From: Heterodontus francisci
Lineage: Eukaryota
Direction: 5' to 3'
Assembly (NCBI RefSeq): GCF_036365525.1
Contig: NC_090418.1
Coordinates: 6,798,304-6,862,303 of the forward strand
Length of the DNA stretch: 64,000 bases
Made by a program: the position numbers and the translations under genes. The notes below the pieces were generated by a model that did not search any database, was not told the DNA's origin, and saw only the letters and a list, made by a program, of their open reading frames with translations. How positions within the stretch are numbered: position 1 is the stretch's first letter; every line of letters starts with the position of its first letter. This document shows, one piece after another, positions 1-64,000 of the stretch.

Positions 1-113
1 ATTGTTGTGATAAAAATGTTAGTGGACAATTAAGTTCTGAGCTGTGTGACATTCCCCTGGCTGTGACTTAATGAAGCTGTGAAACAGTTAATTGCAAAAT
101 GAAGTTCACTGCT

Positions 114-939
114 AGAACATAGAACATAGAACATAGAACAGTACAGCACAGTACAGGCCCGTCGGCCCACGATGTTGTGCCGAACCTTTAACCTACTCTA
201 AGATCTAAGTAACTACCTACCCTTCATTCTACTATCATCCATGTACCTATCCAAGAGTCTCTTAAATGTCCCTAATGTATCTGCTTCTACTACCATCGCT
301 GGCAGCGCATTCCACGCACCCACCACTCTCTGTGTAAAGAACCTACCTCTGACATCTCCCCGAAACCTTCCTCCAATCACCTTAAAATTATGCCCCCTGG
401 TGATAGCCCTTTCCACCCTGGGAAAAAGTCTCTGACTATCCACTCTAACTATGCCTCTCATCATCTTGTACCCCTCTATCAAGTCACCTCTCATCCTTCT
501 TCGCTCCAATGAGAAAAGCCCTAGCTCCCTCAATCTTTCTTCGTAGGACATGCCCTCCAGTCCGGGCAGCATCCTGGTAAATCTCCTCTGCACCCTCTCT
601 AAAGCTTCCACATCCTTCCTATAATGAGGCGACCAGAACTGAACACAATATTCCAAGTGTGGTCGAACCAGGGCCTTATAGAGCTGCAGCATAACCTCGC
701 GGCTCTTAAACTCAATCCCCCTGTTAATGAAAGCCAACACACCATATACCTTCTTAACAACCTTATCAACTTGGGTGGCAACTTTGAGCGATCTATGGAC
801 ATGGACCCCAAGATCCCTCTGTTCCTCCACAGTACCAAGAATGCTGTCTTTAAGCCTGTATTCCGCATTCAAATTCGCCCTTCCAAAATGAATCACTTCA
901 CACTTTTCCAGGTTGAACTCCATCTGCCACCTCTCAGCC
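114..939 (-). mobile_element. Young 5'-truncated CR1-clade LINE (ORF2 C-terminus and (TTCTATG)n tail)
   Basis: Uninterrupted WAERWQMEFNLEKC...LVRPHLEYCVQFWSP...LGLFSLERRRMRGDLIE; flanked by CACTGCT at 107-113 and 940-946. Confidence 0.95.
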
Positions 940-1312
940 CACTGCTGCGTGACAAGGATGCAACACATTTTAATCCATTTTGTTCAAATATCAACTTGGA
1001 TAAATCTACACTGGAGTCTGACCAATGATCACATCTCAGAGCAGGGCAGAGACCTGAACTGCTCAGAAAGTCCTTGCTCCAATCAGTTTGTTTGTTCATG
1101 CAGATGATTGCATTCTCTCACTAATATCACCCAGAGGAAATTTGCACCTTTACCCATTTTGGAACACAGGAGAAGCAGCCAATGAGCAGCCGGATAGTGC
1201 AGTGAATGGATTTAGGTTTGGGAATTGTGAACAGTTTCACTCTGCATTACTGTTTCTGGAGCTTTAAACATGCAACAATCGGATAAAAAATTCTCGTCAT
1301 TAAAATATTTAC

Positions 1313-1335
1313 CACTGTATTTCCTACCCTTTTCC
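1313..1335 (-). other. Copy A atypical 23-nt exon
   Basis: Identical to 48572-48594, which makes a one-off sequencing error unlikely. Confidence 0.45.
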
Positions 1336-2832
1336 CTTGGGGTGCGGGGAGGCAGGGAAACAGATTTGTGTTAAGATTGCAGAGAATCAAGTGAAGATTC
1401 ACATTTTCAACACAATCAGTTCAGCAATTGAAACATTCAGTATTGCATGGATTCGGGATTGGTGTGGAAATTTCAATCATTAACTTGACGTTACCATTGA
1501 TACTGATTTGATTTAAGCTTGTTCATCTCCGCACTCTCTCATACAAATGTCTAACCTCTTGCACCAAAAGCAGGGAGTAAAATAGTTATTCATCTCTGTT
1601 TTCCCAAAGTATGGATTTTTAAAATTTTTTATGAGCGAATTAATTTTATCATTCACAGTGGCTTGATTTGACCGTTTAATTTTTCTGCCTGAATCTTTTT
1701 GATAAATGCATTAGTGGACTGTTATAACATTGTCCTGACCACTACTTAATGCAACTGTTAAACATTTCAGTGGAAACAAAAATGTTTACTCCGACATGAT
1801 AAAGATACAGCACTTTTTAATCAATGTCGAAATATGAATTTGGATAAATCTACACTGGGGTCTACCCAATGATCACATCTCAGGACAGGACAGAGACCTG
1901 AGCTGCTCTGGAAGACTTTGCTCCAATCGATTTGTTTGTTCTTGCTATTTCTGAATGTATCCTGTCCAGCAGGAAGATGAAAGCCTTTCAAAAAATGTCA
2001 TAGATACAAGTCATTTTATTCATTGCATTATTGAGAGCTACCATACAATCTCTGTGGTGGTTGTCATTGGGTACTGTGTCTATATTCTATTCATGTTCAC
2101 CCCCTGACATATTTTATGAAATATCTTAAATTTATGTCCTCCTGTTACTGGCCCTCCTGCCAGTGGAAACAATTTCTCCTTGTTTACCCAATCAAAAACT
2201 GTCTTAATTCTGCACATCGGGATTAAATCTCCCCTTAACTTTCTTTCCTCAAAGGGGAACAATCCCCACTTCTCTACTCTCTCTCCATCACTGAAGTCCT
2301 TGTGTTGAGCACTTGCTGTTGAAGGATGTTTGAGCAGAAATCCGCCTCTGCTGCAGTTGTGACCCTGCTCCGTGTTGCCTGGGATTTTGTGTCCCTCCGG
2401 CACATGGCCAGGATTCCAGGGATTTTCCGCTGTCCCAGCATTGAATTGAAACTGGAACACTCCCAGTGTAATCACTGTGTGATCGGGGAAATTCAGACTT
2501 CCTGGGCAGGAGCTGAACACAACCACTGCAGGTTTTGAAAGTGGTCGCTAAACTTCTCGTCCGGGACCAGCTTGGAGGTTGGGAATTTCGTGCTGTGAAA
2601 TGGTGGGAGACGGTCAGATGAATGCATTCTGTCACTAATATCAATCAGGAAATTGAGACATTTAACTGTTTTAGTTCAGATGAGGAGCAGCCAATGAGCA
2701 GCGGGATGGTGCAGTGTGGGGATTGGTGTGTGGGTATTGGGAACAGTATCTATCAGAGTGTCTGCATTATTGCTTTTGGAGATTAAAACACGCAAAATAT
2801 TGACAATAAGTTCTCAGACTAATAATATTTAC

Positions 2833-2856
2833 CATGGCCTCCAGGAAGATAATCTC
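2833..2856 (-). CDS. Copy A micro-exon GDYLPGGH
   Basis: Identical to 50092-50115. Confidence 0.8.
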
Positions 2857-3685
2857 CTGTGTGGAAAAACAAATTTGTGTTAACACTGTCTGCTGAGATT
2901 CAAGTGGAGATTCACATTTTGAACACAATCAGTTCAGTAATTGAAACATTCAGTCTTGCACTGATCAGGAATTGAAGTCGATCTTTCAAACATGAAATGG
3001 ACATTTTCATTAATACTGATTTCGTTTAAGATTATTCATCTGTGCACCCTCTCCTACGAACATCTAACCTCTTGCACCAAACTCAGGGACTCAACTAGTT
3101 GTTCATCTCTGTTTACACAAAGTGCTTTTAAAAAAAATCTTTACAAACTAAATCTATTTTACTTATGGCACCCTCTTTATGCCAATGTTTATACCTTTAC
3201 TCGCTTAATTGTTGTGATAAAAATGTTAGTGGACAATTAAGTTCTGAGCTGTGTGACATTCCACTGGCCGCGACTTAATGAAGCTCTTAAACAGTTAATT
3301 GCAGAATAAAGTTCACTGCTGTGTGACAAGGATGCAACACATTTTAATCCATTTTGTTCAAATATCAACTTGGATAAATCTAACACTGGGGTCTGACAAT
3401 GATCACATCTCAGGGCAGGGCAGAGACCTGAGCTGCTCAGAAAGTCCTTGCTCCAATCAGTTTGTTTGTTCATGCAGATGATTGCATTCTCTCACTAATA
3501 ACACCCAGAGGAAATTTACACCTTTACACCTGTTTTGGAACACAGGAGAAGCAGCCAATGTGCATCATGATAGTGCAGTGAAGGGATTTGGGTTTGGAAT
3601 TGTGAACAGTTTGGCTCTGCATTGTTTCTGGAGATTTAAACATGCAACAATCGGACAAAAATATTCTCGTCAGAAAAATATTTAC

Positions 3686-3709
3686 CTTTGTCTTTCTTAT
3701 CTTTTTTCT
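3686..3709 (-). CDS. Copy A micro-exon EKKDKKDK (G in copy B)
   Basis: cag|AGAAAAAAGATAAGAAAGACAAAG|gtaaat. Confidence 0.75.
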
Positions 3710-4421
3710 CTGTGGCGGGGAAACAGATTTGTGTTAAGATTGCAGAGAAGCATGTGAAGATTCACATTTTCGACACAATCAGTTCAACAATTAAAACATT
3801 CAGTATTGCACAGATTAGAAATTGGTGTGGAACTTTCAAACATTAACTTGACATGACCATTCATACTGATTTCATTTCAGCTTGATCATCTCCGCACTCT
3901 CTCATACAAATGTCTAACCTCTTGCACCAAAAGCAGGGAGTAAAATAGTTATTCATCTCTGTTTTCCCAAAGTATGGATTGGTTAAAATTTTATGAGCTA
4001 ATTCATTTTACCATTCACTGCGGCTTGATTTCAACAGATAAATCTTCTGCCTGAATCTTTGTGATAAATGCCTTACTGGACAGTTGTAAATTTCCCTTGT
4101 CCACTACTTAATGCAACTGTTAAACATGTCAGTGGAAAAATCAAGTTCATTCCAGTATTGTAAAGACGCAGCACATTTTAATCAATGTTGAAAGATCATC
4201 TCAGATAAATCCACATTGCGATCTGGCCAATGATCACATCTCAGGACAGGTCAGAGACCTGAGCTGCTCAGAAAGTCTCTGCTCCAATGAGCAGCGGGAT
4301 GGTACAGTGAAGGGATTTGGGTTTGGTAATTCTGAACAGTTTCACTCATAGTCTACAATTTTGTCTTCGCGAGATTAAACATGCAAAAATTGACAATAAA
4401 TTCTCAGAATGCAATATTTAC

Positions 4422-4436
4422 CATCGGCAATGGGAT
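4422..4436 (-). CDS. Copy A exon 2, DPIAD
   Basis: Identical to 51681-51695. Confidence 0.8.
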
Positions 4437-4712
4437 CTGTGGAGAGAAACAGATTTGTGTTAAGATTGCCTGCTGCACAATCTCAGCATTTGTTTTCATT
4501 GGGGTGTGTGTCTCCTTTCTATTCACGTTCGCCTCTGTGCCATTTTTGTGAATTTTCTGAAATCTGTGCCCTCTAGTTACCGACCCTTCTGACAGTGGAA
4601 ACAGCGGGTGCCCTCCCTGTGTTATCGAATCACAAGCTGATTGACCAGAGTTTGGGATTTCTTGAGCAGGATTGGAAATGAGTTGTTGTTGCTTTTCGTA
4701 GAGTCAAGAGGT

Positions 4713-5062
4713 GGGCGGCACAGTGGCGCAGTGGTTAGCACTGCAGCCTCACAGCTCCAGGGACCCGGGTTTGATTCTGGGTACTGCCTGTGTGGAGTTT
4801 GCAAGTTCTCCCTGTGTCTGCGTGGGTTTTCTCCGGGTGCTCCGGTTTCCTCCCACATGCCAAAGACTTGCAGGTTGATAGGTTAATTGGCCATTATAAA
4901 TTGCCCCTAGTATAGGTAGGTGGTAGGGAACTATATAGGGACAGGTGGGGATGTGATAGGAATATGGGATTAGTGTAGGATTAGTATAAATGGGTGGTTG
5001 ATGGTCGGCACAGACTCGGTGGGCCGAAGGGCCTGTTTCAGTGCTGTATCTCTAAACTAATC
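4713..5062 (+). mobile_element. tRNA-derived HE1/V-SINE in intron 1
   Basis: A box TGGCGCAGTGG, B-box-like GGTTTGATTC, V-SINE core (gtctgcgtgggttttctccgggtgctccggtttcctcccaca), CR1-like tail gggccgaagggcctgtttc. Confidence 0.9.
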
Positions 5063-5074
5063 TGGATTGGATCC

Positions 5075-6015
5075 TCAATTCTTCACTGTATTTAACAATG
5101 ACTTATGGGACAGCAAGCCACATTTCCAAATTAGGGGGCATTGCAAGCAGTGTAGATGGAAGAGTAAAATTACAAAGAGCTATTGTTACATTAAATGATG
5201 AAATGAAACAGTAACAAATGGGTTTCAATGTAGACAGATGTGAGGTTAACCATATGGGCTTAAAAAGCATAGAACAGGAAAGTTTCTATATGATGAAAAT
5301 GATAGAAACAGTGAATGTCCAAAGATACTTGGGAACCCAGGGACACAGATCATTAAAATGTCCTGAACAACGACGGAAAATAATCAAATAGGCAATGGAC
5401 TACTGGCCTTTATATGGAGAAAATGAAAATACAAGTGGATTGAAGTCATGCTTCAGCTATACACAGCCCTGATTAGACCAAACCTGGAGTTACTGTGAGC
5501 AGTTCTGGGCAACACACCTTAGCTAGGATATATTGGCTTGGAGGGAGTGCAGTGTAGATTTACCAGAATGATGCTTACATTCAAGGGTTAAATTACAAGG
5601 AGCAATTACACACACTAGGGCTGTATTCCCTGGAATTTAGAAGGTTAAGGGGTTAATTGATTGAAGTTTTCAGCAATTAAAGGGAAAATATAGGGTAGGT
5701 GGTGGGAAATTATTTCCGCTGGTGAAGGAGTTCAGGACTCGAGGGAACTGTTCAAAACTTAGAGCCAGATCCTGCAGGAGTGAAATTAGGAAACATTTCT
5801 TCATACACAGGCTGGTAGAAGTTTGGAACTCTCTTCTGCAAATTACAATTAATGCCAAATGAATTGTTAATTTTAAAACAGACATTGTTTTTTTTTCACA
5901 AGTCTTGAGGGATATGGGGCAAAGGCAGGTATATGGAGTGAGTCGCAAATCAGTTATGATCACATTGAATGGCAGAACAGGATCCAAGGGGCTGAATGGC
6001 CTCCTCCTGTTCCTT
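5075..6015 (+). mobile_element. Old degraded CR1 3' fragment (duplicate ~52334-53275)
   Basis: Decayed L.RP.LEYC.QFW-like coding remnant; tail ggggctgaatggcctcctcctgttcct. Confidence 0.8.
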
Positions 6016-6059
6016 TGTTGCTACTGGAATCTCGGTGCTCCACCCAGAGGACACAGTCT

Positions 6060-6205
6060 CAGTCCATGATGTACACCGGACACACAGAGCTCTGTCCAGC
6101 AGCCGCGAGCTCTGTTCATGATGTACACCGGGCACACAGAGCTCTGTCTAGAGGCCGTGAGCTCTGTCTTGATCTACACTGGACACACAGAGCTCTGTCC
6201 AGAGG
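6060..6205. repeat. ~52-bp tandem repeat in intron 1 (3 units in copy A, 2 in copy B)
   Basis: gatgtacaccggacacacagagctctgtc repeated; duplication offset drops by 52 here. Confidence 0.8.
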
Positions 6206-6281
6206 CTGCAAGGACAGGTATTCCATAGTTCCAAAACTGTCTAACATCAGTGAATGAATAAGACAGCACTTTGTTCCTTAC

Positions 6282-6333
6282 CTGCCATGACCCCTGCAAT
6301 CAGGACGAATAGAAGGAGACACAGGTATTTCAT
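6282..6333 (-). CDS. Copy A exon 1, signal peptide MKYLCLLLFVLIAGVMA (gene continues off the left edge)
   Basis: Identical coding sequence to 53489-53540, donor GTAAGG. Confidence 0.9.
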
Positions 6334-6390
6334 GGTTGCGGTGAGTTGTCTGCCAGTTGGTGTGGTGCACTGTACACTGCGGACTCAGGG

Positions 6391-6398
6391 TTTATATA
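6391..6398 (-). promoter_or_regulatory. TATA box of gene copy A
   Basis: Same motif and spacing as copy B. Confidence 0.75.
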
Positions 6399-6851
6399 CA
6401 TTTTATGAACAGACCTGCTGAGCAGGTTTTGGCTCTGTTTAGAACAGGTGACGTTCTGTTTTAAGCTTGAATCAATCTTTCTGACAAGCATGGCAAAGGC
6501 GATGAAATGTCAGCCAAAAGATAAAGCATTAATTGGATCACCGAGGAGCATGTGCTCATTTTTCTGGCTACCAACCCCGGCCTGTCCAATCTATGAGAAT
6601 CCACGGGCATACTGAAACAAGGCCCCTGTTTTAGGCAGAAAACAGCAGAGGGTGAGTTTCTTTGGCTGCGGGTTGGAGGAGGATGGAGGATGTGGGGTCT
6701 CTGCCTTGGCAGTCGTGGAGTTGGGCAGAAGTTTTACAGAAGCTTGTTTACATGTGGGGGCAGTTTATCCACCCAGGGTGTGACGAGGCAGCAGAAAGGA
6801 TCACCTCCCAAATTCAGCAAATTCAAGAAACAGAGTCTAACGACTGTTATC

Positions 6852-8012
6852 AATACACTGACTGGTTCCTCTCCGTCCCTCTCTCTCAGGCTGATATCTG
6901 CACACTGATTTGTGTCTCTCAGTTCCTCTCTCTGTGGGAGATATCCATACACTGACTGGTGTCTGCCAGTCCCTCTCTCTCAGGGTGATATCAGTACACT
7001 AACTGGTGTCTCTTAGTCACGCTCTCTCAGGGGGATATCTGTACACTGATTGATGTCTCTCAGTTCCTCTCTGAGGGAAATATCTGTACACAGATTGATG
7101 TCTCTCAGTTCGTCTCTCTGAGGGAAATATCTGTACACAGATTGATGTCTCTCAGTTCCTCTCTCTGAGGGAGATATCTGTGCACTGACTGGTGTCTCTC
7201 AATCCCTCTCTCACAGAGTGATATCTGTACACTGACTGGTGTCTCTCAGTCCCCTCTCTCTCAGGGTGATATCTGTACACTGACTGGTTTCTCTCAATCC
7301 CTCTGTCACAAAGTCATACCTGTGCACTGACTGGTTTCTCTCAGTCCCCTCTCTCTCTCAAGTTGATATCTGTACACTGACTGGTTTCTCGCAGTCCCCT
7401 CTCTCTTAGGGTGATATCTGTACATTGACTGGTTTCTCTCAATCCCTCTCTCACAAAGTAATACCTGTACACTGACTGGTTTCTCTCAGTCCCCTCTCTC
7501 TCAAGGTGATATCTGTACACAGACTGGTGACTCTCAGTCCCCCCTCTCTCAGGGAGATATCTGTACACAGACTGGTGACTCTCAGTCCCTCTCTCAGAGG
7601 GTGATATCTGTACACTGACTGCAGTCTCCCGTCTCCCCTCTCTCAGAGGGTGATATCTGTACACTGACTGGTGTCTCTCAGTCCCTCTCTCAGAGGGTGA
7701 TATCTGTACACTGACTGGTGACTCTCAGTCCCTCTGTCAGAGGGTGATATCTGTACACTGACTGCAGCTTCTCGTCTCCCCTCTCTCAGGGTGATATCTG
7801 TACACAGACTGGAGGCTCTCAGTCCCTCTCTCTCAGGGTGATATCTGTACACTGACTGGTGTCTCTCAGTCCCCCCTCTCTCAGGGTGATATCTGTACCC
7901 TGACTGCTGTCTCTCAGTCTCCCCTCTCTCAGGGTGATATCTGTACACTTCCTGGTGTCTCTCAATTTCTCTCTCAGAGGGTGAAATCTGTACACTGAAT
8001 TGTGTCTCAGTC
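6852..8012. repeat. ~45-47-bp minisatellite (gtgatatctgtacactgactggtgtctctcagtccctctctctcagg)n
   Basis: About 25 visible units. Confidence 0.95.
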
Positions 8013-8203
8013 CCTCCTTCTCTTCCTTTCTCTTCCTCTCACCAGGCCATGCCTTATGTTATTCTCACTCTTTTACCAGGAATCCTCACCTTCACTAAAC
8101 CTCAAACTCTTCTTTCTCCAGTATTCGTCAATACATCAACTCTTCATCCATATCCTTCTGTCTGGGAAACACTGGTTACAATACATTCAGCTCAAGGAAA
8201 GCA

Positions 8204-8443
8204 CGGGTTCGATACAGACTAAATCTCCCTCTCCACTCTCCCCATCAAACACTCCCAGGACAGGTACAGCACAGGGTTAGATACAGACTAAATATCCCTC
8301 TCCACTCTCCCCATCAAACACTCCCAGGACAGGTACAGCACAGGGTTAGATACAGACTAAATCTCCCTCTCCACTCTCCCCATCAAACACTCCCAGGACA
8401 GGTAGAGCACAGGGTTAGATACATAGTAAAGCTCCCTCTACAG
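8204..8443. repeat. 69-bp tandem repeat, ~3.4 units (duplicate ~55503-55742)
   Basis: gggttagatacagactaaatctccctctccactctccccatcaaacactcccaggacaggtacagcaca repeated. Confidence 0.9.
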
Positions 8444-9664
8444 TGACAGGTGCTGTTATGTAGGCATTGAACCTGGTTCGATCTCAGCCAGATCACAGGG
8501 TCTTTGACCTTGAGGACTGGTCACCGTCAAGTGGAGTGAGTGTGGATTTGATACATGAGTAGAGGAGGTAGACAGTGTCCTGAGATTGTTCAACATGACC
8601 GTATATAGAAATAAAGAGGATCATTGGACCCATTGTTCAGATATGATCTCCCACAATTTTTGTGATTGCCGTCTGGGATTTGAGAGCTTTTTGCAACGTG
8701 TTTCCCTCAATCGCATTAGTCCCTCAACAGTCTTCTCTGTTTGTCCCCCTTGTCTGAGGAGATTGGGTGTCTTGTGTGTGCCGGGTGGAAATGGAGGAGG
8801 GGGCTGATGTGTAGACATCACAGCATCCCCGGGTGAGACAGGTTCAATGCCACAGTCAGCTTTTCCCCATCCTTTTCCCTCTCATTAGAAGTGAGTTCAG
8901 TACTTTTCGAGACACTGTCCCCTTTCATTTTCATATAGTTAAACTACTCATTGCTTGTTTCAATGCCTAGAATGGAAGTTGTTCTCCTTGATTTGCTTTT
9001 TCACAGATGCCACATCATTCTTTGGTGTGCCAGCTCCACCTTGCCCACACTTTACCCACAGAATGTTCATGTGAGTCATTAAATCATTCGAGATAAGGCG
9101 TCTAAGAACACAATGAAAAGGAACAAACAGTCCTCTGATAATCTCTCATGATAGCAAGGTTTTCGAACAAGCTGCATGAGATTCAATCAGGTCCTTTCTA
9201 TGTTCCCCTGCTTGCCAAGATACATGTAGTAACGTGGCACATTAAGAGTGCCACCTGGCAGAGCGGGATTGGGGGAATGTGTAGCGTTGGCTGGGAGGAA
9301 GAGGTGACTTTGGATCTCTGGTTCCTGAAGCTTTCCATCACTGGGGGTTTTCCTCCCCTCATGTCTGAATCTGTTGTCGATTCATTGACAGAGATGCATT
9401 GCTGTGATTGGTCAATAACTCCCTGTACAACATGACTATTAGGATGATAGAAGGTGAACCAGATGGACCTTGATGTGTTTTCATCCAGTAATTCCTGTGT
9501 TAAAGGGGGGAGAAGAGGTTCCTGAAATAAGGACCAGTCCAGAATTCCCTGCATCAATGTCAACAACTGGGAGTTTGTCTGGAAGAGTTTGTGTTTCTTG
9601 AGCTTTTAACTTGTTCTTGGGATCTGGGCAGTGCTGCTAAGGCTGCACTTATTCCTCAACTCTA

Positions 9665-10095
9665 AAAAAAATGTGCATTTCAATCGCACCTTTCTCCAGC
9701 TCAGGATGTTCCAAAAGCAACCAATGAAGTGCTGCCACAGTTGAAATGCAGGAAACACATCACCCAATTTGAGCACAGCAAGCTCCCACAAACAGCAATC
9801 TGGTAATGACTGGAAACAACCTGCTTTTTCGGTGGTGTTGATTGAGTGATAAATATTGACCAGGGGACCAGATGGAGAACTCCTCTGCTCCCATTTCAAA
9901 TGGTGACATAATATCTTTTATATGAGAGGGCTGACTGTGCTTTGTTTTAGCATCTCCTCGAAAAGTCTCCTTGTCTGGCACTGCTGCACTCCCTCAGTGA
10001 TGGTGATAGAGTGTCAGCCTGGATTATGTGTTCATGTTAAGCAAATGGGATTTGAAGCCACAACCTCCAACAGAGGCGAACATGCTACCAACTGA
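9665..10095 (-). mobile_element. Degraded DeuSINE-like SINE (duplicate ~56963-57393)
   Basis: Reverse complement resembles the Deu-domain motif ...aggctgacact...actgagggagtgc; recognised from memory of the family consensus. Confidence 0.6.
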
Positions 10096-11529
10096 ACAGC
10101 TGGGACAGTCAGGGGTCTCAAGGAGAGATTGTCTTTTAGCCACTTCAGGGGATAAGAAGAATCAGCCAGGCAGAATGGAACTGGAGAGACATATAGGCCA
10201 GGACAGGTAGACCTGAAGGATTCCCTTTCCCTGGAGGACATGACCAAACCGGCTGGGTTTCTGTGACCATCTGGCAGTTTCCATAGTTCCTGCACCTTGC
10301 ACACAAATGACCTGATTTATATAATTCAATCACACGATTTACAAGGGGTTCAAACTTGCGACCGCGGAGTGTCAGTTCCGATCCCAGACGCACTGCACTA
10401 CTGTATCTCATTAAATTGACACATCGATGGTGTAACATTCCTGTTCCTTCCTCCTTTTTCCTTGCCGGAACTAAATCTTCCTGGTTTTAGGATCCTGCTG
10501 TTCACGTATGCCTCATTCTATGTACCAAGCCTCACACTGACTGTTAGAATATACAGCCCCGACTGCTGGACATTCACACACGTATCTCCCAGCATAATAG
10601 GTTAACAGCAAGTGCTGTAGGTGAAATACAAAACCATGAAATATGATAATTTAAATATTAGACACCAAAACACAATCTGGGGACACTACCAGGGGCCATT
10701 TAATCACCGGGGAGGACCACATGTTTTCTTTGATAAGTGATTTGATTTGAGAGTTACACCGACAGTTCTCACAATTTTCAGCTGGGCCTTTTCTGTGTTT
10801 TTTTACTTGACCAGAAACCCTGTCCAAGCATCAATGTGGCACCTTCGATATGAGCACTTGTGGAAAGCAAATGGGTCAAGAAACGAGCTGCTTGAATGAA
10901 ACAGGTCAGCTTATCTGATAAACTGTTCTTTCCAAGAGTCTGAGCCTTTGATTGAACAAATAAACACTGATTGTGAGAACTGGAGAAAAGACCTGAGAGT
11001 AGAGTGTTGGCCAGAGTTTAAAGCCCATGAGTTCACAGCATAGGAGGTGGCCAATTTACTGATTGTGCCTTTGCAAGAGTGATCCAGAATTAATCCCACT
11101 GCCCCGCACCTTCCCCACAGCCATGTATCCTCCTCGGTTTCAAATATTTATCCCATTTGCCTTTAAAAGATGCACTGCATTTTTTCTGTACACCGTCTGT
11201 GACAAAGCATTCCACAGGACAACAACCCTCTGCTCACTCTCTCAGTGACAGTTTTGAATTGGAGCCCGAAACCTTTGCTGAAGGATAAGAAATAGCCTTT
11301 CATTAGCGAAACTCTTTCTAATTTTTAAGGTAAATATTAAACCTCCTCTTAACCTTCGCTGATCCCACCGAAATCACCCCAGTTTCCTAAATCTTTTTGT
11401 GTCATGATTTGGTTCTCGTTATTACAGGTTGTATGGTTAATATTTAATATTTTCACACATGTGTAAACAGTCAGTGAAATCAGTCTATTTTCACGCAGAA
11501 CGGTGGAAATATTATCCATAACCACCGGT

Positions 11530-11790
11530 TGAATTTATATAGTGCCTTTACTGTAATAAAACATTCCTAGCAGCTTTGAAAGAGCTTTATAAAGCAAAAT
11601 TTGACACCGAGCCATGCAAGGAGTTGGTAAAACAGGTGACCAAAAACTTGGACAAAGAGGGAGGTTTCAAGGGGCGTTTTGAAGGAGAGAGAGAGAGAGA
11701 GAGATGGAGATGTTGTGGGAGAGAATTCCAGAACATAGGTCACAGGCAGCTGAAGGTACGACCACCAGTGACGGAGGGAGTAAAATGGGG
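11530..11790 (-). mobile_element. L2-type LINE 3' remnant containing a (GA)n tract that differs between the duplicates
   Basis: Homologous to 14250-14640. Confidence 0.6.
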
Positions 11791-14249
11791 TAACTTTATT
11801 GGCCCAGATTTTGCAGTCAGAATTGAAGCAAGGGTGCCTCCCAATGACCTCATAGAAATCTCCTCACAAAGACCGAGCTATCTCTGTGGCGTGGGTTTTC
11901 CCATTCCGGATGCAGAATAAACCTGCCACTAAAACAAGGGAATCTCCAGGCATGCAGCAGCAGTGATGTCAGCAAGCAGGGGAAGTAAACAGTCAGTTGG
12001 AATTAATCACACAGACAGCAAACCAGGAATTTAAAATTATTTCAAATCCTTCACTGGGAATTCAGACTTTCAGATATCAGCTTATTATTATTATTTTTAT
12101 CATTACTCTGTCGTGGGATGTGGGTTTCAGTGGCAGGACCAGCATTTATTGCCCATCCCTAATTCCCTTGAAATCTGAGTGGCTTGCTGGGCCATTTCGG
12201 TTGAGAGTCAACAACATCACAGTGGGTCTGGAGTCACAAGTCGGCCAGACCAGATAGGCACAGCAAATTTTCTCCTCTGGAGGGCATGAGTGAAACATAT
12301 GCTTTTTTACAACAATCAATGATAGTTTCATGGCAACATTACTGAAACGAGCTTTCAATTCTAGCTTTTATCTGAATTAATTATTCGAATTTTTATTCCA
12401 CCAGCTGCTGTGGTGGGATTTGGACCTCTTTCACCAGGGCACTATCCTGGGCCCCTACAATATTATCTCAGTGACATTATCACCAAGCCATTGTCATGAA
12501 TTGGATGGCATAGAGGCTAAAGCAAAGACAAGAAAGCTGTTTTAAAATCGAAAAAACATTTCTTTTTTTTAGATAATCTTTGGAATTTTTATCAACATGG
12601 AGAAAGTTGAAATTCCACAAAAATAAAAAGAGCTTTTCAGGGCCAGAGATGTGTTTAGCAATGATCATGAAGTTAATTCGCAGTAAAAACCCAGTTACAC
12701 CTCAGTTAACAGGGTGTAGCTTTTCCAAAGGTTTTTACAGTGGAACTAACAGAGTACGTGTTAGAGGTTCTCATCAAATCCATTGATGATATGATTGCAG
12801 TCTGTGGGGGGAGATGCCTCAACAGCGCATTCCTCTGAAGGAGCGGAGAATTACTGACAGCTACTTATGCATTATGTGTTAGTGTCAGCCTGGATTATGT
12901 TCAGGCTTCTGCAAATGGGATTTGAACCCACAACCTCCAACAGAGATGAACATGCTACCAACTGAACAGCTGGGACAGTCAGGGGTCTCAAAGAGAGATT
13001 GTCTTGCAGCCACTTCAGGGGGTAATAAGAATCAGCCAGGCAGAGTGGAACTGGAGAGACATATCGGCCAGGACAGGTAGACCTGTAGGATTCCCTTTCC
13101 CTGGAGGACATGACCAAACCGGCTGGTTTTCTGTGATCATGTGGCAGTTTCCATGGTTTCTGGTCCCAGCTCACAAATGACCTGATTTGTCAAATTAAAC
13201 TGCAGGATTGATATGGAGTCTTGAACTTGCGACCTCGGAGCATCTATTCCGACCCCAGAGCAACTGCATGACTGTATCTCATTAAAGTGATACACTGATG
13301 GTGTAGCATTCCTGTTCCTTCCACCCTTTTCCCTCCAGGAATTGAATCTTCCAGGTTATGGGATCCTGTTGTTCATGTATGCCTCATCCTTGTGTGCCAG
13401 GCCTCACATCGACTGTTAGAATATACAGCCCGACTGCTGGACTTTCACACACATAACTCCCAGCATAATCGGTTAACAGCAAGTGGTGTAGGTAATATCG
13501 AGAACGCTAAATTATTGTGATTTAATTATTAGACAGCAGAATGCAATATACCAGGTGCCATTTAATCACCAAGGAGGACATCACGCTCTTCGATAAGTGA
13601 TTTGATTTGAGAGTTACACCGATAGTTCTCACAATTTTCAGTTGGGCCATTTCTGTATTTTTTTACATGACCAGAAACCCGGTCCAACCATCAACGTGGC
13701 ACCTTCGATATGAGCACCTATGGAAAGCAAATGGGTCAAGCAATGAGCTGCCGAGTGAAACGGGTCAGCTTATCTGATAAACTGTTCTTGCCAAGAGTCT
13801 GAGCCTTGGATTAAACAAATAAACACTGATTGTGGGAACTGGAGATAAGACCTGAGAGTAGAGTGTTGGCCAGAGTTTAAAGCTCATGAGTTCACAGCAT
13901 AGGAGGAGGCCAATTTACTCATTGTGCCTTTGCAAGACCGCTCCAGATATAATCCCACGGCCCCGCACCCTCCCCATAGCCATGTATCCTCCTCGGTTTC
14001 ATTTATTTATCCCTTATGCCTTTAAAAATTGAGGTAAATATTAAAGGTAAATATTAAATCTCTTCACCTTTTCTGTTTCCATGGATATGACTGCAATTTC
14101 TTAAACCTCTTTGTGTCATGATTTATTTCTCCTGATTACAGGATCTATGCCTAATATTCAAACTTAATTCTCACATAAATGTGCAATCAGATAGTGAAAT
14201 CGGTCTATTTTCACTGAGAGCAATTGAAATATTTTCAACAAACACAACG

Positions 14250-14640
14250 TGAATTTATTTCGCGTCTTTAACGTAATAAAACATCCCTACACTCTTCAAA
14301 GGAGCTTCACAAGGCAAAATTTGAGACTGAGCCTTGCAAGGAGAAATTAAGACAGGTAACAAAAAGCTTGATGGAAGAGGTAGTTTGTTTAGGAGCGTCG
14401 AGAAGGAGTGAGAGGCGGAGAGGTTGAGGGAGGGCATTCCAGAGCTTAGGGCCCAACAGCTGAAGGCACGGCCGCCAATGGTGGAGCGATTAAAATGGGG
14501 AATGCGCAAGAGGGCAGAATTGGAGGCGTGCGGAGATCTGGAAGGGTTGTACGGGCCTGAGGCGGTTACAGAGATAGGGAAGGTTCAAGGCCATGGATGG
14601 AGTTGAACACCAGGATGGCAGTTTTAAAATTAAGGCTCTG
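14250..14640 (-). mobile_element. L2-type LINE 3' remnant (duplicate ~61912-62302)
   Basis: Translates as IPHFNRSTIGGRAFSC, typical of an L2 ORF2 C-terminus. Confidence 0.7.
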
Positions 14641-14864
14641 CTTAATTGCAAACCTAAAACCTAGCAAGAGAATGTAAAGTGTCTCCTCCAAACTCACTCC
14701 CCAACCAGCTCCAGCAGAACAGGATAACACAAGCCACATTTCCAGGGGAAATGTCACCCAACCACCCCCCACCTCAGTAAGGCATGCTCCAATATTCTGA
14801 AGAGCAGAACAAGAGCTCTGTTAGACCAGGGATAGAAGGACGAGATCCAATGGCTGGATTAATA

Positions 14865-15060
14865 GTTTAAGCCTGGGCTCAGTGGCCGCACACATTAGTC
14901 AGACAGTAGTGAGTTGCAGTCCTCCTTTGAGCAGAAAATCAAGGCTGACACTGCCAGTGCAGTACTGAGGAAGTGCTACACTTTTAGCCATCTTTTGGAT
15001 GAGCAATTAAACCCAGACTCCTTCTGCCCTCTTGGAGGGGCGGTATAACATCTCAGGCTT
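14865..15060 (+). mobile_element. DeuSINE-like fragment (duplicate ~62527-62722)
   Basis: aaggctgacactgccagtgcagtactgaggaagtgctacac...ttttggatgag. Confidence 0.6.
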
Positions 15061-15157
15061 GTTTATGTGCTGTGTTTTACTGGGGTAACTTTATTGGCCA
15101 AGTATTCAGCAAGGGCGCTCACCAATGATCTGGTAGAAAGCTGCCCACAAATATCTT

Positions 15158-15660
15158 GGGCTGAATTTTACCAGCCTCACCACACCGCAGGCCACGGCAC
15201 GGGGGCTGGTAAAATTCTGTGGGGAGAGGCCCGTGTTGCCGGCCCCCTGCCGCCTGGCAGCAGGCTCTTCATCTACATATTTAAATTAACATTAATAATA
15301 TGTCAATGTACTCACCTTCAGGCGGCGTCCGTATGGAGTTCCGAGGCGAGAACCTGGTGGGGAGGGAGGAGGAGTAAAATGTTCAGATGGGAGGGGTGAG
15401 GAACCGGGGAAAACAATTTTGATTGGTTGTGTGAATAAGAACAAAGAACAAAGAACAGTCTTTTCGTCTGAGGAACAAGTTGTCGGGGACCCGGCAGTCG
15501 CCCCCTTCTACATCATCGGGGGTGGCCACTCCGCCAGCTCTATTTAAATGAACCCCCACGTGCAATATAGTGGGGTTCCTCAGCGGCATTTCCGTGTCGG
15601 ACAGCCGCCGAGTTGAAAGTGTGCCGCCGCAGAGCGCAGTGCATGATTAAAATTCAGCCC
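15158..15660. mobile_element. Non-autonomous TIR element (MITE-like; duplicate 62820-63322)
   Basis: 13-bp TIRs GGGCTGAATTTTA...TAAAATTCAGCCC; absent from the paralogous site near 11870. Confidence 0.75.
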
Positions 15661-17079
15661 CGAGTGATCTCTGTGGTGTTGGTTTGCCCATTCCGGATGC
15701 AGATTACACCTTGCATGAAAGCAAGGGGATCTCCCGGCGTGCAGTCATGGCAGCAAGCAGGATAAGCTCCCAGTCGTGTGGAATTTTTTACACAGGCTGT
15801 TCACAAAGAGTTTAAAAGTATCTCAAATCTCTCACCGGTAAAGTTACACTTTCTGATAGCAATTTTGTGTTATTTTGTACATGGATGTGGGTATCACTGG
15901 CAAGTCCAGCATTTATTGCCCATCCCTAATTGCCCTTGAAAACTGAGTGGCTGGCTTGATCATTTCATTGAGAGCAAACCACATTGCTGTGTGTCTGGAG
16001 TCACATGTAGGCCAGACCAGGCCAGCACAGCAAATATCCTTCTCGAAAGGACATTGGTGAACCACATGGGGTTTTACAACAATTGATGATAGTTTGATGG
16101 CACCATTACTGAAAATAACTTTCAATTCCAGCTTTTTAAATTAAATAATTGAAATTAAATTCCACCAGCTGCTGTGATGGGATTTGGACATCTTTCTCCA
16201 GGGCATTAGCCTGGGCCTCTGGATTAATAGTTCAGTAATATTACCACTACGTCATCGTCACGGATTGGTTGGCAGTAGAGGAAAAGACAAACAAACTTAA
16301 AAAAAAGTAAAAAATCTCTTTTATGGAATTGTTTGGATTTTTTTATCATCATAGAGAAAGTTGAAATTCTGCAAAATAAAACTGGCTTTCCAGGACCAGA
16401 GAGGGGTACAAAAGTGATCATGAAGTTAATTCGCAGTTAAAAACCCAGTTACACTGATTTAACTTTTCTGAGGGCGTTTACGACAAGCCTAACAGTGTAT
16501 GAGTTAGAAGTTTTCATGAATTCCATTGATTTCCATGATTGCAGTCTGGGGGGAGATGCCTCAATAACACATCCTCTGAAGTAGCTTAGAATTACTGACA
16601 GCAACGTCTGGAATCAGCATATGAGCAGAATCACGCAAAAATGCACAAGTTGCTGTCAGTTTCAGATGAGTAATGACGGTGAACGTGTACAGTTTCACCG
16701 TCATTACCACCTCACAATCTACGCCATTTCACCCAGCGGTGGCAATTGGGGTCCTACAATTGACCTCAAACAGTAAACAGGCACACAGGGAGAGGATGGA
16801 CATCGTTTTGGGCAGTGACCCAAATCACCAACGCTTCAAAGCTCCCCTTCCATCATGGACATGTATCGGCCTTACCTTCATTGCCAGTGGCTCAGAACCC
16901 TGGAATATGCCACATAATAATATTGTGGGTGTACCTTTACCAGTGGTTCAATGCAAAGGCAGCCCACCACAACCTTCTCAAGAGTAACTTGGGATGGGCA
17001 AGATATCCCAGCCTTGCCGGCGATGACCATGTCTTGAGTATATATATACATATATATAAAATATGGAGAAATGAAGCAT

Positions 17080-19390
17080 GAGTAATAAAGCCAGGTGGTA
17101 AGGTGTGTGGGTGGTTCCCACTGTTCACCTCCTAACTGACCACATCAAAGTTTTTGTTACTAGGATCTTAACCGCTTGTGTAATATTTGTCAAATAAATA
17201 GAGAGCGACAGTTTGTCTTGTTGGTTTAAAACAGATGATTAACTATTTATTGAGAAATATTCATTCCCCAAATGGTCGCAACTGCACCCACACATGTATG
17301 TTCTGATCTTCCCCTTTCTCTCCAGGCAGCAACTTTTTAAGGTCAAAACTCTCTCACGTGTTGTCTCTGTTGGGAGATGCAGAGTCCCTCCCTTTGGTCA
17401 GTTGGGAGGTGAACAGGATGTGGCGACTTCCCACCTTCTCTGGAACCTTTTCAACTCAAAAATGCCTCTTGATGGGTTCTGTTTGGTGTGATTGACATCT
17501 CTTAACTTGAAATGTATCCTTTTGTCATTAACAGACAGTAAGACAGTTTGAATATAAAGTATCAATGGGGATTTTGCAGCACATTGTCCAATTATCTGGA
17601 AAGGAAAAGTCAATTTTTATAACTTTCAGTTTGGGTTCTGTTTTTCAATCACTTCAATTCACTTCAGCATGACACCTTCCTCCAAAGGGACAAAAATGAA
17701 ATTCCTTGGATTTCATTTTTATGTTCTTTGTTTTTTCTTTGTTTAGAAAGAAAGCAAGTAAGAAGGTATAGGTGTCTCATCAATGCACACATAACATATT
17801 TATTGATTCTCAAACTGTTTTGCTGGGTTCGATTCACTTTGGATTTAGAACCTGACACGCTGGTTCTTAAGTGGGGGCATCCACAGTGACATCACTTTTA
17901 GTTTAATTATGGCTTTCACAAGTGAGTAAAACCACAGATTGAGGGAAAAACCATCATCAAAGGAAAGGGGTATGTAAAATGCCCTATGGTTTTCTTTTCA
18001 AAAGAAAAGAAAACCATAGGGCATTTTACATACCCCTTTCCTTTGATGATGGTTTTTCCCTCAATCTGCCCCATGTTCTCTGCGACAATACAGCTCACAG
18101 GTGGTGGTCCACCTTCTGCTGCACTCCTCTGTGGTACTTCAACTAATGAGGCATCTCCCACACTCTTGGCTTCCCTGTTTGTGAACTGCCCTTGTCCCTA
18201 TTTAAATATTTTAAGAAGGATTCTGCTAAGCATACCTTTGGTGTATTCCTTTCAACTTTTGTGCTTATACCTCAACTCCTTTAAATTCCTCTAGCTCGAT
18301 CTTGGCCTACTGATTCCACCTTGGCCTCCTGAAATCCTACAGTCTTTGCTTTAACCTCTTTACTATTTACTGGCCCTATCGTCCCCTTCTGGGATTTTGG
18401 GGTCTTCCTCAGCCCTCTGTAGCTGTTCAGAGATTTGTTTGTTCCCCACAGTTTCGCCAGTCTCCATGATCTGCTCTGGACCAATCTGGATAAAATACTG
18501 TACTACCTGCCAAGTCATTGTTCAGAAATAGTTCGACCCCCTGTATTGTTAAGCTCAGAATGACCCCGACCGTCTCTACCCCAGTGACCAACGTACTCTG
18601 CAGGTAAACTTTAACTCAGGGAACCTTCAAGTCAGCAACCTATTTTTATCAATACTGTGGTATTTGCTCTAACTTTCAGGTGGCATTCTGTAAACTTTGC
18701 TGGGAGTAGTGTTTGAAAACAACCAGTATTCATAAGGATGGTTATCTCTTTGCCTGATGCCTGGGATAAAAATAGAGTAATTCTTCTTTTTTATAAATTT
18801 TTTAAGTTTGTGTTTTGTCCCTGGGTTAGAATGGGGCACATGCACACTACATTCACAGCTACGACACTAGCTTGACTGCAGTGCCCTCTTGGTTTTATTG
18901 AAATACCAACAATCTGCCTTAACATGCCGGTATTGTCCGCACTAGAAGCACATTGTGCATGCCCCTACTGGTTTAACATCTGGGTTCCTCCTTTTAATAG
19001 TTGGAGACAGATGTAGTTTTCTTTTCTTACTCTTCTTTTCTCTGCAGCCCGTTTCTCCTTCATTTGCAGAATACAGGAAAACCTGTTGATTAACTTTGCA
19101 ACAATTGCAGAGGTCATTGTACCTCCCGTTTTCAAATCCCTCACTTTTCTGATGGATCAGATCGTGTTTTTGAGCATTTGTTATGATCAGGTGTTAAGGA
19201 GTGAATCTTTTTACCACTGTTCACCTCCCAACTGAACACAGCAAATGTTGTTGTTAATAGAGTTGTAACCCATTGTGTTTTATTTATCAAATGAACAGAC
19301 ATCTACAGGTTGTCCATTCTGTTTAAAACAGAAGATGAACTCTTCATTGAGTGACCGTCATACCCGAAATGTGTTGCGATTGTGCTATCA
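17080..19390 (-). mobile_element. Decayed Gypsy (Gmr1-like) LTR retrotransposon remnant
   Basis: Diverged direct repeats ~17080-17290 and ~19180-19390 (ccactgttcacctcc.aactga); minus-strand IQGVELFLNNDLAGS at ~18500-18546 resembles the GVDxLLGNDLAG motif of such elements. Confidence 0.55.
17935..18068. repeat. Perfect inverted repeat, 65-bp arms, 4-nt loop
   Basis: 17935-17999 is the exact reverse complement of 18004-18068. Confidence 0.95.
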
Positions 19391-19919
19391 CCTTTATCAG
19401 AGTACAAGTAACTATTGGCCTCAGCCTCCGAAATACTGTTGGAAGACTATTGTACTCAGGAGACAAGTGAATGGCTTCTCTTATTTGAGAAAGGTGCAGG
19501 GATGAAGTCTTGCATCATGCAGTAAAGGCTCAGAGACTGTGGAACGACCAGAGGGATACCAGGAGATGTACATAGGTACTCAGGAAGATAGGAACATCGG
19601 AGCAGGAATAGGCCACTCAGCCCATTGTGTCTGCCCCACCATTCAATATGATCATGGCTGATCCTTCACATGTTTGCTGCTAAAGCGAAGAGGGTGAAAA
19701 AAATTCTGGTTCCCATTCCCACCACTTAAAGGATCAAGTGTGCAGCGATTTTCTTTTTCGTGATGTGAACACCAGACTGAGGATATATGGAGCTACAGTT
19801 CAATCAGGTTTTTTATCTGAAAAGAGAGTTCTGTAGCTCCCTCAAGTGGGCCATTTAATAAATGCATTCAACAGCAAATGGACATTCTGGATTGGTTCCT
19901 GGTCAGTCTGGTAAATTAC

Positions 19920-20200
19920 AGTTGATGCCCAACCACATAAAGAGATGTTGGGAAGAGGGGACCAAAAGCTTAGTTAAAATGGCTGCTTTTAAAGAGCGTT
20001 GGAAAGGTGGAGACGGAAATAGAGAGGCTAAGGGAGGAAATTCCAGACAGCTGAAGACCCGATTGCTCATGGTGGAGAAATTCAAATTCGGGATTAATTA
20101 GGAATTGAAGCAGGAGACTAGAATTGGAGGAGTAAAGAAATCTTGGAGGGTTGTGGAGCTGGAGGAGGCTACAGAGATAGGGAGGGGTGAGACAGCTGAG
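19920..20200 (-). mobile_element. L2-type LINE 3' remnant
   Basis: Same family (accaaaagcttag...gggaggaaattccaga...; PPYLCSLLQLHNPP). Confidence 0.6.
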
Positions 20201-20869
20201 GGCAATCGAAACCAGGGATGCACGACTATCCATCGAACTTCCCAGTGGAGGGAGCATAATGCACACCCAGCAACACGTCTCTGTGGCCAACACAAGGAAA
20301 CACCCAGTTCTCCACACTGTGTGCCCAGTGTGTCTGGGCTCTGTCGGTTTACCCCCAGCACAGAGCACAGCCCATGGCTTGTGATCCATTTATTTTGGTG
20401 GGAGGCATGTGATTTTCCAGGCTTGCACATCTGGTGGGCAAGAAGGCAACGCTGATTGAAAAACTTGGCTCTTTGGTTTAAACGTGATGTGAATCAAAAC
20501 CAGTTCACTGGTCCCGAGACAGCTGTGAAACATCTGACCAATGAAGCGAATGGTCTGAAATGATCTGGTCTGAACCAAGCTTACTGGGAAAAACATTCAC
20601 TGCAAAGTGACAGCTGGGTGAGATTGCTCCCCGTTTGACCCTTTCACCTTTCACATTAAAGAAACAAAATGGGGAACTCGGTGCCTCTGAAATAGATTTT
20701 GAAGGTTTTGTCCCTGCGTTTCACGTTGTCAATGTCTGATCCTATTTGATATTGCTTTATGGCTCGCAACAGTATTCAAGAATGATGACAGTAAAAGAGG
20801 AATACGGATGTGGTGCACACCAAACGGATTCTAAAAATCATGGACACGTCTCTTATGATGCAGGATTTT

Positions 20870-20875
20870 TTTATT
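20870..20875 (-). terminator. Candidate polyadenylation signal AATAAA (alternatives: ATTAAA ~21052, AATAAA ~20389)
   Basis: Plus-strand tttatt ~500 nt downstream of the stop codon; the candidates cannot be ranked from sequence alone. Confidence 0.4.
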
Positions 20876-21367
20876 CAGCTCGCAAGGTGCAATTACAGGA
20901 ATGATTCCAAAATGTTTCCCTTGAACAGTCAGAGAATGTCACTCCAGGATTACTCCAAATTCTATTAGATGTGTTTGAATGAATGCAGCTCTGATGGTGT
21001 CTCAGCTAATTACAGTTGGAAGAGATCATCCCAGTTTTTATCTACATATATTTTAATTAATGCACTAATCATAAAGGACAAATCTCCATATAAAGAATGT
21101 TACTTGACGGATAACAATTGCGCTCCAAGGATCTCCAGTCAGAGAACCAGGAAGAAGACCTTTCTCATGAGTGCTGGCATCATTTGTGGTTGTTGTGACC
21201 TTCACCACCAAACAGGCTGGTCCACAGTGGTGAGTTGTGGTGTTCCTGGAGCATCTGTTGTCCTCGGTGCGACGGATCCAACAGTGAAGGAATGTCCCTT
21301 TTTAAGCAGCTACTGATTTCATGCGAAGCAAATTATGAGCAGAAGCAGCAAATACGTCTGAAAGGGA

Positions 21368-21387
21368 TCAAATCCAGGGATAGTATC
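21368..21387 (-). CDS. Terminal coding exon GYYPWI*
   Basis: tttctttcctgattttcag|GATACTATCCCTGGATTTGA; strong acceptor, phase-1 reading repeats GYYP. Confidence 0.85.
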
Positions 21388-24300
21388 CTGAAAATCAGGA
21401 AAGAAATATGAATTCACTTTCTTGTTAGACATCAACTTATGCAACTGAGAAACAAGGATGCAGGTGGATCTGAGACAAATGAAGTGCATTGTAAAAAAAC
21501 GTGAAGTAGGAAAATAACAAAACAGAATTCTAATCTAAACTGAAAGTTCACAACAGGGTGGAGGGTCTAATCGACTTTGGGATGCACATATATCATCCAG
21601 TGATGGATAGAGATCAAAGGACAGATCCAGAGATCTGAGGGTACAGATACACAGGTCCAGTATTCTTCTGTGTCGCAAATCCTGCCATGATTCTTTCAGG
21701 GACGCAGGCAAAGTCCTTCCACATCTCAGAACAGCCAGTGATGGTCTTTTTCTGAGTGATAGTCAAAGCATTTGACAGGGTGCATAGAGAGAAACTATTT
21801 CCTCTGGCTGGGGAGAAGTTCAAAACAAGGAGGAATAACCTTACTATTAGATCCAGACTGTTCAGGGATGGCATTAGGAAGCATTTCTTCACACAAAGGG
21901 TCGCAGAAATCTGGAAACCCGTAAAATGCTGCTGAGGCTTGTGGTTAATTTAAAATTTCAAAACTGATATGGATAGTTTTTTTTTGTGAGGCTAGGGTAT
22001 TAAAGGATCTGTGATGGGTAGATGTTAGCATTCACCCCATGATCTAATTGAATGGTGTAGCAGGCTCAAGGGGCTGAATGACCGCCTGCTGTTCCTGTAT
22101 TTCTATGTCAATATTGCCATGCACTAATATGATCTTGTGTCATATTTACTAACAAGAAGTCGGAAGCTGAAAACTTTTCCAGAAAATCAGATCCCTTTGG
22201 TGGAGATGGGAATCAATAAATCCACTTGCCACCTGGGACTAATACAGATGTAGATCAGATAGCCATTAGTGAAAATTCCCTGTCATTCACATTTCCAATA
22301 CAATCAGTTCAGTAACTGAAACATTCAGTCTTGTACGGATTAGGGATTGGTGTCAATCTTTCCAACATTAAATGGACATTATTTTTAATACTCATTTCAT
22401 TTAAGCTTTTTAATCTTTGCATCCTCTCATATAAATATCTAACCTCTTGCACCAAAAGCAGGAACTGAGATAGTTATTTATCTCTGTTTACACAAATTAT
22501 GGATTAGTTGAAATCTTTACAAATTAAATTAATTTTACCATTCAGACCTGGTTTATTTCAATGCATTATACATTTTCTAGCTTAATCTTTGTTACTAAAT
22601 CATTCATGAACAGTTAAGTTATGAGCTGTGTGACATTCCCCAGTTTGCTATTTACAGCAGCTGTTGAATAGTTAATTGGGGAGTACAGTCCAATCCTGTA
22701 GACCACGGATGCATCACTTTTTAATCCATATGGTTCAGTATCAATTTGGAAAATTTCACATTGTGGTCTGGCCAATGATCACATCTCAGGGCAGGTCAGA
22801 GCTCTGAGCTGCTCAGAAAGTCCTTATTCCAGTTGGTATTTTTGTTTAGGCTATTCCTGAATGTGTCCTGTCCAGCAGGTAGCTGCAGGCTCTTGACCCA
22901 GGTCACAGAATCAAGCAGTTTTATTCTTTGCAAACATCAGACCACATGCAGAATCTCAGTGGTGGTTTTGTTTGGGGACTGTGTCTAGTTTCTCCTCATG
23001 TTACCCCCTGACATTTTTCCCAATTATCTTAAATCTGTGTCCTCTGCTTTCCGATTCTCCTGCCAGCTAAAACAGTTTCTCCTTCCTTGCCAATTAGAAA
23101 TCATTTTAATTCAGAACATCTCGATTAAATCCCCACTTAACATTCTTTCCCCCAAGGAGAACAATCCCAGCTTCTCCAGTCTCTCTCCATCATTGAAGTC
23201 CTTGTTGCTGTCGAAGGATGTTTGGTCAGAAATCTGCTTCTGCTGCAATGATGAACCTGCTCTGTGTTCCCTGGAACATTTTGTCCCTTCATCGCATTGC
23301 CGGTAATTCCAGGGATTTTCCACTGTCCCACAATGTAAGTGCAAATGAAACACTCCCAGTGTAATCACTATCTCAGGGGGAGAGTGGGGAAATTCAGATT
23401 TCCTGGGCAGGAGCTGGAATCAGCCACTGCAGATTTTCAAATAGGACGCCAAATGTCTTGTCGGTGCCAAGGTTTGAGGTTAGGAATTTCGTGCTGTGAA
23501 ATGGTGGGAGACGGTCAGATGAATGCATTCTGTCACTAATATCAACCTGAGGAAGATTGCACCTTTACCAGTTTTGGAACACATAAAAAGCAGCCAATGA
23601 GCAGTGGGATGGTGCATTGAAGGGATTTGGTTTTGGGTATTGTGAACAGTTTCACTCAGAGTGTCTGCAATATTTTTTCCTTGAATTAAAACACGCAAAA
23701 CATCTGCAATAAACTTTCGGAATCAAAGTATTTACCGTGGCTTTTAGTGCTTCTTTTTTCCTTTGGGGAAGAAACAAATTTGAGTTAACATTGCTGAAAA
23801 TCAAGTGGAGATTTACATTTTCAACACATTCAGTTCAGTAACTGAAACATTCAGTATTGCTCCAATTGACGATTGGTGATGGACTTTCCAGCATTAAATG
23901 GACATTATTATTCATATTCATTTCATTTAAGCTTATTCATCTCTGCACACAATCATATAAATATCTTACCTCTTGCACCAAAAGCAGGGTGTGAGATAAT
24001 TATTCATCTCTGGATTCACAATGTAGGTATTGCTTTAAATATTGACAAACTAATTAATTTTAACTTTCAGAAACAATCCATTTCAGCGTATAAGTTTTGC
24101 CTGAATCTTTGTGGACAGTTATGAGTTGTGTGACAATCCCCTGTCCACTATACAGTTATTTGCAAAAACAAAGTTCACTCCTGTATGACAAGGATGCAGC
24201 ACCTTTTAAATACATTTTTTTTCAAATATCAGCTTGAATAAATCTAGATAGCAGTCTGGCCAATGATCACGTCTCAGTGCAAGAAAGAGACCTGAGGTTC

Positions 24301-27300
24301 ATGCGACAGTTGGTTTCTTGTTTCATGCTATTTTTGAATGTGTCCTGTTCAGCAGGAAGCTGAAGGCTTGACCCAGGTCACAGAATCAAGTCATTTTATT
24401 CATTACAATCTTGAGATCTACTGCACAATCTACAATCAATGTACCGCGACCTCTACCACCTAGAAGTGCACGGGCATGTGAGGCGGGTACACTCACAGTG
24501 CTGTTCGGAAGGGAGGTGCAGGATTTGGGCCCAGCAACAGTGAAGGAACGGCGATATAGTTCCAGGTCAGGATGGTGTGTGACTTGGAGGGGAACTTGCA
24601 GGTGGTGGTGTTCCCACGGATTTGCTGCCCTTGTCCTTCTAGTTGGTAAAGGTTGCGGGTTTGGAAGGTGCTGTCTAAGGAGCCTTGGTGCATTGTTGCA
24701 GTGCGTTTTGTAGATGGTACACACTGCTGCCATTGTGTGTCGGTGATGGAGGGAGTGAATGATTGTGGATGGGGTGCCAATCAAGTGGACTTCTTTGTCC
24801 TGGATGGTGTCGAGATCTTGTGTGTTGTTGGAGCTGCAGGCATCCAGCCAAGTGGAGAGTATTCCATCATACTACTGACTTGTGCCTTGTAGATGGTGGA
24901 CAGGCTTTGGGGAGTCAGGAGGTGACATAGTCGCCGCAGGATTCCTAACCTCTGACCTGCTCTTGTAGCCATGGTATTTATATGGCTACTCAAGTTCAGT
25001 TTCGGGTCAATGGTAGCCCCTAGGATGTTGATAGTGGGGGATTCAGCAATTGTAATGACATTGAATGTCAAGGGGAGTTGGTTCCATTCTCTCTTGTTGG
25101 AGATGGTCATTGCCCGGCACTTGTGTGGTGTGAATGTTACTTGCCATTTATCAGCCCAAACCTGGATATTGTCCATTCATATGAAGATCTAAACTCTTGC
25201 ACCAAAAGCAGGGAGTGAAATAGTTTTCATCTCTGTTTGCACAATGTTTAGATTGTTTTACATTTTTATACACAAATTAATTTTACCATTCATAGCTGTT
25301 TTATCTCAATGTACACATTTTCTGGATGAAGTTTTGTGATAAATGCAATGGCGGACAGGTATGAATTGTGTGACATCCCTGTCCGCTACTAAGTGCAACT
25401 GTTAAGCAGTTAATTGGAAAAAAAATGTTCACTCCTGTCTGATACAGATGCTGCAATTTTTAACGCATGTTGGTTCAATGTCAACTTGGATCAATCTACA
25501 TTGTTCTGGACAATGATCACATTTCAGGGCAGGACAGAGACCTGAGTTGCTCAGGTAGTCCTTACTCCAGTTGGTTTGTTTGTTCATGCTATTCCTGAAC
25601 GTGTCATGTTCAGCTGGAAGCTGAAGGCTCTTGACCCAGGTCACAGAATCAAGCCATTTTATTTATTGCAAACTTGATAGATACTGCACAATCTCTGTGG
25701 TGGTTTTCATTGAGGACTGTGTCTCCTTTCTCCTCATGCTCCTATTGATATTTCTGCCAATTATCTTAAACCTGTGTCCTCTGGTTATGGATCTTTTTGC
25801 CAGTAGAAACAATTTCTCCTTCTTTTCAATCAAAAGCTTTCTTAACTCTGAACATGTCAATTACATCTTCCCTGAAAATGGTTTCCTCTAAGGAGGACAA
25901 TCTCAGCTTCTCTAGTCTCTCTGCATCAATGAAGACATTATGCTGAGGGCTGTTGTTTGTCTTTGGGTATTGTGAACAGTATCTCTCAGAGTGTCTGCAT
26001 TATTGTTTCAGGAGATTAAAACACGCAAATTTTGACAATAAATTATCTCAATAAAAAATGTTACCTTTGCCATAAGAGGGGTAACAATCTGTGGGGGATA
26101 AACAGATTTGTGTTAACATTGACTGCTGAAAATCAAGTGGAGATTCACATCTTCAACACAATTTGTTCAGTAACGGAAACATTCAGTATTGCATCATTCA
26201 AACATTCTATGGACATTATCATTAATACTCAATTCCCTTACGTTTTTCATCTCTGCACCCTCTCATATGAATATCTATCCTCTTGCAACAAAAGCAGGAA
26301 GTGAAAACATTATACATCTTTTTATAAAGTATAGTTTGGTTCAAATCCTTACAAATTAAATTAATTTTACCATTCACAGCCGCTTCACTTCAATGCATTA
26401 CATGTTTTCTAGCTTAATCTTTGTGCTAAAAACATTAGTGGACAGTTATGAGTTGTGTGACATTCCCATGTCCGCTATTTAGTGCAGCTGGTAAACTGTT
26501 AATTGAGAAATAAAATCTCCCCTGAATGACACAGATGCAGCAATTTTTAATCCTGTTGTTGAAATATCAAAGTGGATAAATCTACATTGCGTTCTGGCCA
26601 ATGATCATACGACATTTTGGCCAATCATCTTAAATCTGTGTCCTCTGGTACCTGCACTCCTGGCAGTTGAAACAATTTCTCCTTCTTTAGCCAAACAGAA
26701 TCTGTCTTAATTCTGATCATCTCGATTAAATCTCCCCTGAACATTCTTTCCTCTAAGGAGAACAATCCCCGCTTCTCCAGTCTCTCTCCATCACTGAAGT
26801 CCTTGTGCTGAGGACTGTTGCTGTCGAAGGATGTTTGGGCAGAAATCTGCCTCTGCTGCAGTGGTGACCCTGCTCCGTGTTCCCTGGAACATTTGGTCCC
26901 TCCAGCACGTGGCCATGATTCCAGGGATTTTCCACTATGAGACAATATAAGTGTAGCTGAAACACTCCCAGTGTAATCACTATCTGAGGGTGAGAGTGAG
27001 GATATTCAGATTTCCTGGGCGGGAACTGAAATCCGCCACTGCAGCTTTTGAAAGAGGTCGCTAAACTTCTCGTCGGTGACAAGGTTTGATGTTGGGAATT
27101 TCGCGCTGTAGAATGGTGGGAGACGGTCAGATGAAAGCTTTCATCACTAATATTAATCGGTGGAAATGTACATCTTTAGCAGTTTTGCAATTAATGAAAA
27201 ACAGCCAATGAGCAGCGGGATGGCACAGTGAAGGGATTGTTGTGTGGGTATTGTGAACAGTTTCAATCAGAATGTCTGCATTATTTTTCCTGGAGATCAA

Positions 27301-30300
27301 AACGCGTCAAAATTGAGAATAAATTCTCTAAATAAAAATATTTACCGTAGCTGCAATAGTGGTAACAGACTGTGAGGAGAAACAGATTTGTGTTAACATT
27401 GTCTGCTGAGAATCAAGTGGAGATTCACATTTTCAACACAATCGGTTCACTAACAGAAAGATACAGTATCGCTCAGATTAACGATTGGTGTAGATCACTC
27501 AAACATGAAATAGACGTTATTCGTTGAAGCTTATTCATCTCTGCACCCTCTGATAGGACATTCTATCCTCTTGCACCAAAAGGAGGGAGTGAAATAGTTA
27601 ATCATTTCTGTTTACACAAGATATGGTTTTGTTGAAATCTTTACAAATTAAATTAATGATAACTTTCATGCCCGTTTGTTTTCAATGAATTATGAGTTTT
27701 CTAGCTTTATCTTTGTGATAAAAGCATTAGTGGACGGTTAGGTTATGAGCTGTGTGACATTCACCTCGCTGCTATTCAGTGCAGCTGTACAGCTGTTAAT
27801 TGAAAAAATAGTTCACTCCTGCATGACAAGGATACAACACTTTTATTCAATTTGTTCAAATATCAACTTGGAGAAATTTACACAGCAGTCTGAACACTGA
27901 ATACATCTCAGGGCAGGACAGAGACCTGAGCTGCTCAGAAGATCCTTGCTCCAGTTGCTTTGTTTTTTTACGCTATTCCTGAATGTGTCCTGTCCAGCAG
28001 CAAGCTGAAGCTTCTTGACCCAGGTCATAGAATCAATTCAATCTATTCATTGCAATCTTGAGAGCTACTGCACAATCTCAGTGGTGGTTTTCATTGGGTA
28101 CTGGGTCTACTTTGTATTCATGTCCACCCCCTGACATTTATTTGTGAAATATCTTACATCTTGCCTTCTGGTCACCGCCCTTCCTGCCAATGGAAACAAT
28201 TTCTCCTTCTTTACCTAATCAAAAACTGTCTTAATTCTGATCATCTCCATTAAATCTCTCCTGTACATTCTACCCTCTAAGGAGAACAATCCCAGCTTCT
28301 CGAGGCTCTCTCCATCACTGAAATCCTTGTGCTGAGGACTGTTGCTGTGGAAGAATGTTTGAGCAGAAATCCACCTCTGCTGCCGTGGTGACCCTGCTCC
28401 GTGTTCCCTGGAACATTTTGTCCTTCCAGCACATGGCCGGGAATTCCAGGGATTATCCACAGTTCCACAATATAAGTGCAACTGAAACTCCCAGTGTAAT
28501 GACCATCTCAGGGTGCGATTGGGGAAATTCAGATTTTCTGGGCAGGAGCTGAAATTCGCCACTGCAGCTTTTCAAAGTGGATGCTAAACTTCTCATCGGT
28601 GACAAGGTTTGAGGTTGGGAATTTCGTGCTGTGAAATGGTGGGAGACGGTCAGATGAATGCAATCTGTCACTCTTATCAACCAGAGGAAATTTACACCAT
28701 AAACTATTTGGGTTTAGATGAGAAGCAGCCAGTGAGCAGTAGAATGATGCTGTGAAAGGATTTGGGCTTGGGTATTTTGAACTGTATCACTCAGAGTGTC
28801 TGCATTATTGCTTCTGGAGATTAAAACATGCAGAAAACTGACAATAAATTTTCTTGTTGAAAATATTTACCATAGTGTCCATGATTATAATATCCTGTGG
28901 GTAGAAACAGATTTGTGTTAACATTGTCTGCTGCGTTTCGAGTGGAGATTTACATTTTGAACACAATTTGTTCAGTAACTGAAACATTCAGTGTTGCTCG
29001 GATTAGGATTGAAGTCGATCTTTCAAGCATTTAATGTACATTATCATTAATACTGATTTCATTTAAGCTTATTCATCTGTGAACCCTCTCCTATGAATAT
29101 CTAACCTCTTCCACCAAACGCAGGGAGTTAAATAGTTATTCACCTCTGTTTTCACAAAGTATGGTTTTCTTGAACTCCTTACAAAATGAATTTATTTTAC
29201 TATTTGAGCAGGGAAGTTATGCTGGAACTGTATAAATCGTTGGTTAGGCCACAAATTGAGTACTGTGTGCTGTTCTGATCACCTCATTACAGAAAGGATA
29301 TAATTGCACTGGAGCTGTTACAGAGGAGATTAACGAGGATGTTGCCAGGACTGAAAAAATACAGCTGTGAGGAAAGATTGGCGAGGCTGGGGTTGTTCTC
29401 CTTGGAATAGAGAATGCTGAGGGGAGATCTGATTGAAATGTACAAAATTATGCGGGGGCCTGGATAGAATGGAGGTGAAGGGCCTATTTACCTTAGCAGA
29501 GATGTCAGTGACTAGGGGACATTGATTTAAAGTGATTGGTCGAACGATTAGAGGGGAGATATGGAAATAAATTTCATGAGAGGGTGGTGGGGGTCTGCAA
29601 CTCACTGCCTCAATGGGTAGTTGAAACAGAAACCCCCAACTCATTCAAATGGAGTCTGGATATGCATCTCAAGGGCCGTAACAAGTGCCGCAATCCGCAG
29701 GGCTACAGACCAAATGCAAGAAGGTGGCATTGGACTTGGAGGATTGTTGTTTGGCCGGCACAGACATGATGGGCCAAGTGGCCGCTTTCTGTGCTGTAAC
29801 CTTTCAATGATTCTATGATTTTATTGTCCCCACTGCATTTCAATGCACTATTATTTTCGAGGTCACTCTTTGTGATAAATACTTTGTTGGACCGTTATGC
29901 GATGAGCTGTGTGACATTCCCTCGTCCGCTATTTAATGAAGCTTTAGACAGGTCACTGCGGATAAAGCTCACTGCTGCGTGACAAGGGTGCCTGAGCTGA
30001 AAACCGATACTACAGTTTCTGAAAGAGGACGCAGAACTTCTCGTCGGTGACAAGGTTTGAAGTTGGGAATTTCGTGCTGTGAAATGGTGGGAGACGGTCA
30101 GATGAATGCATTCTGTCATTAATATCAACCAGAGGAAAATTACACCTTGGACTGTTTTGGTTCCTTCCGATGAAGGGTCACTGACCCGAAACGTTAACTC
30201 TGCTTCTCTTTCCACAGATGCTGCCAGACATGCTGAGTGGTTCCAGCATTTCTTGTTTTTAATTCATTTCAGTAACTGGAACATTCAGTATTGCACGAAT

Positions 30301-33300
30301 TAGGGATTGATGTCGATCTTTTAAACATTGAATGGACGTTACCATTAATACCAATTTGTTTAAGCTTGTTCATCTCTGCACCCTCTCACACCAACATCTA
30401 TCCTGTTGCATGAAAGGCAGGGAGTGAAATAGTTATTCATTTCTGTTTTCACAATGTATGGTTTTGTTGAAATCCTGACAAATGAAATGAATGTTACCAT
30501 TTGCACCCATTTCATTTCAATGCATTATAACTTTACTGGCTTAATCTTTGTGATAAAAACGTTAGTGGACAGTTATGTGACATTCCCCTGTTTGCTTTTT
30601 AATGAAGCTGTTAAACAGGTATTTGCAAAAACAATTCACTCCTGTATGATAGGGATGCAACACTTTTAAATGCATTTTATTCACATATCAACTTGGATAA
30701 AATCATTTTGATCATTTCCAGTTTGCAGGCCTCCTCTTGGGACGTTCAATCTCTCTACACCTCCATCCCCCACCTGGGCGGTTTGAAGGCTCTTCGCTTC
30801 TTCCTTGAACAGAGAGCCAACCGGCCCCCATCCACTACCACCCTCCTCCACCTTGCTGAACTTGTTCTCACATTGAACAACTTCTCCTTCAACTCCACTC
30901 ACTTCCTTCATCTAAAAGGTGTTGCTATGGGTACCCGCATGGGTCCGAGTTATGCCTGTCTTTTTGTGGGATATGTCGAACATTCCTTGTTCCACTCCTA
31001 CTCAGGCCCTATCCCCCAACTCTTTTTCTGGTACATTGATGACTGTATCGGTGCTGGTTCCTGCTCTTGTCCCGTACTGAAAAACGTTATCAACTTTGCT
31101 TCTAATTTCCACCCTTTTCTCACTTTAACATGGTCCATCTCCAACACTTCCCTTCCTCGACTTCTCTGTCTCCATCTCAGGGGATAGGCTGTCTACTAAT
31201 ATTCATTATAAGCCCACCGAATCCCACAGCTACCTCGACTATACTTCTTCACACCCTGCCTCCTGTAAGGACTCCATTCCATTCTCCCAGTTTCTCCATC
31301 TCCGACGCATCTGCTCTGATGATGCTTCCTGATGTGTCTTCCTTTTTCCTCAATCGAGGATTCCCCCCACTGTGGTTGACAGGGCCCTCAACCATGTCTG
31401 GCCCATTTCCCGCACCTCTACCCTCATCCCGTCCCTCCCTCCCAAAACCGAGACAGGGTTCCCCTTGTCCTCACTTTCCACCCCACCAGCCTCCACATCC
31501 AAAGGTTCATCCACCGCCATTTCCGCCACCTCCAGTGTGATGCCACTACTAAACACATCTTCCCCTCCCTTCCCCTGTTAGCATTCTGAAGGGATCGTTC
31601 CCTTCATGACACCTTGGGCCACTCATCCATTACTCCCACCATCTCGTCCCCTTCCCATGGCACCTTCCCCTGCAATTGCAGGAGATATAATGCCTGCCTA
31701 TTTCCCTCCTCTCTCCTCACTATCCATGGCCCCAAACATTCCTTTCAGGTGAAACAGCGATTTACTTGTACTTCTTTCAATTTAGGATACTGTAGTTGCT
31801 GCTCACAATGTAGTCTCCTCTACATTGGTGAGACCAAATGCAGACCAGGTGACCGCTTTGCGGAACATCTCCGCTCAGACCGAAAGCATGACCCTGAGCT
31901 TCCGGTTGCTTGCCATTTCAACACTCCCCCCTGCTCTCATTCTCACATCTCTGTCCTGGAATTGCTGTAGTGTTCCAGTTAACATCAACGCAAGCTCGAG
32001 GAACAGTATCTCATTTATTGATTAGGCACGCTACAGCCTGCCGGACTGAACATTGAGTTCAATAATTTCAGAGCATGAAGGGCCCCCCTTTTTATTTTTA
32101 TTTTTAGTTATTCTTCCTTTTTTTCTTTTTTCTTTTTTAAGTGATTATTTTATTTTAGCTTGTTTAGTTTGTTTCTGCTGTGCTTACCCACAGTTTTTTT
32201 TTTCATGTTTGTGCTTGGGGCCAGGCTGCTCAGTTTTCTGTCCATTAACACCCCCTCTGTACTAACGCTTTGTCTTTCACCACACCATTAGCAAACCGTT
32301 TGCCTTTGCTCCATGACCTTCTGGTCAGTTATTCTCTGTGACCTTGTCCTATCAACACCTCTTTTGTTATCTCTTGCTACACCCCCGCTTTACTTGGTTA
32401 AAACCTTTTACATTTCTAACATCTGCCAGTTCTGATGAAGGGTCACTGACCTGAAACTTTAACTCTGCTTCTCTCTCCACAGATGCTGCCACACCTGCTG
32501 GGTATTTCCAGCATTTCTTGTTTGCGTTTGGATAAATCTGCAGTGCGGTCTGGCCAATGATCACATCTCAGGACAGGACAGAGTCCTGAGCTGCTCAGAA
32601 AGTGCTTTCTCCAATTCATTTGTTTGTTCAAACTATTCCTGAATGTGTCCTGTCCAGCAGGAAACTGAAGCCTCTTGACCCAGGTCACAAAATCAATTCA
32701 TTTTATTCATTGCAATCTTGTGAGTTACTGCACAATCTCAATGTTGGTTTTCACTGGGTACTCAGTCTGATTTCTATTCATGTTCACCCCCTGGCATTTT
32801 TGCGAACTTTCTTAAATTTATATCCTCTGGTTAAGGACAATCATGTCAATGGAAACAATTTCTCCTTCATTACCCAATCAAAAACTGTCCTAATTCTGAA
32901 CATCGGGATTAAATCTCCCCTTAACATTATTTCCTCTAAGGAGAACAATCCCCGCTTCTCCTGTCTCTCTCCATCACTGAAGTCCTTGTGCTGAGGACTG
33001 TTGCTGTTGAAAGGTGTTTGGGCAGAAATCCGCCTCTGCTGCAGTGGTGTCCCTGTTCCTTGTTCCCAGGAAAATGTTGTCCCTCCAGCACATAGCCGGT
33101 AATTCCAGTGTTTTTTCCCTGTCCCAGAATGTAAGTGCAGCTGAAACACTCCCAGTGTAATCACTATCTCACAGTGAGATTGGGGAAATTCAGATTTCCT
33201 GGGCAGGAGCTAAAATCCGCCACTGCAGCTTTTCAAAGAGGACGCTTAACTTCTCGGCGGTGACAAGGTTTGAGGTTGGGAATTTCGTGCTGTGAAATGG

Positions 33301-36300
33301 TGGGAGACGGTCAGATGACTGCATTCTGTCACTAATATCAACCAGAGGAAATTTACACCTTGAACTGTTTGGGTTCAGATGAGAAGCAGCCAATGAGCAG
33401 CGGGATGGTGCAGTGAAGGTGTTGATGTGTGGGTAATGTGAACTGTATCTCACAGACTGTCGGCATTATTGTTTCTGGAGATTAAAACACCCCAAAAAAT
33501 TGACAATATATTCTCAGAGTAAACATATTTACCATCGTCTCCATGAGGATAATATCCTGTGTGGAGAAACAGATTTGTGTTAACATTGTCTGCTGAGATT
33601 CAATGGAGATTCACATTTTGTTCACAATCAGTTCAGCAACTGAAACATTCAGTATTGCACGGATTAGGGATTGAAGTGGATCTTTCAAACATTAAATGGG
33701 CATTATCACTGACACTGATATCATTTAAGCATCTTCATTTCTGCTCTACTATGAATATCTAACCTATTGCACACAACGCAGGGATTCAACTAGTTGTTCA
33801 TCTCTGTTTTAAACAAGCGTGTTTTTTTGAAATCTTTGCAACCAAAATTAATTTTACTATTCGCACTTTCTTTTTGACGATGTTTATACCTTTACTCGCT
33901 TAATTATTGTGATAATAAGATTCGTAGACAATTTAGTTATGAGCTGTGTGACTTTCCCTGGCTGTGACTTAATGAAGCTGTTAAACAGTTAATTGCAAAA
34001 TAAAGTTCACTGCTGTGTGACAAGGATGCAACACATTTTAATCCATTTTTTTTTCAAATATCAACTTAGATAAATCTAACACTGGGATCTGGCAATGATC
34101 ACATCTCAGGGCAGGGCAGAGACAGAGACCTGAGCTGCTCAGAAAGTCCTTGCTCCAATCAGTTTGTTTGTTCATGCAGATGAATGCATTCTCTCACTAA
34201 TATCACCCAGAGGAAATTTACACCTTTACACCTGTTTTGGAACACAGGAGAAGCAGCCAATGTGCAGCAGGATAGTGCATTGAAGGGATTTGGGTTTGGA
34301 ATTGTGAACAGTTTGGCTCTGCATTGTTTCTGGAGATTTAAACATGCAACAGTCGGACAAAAATATTCTCGTCAGAAAAATATTTACCATCGTATTTTGT
34401 ATATTTTTTCCCTGTGGCGGGGAAACAGATTTGTGTTAAGATTGCAGAGAATCAATTGAAGATTCACATTTTCGACACAAACAGTTCAGCAATTAAAACA
34501 TTCCATATTACGCGGATTAGAAATTGGTGTGGAACTTTCAAACATTAACTTGACATGACCATTCATACTGATTTCATTTCAGGTTGATCATCTCTGCACT
34601 CTCTCATACAAGTGTCTAACCTCTTGCACCAAAAGCAGGGAGTAAAATAGTTATTCATCTCTGTTTTCCCAAAGTATGGATTGGTTTAAATTTTTATGAG
34701 CTAATTAATTTTATCATTCACAGCGGCTTGATTTCAACCTATACGTTTTCTGCCTGAATCTTTGTGATAAATGCCTCACTGGACAGTTATAACATTCTCC
34801 TCTCCTGCCAGTGGAATCAATTTCTCCTTCTTTACCCAATCAAAAACTGTCTTAATTCTGAACATCGGGATTAAATCTCCCCTGAACATTCTTTTCTCTA
34901 AGGAGAACAATCCCAGCTTCTCCTGTCTCTCTCCATCAGTGACGTCCTTGTGCTGAGGACTGTTGCAGTTGAAGGATGTTTGGGCAGAAATCCGCCTCTG
35001 CTGCAGTGGTGATCCTGCTCCGTGTTCCCTGGAACATTTTGCTATTCGAGCACATGGCCAGGATTCCAGGGATTTTCCACTGTCCCAGAATTTGAGTGAA
35101 ATCGGAACACTCCCAGTTTCATCAGTTTCTCAGCGTGAGAGTGAGGCAATTCAGATTTCCTGGAGAGGAGCTGAAATCCGTCACTGCAGCTTTTGATAGA
35201 GGACGCTAAACTTCTCGTCGGTGATAAGGATTGAGGTTGGGAATTTCACGCTGTGAAATGGTGGGAGACGGGCAGATCATTGTCACTAATATCAAACAGT
35301 GGAAATTGACACCATGAACTGTTTTGGTGGAGATGAGTAGCAGCCAATGAGCAGCGAGATGGTGCAGTGAAAGTGTTGGTGTGTGGGGAATGTGAACAGT
35401 ATCTCTCAGACTGTCGGCATTATTGGTTCTGGAGATTAAAACACCCCAAAAAAATTGACAATACATTCTCAGAGTAAACATATTTACCATCGCCTCCATG
35501 AGGATAATATCCTGTGTGGAGAAACAGATTTGTGTTAACGTTGTCTGCTGAGATTCAAGTGGAGATTAACATTTTGTTCACAAACAGTTCAGCAACTGAA
35601 ACATTCAGTATTGCACGGATTAGGGATTGAAGTGGATCTTTCAAACATTACAGGACATTATCACTGACACTGATATCATTTAAGCTTATTCATTTCTGCT
35701 CTACTATGAATATCTAACATCTTGCACACAACGCAGGGATTCAACTCGTTGTTCCTCTCTGTTTTAAAAAAGCGTGTTTTTTTGAAATCTTTGCAAACAA
35801 AATTAATTTTACTATTTGCACTTTCTTTTTGCCGATGTTTATACCTTTACTCGCTTAATTATTGTGATAATAATATTCGTGGACAATTAAGTTCTGAGCT
35901 GTGTGACATTCCCTGGCTGTGACTTAATGAAGCTGTTAAACAGTTAATTGCAAAATGAATTTCACTGCTGTGTGACAAGGATGCAACACATTTTAATCCA
36001 TTTTTTTTGTCAAATATCAACTTGGATAAATCTACACTGGGGTGTGGCCAATGATCACATCTCAGGGCAGAACAGAGACCTGAGCTGCTCAGAAAGTCCT
36101 TGCTCCAATCAGTTTGTTTGTTCATGCAGATGAATGCATTCTCTCACTAATATCACCCAGAGGAAATTTACACCTTTACACCTTTTTTGGAACACAGGAG
36201 AAGCAGCCAATGTGCAGCAGGATAGTGCATTGAAGGGATTTGGGTTTGGAATTGTGAACAGTTTGGCTCTGCATTGTTTCTGGAGATTTAAACATGCAAC

Positions 36301-39300
36301 AGTCGGACAAAAATATTCTCGTCAGAAAAATATTTACCATCGTATTTTGGATATTTTTTCCCTGTGGCGGGGAAACAGATTTGTGTTAAGATTGCAGAGA
36401 ATCAATTGAAGATTCACATTTTCGACACAAACAGTTCAGCAATTAAAACATTCCATATTACGCGGATTAGAAATTGGTGTGGAACTTTCAAACATTAACT
36501 TGACATGACCATTCATACTGATTTCATTTCAGGTTGATCATCTCTGCACTCTCTCATACAAGTGTCTAACCTCTTGCACCAAAAGCAGGGAGTAAAATAG
36601 TTACTCATCTCTGTTTTCCCAAAGTATGGATTGGTTTAAATTTTTATGAGCTAATTAATTTTATCATTCACAGCGGCTTGATTTCAACCTATAGGTTTTC
36701 TGCCTGAATCTTTGTGATAAATGCCTTACTGGACAGTTATAACATTCTCCTCTCCACTACTTAATGCAGCGGTTAAACATTTCAGTGGAAAAAAACATGT
36801 TCACTTCAACATGATAAAGATACAGCAATTTTTCATCAATGTTGAAATATGAATTTGGATAAATCTACACTGGGGTCTACCCAATGATCATATCTCAGGA
36901 CAGGACAGAGACCTGAGCTGCTCTGGAAGTCTTTTCTCCAATCGATTTGTTTGTTCTTGCTATTCCTGAATGTGTCCTGTCCAGCAGGAAGATGAAAGCC
37001 TCTCGACAAATGTCACAGAATCAAGTCATTTTATTCATTGTGATCTTGAGAGCTACAGCACAGTCTCAGTCGTGGCTTTCATTGGGAACTATAACTAATT
37101 TCTATTCATGTTGCCCCCGATATCTTTGCGAAATATCTTACATTTCTGTTCTCTGGTTCCTGACCCTCCTGCCAATGGAAACTATTTCTCCTTCTTTACC
37201 CAATCAAAAACTGTCTTAATTCTGAACATCGGGATTAAATCTCCCCTGAACATTCTTTCCTGTGAGGAGAACAATCCCCGCTTCTCCTGTCTCCTCCATC
37301 ACTGAAGTCCTTGTGCTGAGGACTGTTGCAGTTGAAGGATGTTTGGGCAGAAATCCGCCTCTGCTGCAGTGGTGATCCTGCTCCGTGTTCCCTCAAACAT
37401 TTTGCCACTCGAGCACATGGCCAGGATTCCAGGGATTTACCACTGTCCCAGAATTTGAGTGAAACCGGAACACTCCCAGTTTCATCAGTGTCTCAGCGTG
37501 AGAGTGGGGCAATTCAGATTTCCTGGAGAGGAGCTGAAATCCGTCACTGCAGCTTTTGAGAGAGGACGATAAACTTCTCGTCGGTGATAAGGATTGAGGT
37601 TGGGTATTTCACGCTGTGAAATGGTGGGAGACGGTCAGATGAATGTCACTAAGATCAAACAGAGGAAATTTACACCATGAGCTGTTTTGGTGCACATGAG
37701 AAGCAGCCAATGAGCAGCGAGATGGTGCAGTGAAGGTGTTGGTGTGTGGGTAATGTGAACTGTATCTCACAGACTGTCGGCATTATTGTTTCTGCAGAGT
37801 AAAACACCCCAAAAAATTGACAATATATTCTCAGAGTAAACATATTCACCATGGTCTCCATAAGGATAATATCCTGTGTGGAGAAACAGATTTGTGTTAA
37901 CATTGTCTGCTGAGATTCAATTGGAGATTAACATTTTGTTCACAATCAGTTCAGCAACTGAAACATTCAGTATTGCACGGATTAGGGTTTGAAGTGGATC
38001 TTTCAAACATTAAATGGGCATTATCATTGACACTGATATCATTAAAGCTTCTTCATTTCTGCTCGACGATGAATATCTAACCTCTTGCACACAACGCAGG
38101 GATTCAACTCGTTGTTCATCTCTGTTTTAAACAAGCGTGTTTTTTTGAAATCTTTGCAACCAAAATTAATTTTACTATTTGCACTTTCTTTTTGCCGATG
38201 TTTATACCTTTACTCGCTTAATTATTGTGATAATAATATTCGTAGACAATTTAGTTCTGAGCTGTGTGACATTCCCTGGCTGTGACTTAATGAAGCTGTT
38301 AAACAGTTAATTGCAACATAAAGTTCACTGCTGCATGACAAGGATGCAAGACATTTTAATCCATTTTATTCAAATATCAACTTAGATATATCTAACACTG
38401 GGATCTGGAAATGATCACATCTCAGGGCAGGGCAGGGCAGAGACCTGAGCTGCTCAGAAAGTCCGTGCACCAATCAGTTTGTTTGTTCATGCAGATGAAT
38501 GCATTATCTTACTTATATCACCCAGAGGAATTTTACACCTTCACACCTGTTTTGGAACACAGGGGAAGCAGCCAATGTGCAGCAGGATAGTGCATTGAAG
38601 GGATTTGGGTTTGGAATTGTGAACAGTTTGGCTCTGCATTGTTTCTGGAGATTTAAACATGCAACAGTCGGACAAAAATATTCTCGTCAGAAAAATATTT
38701 ACCATCGTATTTTCCATCTTTTTTCCCTGTGGTGGGGAAACAGATTTGTGTTAAGATTGCAGAGAATCAAGTGAAGATTCACATTTTCGACACAAACAGT
38801 TCAGCAATTAAAACATTCCATATTACGCGGATTAGAAATTGGTGTGGAACTTTCAAACATTAACTTGACAAGACTATTCATACTGATTTCATTTCAGGTT
38901 GATCATCTCTGCACTCTCTCATACAAGTGTCTAACCTCTTGCACCAAAAGCAGGGAGTAAAATAGTTACTCATCTCTGTTTTCCCAAAGTATGGATTGGT
39001 TTAAATTTTTATGAGCTAATTAATTTTATCATTCACAGCGGCTTGATTTCAACCTATAGGTTTTCTGCCTGAATCTTTGTGATATATTCCTTACTGGACA
39101 GTTATAACATTCTCCTCTCCACTACTTAATGCAGCGGTTAAACATTTCAGTGGAAAAAAACATGTTCACTTCAACAAGATAAAGATACAGCAATTTTTCA
39201 TCAATGTTGAAATATGAATTTGGATAAATCTACACTGGGGTCTACCCAATGATCATATCTCAGGACAGGACAGAGACCTGAGCTGCTCTGGAAGTCTTTG

Positions 39301-42300
39301 CTCCAATCGATTTGTTTATTCTTGCTATTCCTGAATGTGTCCTGTCCAGCAGGAAGATGAAAGCCTCTCGACAAATGTCACAGAATCAAGTCATTTTATT
39401 CATTGTGATCTTGAGAGCCACTGCGCAGTCTCAGTGGTGGTTTTCATTTGGGAACGATACCTAATTTCTATTCATGTTGCCCCCGATATCTTTGCGAAAT
39501 ATCTTACATTTCTGTTCTCTGGTTCCTGACCCTCCTGCCAGTGGAAACAATTTCTCCTTCTTTACCCAATCAAAAACTGTCTTAATTCTGAACATCGGGA
39601 TTAAATCTCCCCTGAACATTCTTTCCTCTGAGGAGAACAATCCCCGCTTCTCCTGTCTCCTCCATCACTGAAGTCCTTGTGCTGAGGACTGTTGCAGTTG
39701 AAGGATGTTTGGGCAGAAATCCGCCTCTGCTGCAGTGGTGATCCTGCTCCGTGTTCCCTCGAACATTTTGCCACTGGAGCACATGGCCAGGATTCCAGGG
39801 ATTTACCACTGTCCCAGAATTTGAGTGAAACCGGAACACTCCCAGTTTCATCAGTGTCTCAGCGTGAGAGTGGGGCAATTCAGATTTCCTGGAGAGGAAC
39901 TGAAATCCGTCACTGCAGCTTTTGATAGAGGACGCTAAACTTCTCGTCGGTGATAAGGATTGAGGTTGGGAATTTCACGCTGTGAAATGGTGGGAGACGG
40001 GCAGATCAATGTCACTAACATCAACCAGAGGAAGTTTACACCATGAACTGTTTTGGTGCAGATGAGAAGCAGCCAATGAGCAGCGAGATGGTGCAGTGAA
40101 GGTGTTGGTGTGTGGGTAATGTGAACAGTATCTCTCAGACTGTCGGCATTATTGTTTCTGGAGATTAAAACACCCCAAAAAATTGACAATACATTCTCAG
40201 AGTAAACATATTTACCATGGTCTGGATGAGGATAATATCCTGTGTGGAGAAACAGATTTGTGTTAACATTGTCTGCTGAGATTCAAGTGGAGATTAACAT
40301 TTTGTTGACAATCAGTTCAGCAACTGAAACATTCAGTATTGCACGGATTAGGGATTGAAGTGGATCTTTCAAACATTACAGGACATTATCACTGACACTG
40401 ATATAATTTAAGCTTATTCATCTGTGCACCCTTTCCTCTGAATATCTAACCTCTTGCATAAAAAGCAGGGACTCAACTAGTTGTTCATCTCCGTTTACAC
40501 AAAGTGTGTTTTTTTGAAAGCTTTGCAAACGATATTAATTTCACTATTCGCACACTCTTTATGCCGATGTTTATACCTATACTCGCTTTATTGTTGTGAT
40601 AAAAATGTTAGTGGACAATTAAGTTCTGAGCTGTGTGACATTCCCCTGGCTGTGACTTAATGAAGCTGTTAAACAGTTAATTGCAAAATAAAGTTCACTG
40701 CTGTGTGACAAGGATGCAACACATTTTAATCCATTTTATTCAAATATCAACTTAGATAAATCTAACACTGGGATCTGGCAATGATCACATCTCAGGGCAG
40801 GGCAGAAACAGAGACCTGAGCTGCTCAGAAAGTCCTTGCTCCAATCAGTTTGTTTGTTCATGCAGATGAATGCATTCTCTCACTAATATCACCCAGAGGA
40901 AATTTACACCTTTACACCTGTTTTGGAACACAGGAGAAGCAGCCAATGTGCAGCAGGATAGTGCATTGAAGGGATTTGGGTTTGGAATTGTGAACAGTTT
41001 GGCTCTGCATTGTTTCTGGAGATTTAAACATGCAACAGTCGGACAAAAATATTCTCGTCAGAAAAATTTTTACCATCGTATTTTGTATATTTTTTCCCTG
41101 TGGCGGGGAAACAGATTTGTGTTAAGATTGCAGAGAATCAATTGAAGATTCACATTTTCGACACAAACAGTTCAGCAATTAAAACATTCCATATTACGCG
41201 GATTAGAAATTGGTGTGGAACTTTCAAACATTAACTTGACATGACCATTCATACTGATTTCATTTCAGGTTGATCATCTCTGCACTCTCTCATACAAGTG
41301 TCGAACCTCTTGCACCAAAAGCAGGGAGTAAAATAGTTATTCATCTCTGTTTTCCCAAAGTATGGATTGGTTTAAATTTTATGAGCTAATTAATTTTATC
41401 ATTCACAGCGGCTTGATTTCAACCTATAAGTTTTCTGCCTGAATCTTTGTGATAAATGCCTTACTGGACAGTTATAACATTCTCCTCTCCACTACTTAAT
41501 GCAGCGGTTAAACATTTCAGTGGAAAAAAAATCTTCACTTCAACAAGATAAAGATACAGCACTTTTTCATCAATGTTGAAATATGAATTTGGATAAATCT
41601 ACACTGGGGTCTACCCAATGATCACATCTCAGGACAGGACAGAGAACTGAGCTGCTCTGGAAGTCTTTGCTCCAATCGATTTGTTTGTTCTTGCTATTCC
41701 TGAATGTGTCCTGTCCAGCAGGAAGATGAAAGCCTCTCGACAAATGTCACAGAATCAAGTCATTTTATTCATTGTGATCTTGAGAGCTACTGCGCAGTCT
41801 CAGTCGTGGTTTTCATTGGGGACTGTGTCTAATTTCTATTCATGTTGCCCCCGATATCTTTGCGAGATATCTTACATTTCTGTTCTCTGGTTACTGACCC
41901 TCCTGCCAGTGGAAACAATTTCTCCTTCTTTCCCCAATCAAAAACTGTCTTAATTCTGAACATCGGGATTAAATCTCCCCTGAACATTCTTTCCTCTTAG
42001 GAGAACAATCCCCGCTTCTCCTGTCTCCTCCATCACTGAAGTCCTTGTGCTGAGGACTGTTGCAGTTGAAGGATGTTTGGGCAGAAATCCGCCTCTGCTG
42101 CAGTGGTGATCCTGCTCCGTGTTCCCTCAAACATTTTGCCACTCGAGCACATGGCCAGGATTCCAGGGATTTACCACTGTCCCAGAATTTGAGTGAAACC
42201 GGAACACTCCCAGTTTCATCAGTGTCTCAGCGTGAGAGTGGGGCAATTCAGATTTCCTGGAGAGGAACTGAAATCCGTCACTGCAGCTTTTGATGGAGGA

Positions 42301-45300
42301 CGCTAAACTTCTCGTCGGTGATAAGGATTGAGGTTGGGAATTTCACGCTGTGAAATGGTGGGAGACGGTCAGATCAATGTCACTAATATCAAACAGTGGA
42401 AATTTACACCATGAGCTGTTTTGGTGCAGATGAGAGGCAGCCAATGAGCAGCGAGATGGTGCAGTGAAGGTGTTGGTGTGTGGGTAATGTGAACAGTATC
42501 TCTCAGACTGTCGGCATTATTGTTTCTGGAGATTAAAACACCCCAAAAAATTGACAATACATTCTCAGAGTAAACATATTTACCATGGTCTGGATGAGGA
42601 TAATATCCTGTGTGGAGAAACAGATTTGTGTTAACATTGTCTGCTGAGATTCAAGTGGAGATTAACATTTTGTTCACAAACAGTTCAGCAACTGAAACAT
42701 TCAGTATTGCACGGATTAGGGATTGAAGTGGATCTTTCAAACATTACAGGACATTATCACTGACACTGATATCATTTAAGCTTATTCATTTCTGCTCTAC
42801 TATGAATATCTAACATCCTGCACACAACGCAGGGATTCAACTCGTTGTTCCTCTCTGTTTTAAAAAAGCGCCTTTTTTTGAAATCTTTGGAAACAAAATT
42901 AATTTTGCTGTTCGCACTTTCTTTTTGCTGATGTTTATACCTTTACTCGCTTAATTATTGTGATAATAATATTCGTGGACAATTTAGTTCTGAGCTGTGT
43001 GACATTCCCTGGTTGTGACTTAATGAAGCTGTTAAACAGTTAATTGCAAAATGAAGTTCACTGCTGTGTGACAAGGATGCAACACATTTAATCCATTTTT
43101 TTTTTCAAATATCAACTTGGATAAATCTACACTGGGGTGTGGCCAATGATCACATCTCAGGGCAGAACAGAGACGTGAGCTGCTCAGAAAGTCCTTGCTC
43201 CAATCAGTTTGTTTGTTCATGCAGATGAATGCATTCTCTCACTAATATCAAGCAACAGAAATTTACACCTTTAACCATTTTGGAACACGGAAGAAGCACC
43301 GGGATAATGCAGTGATTCGGATTTGGGTTTTGAATTGTGAACAGTTTGGCCCTACATTACTGTTTCTGGTGATTTAAACATGCAACAATCGGATAATAAA
43401 TTCACGTAATAAAAAATATTTACCACCGTATTTCGTACCTTTTTCCCGTGGTGGTGCGAGGAGGCGTGGAAACAGATTTGTGTTAAGATTGCAGAGAATC
43501 AAGTGAAGATTCATATTTCAACACAATCAGTTCAGTAATTGTAACATTCAGTATTGCTCGGATTAGAAATTGGTGTGGAAATTTCAAACATTAGCTTGAC
43601 ATTCCCATTCATACTGATTTCATTTAAGATTGTTCATCTCTGCACCCTCTCATACAAATGTCTAACCTCTTGCACCAAAAGCAGGGAGTAAAATAGTTGT
43701 TCATCTCTGTTTTTCCAAAGTATGGATTGGTTCAAATTTTTATGAGCTATTTAATTTTATCATTCACAGCGGCTTGATTTCAACCTATAAGTTTTCTGCC
43801 TGAATCTTTGTGATAAATGCATTACTCGACAGTTATAACGTTCTCCTCTCCACTACTTAATGCAGCGGTTAAACATTTCAGTGGAAAAAAACATGTTCAC
43901 TTCAACATGATAAAGATACAGCACTTTTTCATCAATGTTGAAATATGAATTTGGATAAATCTACACTGGGGTCTACCCAATGATCATATCTCAGGACAGG
44001 ACAGAGACCTGAGCTGCTCTGGAAGTCTTTGCTCCAATCGATTTGTTTGTTCTTGCTGTTCCTGAATGTGTCTTGTCCAGCAGGAAGATGAAAGCCTCTC
44101 GACAAATGTCACAGAATCAAGTCATTTTATTCATTGTGATCTTGAGAGCTACTGCGCAGTCTCAGTGGTGGTTTTCATTGGGGACTGTGTCTAATTTCTA
44201 TTCATGTTGCCCCCGATATCTTTGCGAAATATCTTACATTTCTGTTCTCTGGTTACTGACCCTCCTGCCAGTGGAAACAATTTCTCCTTCTTTACCCAAT
44301 CAAAAACTGTCTTAATTCTGAACATCGGGATTAAATCTCCCCTGAACATTCTTTTCTCTAAGGAGAACAATCCCCGCTTCTCCTGTCTCCTCCATCACTG
44401 AAGTCCTTGTGCTGAGGACTGTTGCAGTTGAAGGATGTTTGGTCAGAAATCCGCCTCTGCTGCAGTGGTGATCCTGCTCCGTGTTTCCTATAACATTTTG
44501 CCACTCGAGCACATGGCCAGGATTCCAGGGTTTTTCCACTGCCCCAGAATTTGAGGGAAACCGGAACACTCCCAGTGTTATCACCGTCTCAGCGTGAGAG
44601 TGGGGCAAATCAGATTTCCTGGAGAGGAGCTGAAATCCGTCTCTGCAGCTTTTGATAGAGGACGCTAAACTTCTCGTCGGTGATAAGGATTGAGGTTGGG
44701 AATTTCACGCTGTGAAATGGTGGGAGACGGTCAGATCAATGTCACTAATATCAAACAGTGGAAATTTACACCATGAGCTGTTTTGGTGCAGATGAGAGGC
44801 AGCCAATGAGCAGCGAGATGGTGCAGTGAAGGTGTTGGTGTGTGGGTAATGTGAACAGTATCTCTCAGACTGTCGGCATTATTGTTTCTGGAGATTAAAA
44901 CACCCCAAAAAATTGACAATACATTCTCAGAGTAAACATATTTACCATGGTCTGGATGAGGATAATATCCTGTGTGGAGAAACAGATTTGTGTTAACATT
45001 GTCTGTTGAGATTCAAGTGGAGATTAACATTTTGTTCACAAACAGTTCAGCAACTGAAACATTCAGTATTGCACGGATTAGGGATTGAAGTGGATCTTTC
45101 AAACATTACAGGACATTATCACTGACACTGATATCATTTAAGCTTATTCATTTCTGCTCTACTATGAATATCTAACATCTTGCACACAACGCAGGGATTC
45201 AACTCGTTGTTCCTCTCTGTTTTAAAAAAGCGCCTTTTTTTGAAATCTTTGGAAACAAAATTAATTTTGCTGTTCGCACTTTCTTTTTGCTGATGTTTAT

Positions 45301-48300
45301 ACCTTTACTCGCTTAATTATTGTGATAATAATATTCGTGGACAATTTAGTTCTGAGCTGTGTGACATTCCCTGGTTGTGACTTAATGAAGCTGTTAAACA
45401 GTTAATTGCAAAATGAAGTTCACTGCTGTGTGACAAGGATGCAACACATTTAATCCATTTTTTTTTTCAAATATCAACTTGGATAAATCTACACTGGGGT
45501 GTGGCCAATGATCACATCTCAGGGCAGAACAGAGACGTGAGCTGCTCAGAAAGTCCTTGCTCCAATCAGTTTGTTTGTTCATGCAGATGAATGCATTCTC
45601 TCACTAATATCAAGCAACAGAAATTTACACCTTTAACCATTTTGGAACACGGAAGAAGCACCGGGATAATGCAGTGATTCGGATTTGGGTTTTGAATTGT
45701 GAACAGTTTGGCCCTACATTACTGTTTCTGGTGATTTAAACATGCAACAATCGGATAATAAATTCACGTAATAAAAAATATTTACCACCGTATTTCGTAC
45801 CTTTTTCCCGTGGTGGTGCGAGGAGGCGTGGAAACAGATTTGTGTTAAGATTGCAGAGAATCAAGTGAAGATTCATATTTCAACACAATCAGTTCAGTAA
45901 TTGTAACATTCAGTATTGCTCGGATTAGAAATTGGTGTGGAAATTTCAAACATTAGCTTGACATTCCCATTCATACTGATTTCATTTAAGATTGTTCATC
46001 TCTGCACCCTCTCATACAAATGTCTAACCTCTTGCACCAAAAGCAGGGAGTAAAATAGTTGTTCATCTCTGTTTTTCCAAAGTATGGATTGGTTCAAATT
46101 TTTATGAGCTATTTAATTTTATCATTCACAGCGGCTTGATTTCAACCTATAAGTTTTCTGCCTGAATCTTTGTGATAAATGCATTACTCGACAGTTATAA
46201 CGTTCTCCTCTCCACTACTTAATGCAGCGGTTAAACATTTCAGTGGAAAAAAACATGTTCACTTCAACATGATAAAGATACAGCACTTTTTCATCAATGT
46301 TGAAATATGAATTTGGATAAATCTACACTGGGGTCTACCCAATGATCATATCTCAGGACAGGACAGAGACCTGAGCTGCTCTGGAAGTCTTTGCTCCAAT
46401 CGATTTGTTTGTTCTTGCTGTTCCTGAATGTGTCTTGTCCAGCAGGAAGATGAAAGCCTCTCGACAAATGTCACAGAATCAAGTCATTTTATTCATTGTG
46501 ATCTTGAGAGCTACTGCGCAGTCTCAGTGGTGGTTTTCATTGGGGACTGTGTCTAATTTCTATTCATGTTGCCCCCGATATCTTTGCGAAATATCTTACA
46601 TTTCTGTTCTCTGGTTACTGACCCTCCTGCCAGTGGAAACAATTTCTCCTTCTTTACCCAATCAAAAACTGTCTTAATTCTGAACATCGGGATTAAATCT
46701 CCCCTGAACATTCTTTTCTCTAAGGAGAACAATCCCAGCTTCTCCTGTCTCCTCCATCACTGAAGTCCTTGTGCTGAGGACTGTTGCAGTTGAAGGATGT
46801 TTGGTCAGAAATCCGCCTCTGCTGCAGTGGTGATCCTGCTCCGTGTTTCCTATAACATTTTGCCACTCGAGCACATGGCCAGGATTCCAGGGTTTTTCCA
46901 CTGCCCCAGAATTTGAGGGAAACCGGAACACTCCCAGTGTTATCACCGTCTCAGCGTGAGAGTGGGGCAAATCAGATTTCCTGGAGAGGAGCTGAAATCC
47001 GTCTCTGCAGCTTTTGATAGAGGACGCTAAACTTCTCGTCGTTGATAAGGATTGAGGTTGGGAATTTCACGCTGTGAAATGGTGGGAGACGGACAGATGA
47101 ATGTCACTAAGATCAAACAGAGGAAATTTACACCATGAGCTGTTTTGGTGCAGATGAGAAGCAGCCAATGAGCAGCGAGATGGTGCAGTGAAGGTGTTGG
47201 TGTGTGGGTAATGTGATCAGTATCTCTCAGACTGTCGGCATTATACCTATACTCGCTTTATTGTTGTGATAAAAATGTTAGTGGACAATTAAGTTCTGAG
47301 CTGTGTGACATTCCCCTGGCTGTGACTTAATGAAGCTGTGAAACAGTTAATTGCAAAATGAAGTTCACTGCTAGAACATAGAACATAGAACATAGAACAG
47401 TACAGCACAGTACAGGCCCGTCGGCCCACGATGTTGTGCCGAACCTTTAACCTATTCTAAGATCTAAGTAACTACCTACCCTTCATTCTACTATCATCCA
47501 TGTACCTATCCAAGAGTCTCTTAAATGTCCCTAATGTATCTGCTTCTACTACCATCGCTGGCAGCGCATTCCACGCACCCACCACTCTCTGTGTAAAGAA
47601 CCTACCTCTGACATCTCCCCGAAACCTTCCTCCAATCACCTTAAAATTATGCCCCCTGGTGATAGCCCTTTCCACCCTGGGAAAAAGTCTCTGACTATCC
47701 ACTCTAACTATGCCTCTCATCATCTTGTACCCCTCTATCAAGTCACCTCTCATCCTTCTTCGCTCCAATGAGAAAAGCCCTAGCTCCCTCAATCTTTCTT
47801 CGTAGGACATGCCCTCCAGTCCGGGCAGCATCCTGGTAAATCTCCTCTGCACCCTCTCTAAAGCTTCCACATCCTTCCTATAATGAGGCGACCAGAACTG
47901 AACACAATATTCCAAGTGTGGTCGAACCAGGGCCTTATAGAGCTGCAGCATAACCTCGCGGCTCTTAAACTCAATCCCCCTGTTAATGAAAGCCAACACA
48001 CCATATACCTTCTTAACAACCTTATCAACTTGGGTGGCAACTTTGAGCGATCTATGGACATGGACCCCAAGATCCCTCTGTTCCTCCACAGTACCAAGAA
48101 TGCTGTCTTTAAGCCTGTATTCCGCATTCAAATTCGCCCTTCCAAAATGAATCACTTCACACTTTTCCAGGTTGAACTCCATCTGCCACCTCTCAGCCCA
48201 CTGCTGCGTGACAAGGATGCAACACATTTTAATCCATTTTGTTCAAATATCAACTTGGATAAATCTACACTGGAGTCTGACCAATGATCACATCTCAGAG

Positions 48301-51300
48301 CAGGGCAGAGACCTGAACTGCTCAGAAAGTCCTTGCTCCAATCAGTTTGTTTGTTCATGCAGATGATTGCATTCTCTCACTAATATCACCCAGAGGAAAT
48401 TTGCACCTTTACCCATTTTGGAACACAGGAGAAGCAGCCAATGAGCAGCCGGATAGTGCAGTGAATGGATTTAGGTTTGGGAATTGTGAACAGTTTCACT
48501 CTGCATTACTGTTTCTGGAGCTTTAAACATGCAACAATCGGATAAAAAATTCTCGTCATTAAAATATTTACCACTGTATTTCCTACCCTTTTCCCTTGGG
48601 GTGCGGGGAGGCAGGGAAACAGATTTGTGTTAAGATTGCAGAGAATCAAGTGAAGATTCACATTTTCAACACAATCAGTTCAGCAATTGAAACATTCAGT
48701 ATTGCATGGATTCGGGATTGGTGTGGAAATTTCAATCATTAACTTGACGTTACCATTGATACTGATTTGATTTAAGCTTGTTCATCTCCGCACTCTCTCA
48801 TACAAATGTCTAACCTCTTGCACCAAAAGCAGGGAGTAAAATAGTTATTCATCTCTGTTTTCCCAAAGTATGGATTTTTAAAATTTTTTATGAGCGAATT
48901 AATTTTATCATTCACAGTGGCTTGATTTCACCGTTTAATTTTTCTGCCTGAATCTTTTTGATAAATGCATTAGTGGACTGTTATAACATTGTCCTGACCA
49001 CTACTTAATGCAACTGTTAAACATTTCAGTGGAAACAAAAATGTTTACTCCGACATGATAAAGATACAGCACTTTTTAATCAATGTTGAAATATGAATTT
49101 GGATAAATCTACACTGGGGTCTACCCAATGATCACATCTCAGGACAGGACAGAGACCTGAGCTGCTCTGGAAGACTTTGCTCCAATCGATTTGTTTGTTC
49201 TTGCTATTTCTGAATGTATCCTGTCCAGCAGGAAGATGAAAGCCTTTCAAAAAATGTCATAGATACAAGTCATTTTATTCATTGCATTATTGAGAGCTGC
49301 CATACAATCTCTGTGGTGGTTCTCATTGGGTACTGTGTCTATATTCTATTCATGTTCACCCCCTGACATATTTTATGAAATATCTTAAATTTATGTCCTC
49401 CTGTTACTGGCCCTCCTGCCAGTGGAAACAATTTCTCCTTGTTTACCCAATCAAAAACTGTCTTAATTCTGCACATCGGGATTAAATCTCCCCTTAACTT
49501 TCTTTCCTCAAAGGGGAACAATCCCCACTTCTCTACTCTCTCTCCATCACTGAAGTCCTTGTGTTGAGCACTTGCTGTTGAAGGATGTTTGAGCAGAAAT
49601 CCGCCTCTGCTGCAGTTGTGACCCTGCTCCGTGTTGCCTGGGATTTTGTGTCCCTCCGGCACATGGCCAGGATTCCAGGGATTTTCCGCTGTCCCAGCAT
49701 TGAATTGAAACTGGAACACTCCCAGTGTAATCACTGTGTGATCGGGGAAATTCAGACTTCCTGGGCAGGAGCTGAACACAACCACTGCAGGTTTTGAAAG
49801 TGGTCGCTAAACTTCTCGTCCGGGACCAGCTTGGAGGTTGGGAATTTCGTGCTGTGAAATGGTGGGAGACGGTCAGATGAATGCATTCTGTCACTAATAT
49901 CAATCAGGAAATTGAGACATTTAACTGTTTTAGTTCAGATGAGGAGCAGCCAATGAGCAGCGGGATGGTGCAGTGTGGGGATTGGTGTGTGGGTATTGGG
50001 AACAGTATCTATCAGAGTGTCTGCATTATTGCTTTTGGAGATTAAAACACGCAAAATATTGACAATAAGTTCTCAGACTAATAATATTTACCATGGCCTC
50101 CAGGAAGATAATCTCCTGTGTGGAAAAACAAATTTGTGTTAACACTGTCTGCTGAGATTCAAGTGGAGATTCACATTTTGAACACAATCAGTTCAGTAAT
50201 TGAAACATTCAGTCTTGCACTGATCAGGAATTGAAGTCGATCTTTCAAACATGAAATGGACATTTTCATTAATACTGATTTCGTTTAAGATTATTCATCT
50301 GTGCACCCTCTCCTACGAACATCTAACCTCTTGCACCAAACTCAGGGACTCAACTAGTTGTTCATCTCTGTTTACACAAAGTGCTTTTAAAAAAAATCTT
50401 TACAAACTGAATCTATTTTACTTATGGCACCCTCTTTATGCCAATGTTTATACCTTTACTCGCTTAATTAATGTGATAAAAATGTTAGTGGACAATTAAG
50501 TTCTGAGCTGTGTGACATTCCACTGGCCGCGACTTAATGAAGCTCTTAAACAGTTAATTGCAGAATAAAGTTCACTGCTGTGTGACAAGGATGCAACACA
50601 TTTTAATCCATTTTGTTCAAATATCAACTTGGATAAATCTAACACTGGGGTCTGACAATGATCACATCTCAGGGCAGGGCAGAGACCTGAGCTGCTCAGA
50701 AAGTCCTTGCTCCAATCAGTTTGTTTGTTCATGCAGATGAATGCATTCTCTCACTAATAACACCCAGAGGAAATTTACACCTTTACACCTGTTTTGGAAC
50801 ACAGGAGAAGCAGCCAATGTGCATCATGATAGTGCAGTGAAGGGATTTGGGTTTGGAATTGTGAACAGTTTGGCTCTGCATTGTTTCTGGAGATTTAAAC
50901 ATGCAACAATCGGACAAAAATATTCTCGTCAGCAAAATATTTACCTTTGTCTTTCTTATCTTTTTTCCCTGTGGCGGGGAAACAGATTTGTGTTAAGATT
51001 GCAGAGAAGCATGTGAAGATTCACATTTTCGACACAAACAGTTCAACAATTAAAACATTCAGTATTGCGCAGATTAGAAATTGGTGTGGAAGTTTCAAAC
51101 ATTAACTTGACATGACCATTCATACTGATTTCATTTCAGCTTGATCATCTCCGCACTCTCTCATACAAGTGTCTAACCTCTTGCACCAAAAGCAGGGATT
51201 AAAATAGTTATTCATTTCTGTTTTCCCAAAGTATGGATTGGTTAAAATTTTATGAGCTAATTCATTTTACCATTCACAGCGGCTTGATTTCAACAGATAA

Positions 51301-53540
51301 ATCTTCTGCCTGAATCTTTGTGATAAATGCCTTACTGGACAGTTGTAAATTTCCCTTGTCCACTACTTAATGCAACTGTTAAACATGTCAGTGGAAAAAT
51401 CAAGTTCATTCCAGTATTGTAAAGACGCAGCACATTTTAATCAATGTTGAAAGATCATCTCAGATAAATCCACATTGCGATCTGGCCAATGATCACATCT
51501 CAGGACAGGTCAGAGACCTGAACTGCTCAGAAAGTCTCTGCTCCAATGAGCAGCGGGATGGTACAGTGAAGGGATTTGGGTTTGGTAATTCTGAACAGTT
51601 TCACTCATAGTCTACAATTTTGTCTTCGCGAGATTAAACATGCAAAAATTGACAATAAATTCTCAGAATGCAATATTTACCATCGGCAATGGGATCTGTG
51701 GAGAGAAACAGATTTGTGTTAAGATTGCCTGCTGCACAATCTCAGCATTTGTTTTCATTGGGGTGTGTGTCTCCTTTCTATTCACGTTCGCCTCTGTGAC
51801 ATTTTTGTGAATTTTCTGAAATCTGTGCCCTCTAGTTACCGACCCTTCTGACAGTGGAAACAGCGGGTGCCCTCCCTGTGTTATCGAATCACAAGCTGAT
51901 TGACCAGAGTTTGGGATTTCTTGAGCAGGATTGGAAATGAGCTGTTGTTGCTTTTCGTAGAGTCAAGAGGTGGGCGGCACAGTGGCGCAGTGGTTAGCAC
52001 CGCAGCCTCACAGCTCCAGGGACCCGGGTTTGATTCTGGGTACTGCCTGTGTGGAGTTTGCAAGTTCTCCCTGTGTCTGCGTGGGTTTTCTCCGGGTGCT
52101 CCGGTTTCCTCCCACATGCCAAAGACTTGCAGGTTGATAGGTTAATTGGCCATTATAAATTGCCCCTAGTATAGGTAGGTGGTAGGGAACTATATAGGGA
52201 CAGGTGGGGATGTGATAGGAATATGGGATTAGTGTAGGATTAGTATAAATGGGTGGTTGATGGTCGGCACAGACTCGGTGGGCCGAAGGGCCTGTTTCAG
52301 TGCTGTATCTCTAAACTAATCTGGATTGGATCCTCAATTCTTCACTGTATTTAACAATGACTTATGGGACAGCAAGCCACATTTCCAAATTAGGGGGCAT
52401 TGCAAGCAGTGTAGATGGAAGAGTAAAATTACAAAGAGCTATTGTTACATTAAATGATGAAATGAAACAGTAACAAATGGGTTTCAATGTAGACAGATGT
52501 GAGGTTAACCATATGGGCTTTAAAAGCATAGAACAGGAAAGTTTCTATATGATGAAAATGATAGAAACAGTGAATGTCCAAAGATACTTGGGAGCCCAGG
52601 GACACAGATCATTAAAATGTCCTGAACAACGACGGAAAATAATCAAATAGGCAATGGACTACTGGCCTTTATATGGAGAAAATGAAAATACAAGTGGATT
52701 GAAGTCATGCTTCAGCTATACACAGCCCTGATTAGACCACACCTGGAGTTACTGTGAGCAGTTCTGGGCAACACACCTTAGCAAGGATATATTGGCTTGG
52801 AGGGAGTGCAGTGTAGATTTACCAGAATGATGCTTACATTCAAGGGTTAAATTACAAGGAGCAATTACACACACTAGGGCTGTATTCCCTGGAATTTAGA
52901 AGGTTAAGGGGTTAATTGATTGAAGTTTTCAGCAATTAAAGGGAAAATATAGGGTAGGTAGTGGGAAATTATTTCCGCTGGTGAAGGAGTTCAGGACTCG
53001 AGGGAACTGTTCAAAACTTAGAGCCAGATCCTGCAGGAGTGAAATTAGGAAACATTTCTTCATACACAGGCTGGTAGAAGTTTGGAACTCTCTTCTGCAA
53101 ATTCCAATTAATGCCAAATGAATTGTTAATTTTAAAACTGACATTGTTTTTTTTTCACAAGTCTTGAGGGATATGGGGCAAAGGCAGGTATATGGAGTGA
53201 GTCGCAGATCAGTTATGATCACATTGAATGGCAGAACAGGATCCAAGGGGCTGAATGGCCTCCTCCTGTTCCTATGTTGCTACTGGAATCTCGGTGCTCC
53301 ACCCAGAGGACACAGTCTCAGTCCATGATGTACACCGTACACACAGAGCTCTGTCTAGAGGCCGTGAGCTCTGTCTTGATCTACACTGGACACACAGAGC
53401 TCTGTCCAGAGGCTGCAAGGACAGGTATTCCATAGTTCCAAAACTGTCTAACATCAGTGAATGAATAAGACAGCACTTTGTTCCTTACCTGCCATGACCC
53501 CTGCAATCAGGACGAATAGAAGGAGACACAGGTATTTCAT
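21368..53540 (-). CDS. Complete micro-exon gene (copy B), 18 canonical coding exons, predicted 148-aa secreted Tyr/Gly/Lys/His/Asp-rich repeat protein: MKYLCLLLFVLIAGVMA-DPIAD-GKKDKKDK-GDYLPGGH-GYYPHPDH-GYYPHPDH-GKKYTKYD-GYYPHPDH-GKKDGKYD-GYYPYGDH-GKKYPKYD-GYYPHGGD-GKKYTKYD-GYYPHGDD-GYYNHGHY-VCYHYCSY-DCYPSYGK-GYYPWI*
   Basis: Exons of 52+15+(15x24)+20 = 447 nt join into one open frame through GT-AG phase-1 introns. TATA box, good start context and hydrophobic signal peptide at the 5' end. The terminal exon lies outside the repeat units and independently repeats the GYYP motif using synonymous codons (TAC, CCC). Confidence 0.85.
21450..22110 (+). mobile_element. Degraded CR1 fragments in the last intron
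   Basis: gagaaactatttcctctgg...aggaagcatttcttcacacaaaggg; tail ggggctgaatg...ctgttcctgt. Confidence 0.7.
23736..23760 (-). other. Atypical 25-nt exon: GKKKH* if entered in phase 1, EKRSTKSH(G) if entered in phase 0
   Basis: ttccccaaag|GAAAAAAGAAGCACTAAAAGCCACG|gtaaat; one base longer than the 24-nt norm, with the extra base in an A6 run. Confidence 0.45.
24440..25175 (-). mobile_element. CR1-group LINE fragment (different subfamily), frameshifted
   Basis: WADKWQVTFTPHKC...AGQRLGILRR...IYKAQVSSMMEYSP. Confidence 0.85.
26065..26088 (-). CDS. Micro-exon DCYPSYGK
   Basis: cccacag|ATTGTTACCCCTCTTATGGCAAAG|gtaaca. Confidence 0.75.
27346..27369 (-). CDS. Micro-exon VCYHYCSY
   Basis: ctcacag|TCTGTTACCACTATTGCAGCTACG|gtaaat. 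Confidence 0.75.
28871..28894 (-). CDS. Micro-exon GYYNHGHY
   Basis: ccacag|GATATTATAATCATGGACACTATG|gtaaat. Confidence 0.8.
29203..29820 (+). mobile_element. CR1 3' fragment
   Basis: ELYKSLVRPQIEYCV...LARLGLFSLE.RMLRGDLIEMYKIM remnant; tgattcta tail. Confidence 0.85.
30165..30262 (+). mobile_element. Short Penelope-like terminal fragment replacing part of a repeat unit
   Basis: gatgaagggtcactgacccgaaacgttaactctg... matches ~32434-32524. Confidence 0.75.
30702..32527 (+). mobile_element. Penelope-like retroelement, degraded (RT + GIY-YIG)
   Basis: DVQSLYTSIPH, GVAMGTRMGPSYACLF, YIDD; CSQCSLLYIGETK...RFAEHLRS...VACHFN; TTGGATAAA on both flanks (30693-30701, 32528-32536). Confidence 0.9.
33533..33556 (-). 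CDS. Micro-exon GYYPHGDD
   Basis: cag|GATATTATCCTCATGGAGACGATG|gtaaat. Confidence 0.8.
34388..34411 (-). CDS. Micro-exon GKKYTKYD
   Basis: cag|GGAAAAAATATACAAAATACGATG|gtaaat. Confidence 0.8.
35488..35511 (-). CDS. Micro-exon GYYPHGGD
   Basis: cag|GATATTATCCTCATGGAGGCGATG|gtaaat. Confidence 0.8.
36338..36361 (-). CDS. Micro-exon GKKYPKYD
   Basis: cag|GGAAAAAATATCCAAAATACGATG|gtaaat. Confidence 0.8.
37850..37873 (-). CDS. Micro-exon GYYPYGDH
   Basis: cag|GATATTATCCTTATGGAGACCATG|gtgaat. Confidence 0.8.
38703..38726 (-). CDS. Micro-exon GKKDGKYD
   Basis: cag|GGAAAAAAGATGGAAAATACGATG|gtaaat. Confidence 0.8.
40216..40239 (-). CDS. Micro-exon GYYPHPDH
   Basis: cag|GATATTATCCTCATCCAGACCATG|gtaaat. 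Confidence 0.8.
41074..41097 (-). CDS. Micro-exon GKKYTKYD
   Basis: cag|GGAAAAAATATACAAAATACGATG|gtaaaa (slightly weaker donor). Confidence 0.75.
42584..42607 (-). CDS. Micro-exon GYYPHPDH
   Basis: cag|GATATTATCCTCATCCAGACCATG|gtaaat. Confidence 0.8.
43424..43447 (-). other. K-type exon with lost acceptor; cryptic 15-nt version 43424-43438
   Basis: Same sequence as 45786-45809, 2362 bp away. Confidence 0.4.
44946..44969 (-). CDS. Micro-exon GYYPHPDH
   Basis: cacacag|GATATTATCCTCATCCAGACCATG|gtaaat. Confidence 0.8.
45786..45809 (-). other. K-type exon with lost acceptor (would be GEKGTKYG); cryptic 15-nt version 45786-45800 (GTKYG)
   Basis: Donor intact, acceptor position reads CAC; the next AG is 9 nt inside and frame-preserving. 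Confidence 0.4.
47373..48198 (-). mobile_element. Duplicate of the CR1 insertion
   Basis: Identical 251-aa ORF call at +47259. Confidence 0.95.
48572..48594 (-). other. Atypical 23-nt K-type exon (frame-shifting, GKRVGNTV) or pseudo-exon
   Basis: Donor gtaaat intact, pyrimidine tract lengthened; the first AG after the branch point is ccccaag|, giving 23 nt instead of 24. Confidence 0.45.
50092..50115 (-). CDS. Copy B micro-exon GDYLPGGH
   Basis: cacacag|GAGATTATCTTCCTGGAGGCCATG|gtaaat. Confidence 0.8.
50945..50968 (-). CDS. Copy B micro-exon GKKDKKDK
   Basis: ccacag|GGAAAAAAGATAAGAAAGACAAAG|gtaaat. Confidence 0.8.
51681..51695 (-). CDS. Copy B exon 2, 15 nt, DPIAD
   Basis: cttaac...tctgtttctctccacag|ATCCCATTGCCGATG|gtaaat. 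Confidence 0.8.
51972..52321 (+). mobile_element. HE1/V-SINE, duplicate in copy B intron 1
   Basis: Matches 4713-5062. Confidence 0.9.
53489..53540 (-). CDS. Copy B exon 1: signal peptide MKYLCLLLFVLIAGVMA + 1 nt
   Basis: gcaaccATG (A at -3), basic N-terminus, hydrophobic core, V-x-A cleavage motif, strong donor CAG|GTAAGG, phase 1. Confidence 0.9.
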
Positions 53541-53597
53541 GGTTGCGGTGAGTTGTCTGCCAGTTGGTGTGGTGCATTGTACACTGCGGACTCAGGG

Positions 53598-53605
53598 TTT
53601 ATATA
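53598..53605 (-). promoter_or_regulatory. TATA box (TATATAAA) of copy B
   Basis: Plus-strand tttatata, 57 nt upstream of the ATG at 53540; compatible with a transcription start ~25-30 nt downstream and a short 5'UTR. Confidence 0.75.
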
Positions 53606-54059
53606 CATTTTATGAACAGACCTGCTGAGCAGGTTTTGGCTCTGTTTAGAACAGGTGACGCTCTGATTTAAGCTTGAATCAATCTTTCTGACAAGCATGG
53701 CAAAGGCGATGAAATGTCAGCCAAAAGATAAAGCATTAATTGGATCACCGAGGAGCATGTGCTCATTTTTCTGGCTACCAACCCCGGCCTGTCCAATCTA
53801 TGAGAATCCACGGGCATACTGAAACAAGGCCCCTGTTTTAGGCAGAAAACAACAGAGGGCGAGTTTCTTTGGCTGCGGGTTGGAGGAGGATGGAGGATGT
53901 GGGGTCTCTGCCTTGGCAGTCGTGGAGTTGGGCAGAAGTTTGACAGAAGCTTGTTTACATGTGGGGGCAGTTTATCCACCCAGGGTGTGACGAGGCAGCA
54001 GAACGGATCACCTCCCAAATTCAGCAAATTCAAGAAACAGAGTCTAACGACTGTTATCA

Positions 54060-55311
54060 ATACACTGACTGGTTTCTCTCCGTCCCTCTCTCTCAGGCTG
54101 ATATCTGCACACTGATTTGTGTCTCTCAGTTCCTCTCTCTGTGGGAGATATCCATACACTGACTGGTGTCTGCCAGTCCCTCTCTCTCAGGGTGATATCA
54201 GTACACTAACTGGTGTCTCTTAGTCGCGCTCTCTCAGGGGGATATCTGTACACTGATTGATGTCTCTCAGTTCCTCTCTGAGGGAAATATCTGTACACAG
54301 ATTGATGTCTCTCAGTTCGTCTCTCTGAGGGAAATATCTGTACACAGATTGATGTCTCTCAGTTCCTCTCTGAGGGAAATATCTGTACACAGATTGATGT
54401 CTCTCAGTTCCTCTCTCTGAGGGAGATATCTGTGCACTGACTGGTGTCTCTCAATCCCTCTCTCACAGAGTGATATCTGTACACTGACTGGTGTCTCTCA
54501 GTCCCCTCTCTCTCAGGGTGATATCTGTACACTGACTGGTTTCTCTCAATCCCTCTCTCACAAAGTCATACCTGTGCACTGACTGGTTTCTCTCAGTCCC
54601 CTCTCTCTCTCAAGGTGATATCTGTACACTGACTGGTTTCGCACAGTCCCCTCTCTCTCAGGGTGATATCTGTACATTGACTGGTTTCTCTCAATCCCTC
54701 TCTCACAAAGTAATACCTGTACACTGACTGGTTTCTGTCAGTCCCCTCTCTCTCAAGGTGATATCTGTACACAGACTGGTGACTCTCAGTCCCCCCTCTC
54801 TCAGGGAGATATCTGTACACAGACTGGTGACTCTCAGTCCCTCTGTCAGAGGGTGATATCTGTACACTGACTGCAGTCTCCCATCTCCCCTCTCTCAGAG
54901 GGTGATATCTGTACACTGACTGGTGTCTCTCAGTCCCTCTCTCAGAGGGTGATATCTGTACACTGACTGGTGACTCTCAGTCCCTCTGTCAGATGGTGAT
55001 ATCTGTACACTGACTGCAGCTTCTCGTCTCCCCTCTCTCAGGGTGATATCTGTACACAGACTGGAGGCTCTCAGTCCCTCTCTCAGAGGGTGATATCTGT
55101 ACACTGACTGGTGTCTCTCAGTCCCTCTCTCTCAGGGTGATATCTGTACACTGACTGGTGTCTCTCAGTCCCCCCTCTCTCAGGGTGATATCTGTACCCT
55201 GACTGCTGTCTCTCAGTCTCCCCTCTCTCAGGGTGATATCTGTACACTTCCTGGCGTCTCTCAATTTCTCTCTCAGAGGGTGAAATCTGTACACTGAATT
55301 GTGTCTCAGTC
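54060..55311. repeat. Same minisatellite in copy B, 92 bp longer
   Basis: Offset rises from 47207 to 47299 across it. Confidence 0.95.
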
Positions 55312-58300
55312 CCTCCTTCTCTTCCTTTCTCTTCCTCTCACCAGGCCATGCCTTATGTTATTCTCACTCTTTTACCAGGAATCCTCACCTTCACTAAACC
55401 TTAAACTCTTCTTTCTCCAGTATTCGTCAATACATCAACTCTTCATCCATATCCTTCTGTCTGGGAAACACTGGTTACAATACATTCAGTTCAAGGAAAG
55501 CACGGGTTCGATACAGACTAAATCTCCCTCTCCACTCTCCCCATCAAACACTCCCAGGACAGGTACAGCACAGGGTTAGATACAGACTAAATCTCCCTCT
55601 CCACTCTCCCCATCAAACACTCCCAGGACAGGTACAGCACAGGGTTAGATACAGACTAAATCTCCCTCTCCACTCTCCCCATCAAACACTCCCAGGACAG
55701 GTAGAGCACAGGGTTAGATACATAGTAAAGCTCCCTCTACTGTGACAGGTGCTGTTATGTAGGCATTGAACCTGGTTCGATCTCAGCCAGATCACAGGGT
55801 CTTTGACCTTGAGGACTGGTCACCGTCAAGTGGAGTGAGTGTGGATTTGATACATGAGTAGAGGAGGTAGACAGTGTCCTGAGATTGTTCAACATGACCG
55901 TATATAGAAATAAAGAGGATCATTGGACCCATTGTTCAGATATGATCTCCCACAATTTTTGTGATTGCCGTCTGGGATTTGAGAGCTTTTTGCAACGTGT
56001 TTCCCTCAATCGGATTAGTCCCTCAACAGTCTTCTCTGTTTGTCCCCCTTGTCTGAGGAGATTGGGTGTCTTGTGTGTGCCGGGTGGAAATGGAGGAGGG
56101 GGCTGATGTGTAGACATCACAGCATCCCCGGGTGAGACAGGTTCAATGCCACAGTCAGCTTTTCCCCATCCTTTTCCCTCTCATTAGAAGTGAGTTCAGT
56201 ACTTTTCGAGACACTGTCCCCTTTCATTTTCATATAGTTAAACTACTCATTGCTTGTTTCAATGCCTAGAATGGAAGTTGTTCTCCTTGATTTGCTTTTT
56301 CACAGATGCCACATCATTCTTTGGTGTGCCAGCTCCACCTTGCCCACACTTTACCCACAGAATGTTCATGTGAGTCATTAAATCATTCGAGATAAGGCGT
56401 CTAAGAACACAATGAAAAGGAACAAACAGTCCTCTGATAATCTCTCAGATAGCAAGGTTTTCGAACAAGCTGCATGAGATTCAATCAGGTCCTTTCTATG
56501 TTCCCCTGCTTGCCAAGATACATGTAGTAACGTGGCACATTAAGAGTGCCACCTGGCAGAGCGGGATTGGGGGAATGTGTAGCGTTGGCTGGGAGGAACA
56601 GGTGACTTTGGATCTCTGGTTCCTGAAGCTTTCCATCACTGGGGGTTTTCCTCCCCTCATGTCTGAATCTGTTGTCGATTCATTGACAGAGATGCATTGC
56701 TGTGATTGGTCAATAACTCCCTGTACAACATGACTATCAGGATGATAGAAGGTGAACCAGATGGACCTTGATGTGTTTTCATCCAGTAATTCCTGTGTTA
56801 AAGGGGGGAGAAGAGGTTCCTGAAATAAGGACCAGTCCAGAATTCCCTGCATCAATGTCAACAACTGGGAGTTTGTCTGGAAGAGTTTGTGTTTCTTGAG
56901 CTTTTAACTTGTTCTTGGGATCTGGGCAGTGCTGCTAAGGCTGCACTTATTCCTCAACTCTAAAAAAAATGTGCATTTCAATCGCACCTTTCTCCAGCTC
57001 AGGATGTTCCAAAAGCAACCAATGAAGTGCTGCCACAGTTGAAATGCAGGAAACACATCACCCAATTTGAGCACAGCAAGCTCCCACAAACAGCAATCTG
57101 GTAATGACTGGAAACAACCTGCTTTTTCGGTGGTGTTGATTGAGTGATAAATATTGACCAGGGGACCAGATGGAGAACTCCTCTGCTCCCATTTCAAATG
57201 GTGACATAATATCTTTTATATGAGAGGGCTGACTGTGCTTTGGTTTAGCATCTCCTCGAAAAGTCTCCTTGTCTGGCACTGCTGCACTCCCTCAGTGATG
57301 GTGATAGAGTGTCAGCCTGGATTATGTGTTCATGTTAAGCAAATGGGATTTGAAGCCACAACCTCCAACAGAGGCGAACATGCTACCAACTGAACAGCTG
57401 GGACAGTCAGGGGTCTCAAGGAGAGATTGTCTTTTAGCCACTTCAGGGGATAAGAAGAATCAGCCAGGCAGAATGGAACTGGAGAGACATATAGGCCAGG
57501 ACAGGTAGACCTGAAGGATTCCCTTTCCCTGGAGGACATGACCAAACCGGCTGGGTTTCTGTGACCATCTGGCAGTTTCCATAGTTCCTGCACCTTGCAC
57601 ACAAATGACCTGATTTATATAATTCAATCACACGATTTACAAGGGGTTCAAACTTGCGACCGCGGAGTGTCAATTCCGATCCCAGACGCACTGCACTACT
57701 GTATCTCATTAAATTGACACATCGATGGTGTAACATTCCTGTTCCTTCCTCCTTTTTCCTTGCAGGAACTAAATCTTCCTGGTTTTGGGATCCTGCTGTT
57801 CACGTATGCCTCATTCTATGTACCAAGCCTCACACTGACTGTTAGAATATACAGCCCCGACTGCTGGACATTCACACACGTATCTCCCAGCATAATAGGT
57901 TAACAGCAAATGCTGTAGGTGAAATACAAAACCATGAAATATGATAATTTAAATATTAGACACCAAAACACAATCTGGGGACACTACCAGGGGCCATTTA
58001 ATCACCAGGGAGGACCACATGTTTTCTTTGATAAGTGATTTGATTTGAGAGTTACACCGACAGTTCTCACAATTTTCAGCTGGGCCTTTTCTGTGTTTTT
58101 TTACTTGACCAGAAACCCTGTCCAAGCATCAATGTGGCACCTTCGATATGAGCACTTGTGGAAAGCAAATGGGTCAAGAAACGAGCTGCTTGAATGAAAC
58201 AGGTCAGCTTATCTGATAAACTGTTCTTTCCAAGAGTCTGAGCCTTTGATTGAACAAATAAACACTGATTGTGAGAACTGGAGAAAAGACCTGAGAGTAG

Positions 58301-58981
58301 AGTGTTGGCCAGAGTTTAAAGCCCATGAGTTCACAGCATAGGAGGTGGCCAATTTACTGATTGTGCCTTTGCAAGAGTGATCCAGAATTAATCCCACTGC
58401 CCCACACCTTCCCCACAGCCATGTATCCTCCTCGGTTTCAAATATTTATCCCATTTGCCTTTAAAAGATGCACTGCATTTTTTCTGTACACCGTCTGTGA
58501 CAAAGCATTCCACAGGACAACAACCCTCTGCTCACTCTCTCAGTGACAGTTTTGAATTGGAGCCCGAAACCTTTGCTGAAGGATAAGAAATAGCCTTTCA
58601 TTAGCGAAACTCTTTCTAATTTTTAAGGTAAATATTAAACCTCCTCTTAACCTTCGCTGATCCCACGGAAATCACCCCAGTTTCCTAAATCTTTTTGTGT
58701 CATGATTTGGTTCTCGTTAATACAGGTTGTATGGTTAATATTTAATATTTTCACACATGTGTAAACAGTCAGTGAAATCTGCCTATTTTCACGCAGAACG
58801 GTGGAAATATTATCCATAACCACCGGTTGAATTTATATAGTGCCTTTACTGTAATAAAACATTCCTAGCAGCTTTGAAAGAGCTTTATAAAGCAAAATTT
58901 GACACCGAGCCATGCAAGGAGTTGGTAAAACAGGTGACCAAAAACTTGGACAAAGAGGGAGGTTTCAAGGGGCGTTTTGAA

Positions 58982-59012
<31 letters not shown>

Positions 59013-59908
59013 TGTTGTGGAAGAGAATTCCAGAACATAGGTCACAGGCAGCTGAAGGTACGACCACCAGTGACGGAGGGAGTAAAATGGGGTAACTTTA
59101 TTGGCCCAGATTTTGCAGTCAGAGTTGAAGCAAGGGTGCCTCCCAATGACCTCATAGAAATCTCCTCACAAAGACCGAGCTATCTCTGTGGCGTGGGTTT
59201 TCCCATTCCGGATGCAGAATAAACCTGCCGCTAAAACAAGGGAATCTCCAGGCATGCAGCAGCAGTGATGTCAGCAAGCAGGGGAAGTAGACAGTCAGTT
59301 GGAATTAATCACACAGACAGCAAACCAGGAATTTAAAATTATTTCAAATCCTTCACTGGGAATTCAGACTTTCAGATATCAGCTTATTATTATTATTTTT
59401 ATCATTACTCTGTCGTGGGATGTGGGTTTCAGTGGCAGGACCAGCATTTATTGCCCATCCCTAATTCCCTTGAAATCTGAGTGGCTTGCTGGGCCATTTC
59501 GGTTGAGAGTCAACAACATCACAGTGGGTCTGGAGTCACAAGTCGGCCAGACCAGATAGGCACAGCAAATTTTCTCCTCTGGAGGGCATGAGTGAAACAT
59601 ATGCTTTTTTACAACAATCAATGATAGTTTCATGGCAACATTACTGAAACGAGCTTTCAATTCTAGCTTTTATCTGAATTAATTATTCGAATTTTTATTC
59701 CACCAGCTGCTGTGGTGGGATTTGGACCTCTTTCACCAGGGCACTATCCTGGGCCCCTACAATATTATCTCAGTGACATTATCACCAAGCCATTGTCATG
59801 AATTGGATGGCATAGAGGCTAAAGCAAAGACAAGAAAGCTGTTTTAAAATCGAAAAAACATTTCTTTTTTTTAGATAATCTTTGGAATTTTTATCAACAT
59901 GGAGAAAG

Positions 59909-60268
59909 GGCGGCACAGTGGCGCAGTGGTTAGCACTGCAGCCTCACAGCTCCAGGGACCCGGGTTCGATTCTGGGCACTGCCTGTGTGGAGTTTGCAAG
60001 TTCTCCCTGTGTCTGCGTGGGTTTTCTCCGGGTGCTCCGGTTTCCTCCCACAAGCCAAAAGACTTGCAGGTTGGTAGGTAAATTGGCCATTATAAATTGT
60101 CACTAGTATAGGTAGGTGGTAGGGAAATATAGGGACAGATGGGGATGTTTGGTAGGAATATGGGATTAGTGTAGGATTAGTATAAATGGGTGGTTGATGG
60201 TCGGCACAGACTCGGTGGGCCGAAGGGCCTGTTTCAGTGCTGTATCTCTAATCTAATCTAATCTAAAG
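59909..60268 (+). mobile_element. HE1/V-SINE inserted only in the right duplicate
   Basis: 360-nt offset jump; empty site ggagaaagttg at ~12600; perfect B box GGTTCGATTC; (CTAAT)n tail; AAAG on both sides. Confidence 0.93.
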
Positions 60269-63200
60269 TTGAAATTCCACAAAAATAAAATGAGCTTTTC
60301 AGGGCCAGAGATGTGTTTAGCAATGATCATGAAGTTAATTCGCAGTAAAAACCCAATTACACCTCAGTTAACAGGGTGTAGCTTTTCCAAAGGTTTTTAC
60401 AGTGGAACTAACAGAGTACGTGTTAGAGGTTCTCATCAAATCCATTGATGATATGATTGCAGTCTGTGGGGGGAGATGCCTCAACAGCGCATTCCTCTGA
60501 AGGAGCGGAGAATTACTGACAGCTACTTATGCATTATGTGTTAGTGTCAGCCTGGATTATGTTCAGGCTTCTGCAAATGGGATTTGAACCCACAACCTCC
60601 AACAGAGATGAACATGCTACCAACTGAACAGCTGGGACAGTCAGGGGTCTCAAAGAGAGATTGTCTTGCAGCCACTTCAGGGGGTAATAAGAATCAGCCA
60701 GGCAGAGTGGAACTGGAGAGACATATCGGCCAGGACAGGTAGACCTGTAGGATTCCCTTTCCCTGGAGGACATGACCAAACCGGCTGGTTTTCTGTGATC
60801 ATGTGGCAGTTTCCATGGTTTCTGGTCCCAGCTCACAAATGACCTGATTTGTCAAATTAAACTGCAGGATTGATATGGAGTCTTGAACTTGCGACCTCGG
60901 AGCATCTATTCCGACCCCAGAGCAACTGCATGACTGTATCTCATTAAAGTGATACACTGATGGTGTAGCATTCCTGTTCCTTCCACCCTTTTCCCTCCAG
61001 GAATTGAATCTTCCAGGTTATGGGATCCTGTTGTTCATGTATGCCTCATCCTTGTGTGCCAGGCCTCACATCGACTGTTAGAATATACAGCCCGACTGCT
61101 GGACTTTCACACACATAACTCCCAGCATAATCGGTTAACAGCAAGTGGTGTAGGTAATATCGAGAACGCTAAATTATTGTGATTTAATTATTAGACAGCA
61201 GAATGCAATATACCAGGTGCCATTTAATCACCAAGGAGGACATCACGCTCTTCGATAAGTGATTTGATTTGAGAGTTACACCGATAGTTCTCACAATTTT
61301 CAGTTGGGCCATTTCTGTATTTTTTTACATGACCAGAAACCCGGTCCAACCATCAACGTGGCACCTTCGATATGAGCACCTATGGAAAGCAAATGGGTCA
61401 AGCAATGAGCTGCCGAGTGAAACGGGTCAGCTTATCTGATAAACTGTTCTTGCCAAGAGTCTGAGCCTTGGATTAAACAAATAAACACTGATTGTGGGAA
61501 CTGGAGATAAGACCTGAGAGTAGAGTGTTGGCCAGAGTTTAAAGCTCATGAGTTCACAGCATAGGAGGAGGCCAATTTACTCATTGTGCCTTTGCAAGAC
61601 CGCTCCAGATATAATCCCACGGCCCCGCACCCTCCCCATAGCCATGTATCCTCCTCGGTTTCATTTATTTATCCCTTATGCCTTTAAAAATTGAGGTAAA
61701 TATTAAAGGTAAATATTAAATCTCTTCACCTTTTCTGTTTCCATGGATATGACTGCAATTTCTTAAACCTCTTTGTGTCATGATTTATTTCTCCTGATTA
61801 CAGGATCTATGCCTAATATTCAAACTTAATTCTCACATAAATGTGCAATCAGATAGTGAAATCGGTCTATTTTCACTGAGAGCAATTGAAATATTTTCAA
61901 CAAACACAACGTGAATTTATTTCGCGTCTTTAACGTAATAAAACATCCCTACACTCTTCAAAGGAGCTTCACAAGGCAAAATTTGAGACTGAGCCTTGCA
62001 AGGAGAAATTAAGACAGGTAACAAAAAGCTTGATGGAAGAGGTAGTTTGTTTAGGAGCGTCGAGAAGGAGTGAGAGGCGGAGAGGTTGAGGGAGGGCATT
62101 CCAGAGCTTAGGGCCCAACAGCTGAAGGCACGGCCGCCAATGGTGGAGCGATTAAAATGGGGAATGCGCAAGAGGGCAGAATTGGAGGCGTGCGGAGATC
62201 TGGAAGGGTTGTACGGGCCTGAGGCGGTTACAGAGATAGGGAAGGTTCAAGGCCATGGATGGAGTTGAACACCAGGATGGCAGTTTTAAAATTAAGGCTC
62301 TGCTTAATTGCAAACCTAAAACCTAGCAAGAGAATGTAAAGTGTCTCCTCCAAACTCACTCCCCAACCAGCTCCAGCAGAACAGGATAACACAAGCCACA
62401 TTTCCAGGGGAAATGTCACCCAACCACCCCCCACCTCAGTAAGGCATGCTCCAATATTCTGAAGAGCAGAACAAGAGCTCTGTTAGACCAGGGATAGAAG
62501 GACGAGATCCAATGGCTGGATTAATAGTTTAAGCCTGGGCTCAGTGGCCGCACACATTAGTCAGACAGTAGTGAGTTGCAGTCCTCCTTTGAGCAGAAAA
62601 TCAAGGCTGACACTGCCAGTGCAGTACTGAGGAAGTGCTACACTTTTAGCCATCTTTTGGATGAGCAATTAAACCCAGACTCCTTCTGCCCTCTTGGAGG
62701 GGCGGTATAACATCTCAGGCTTGTTTATGTGCTGTGTTTTACTGGGGTAACTTTATTGGCCAAGTATTCAGCAAGGGCGCTCACCAATGATCTGGTAGAA
62801 AGCTGCCCACAAATATCTTGGGCTGAATTTTACCAGCCTCACCACACCGCAGGCCACGGCACGGGGGCTGGTAAAATTCTGTGGGGAGAGGCCCGTGTTG
62901 CCGGCCCCCTGCCGCCTGGCAGCAGGCTCTTCATCTACATATTTAAATTAACATTAATAATATGTCAATGTACTCACCTTCAGGCGGCGTCCGTATGGAG
63001 TTCCGAGGCGAGAACCTGGTGGGGAGGGAGGAGGAGTAAAATGTTCAGATGGGAGGGGTGAGGAACCGGGGAAAACAATTTTGATTGGTTGTGTGAATAA
63101 GAACAAAGAACAAAGAACAGTCTTTTCGTCTGAGGAACAAGTTGTCGGGGACCCGGCAGTCGCCCCCTTCTACATCATCGGGGGTGGCCACTCCGCCAGC

Positions 63201-64000
63201 TCTATTTAAATGAACCCCCACGTGCAATATAGTGGGGTTCCTCAGCGGCATTTCCGTGTCGGACAGCCGCCGAGTTGAAAGTGTGCCGCCGCAGAGCGCA
63301 GTGCATGATTAAAATTCAGCCCCGAGTGATCTCTGTGGTGTTGGTTTGCCCATTCCGGATGCAGATTACACCTTGCATGAAAGCAAGGGGATCTCCCGGC
63401 GTGCAGTCATGGCAGCAAGCAGGATAAGCTCCCAGTCGTGTGGAACTATTTACACAGGCAGTTCACAAAGAGTTTAAAAGCATTTCAAATCTCTCACCGG
63501 TAAAGTTACACTTTCTGATAGCAATTTTGTGTTATTTTGTACATGGATGTGGGTATCACTGGCAAGTCCAGCATTTATTGCCCATCCCTAATTGCCCTTG
63601 AAAACTGAGTGGCTGGCTTGATCATTTCATTGAGAGCAAACCACATTGCTGTGTGTCTGGAGTCACATGTAGGCCAGACCAGGCCAGCACAGCAAATATC
63701 CTTCTCGAAAGGACATTGGTGAACCACATGGGGTTTTACAACAATTGATGATAGTTTGATGGCACCATTACTGAAAATAACTTTCAATTCCAGCTTTTTA
63801 AATTAAATAATTGAAATTAAATTCCACCAGCTGCTGTGATGGGATTTGGACATCTTTCTCCAGGGCATTAGCCTGGGCCTCTGGATTAATAGTTCAGTAA
63901 TATTACCACTACGTCATCGTCACGGATTGGTTGGCAGTAGAGGAAAAGACAAACAAACTTAAAAAAAAGTAAAAAATCTCTTTTATGGAATTGTTTGGAT

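Follow-up and report, generated by a model that had tools for sequence, protein, structure and literature searches.

Tropoelastin is encoded by symmetrical phase-1 exons, in which Lys-bearing modules alternate with others and Cys lies at the C terminus; hydrophobic Gly/Val/Pro/Ala exons alternate with KA/KP cross-link exons, and in mammals ELN adjoins GTF2I (the GTF2I/LIMK1 block). Schistosome micro-exon genes (MEGs) consist of a signal peptide followed by a coding region held mostly in 10–20 short symmetrical exons with long introns, and their secreted products are disordered, while the genes expand in copy number and change rapidly in amino-acid sequence (bioRxiv 10.1101/2023.06.21.545858; PMC4350168). 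DOPA/quinone-tanned proteins (mussel foot, squid beak HBPs and sandcastle-worm Pc) are built of short Tyr/Gly/Lys/His repeats, among them the mfp-1 decapeptide AKPSYPPTYK and the His-rich GHGXY repeats of squid beak; DOPA-quinone forms adducts with Lys, His and Cys, and the pSer-rich Pc-3 stands beside polycationic glue proteins (PMC9999432). In elasmobranch scpp genes, the first three coding introns are phase 0 (PMC9122587).

The stretch of DNA analysed here (the window, 64,000 nt) contains an array of duplicated intron–exon units, which the first-pass annotation had read as the body of a hidden, secreted micro-exon gene. This gene, termed gene A, and the beginning of a neighbouring copy, B, comprise the following features:

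53598..53605, minus strand: TATA box TATATAAA, ~60 nt upstream of the ATG
53489..53540, minus strand: gene A exon 1, coding part (17-aa signal peptide + 1 nt), donor GTAAGG, phase 1
51681..51695, minus strand: micro-exon, 15 nt, DPIAD
50945..50968, minus strand: micro-exon, 24 nt, Lys type, GKKDKKDK
50092..50115, minus strand: micro-exon, 24 nt, GDYLPGGH
48572..48594, minus strand: decayed unit, AAG acceptor, 23 nt, frameshift if used
45786..45800, minus strand: decayed unit without CAG; in-frame exon of 15 nt if a cryptic AAG were used
44946..44969, minus strand: micro-exon, 24 nt, Tyr/His type, GYYPHPDH
43424..43438, minus strand: decayed unit like that at 45786..45800
42584..42607, minus strand: micro-exon, 24 nt, Tyr/His type
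41074..41097, minus strand: micro-exon, 24 nt, Lys type, GKKYTKYD
40216..40239, minus strand: micro-exon, 24 nt, Tyr/His type
38703..38726, minus strand: micro-exon, 24 nt, Lys type
37850..37873, minus strand: micro-exon, 24 nt, Tyr type, donor GTGAAT
36338..36361, minus strand: micro-exon, 24 nt, Lys type
35488..35511, minus strand: micro-exon, 24 nt, Tyr/His type
34388..34411, minus strand: micro-exon, 24 nt, Lys type
33533..33556, minus strand: micro-exon, 24 nt, Tyr/His type
28871..28894, minus strand: micro-exon, 24 nt, GYYNHGHY
27346..27369, minus strand: micro-exon, 24 nt, two Cys, VCYHYCSY
26065..26088, minus strand: micro-exon, 24 nt, one Cys, DCYPSYGK
23736..23760, minus strand: decayed unit, AAG acceptor, 25 nt, stop inside; common to copies A, B, C and E
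21368..21387, minus strand: terminal exon, coding part, GYYPWI + stop
20870..21367, minus strand: 3' UTR; candidate poly(A) signals ATTAAA 21057, AATAGA 20966, AATAAA 20875
20946-21348: RNA-like contigs of a paralog over the gene A 3' UTR
22285..51750, minus strand: array of duplicated intron–exon units, with inserted mobile-element fragments
6282..6333, minus strand: copy B exon 1; the gene continues left of the window
1313..4436, minus strand: copy B micro-exons 4436-4422, 3709-3686 and 2856-2833, and decayed unit 1335-1313

The array units are ~0.8–2.4 kb long and 73–96% alike, each carrying a splice-site block plus one micro-exon. Positions 1–12606 of the window match 47260–59908 at 98.2% identity and contain exons one to four of the neighbouring copy.

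When rebuilt from coordinates, the annotated model was reproduced: 18 exons (the 52-nt signal-peptide exon, then one of 15 nt and fifteen of 24 nt, and a terminal exon contributing 20 coding nt) join into 447 nt encoding 148 aa with a single terminal stop. All 17 introns are phase 1, with acceptors all CAG and donors all GT[AG]A. The 16 exons of 15–24 nt hold 375 of the 447 coding nt, and the coding share is 1.39% of 32,173 nt, matching the earlier figure of ~1.4% over a 32-kb span. Exon 1 encodes a hydrophobic 17-mer (residues 4–15, hydropathy 3.2), predicted by inspection to be a signal peptide and conserved in paralogs. A recount of the 131-aa mature chain returned the numbers first given (31 Tyr, 23 Gly, 18 Lys, 18 Asp and 13 His), together with 14 Pro and 3 C-terminal Cys. 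The chain is 15 kDa in mass (24% Tyr, 18% Gly, 14% Lys, 14% Asp, 10% His), has only one each of Ala, Val and Leu, and with equal Lys and Asp is charge-neutral (GRAVY -1.7, pI 7.3).

The minus-strand signature of branch point, CAG, 24 nt and GTRA described by the annotation occurs 15 times on that strand, never on the plus strand, and is absent from all 100 first-order Markov resamples. Every duplicated unit, ~1 kb long, contains a branch point, CAG, an exon that ends in G and preserves the frame, and GTAA. Since all exons are phase 1 with lengths divisible by three, the reading frame survives the duplication, loss or skipping of units, so that unequal crossing-over of whole intron–exon units alters the number and recipe of the repeats. 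Invariance of the splice sites across units was left out of the evidence as partly circular, because the units were found by those same motifs. Four of the 20 gene A units are decayed and lack the CAG acceptor (48594, 45800, 43438 and 23760); the 23-nt and 25-nt units among them break the frame and must therefore be skipped.

Frame is conserved well beyond gene A. Among CAG-acceptor units, 102/103 have a length divisible by three (classes 15, 18, 21 and 24), and the 40 distinct 3n exon sequences are all free of in-frame stops, although these counts are not independent since the units are duplicates. In recently duplicated gene A units, exon interiors differ at 19/189 sites and flanking intron at 36/2134 (Fisher p=1.7e-8), a roughly six-fold faster divergence, indicating that the exons are not drifting like intron; gene conversion homogenising the introns could inflate this contrast. 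The single-step exon changes in these units comprise nine non-synonymous and no synonymous substitutions, a count not significant alone.

The sequences bracketing the array had been taken as unique; instead, both ends recur. Exon 1 is present in ~19 copies (18–19 matches genome-wide) and the terminal exon has 17 matches, every one on scaffold C48 or the small contig C721, with no processed (retro-)copy among the 17. The earlier reading treated gene A alone, while it is one member of a diversified ~19-copy family. All 15 exon-1 copies listed retain the signal peptide, the phase-1 donor and the TATA box; the TATA box of L013/L014 has one substitution. Paralog repeats are of Tyr/His/Lys, Tyr/Asp, Lys-Pro-Tyr and Ser/Gly/Asn kinds. 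In a 119-kb paralog, 44/44 units found by an open-length pattern search are 3n, and the DKKPxxDY and GYYPYKGY blocks read there by hand are the same kind as tanned glue and beak repeats. Remote paralogs 8 Mb off have phase-1 exons of 21, 24 and 27 nt; a loose exon pattern gave 73 matches against 42 in the control, mostly chance, and only its 7 matches on C48 were used. The family is spread over at least 0.9 Mb and is ~1% coding. Genes A–E contain no assembly gap, and one 200-N gap lies at C48:6625680. Over 27.6 kb, copies B and C share 99.2% identity, and C721 holds near-identical family copies, so copy number may be inflated; more diverged copies stand at 71–87% identity.

Contigs from four of five sequencing runs (X1, X2, X3 and X5, from two organisms; none of the five is recorded as RNA, and their RNA nature is a guess) were mapped to window positions 20900–34800, a range that excludes exon 1 and ten upstream micro-exons. 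Mobile-element contigs crowded the mapping tables, and near-zero depth over repeat-unit introns denotes uncovered sequence, to which no weight was given. The terminal exon is covered by contigs from all four runs. The X3 contig corresponds to paralog L047, as the difference count and both boundaries match exactly; the X1 contig shows 7 differences against the 14 predicted from L047, and may be a mosaic or another allele. The transcribed paralog, of the Ser/Gly/Asn type, is present in every run, a point against oviduct-specific expression of the family as a whole. All depth listed at 21090/21119/21120 belongs to non-gene-A alleles, and hence gene A itself was not seen transcribed. A poly(A) site at the contig ends 20946–20948 was considered and dropped, because L047 and gene A diverge at 20947 and a graph branch or clipping accounts for these ends. 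The RNA check called for by the annotation thus yielded RNA-like contigs over a paralog's terminal exon, and no micro-exon junction among the 15 of 514 joints listed for 20900–34800, leaving gene A splicing inferred. The reading of a hidden secreted gene is nonetheless strongly supported by paralog frame conservation, by conserved exons bearing TATA box, signal peptide and phase-1 donor, and by these contigs. The array is most likely the exon–intron body of a genuine gene that belongs to a tandem family encoding secreted disordered repeat proteins. The family is very probably transcribed and spliced, and gene A is probably spliced much as modelled.

Protein searches used only the signal-peptide region, with natural UTR and intron read-through. 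Among 8000 candidates of 85–2000 aa there was none at E<=10, where an identical protein would score ~0.08; a near-identical protein in the searched database therefore appears modestly disfavoured. Further protein searches returned nothing and were underpowered (identical model E=22). The sole match of one search, a repetitive clam protein, was rejected as a spurious sum of 11 weak stretches, the threshold of that search being too strict to detect the gene A family. Four ORFs matched no Pfam family, and no Rfam family was found in the window, so that a known intronic RNA was rejected as the cause of the repetition. No description of the family was found in main-text literature, most subscription journals lying outside the search, and it is in such journals that egg-case protein work is published. 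A link may be drawn to skate capsule proteins, which are rich in Gly/Ser/Pro/Tyr, and to trematode eggshell p48; the literature search did not retrieve it. The family is apparently new to description, as judged by weak searches.

Gene A resembles MEGs in holding its coding region mostly in very small symmetrical exons behind an N-terminal signal peptide, judged by inspection. MEGs are described as flatworm-restricted, whereas this genome carries the S100 and GTF2I families, which are vertebrate markers; moreover, the gene A exons are repeat copies that each sit in a duplicated intron unit, and they encode a polymer of Tyr/Gly repeats. The likeness is one of architecture, and no homology is claimed. 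With tropoelastin, gene A shares symmetrical phase-1 exons, alternating Lys modules and C-terminal Cys, but its scarce Ala, Val and Leu and its low GRAVY are at odds with hydrophobic repeats. The gene A family is also a multigene cluster with much smaller exons. Synteny probes for SPARC, S100 and GTF2I all matched off C48, the GTF2I matches (11/11) lying on C30. The two analogies drawn by the annotation hold for exon architecture and nothing further.

In composition, the gene A family resembles the tanned proteins (PMC9999432): its disordered, secreted chain combines Tyr-rich repeats and Lys/His/Cys nucleophiles, one end bears Cys, and there is a class of acidic, Ser-rich partners. This likeness is convergent composition only, and the host is a vertebrate. 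By this analogy, the product may be a secreted disordered chain cross-linked through tyrosine/DOPA into a tough matrix, to which a probability of roughly 0.5 is assigned. The argument for function rests on composition by analogy. The 15-kDa mature chain, secreted by its signal peptide, would condense in secretory granules; its Tyr would be oxidised (to DOPA/quinone or dityrosine) and then cross-linked to Lys, His and Cys, producing hardening. Lys-rich exons would alternate with Tyr/His-rich exons along the chain, and Ser-rich paralogs with SxE motifs may serve, once phosphorylated, as acidic partners. The likeliest site would be a catechol-tanned extracellular material, the egg capsule first and then fin rays or skin; egg-case colour has been ascribed to catechol oxidation (PMC6219803). 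The egg capsule specifically is a tentative assignment. It is similarly possible, if doubtful, that ~15–19 micro-exon genes are the unsequenced source of the non-collagen catechol-tanned shark egg capsule proteins: a modular system of two components, Tyr/Lys/His polymers and phosphoserine-rich partners, converged on mussel and sandcastle-worm glue, their recipe tuned by one-exon unit duplication.

Alternatively, the genes could form a convergent SCPP-like mineralisation family of disordered Tyr-rich and acidic phosphoproteins steering the mineral of enameloid, dentine or tesserae, Fam20C phosphorylating the Ser-rich paralogs. The family is, like SCPPs, clustered, fast-evolving, secreted and of low complexity, with a signal peptide, Tyr-rich and acidic classes, and SxE in some paralogs; elasmobranch Scpp itself unites a signal peptide, Tyr-rich and acidic regions and SxE sites (PMC9122587). 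Two plus-strand paralogs, P1 and P2, are Ser-rich and acidic (23–25% Ser, pI 4.4–4.9, with 3 and 12 SxE motifs in sampled exons), and P1 is apparently transcribed in all four runs. Nevertheless this reading is unlikely: gene A introns are phase 1 (17/17) rather than phase 0, its ATG lies in the TATA-proximal exon, its exons contain no SxE and its pI is neutral. Nor does the family lie beside sparc-L, as 0 of 8 SPARC_Ca_bdg matches (23 candidates) fall on C48; they are on C1, C9, C12, C40 and C42.

Rather improbable is that, within a real family, gene A is a recently silenced or mis-spliced copy, its neat frame inherited from a functional parent. The four decayed units and the lack of gene A alleles among the contig differences listed are consistent with this, as are several visibly broken neighbours. 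Among other copies, D has a frameshift exon, L013/L014 have lost a donor, L043/L051 an acceptor and E its stop. However, the TATA box, ATG, all 17 splice pairs and stop of gene A are intact, the decayed units have lost CAG as expected of skipped exons, and 16 intact exons persist in each of copies A, B and C.

A mucosal or skin defence family, comprising histatin-like His/Lys/Tyr metal-binding peptides at the host–microbe interface with MEG-like exon-skipping variants, is improbable to a slightly greater degree. Here, as reported for MEGs (PMC4350168), exons outpace introns, mostly by amino-acid replacements, and birth-and-death copy turnover and a chain rich in His and Lys also fit; but gene A is charge-neutral, the long block-repeat paralogs (at least 44 units) look like structural polymers, and the limits noted above on the 9:0 count and the intron contrast apply. 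Finally, a non-coding satellite with an exon-like tandem repeat, or one locus falsely duplicated, is very improbable and, as to existence, largely refuted: the near-identity of B/C and of the C721 copies would fit, but the strand-specific signature, the preservation of frame between subfamilies with little exon sequence in common, the diverged copies, the blank Rfam result and the gap-free genes A–E all argue against it.

Under the preferred reading of a real family of secreted repeat proteins, a gene family is exposed within apparent satellite DNA, providing a parallel in vertebrates to the micro-exon design of schistosomes and documenting clearly how repeat proteins grow through duplication of whole intron–exon units. 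If its products are tanned matrix proteins, they would be named candidates for the cross-linked non-collagen parts of shark egg cases or fin rays, and may offer new templates for catechol-based materials.

Gene A is a predicted minus-strand micro-exon gene filling the repeat array of the window. The exon structure proposed by the first-pass annotation was rebuilt exactly: after a signal-peptide exon of 52 nt come one exon of 15 nt, fifteen of 24 nt and a final 20 nt of coding sequence. The spliced length of 447 nt, encoding 148 amino acids, was reproduced from the coordinates. All introns are indeed phase 1 (17/17, with ends CAG/GT[AG]A), and a recount of the mature chain returned the 31 Tyr, 23 Gly, 18 Asp, 18 Lys and 13 His previously counted by hand. 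The rebuilt chain further holds 14 Pro and 3 Cys, with a computed mass of 15.4 kDa, pI of 7.3 and GRAVY of -1.7. The exon signature is strand-specific: 15 instances lie on the minus strand of the window, with none on the plus strand and none in 100 resamples. Because the exons are symmetric and phase 1, each intron–exon unit is a frame-neutral module, and the Gly or Asp recurring at repeat starts is a junction codon using the terminal G of the preceding exon. Four more units are without the CAG acceptor (48594, 45800, 43438 and 23760). Inclusion of either of two of them would break the frame, so that these have to be skipped; the other two could yield an in-frame 15-mer via a cryptic AAG.

Gene A belongs to a tandem family. 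Window 1-12606 repeats 47260-59908 at 98.2% identity and contains the beginning of a neighbouring copy; minisatellites and an intron-1 repeat have been duplicated along with each copy. These repeats, and the intronic ORFs, are placed in the window as follows:

6854-8016 and 54061-55315: 47-bp minisatellite, upstream of exon 1
8200-8439 and 55499-55738: 69-bp minisatellite, upstream of exon 1
6058-6206: 52-bp repeat, just within intron 1
47472-48242, 213-983, 24386-24871 and 30615-31187: intronic ORFs

The intronic ORFs resemble LINE or other retroelement fragments; no Pfam family was found in the three that were scanned. The 6.0-Gb genome is vertebrate, as its S100 and GTF2I families show, and its size and repeat landscape suggest a cartilaginous fish. 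Searches of the whole genome returned 18 exon-1 matches plus one additional, and 17 terminal-exon matches, with none of either kind outside C48 (the contig carrying the window, at 6798304-6862303) and the small contig C721. Exon-1 matches are placed as follows:

C48 6.29-7.16 Mb: 12
C721: 3
C48 14.7-17.8 Mb: 4

Five complete genes of the same design (A–E) lie within 264 kb of contiguous sequence:

Copies A, B and C: Tyr/His and Lys types alternate, with 16 micro-exons intact in each copy
Copy D: eight intact 21-nt Tyr/Asp exons and one 22-nt frameshift exon
Copy E: nine intact micro-exons

The three exon-1 copies on C721 (700000-830000) are near-identical to C48 genes, and this contig may be a haplotig or false duplication; since copies B and C are also 99.2% identical, the copy number of the family is uncertain. 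Several copies are broken, as found in birth-and-death families:

C48:6642888: gene E, stop lost
Damaged-copy set including C48:6634051: orphan terminal exons
L013/L014: exon-1 donor changed to AT
L043/L051: terminal acceptor changed to CAA
L041: short 6-kb copy with decayed units

Further paralogs follow other repeat recipes:

C48:6294668-6370127 and 6390385-6456852, plus strand: two Ser/Gly/Asn-rich paralogs (loci L009, L010, L046, L047, L052-L089)
C48:7014221-7133526, minus strand: 119-kb paralog, two blocks together holding 44 or more micro-exons
C48 14.74-15.14 Mb and 17.78 Mb: diverged family genes whose phase-1 exons are 21-27 nt long (L016-L018, L049, L090)

The Ser/Gly/Asn paralogs face the opposite strand from the Tyr-rich cluster, and their repeats, such as GDSSENGN, carry SxE motifs. 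They were sampled at 38 targeted windows and one earlier locus, and some exons are missing from their models because 40 of 49 candidates were scored. In the 119-kb paralog, 29 units of DKKPxxDY or related sequence are followed by 15 of GYYPYKGY or related sequence (hand translation), and the matched terminal exon begins Gly-Tyr-stop; this is the family member most like mussel glue. Exons of remote members, read by hand, include APAPDYNP, APAAGNYYG and GIYSPYY, and one inverted 27-nt unit lies at 15118459-15118501. Separately, a short micro-exon-like sequence with splice sites has about 19 dispersed copies genome-wide (for example C18:47698719-47698757 and C33:32843156-32843194), possibly a mobile element or a chance likeness, and conceivably the source of the family's unit.

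Several observations bear on whether the exons are used. Both ends could be called in 117 units; two others lacked a donor, and one window was empty. A CAG acceptor is present in 103 of the 117, and all but one of these (102) are divisible by three in length; 10 of the 14 AAG-acceptor units are not. No stop occurs in any of 40 distinct exon sequences that keep frame; in simulations, neutral change of 10-30% placed a stop in 10-23% of exons. Because the copies share descent, neither of these counts amounts to independent trials, but frame is kept in four length classes of the scored set and, among the remote genes, in another of 27 nt. Between close pairs of gene A units, taken along a minimum spanning tree, exon interiors differ by 10.1% (19/189) and flanking intron by 1.7% (36/2134; p=1.7e-8). 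Either amino-acid differences have been selected for or retained, or the introns have been homogenised while the exons resisted it; in both cases the exons behave unlike intron.

In SCPP genes the first introns are phase 0, and elasmobranch scpp adjoins sparc-L (PMC9122587). Gene A introns are phase 1 and no SPARC domain was found on C48, so that the family is not SCPP. An SCPP-like mineral role is unlikely. Tropoelastin was also rejected, on composition and on the location of the mammalian ELN-neighbour marker GTF2I, here on C30. The architecture resembles that of schistosome MEGs (bioRxiv 10.1101/2023.06.21.545858; PMC4350168), but the family is not a member of these.

A search with the gene A 3' UTR matched five sequencing runs, RNA-like by guess, four of which were mapped to window 20900-34800. 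Contigs cover the terminal exon in all four, at word depths of 26-128; three runs represent one sample and the fourth a second organism at ~93% identity, and a family member therefore appears to be transcribed in two species. The alleles of these contigs differ from those of gene A, and their best match is the paralog at C48:6294668-6370127. Over 20948-21348 the contig from run X3 differs from gene A at 19 positions; L047, the terminal part of this Ser/Gly-type gene (C48:6.37 Mb), likewise differs at exactly 19, and mismatches gene A at both flanking positions. That gene A is a silent copy is quite unlikely. The first 202 nt of the X3 contig are unplaced among the pieces listed, though the intron upstream of L047 is ~90% gene A-like, a hint of splicing onto upstream exons. 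No micro-exon junction was found among the joints listed for the four runs over 20900-34800; micro-exon splicing and gene A expression are predicted.

The gene A product would be a secreted, disordered polymer, and its Tyr/Gly/Lys/His/Cys make-up matches proteins hardened through DOPA-quinone chemistry. Skate capsule proteins rich in Gly, Ser, Pro and Tyr, the Tyr-rich elastoidin and the trematode eggshell protein p48 are parallels. In DOPA-quinone hardening, Lys, His and Cys are the residues to which quinones add, and polycationic proteins co-condense with phosphoserine-rich ones (PMC9999432). A tanned structural role is put at about even odds (roughly 0.5). The egg case is a catechol-oxidised material of cartilaginous fishes (PMC6219803). 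It is produced in the oviducal gland's baffle zone (PMC8471067, an account in which the words 'tyrosine' and 'catechol' do not occur). The egg capsule is the leading candidate site, though at less than even odds; against these readings, the Ser/Gly paralog was seen in all four RNA-like runs, which suggests that part of the family is expressed more widely. Mucosal defence is an improbable role for the product, and an artefact is highly improbable.

Queries with the signal-peptide region found no homologues, an identical protein being within reach of one of these searches, and an 'uncharacterised' annotation may exist. No description of the family was found in the article text searched, including portions of PMC8894161, PMC11979771, PMC5038963 and PMC13188829. 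The micro-exon gene family is real and diversified, and apparently undescribed so far; its architecture is a variant of a known one, and its function is suggested by composition and by analogy.

Follow-up and report, generated by a model that had tools for sequence, protein, structure and literature searches.

A design of symmetric micro-exons has been described for the MEGs of schistosomes and, in part, for elastin. Elasmobranch egg-capsule fractions are rich in Gly, Tyr and Pro and harden through catechol oxidation, and those capsule proteins of these fishes known by sequence are hybrid collagens; to our knowledge, the non-collagen parts of the sclerotised material are known mainly through amino-acid analysis. 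Lamprin repeats read GGLGY, and actinodins carry a C-terminal Cys-Pro-Asp repeat. Tropoelastin has exon borders that are all phase 1:1, a first exon that encodes the signal only, replicated exon pairs and a basic end with Cys (bioRxiv 10.1101/2024.12.03.626628), while MEGs combine a signal peptide with very small symmetrical exons and show a high dN/dS across the mature portion (PMC4350168). Dopa, Cys, Lys and His all form adducts with quinones, and Dopa-Lys pairs are found in mussel foot proteins and GHGXY repeats in squid beak proteins (PMC9999432). Coding-region introns of SCPPs are phase 0, and an elasmobranch Scpp contains a stretch rich in Tyr as well as a repeat of 8 residues (PMC9122587). 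Collagen is named as the major egg-capsule component (PMC10230700).

Here we describe a micro-exon gene on the minus strand of a 64,000-nt stretch of Heterodontus francisci DNA (the window, by which we mean that whole stretch), running from 53540 to about 20855. An exon for the signal peptide is followed by one of 15 nt and then by fifteen intact phase 1-1 exons of 24 nt; an exon that bears the stop and a 3' exon complete the gene. The sequence-only reading had placed it at 26065..50968; both positions are exact exon ends, but the gene continues beyond each. That reading had also described Tyr and Lys exons in alternation. Both types are indeed there, with six GYYP[HY]xx[HD] exons (44969, 42607, 40239, 37873, 35511 and 33556) and four GKKxxKYD exons (41097, 38726, 36361 and 34411), all ten on the minus strand, 24 nt long, with AG/GT ends and phase 1-1, but the alternation is strict only over the nine exons from 42607 to 33556. 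The example peptide it gave is correct, spanning the 41097/40239/38726 junctions. Three earlier Lys cassettes (about 45809, about 43447 and 48594), from a total of 20 cassettes, look damaged. The features are as follows.

53598..53605, minus strand: TATA-like box in the sequence, about 60 nt upstream of the ATG
53489..53540, minus strand: coding part of exon 1, a 17-residue signal peptide (judged by eye) with a phase-1 donor
51681..51695, minus strand: 15-nt phase 1-1 exon, the mature N-terminus
50945..50968, minus strand: Lys/Asp exon, 24 nt, without Tyr
50092..50115, minus strand: Gly/His/Tyr exon, 24 nt, a divergent Tyr type
48572..48594, minus strand: damaged Lys-type cassette, 23 nt, without an in-frame acceptor and probably skipped
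47244..48199, no strand assigned: insertion, which we take to be LINE-type, with a 7-nt repeat tail and a small deletion, at the expected site of a Tyr exon
45786..45821, minus strand: Lys-type cassette that has lost its usual AG; from the following AG the exon is 15 nt long and in frame
44946..44969, minus strand: Tyr/His exon, 24 nt
43424..43459, minus strand: second Lys-type cassette without the usual AG (about 43447); the first remaining AG gives an in-frame 15-nt exon
33533..42607, minus strand: nine strictly alternating 24-nt exons in a two-exon unit of about 2.36 kb
42607, 40239, 37873, 35511 and 33556, minus strand: starts of the Tyr/His-type exons in the alternating block
41097, 38726, 36361 and 34411, minus strand: starts of the Lys-type exons in the alternating block
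28871..28894, minus strand: Tyr/His exon, 24 nt
27346..27369, minus strand: Cys/Tyr exon, 24 nt, two Cys
26065..26088, minus strand: Cys/Tyr exon, 24 nt, one Cys
23736..23760, minus strand: 25-nt exon with a short basic tail and a stop 8 nt before the last junction
20855..21387, minus strand: last exon, with a GYYP motif and phase-1 stop at its start, then the 3' UTR; 3' end inferred
1313..6333, minus strand: 5' part of the next gene copy, with a signal exon (about 6282-6333) and exons at 4436, 3709, 2856 and 1335
1..16338, no strand assigned: duplicate of 47260-64000 at 98.2-99.8% identity

The 25-nt stop exon is common to 6 copies and has a 24-nt open form in another paralogue, and the AATAAA of the last exon (20870-20875) is present in 12 of 15 copies tested. 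The pattern CAG + 24 nt + GTRA occurs 19 times in 26000-51000, whereas 100 dinucleotide shuffles averaged 4.1 occurrences and never exceeded 9, although this control is weak because neighbouring lengths also give 1-16 matches in such repetitive DNA. Stronger support for the exons comes from frame and stop avoidance. With a caller that accepted lengths of 9-42 nt, length was divisible by 3 in 258 of 276 exons called in the proximal cluster, and a stop lies in the used frame of 2 of 93 distinct 24-nt exons, compared with 11 and 52 of the same 93 in the other two frames. The window gene itself retains 16 internal exons in frame and free of stops, and its promoter, signal exon and poly(A) signal are all intact. 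Identity between Lys and Tyr exons is 0.43-0.45 and that of their flanks 0.71-0.76, the exons being the more divergent in 59 of 66 pairs, and pN/pS between near-neighbour exons is about 1.2 (37 non-synonymous and 7 synonymous differences over 36 pairs). Both results are as compatible with selection that is relaxed or diversifying as with a structural role.

The predicted product is a 147-aa, 15-kDa protein with 22% Tyr, 18% Gly, 16% Lys, 14% Asp and 11% His, three Cys close to the C-terminus and a short Lys-rich tail. Its mature chain of 130 aa contains 29 Tyr, 23 Gly, 21 Lys, 18 Asp, 14 His, 13 Pro and 3 Cys, with only 4 aliphatic residues, 2 Ser in the protein and no Glu; it is near neutral, with 21 Lys to 18 Asp and a computed pI of 8.5. 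A small, secreted, low-complexity chain rich in Tyr, Gly, Lys and His fits what a cross-linked structural precursor would be predicted to look like.

A cluster of 0.87 Mb contains five 47-kb units, to one of which the gene belongs; the 47-kb unit holds one whole gene. Where collinear, the units share 97-99% identity, yet they differ in exon order, and on these grounds we regard them as real recent duplications. There are 18 signal-exon matches genome-wide. The signal-peptide exon is conserved across 11 aligned copies, and a TATA-like motif lies upstream of all 15 signal exons examined. The repeats, by comparison, vary widely: Tyr makes up 12-30% of exon-coded residues in all 11 paralogues with at least 3 in-frame exons, several paralogues are rich in Asp or Glu (up to 29% and 17%, respectively), and one has up to 68 in-frame exons. 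Insertions have removed exons within the cluster, and several paralogues look broken (about 6.63, 7.00 and 7.16 Mb). One signal exon, at 15.08 Mb, belongs to a distant family member.

Taken together, we give somewhat better than an even chance to the view that the family encodes oxidatively cross-linked extracellular structural proteins, small, secreted and probably unfolded precursors of a hardened material. The signal exon, the frame-preserving micro-exons, the composition and the gene amplification on which this view is based are directly visible. The precursor would be secreted in bulk by one gland or epithelium and, through its Tyr, Lys and His, would condense once secreted; an oxidase (tyrosinase/catechol oxidase or peroxidase) would then convert Tyr to DOPA-quinone or dityrosine, bonding to nearby Lys, His and Cys, and the three C-terminal Cys may contribute disulphides or thiol adducts. 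Phase 1-1 exons would allow repeat number to change by unequal crossover or exon skipping, and the paralogues may provide differing styles of cross-linking. Like quinone-tanned proteins in general, the product is predicted to be secreted and Tyr-rich, with Lys, His and Cys nucleophiles. In mussel foot and squid His-rich beak proteins, short Tyr/Lys/Gly/His repeats are similarly suited to condensation and quinone cross-linking; those proteins are, however, molluscan and without sequence homology, and DOPA in the window protein would be a prediction. The sequence-only reading had proposed the same kind of precursor, which the signal exon, composition, scarcity of aliphatic residues and recent amplification fit, but its clean division into Tyr-donor and Lys/His-acceptor modules does not hold. 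Lys exons contain Tyr and Tyr exons contain His, one paralogue has Tyr and Lys within a single repeat, and two are rich in Glu, Arg, Ser and Gly and have no His. Quinone, dityrosine, lysyl-oxidase and transglutaminase chemistries would be indistinguishable by sequence.

Several observations count against the cross-linked structural reading: immune genes (C1s and a V-set Ig exon) are the neighbours that were identified, the tyrosinase-like cluster lies off the family's contig, a paralogue matched by one putative RNA contig is His-free and rich in Glu, Arg and Ser, the damaged cassettes amount to 3/20 in the window gene and several paralogues are seemingly broken, and exons diverge faster than flanking introns. 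As to where such a product might be deposited, the egg capsule ranks first among single sites, a tentative choice well short of even; the naming of collagen as the major capsule component (PMC10230700) weighs against the structural reading too. Skin, denticle, cartilage or another matrix seems unlikely. The fin ray is quite improbable; this option, raised together with elastoidin in the sequence-only reading, loses ground because in zebrafish the Tyr-rich component of elastoidin is already attributed to actinodins (PMC6497306). Actinodins are likewise described as Tyr-rich extracellular proteins with C-terminal repeats, and Cys-Pro-Asp occurs in 0 of 270 exon peptides and nowhere in their concatenation. 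Most speculatively, and a shade less probably than the capsule site as such, the family could be the source of the non-collagen Tyr-rich fraction of the shark egg capsule, co-amplified with a separate secreted tyrosinase-like cluster that cures it, one 24-nt cassette having been copied hundreds of times into Tyr/His, Lys, Gln/Cys and Glu/Arg modules. If so, a sclerotised material of vertebrates would gain sequences and tryptic peptides, biomaterials would gain short DOPA/Lys/His repeat designs, and the copy number of the family could be compared between egg-laying and live-bearing species. Whatever the tissue, this is a vertebrate gene family built almost wholly of symmetric micro-exons, marking a gene class that standard annotation is likely to miss because its exons are 24 nt long.

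The strongest of the rival explanations, itself unlikely, is that the family makes variable peptides for defence or for mucosal surfaces, rich in His, Tyr and Lys, binding metals or acting against microbes in the manner of histatins, and diversified by exon skipping as in MEGs. A composition of 11% His and 16% Lys recalls His/Tyr/Lys-rich secretions such as the histatins, the exons diverge rapidly, and the cluster lies between C1s and a V-set Ig exon. The architecture also matches the MEGs, with a signal peptide and mostly small symmetrical exons in a multigene family, and with the fast evolution of the mature region reported for them (PMC4350168). On the other hand, MEGs are described as flatworm-restricted, whereas this family is vertebrate and consists of homologous repeat cassettes of a fixed Tyr-rich style, for which exon skipping would be a prediction. 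The mature protein is near neutral, the long runs of identical repeats (the paralogue with up to 68 exons) suit a polymer better than a set of antigens, and neighbouring genes do not fix function.

More doubtful is the proposal that these are mineral-matrix proteins of enameloid, dentine or tesserae that converged on SCPPs. They share with SCPPs a clustered, secreted, Tyr-rich, disordered and low-complexity character and short exons, with 8-residue repeats as in the elasmobranch Scpp (PMC9122587); several paralogues are acidic, and SxE lies within 14 of 270 exon peptides. Nevertheless, their introns are phase 1 throughout rather than phase 0, PDYxxP is found in 0 of 270 exon peptides, the window protein has 2 Ser and no Glu, and the family's contig, C48, holds 0 of 8 SPARC-domain matches, in contrast to the sparc-L locus of SCPPs.

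A protein of elastic-fibre type, in which lysyl oxidase would act on KxxK motifs to form the cross-links and the Tyr exons would be spacers, is improbable. KxxK occurs in 31 and KxxKY in 21 of the 270 exon peptides, borders are phase 1:1 throughout, and the signal-only first exon, replicated pairs of Lys-bearing and spacer exons and Cys near a basic C-terminus are all tropoelastin-like (bioRxiv 10.1101/2024.12.03.626628). VPG and KAAK, however, are each absent from the 270 peptides, as are the hydrophobic VPG/hGG and Ala-Lys domains, in whose place stand Tyr, His and Asp. Tropoelastin has two Cys and a terminal RKRK, whereas the window protein has three Cys and a Lys-rich tail without RKRK; and tropoelastin is a single gene beside LIMK1, in contrast to a multigene cluster. 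GTF2I is a marker of the elastin region by linkage, and all 11 of its 11 matches lie on contig C30, none on C48. A largely neutral expansion, in which unequal crossover multiplied repeats and the window copy is decaying, is very improbable, since despite damaged cassettes, exon-removing insertions, broken paralogues and a pN/pS near 1, frame is kept and stops are avoided across 93 distinct exons and the window gene is otherwise intact. GGLGY is present in 0 of 270 exon peptides, no run of four Gly-X-Y was seen in them, and C1q gave 0 of 52 matches on C48, which sets the family apart from lamprin and from egg-case or network collagens; elastin, SCPP, lamprin and collagen membership was rejected on the tests run for each.

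Protein queries were weak, being unspliced genomic frames with only 8-17 true residues, and with them no protein homologue of the family was found. A Tyr-exon frame returned 1 candidate and none at E<=10, the signal-exon alignment gave no homologue among 8000 candidates scored, a Glu/Arg-exon frame of a paralogue gave zero candidates, and the signal frame had no Pfam match. Two HMMER matches among 1.84 billion representatives were rejected as long repetitive proteins aligned to profile positions 7-23, mostly untranslated leader. No description of the family was found in the literature searched, which mostly excluded subscription papers, including those on shark egg-case biochemistry.

Five sequencing runs were guessed to be RNA, and four of the five were compared with 20700-40690, a segment that takes in 20 kb of the 33-kb gene. 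Contigs of runs X1, X2, X3 and X5 partly cover 20946-21348 of the last exon; their stops at 20946-20980 adjoin variant positions and so do not mark a transcript end. The X3 contig matches the His-free, Glu/Arg/Ser-rich paralogue, full comparison with 13 assembled last exons gave no match for X1 or X2, and no micro-exon joints were seen among the assembled contigs listed. In these putative RNA runs, depth was close to 0 in several bins of intron specific to the family, and the X3 contig has 202 letters on its 5' side that did not match the window although the paralogue's intron is about 90% window-like. These two observations may point to spliced RNA, but they derive from missing coverage and we do not count them as evidence.

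On contig C48 the cluster is flanked by a V-set Ig exon on one side and complement C1s on the other, a Pfam scan of flanking ORFs (86 of 129) giving protease, CUB and V-set exons; within or near the cluster, scanning 135 of 274 representatives yielded mobile-element or weak domains only. Synteny probes on C48 gave 0 of 7 matches for S100, 0 of 131 for intermediate filament and 0 of 4 for MAGP, the four lying on C37 and the small contig C1032. The 21 kb at the C1032 MAGP gene contain one 36-nt phase-1 exon, and their matches to cluster DNA are scattered and repeat-like only. Tyrosinase likewise gave 0 of 18 matches on C48. An extra tyrosinase-like cluster with 7 N-terminal matches occurs on contig C1038, which would show capacity rather than a link to the micro-exon family. 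Two of its sequences examined start with signal-like leaders, and one keeps the first-site histidines when aligned to human TYRP1.

The window gene runs on the minus strand from a leader exon, through 20 homologous cassettes (each a small exon with its flanks) that have their branch-point and acceptor context in common, to a final exon, and it is framed as follows.

53598-53605, minus strand: TATA-like box, 5' of the leader exon
Phase-1 end at 53489, minus strand: leader exon, encoding a 17-residue hydrophobic leader
Start at 21387, with AATAAA at 20870-20875, minus strand: final exon; the AATAAA is retained in 12 of 15 copies tested

Sixteen of the 20 cassettes give in-frame exons, fifteen of 24 nt and one of 15 nt; among the remaining four, one has 23 nt, two are without their usual AG, and the last one, a 25-nt exon, contains a stop. 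An N-terminal exon is followed by a Lys exon, a Tyr exon, three damaged Lys cassettes flanking one Tyr exon, nine alternating exons, one further Tyr exon, two Cys exons and the stop exon. The alternation of Tyr and Lys modules proposed in the sequence-only reading is strict across these nine exons only. Predicted splicing gives a product of 147 aa, with a mature part of 130 aa (15.2 kDa; Tyr 22%, Gly 18%, Lys 16%, Asp 14%, His 11%, Pro 10%, three Cys); skipping of the stop exon would give 148 aa with a changed C-terminal end. Three further cassettes, at ~30260, 25200 and 22290, keep their intron but have lost the exon where unrelated sequence starts.

The micro-exon motif count was 19, against a mean of 4.1 and a maximum of 9 in shuffles, with other lengths likewise high in this repetitive DNA; the reading frame provides a better check against chance than this simple count. 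Across the 862 kb read, 299 candidate exon sites were called; because the caller had been trained on flanks from the window itself, it may miss divergent cassettes. Exon length was a multiple of three in 258 of 276 called exons of the proximal cluster, and 15 of the 18 exceptions were either the 23-nt cassette that copies have in common or the 25-nt exon at the end. Only 2 of 93 distinct 24-nt exons bear a stop in the frame used, compared with 11 and 52 in the other frames. We consider this a real and apparently undescribed micro-exon gene family. Our literature search did not find it described, and protein searches returned no homologue, with queries other than the spliced protein, so that an earlier database annotation is possible. 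The gene plan mirrors those of tropoelastin (bioRxiv 10.1101/2024.12.03.626628) and the schistosome MEGs (PMC4350168) without sequence kinship. Elastin, SCPP (PMC9122587), lamprin and collagen identities were ruled out by the features tested.

The window occupies C48:6,798,304-6,862,303 of a 6.0-Gb genome, across which the family was counted by two of its exons. The signal exon had 18 matches, of which 12 lie within C48:6.29-7.16 Mb, three within 14.7-15.1 Mb and the remaining three on contig C721; the last exon had 16. Positions 1-16338 recur at 47260-64000 with 98.2-99.8% identity, and five adjacent 47-kb units, including that of the window, share 97-99% identity in most of their collinear blocks. 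Each unit holds 18-21 cassettes in an order that differs between the five, which argues against an assembly duplicate. Between the two gene copies lies an inverted repeat (17935-18068) whose 65-nt arms match perfectly around a 4-nt loop, and 47-bp (6854-8016 and 54061-55315) and 69-bp (8200-8439 and 55499-55738) minisatellites lie directly upstream of both promoters, the 47-bp array showing a two-copy difference between units.

Other paralogues carry different exon pairings. In one, Tyr/Asp and Lys/Pro exons alternate before a GYYPYKGY-type run, with 68 in-frame micro-exons over 119 kb (C48:7.015-7.134 Mb, L056-L068) encoding ~540 residues (29% Tyr, 18% Asp, 17% Lys). Glu/Tyr/Arg exons alternate with Gly/Ser exons in two genes at 6.29-6.46 Mb, each with an early exon bearing an in-frame stop (C48:6,298,141 and 6,399,363) that a full product would require to be skipped. 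At C48:6.68-6.71 Mb (L029-L031), 21-nt Gln-Gln exons alternate with Lys/Cys exons, a pairing that transglutaminase would use; one exon there has 22 nt, and the gene contains a LINE whose open frame is 1150 aa long. Distant genes of the family have Gly/Tyr and Ala/Pro exons.

Because Lys and Tyr cassettes are 71-76% identical in their introns and 43-45% in their exons, all cassettes descend from one, whose exon evolved faster than its flanks; this contrast is somewhat overstated, since flank identity was computed with gaps (unrelated baseline 0.54) and exon identity without. Near-neighbour pN/pS was ~1.2 (36 non-independent pairs). The 3' UTRs of the last exons (20945-21350 and paralogues) are 91-98% identical although the paralogues are very different, and the mosaic arrangement of the allele patches they share suggests gene conversion.

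The product is best read as the precursor of an insoluble matrix, since the predicted chain is secreted, almost lacks a hydrophobic core and carries one Tyr per four to five residues. An oxidatively cross-linked structural role for the family has slightly better than even chances. Egg-capsule fractions are Tyr-rich, and on this biochemistry the egg capsule is a tentative choice of site within that role; some other matrix is doubtful and the fin ray improbable. Collagen is named as the main capsule component in PMC10230700, and PMC6497306 and PMC13120675 assign the Tyr-rich part of elastoidin to actinodins in zebrafish. The quinone tanning of the sequence-only reading is plausible chemistry for this protein: PMC9999432 describes the adducts that Tyr-derived quinones form with Dopa, Cys, Lys and His, as well as condensation driven by His- and Tyr-rich repeats in squid beak. 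Among the alternatives, defence or mucosal peptides are unlikely, a mineral-matrix protein is less likely still, and an elastic protein cross-linked by lysyl oxidase is improbable. Decay is the least probable of all.

Candidate extracellular catechol oxidases are encoded elsewhere in the genome.

C1038:0.62-0.92 Mb and C937:195 kb (L119-L121): tandem tyrosinase-like genes

Seven N-terminal tyrosinase matches fall on contig C1038 and an eighth on C937, besides three single loci. The two C1038 genes that were read begin with signal-like leaders; one of them was aligned to human TYRP1 (E 5e-51) and retains the first-site histidines.

Four runs presumed to be RNA, from two samples and two organisms, gave contigs that cover the final exon at 20946-21348; as neither tissue nor library type is recorded, these contigs have no bearing on the egg-case question. 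The X3 contig differs from the window at 19 positions, and the 6.29-Mb paralogue likewise has 19 differences there; the contig has the listed alleles of that paralogue and ends where the paralogue diverges. X1 and X2 are allele mixtures matching no single assembled copy.

An intronless protease domain (best solved match complement C1s, E 1e-71; human C1S is at 12p13) lies ~20 kb past the last signal exon; a CUB exon and another protease exon follow at greater distance. About 23 kb before the first signal exon is a V-set Ig exon (C48:6,270,971-6,271,459, L106), which may resemble NKp30/CD28H-type receptors. GPCRs on C48 resemble CYSLTR1, P2RY2/4 and GPR17/LPAR6; elastin, SPARC/SCPP, keratin, S100 and C1q-collagen locus markers had no C48 match among the best candidates scored. 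Tandem C1q-domain genes, possibly short-chain or egg-case collagens, occur at C3:116.8-117.1 Mb (six with open frames >600 aa) and C30:26.4-26.9 Mb (five matches).
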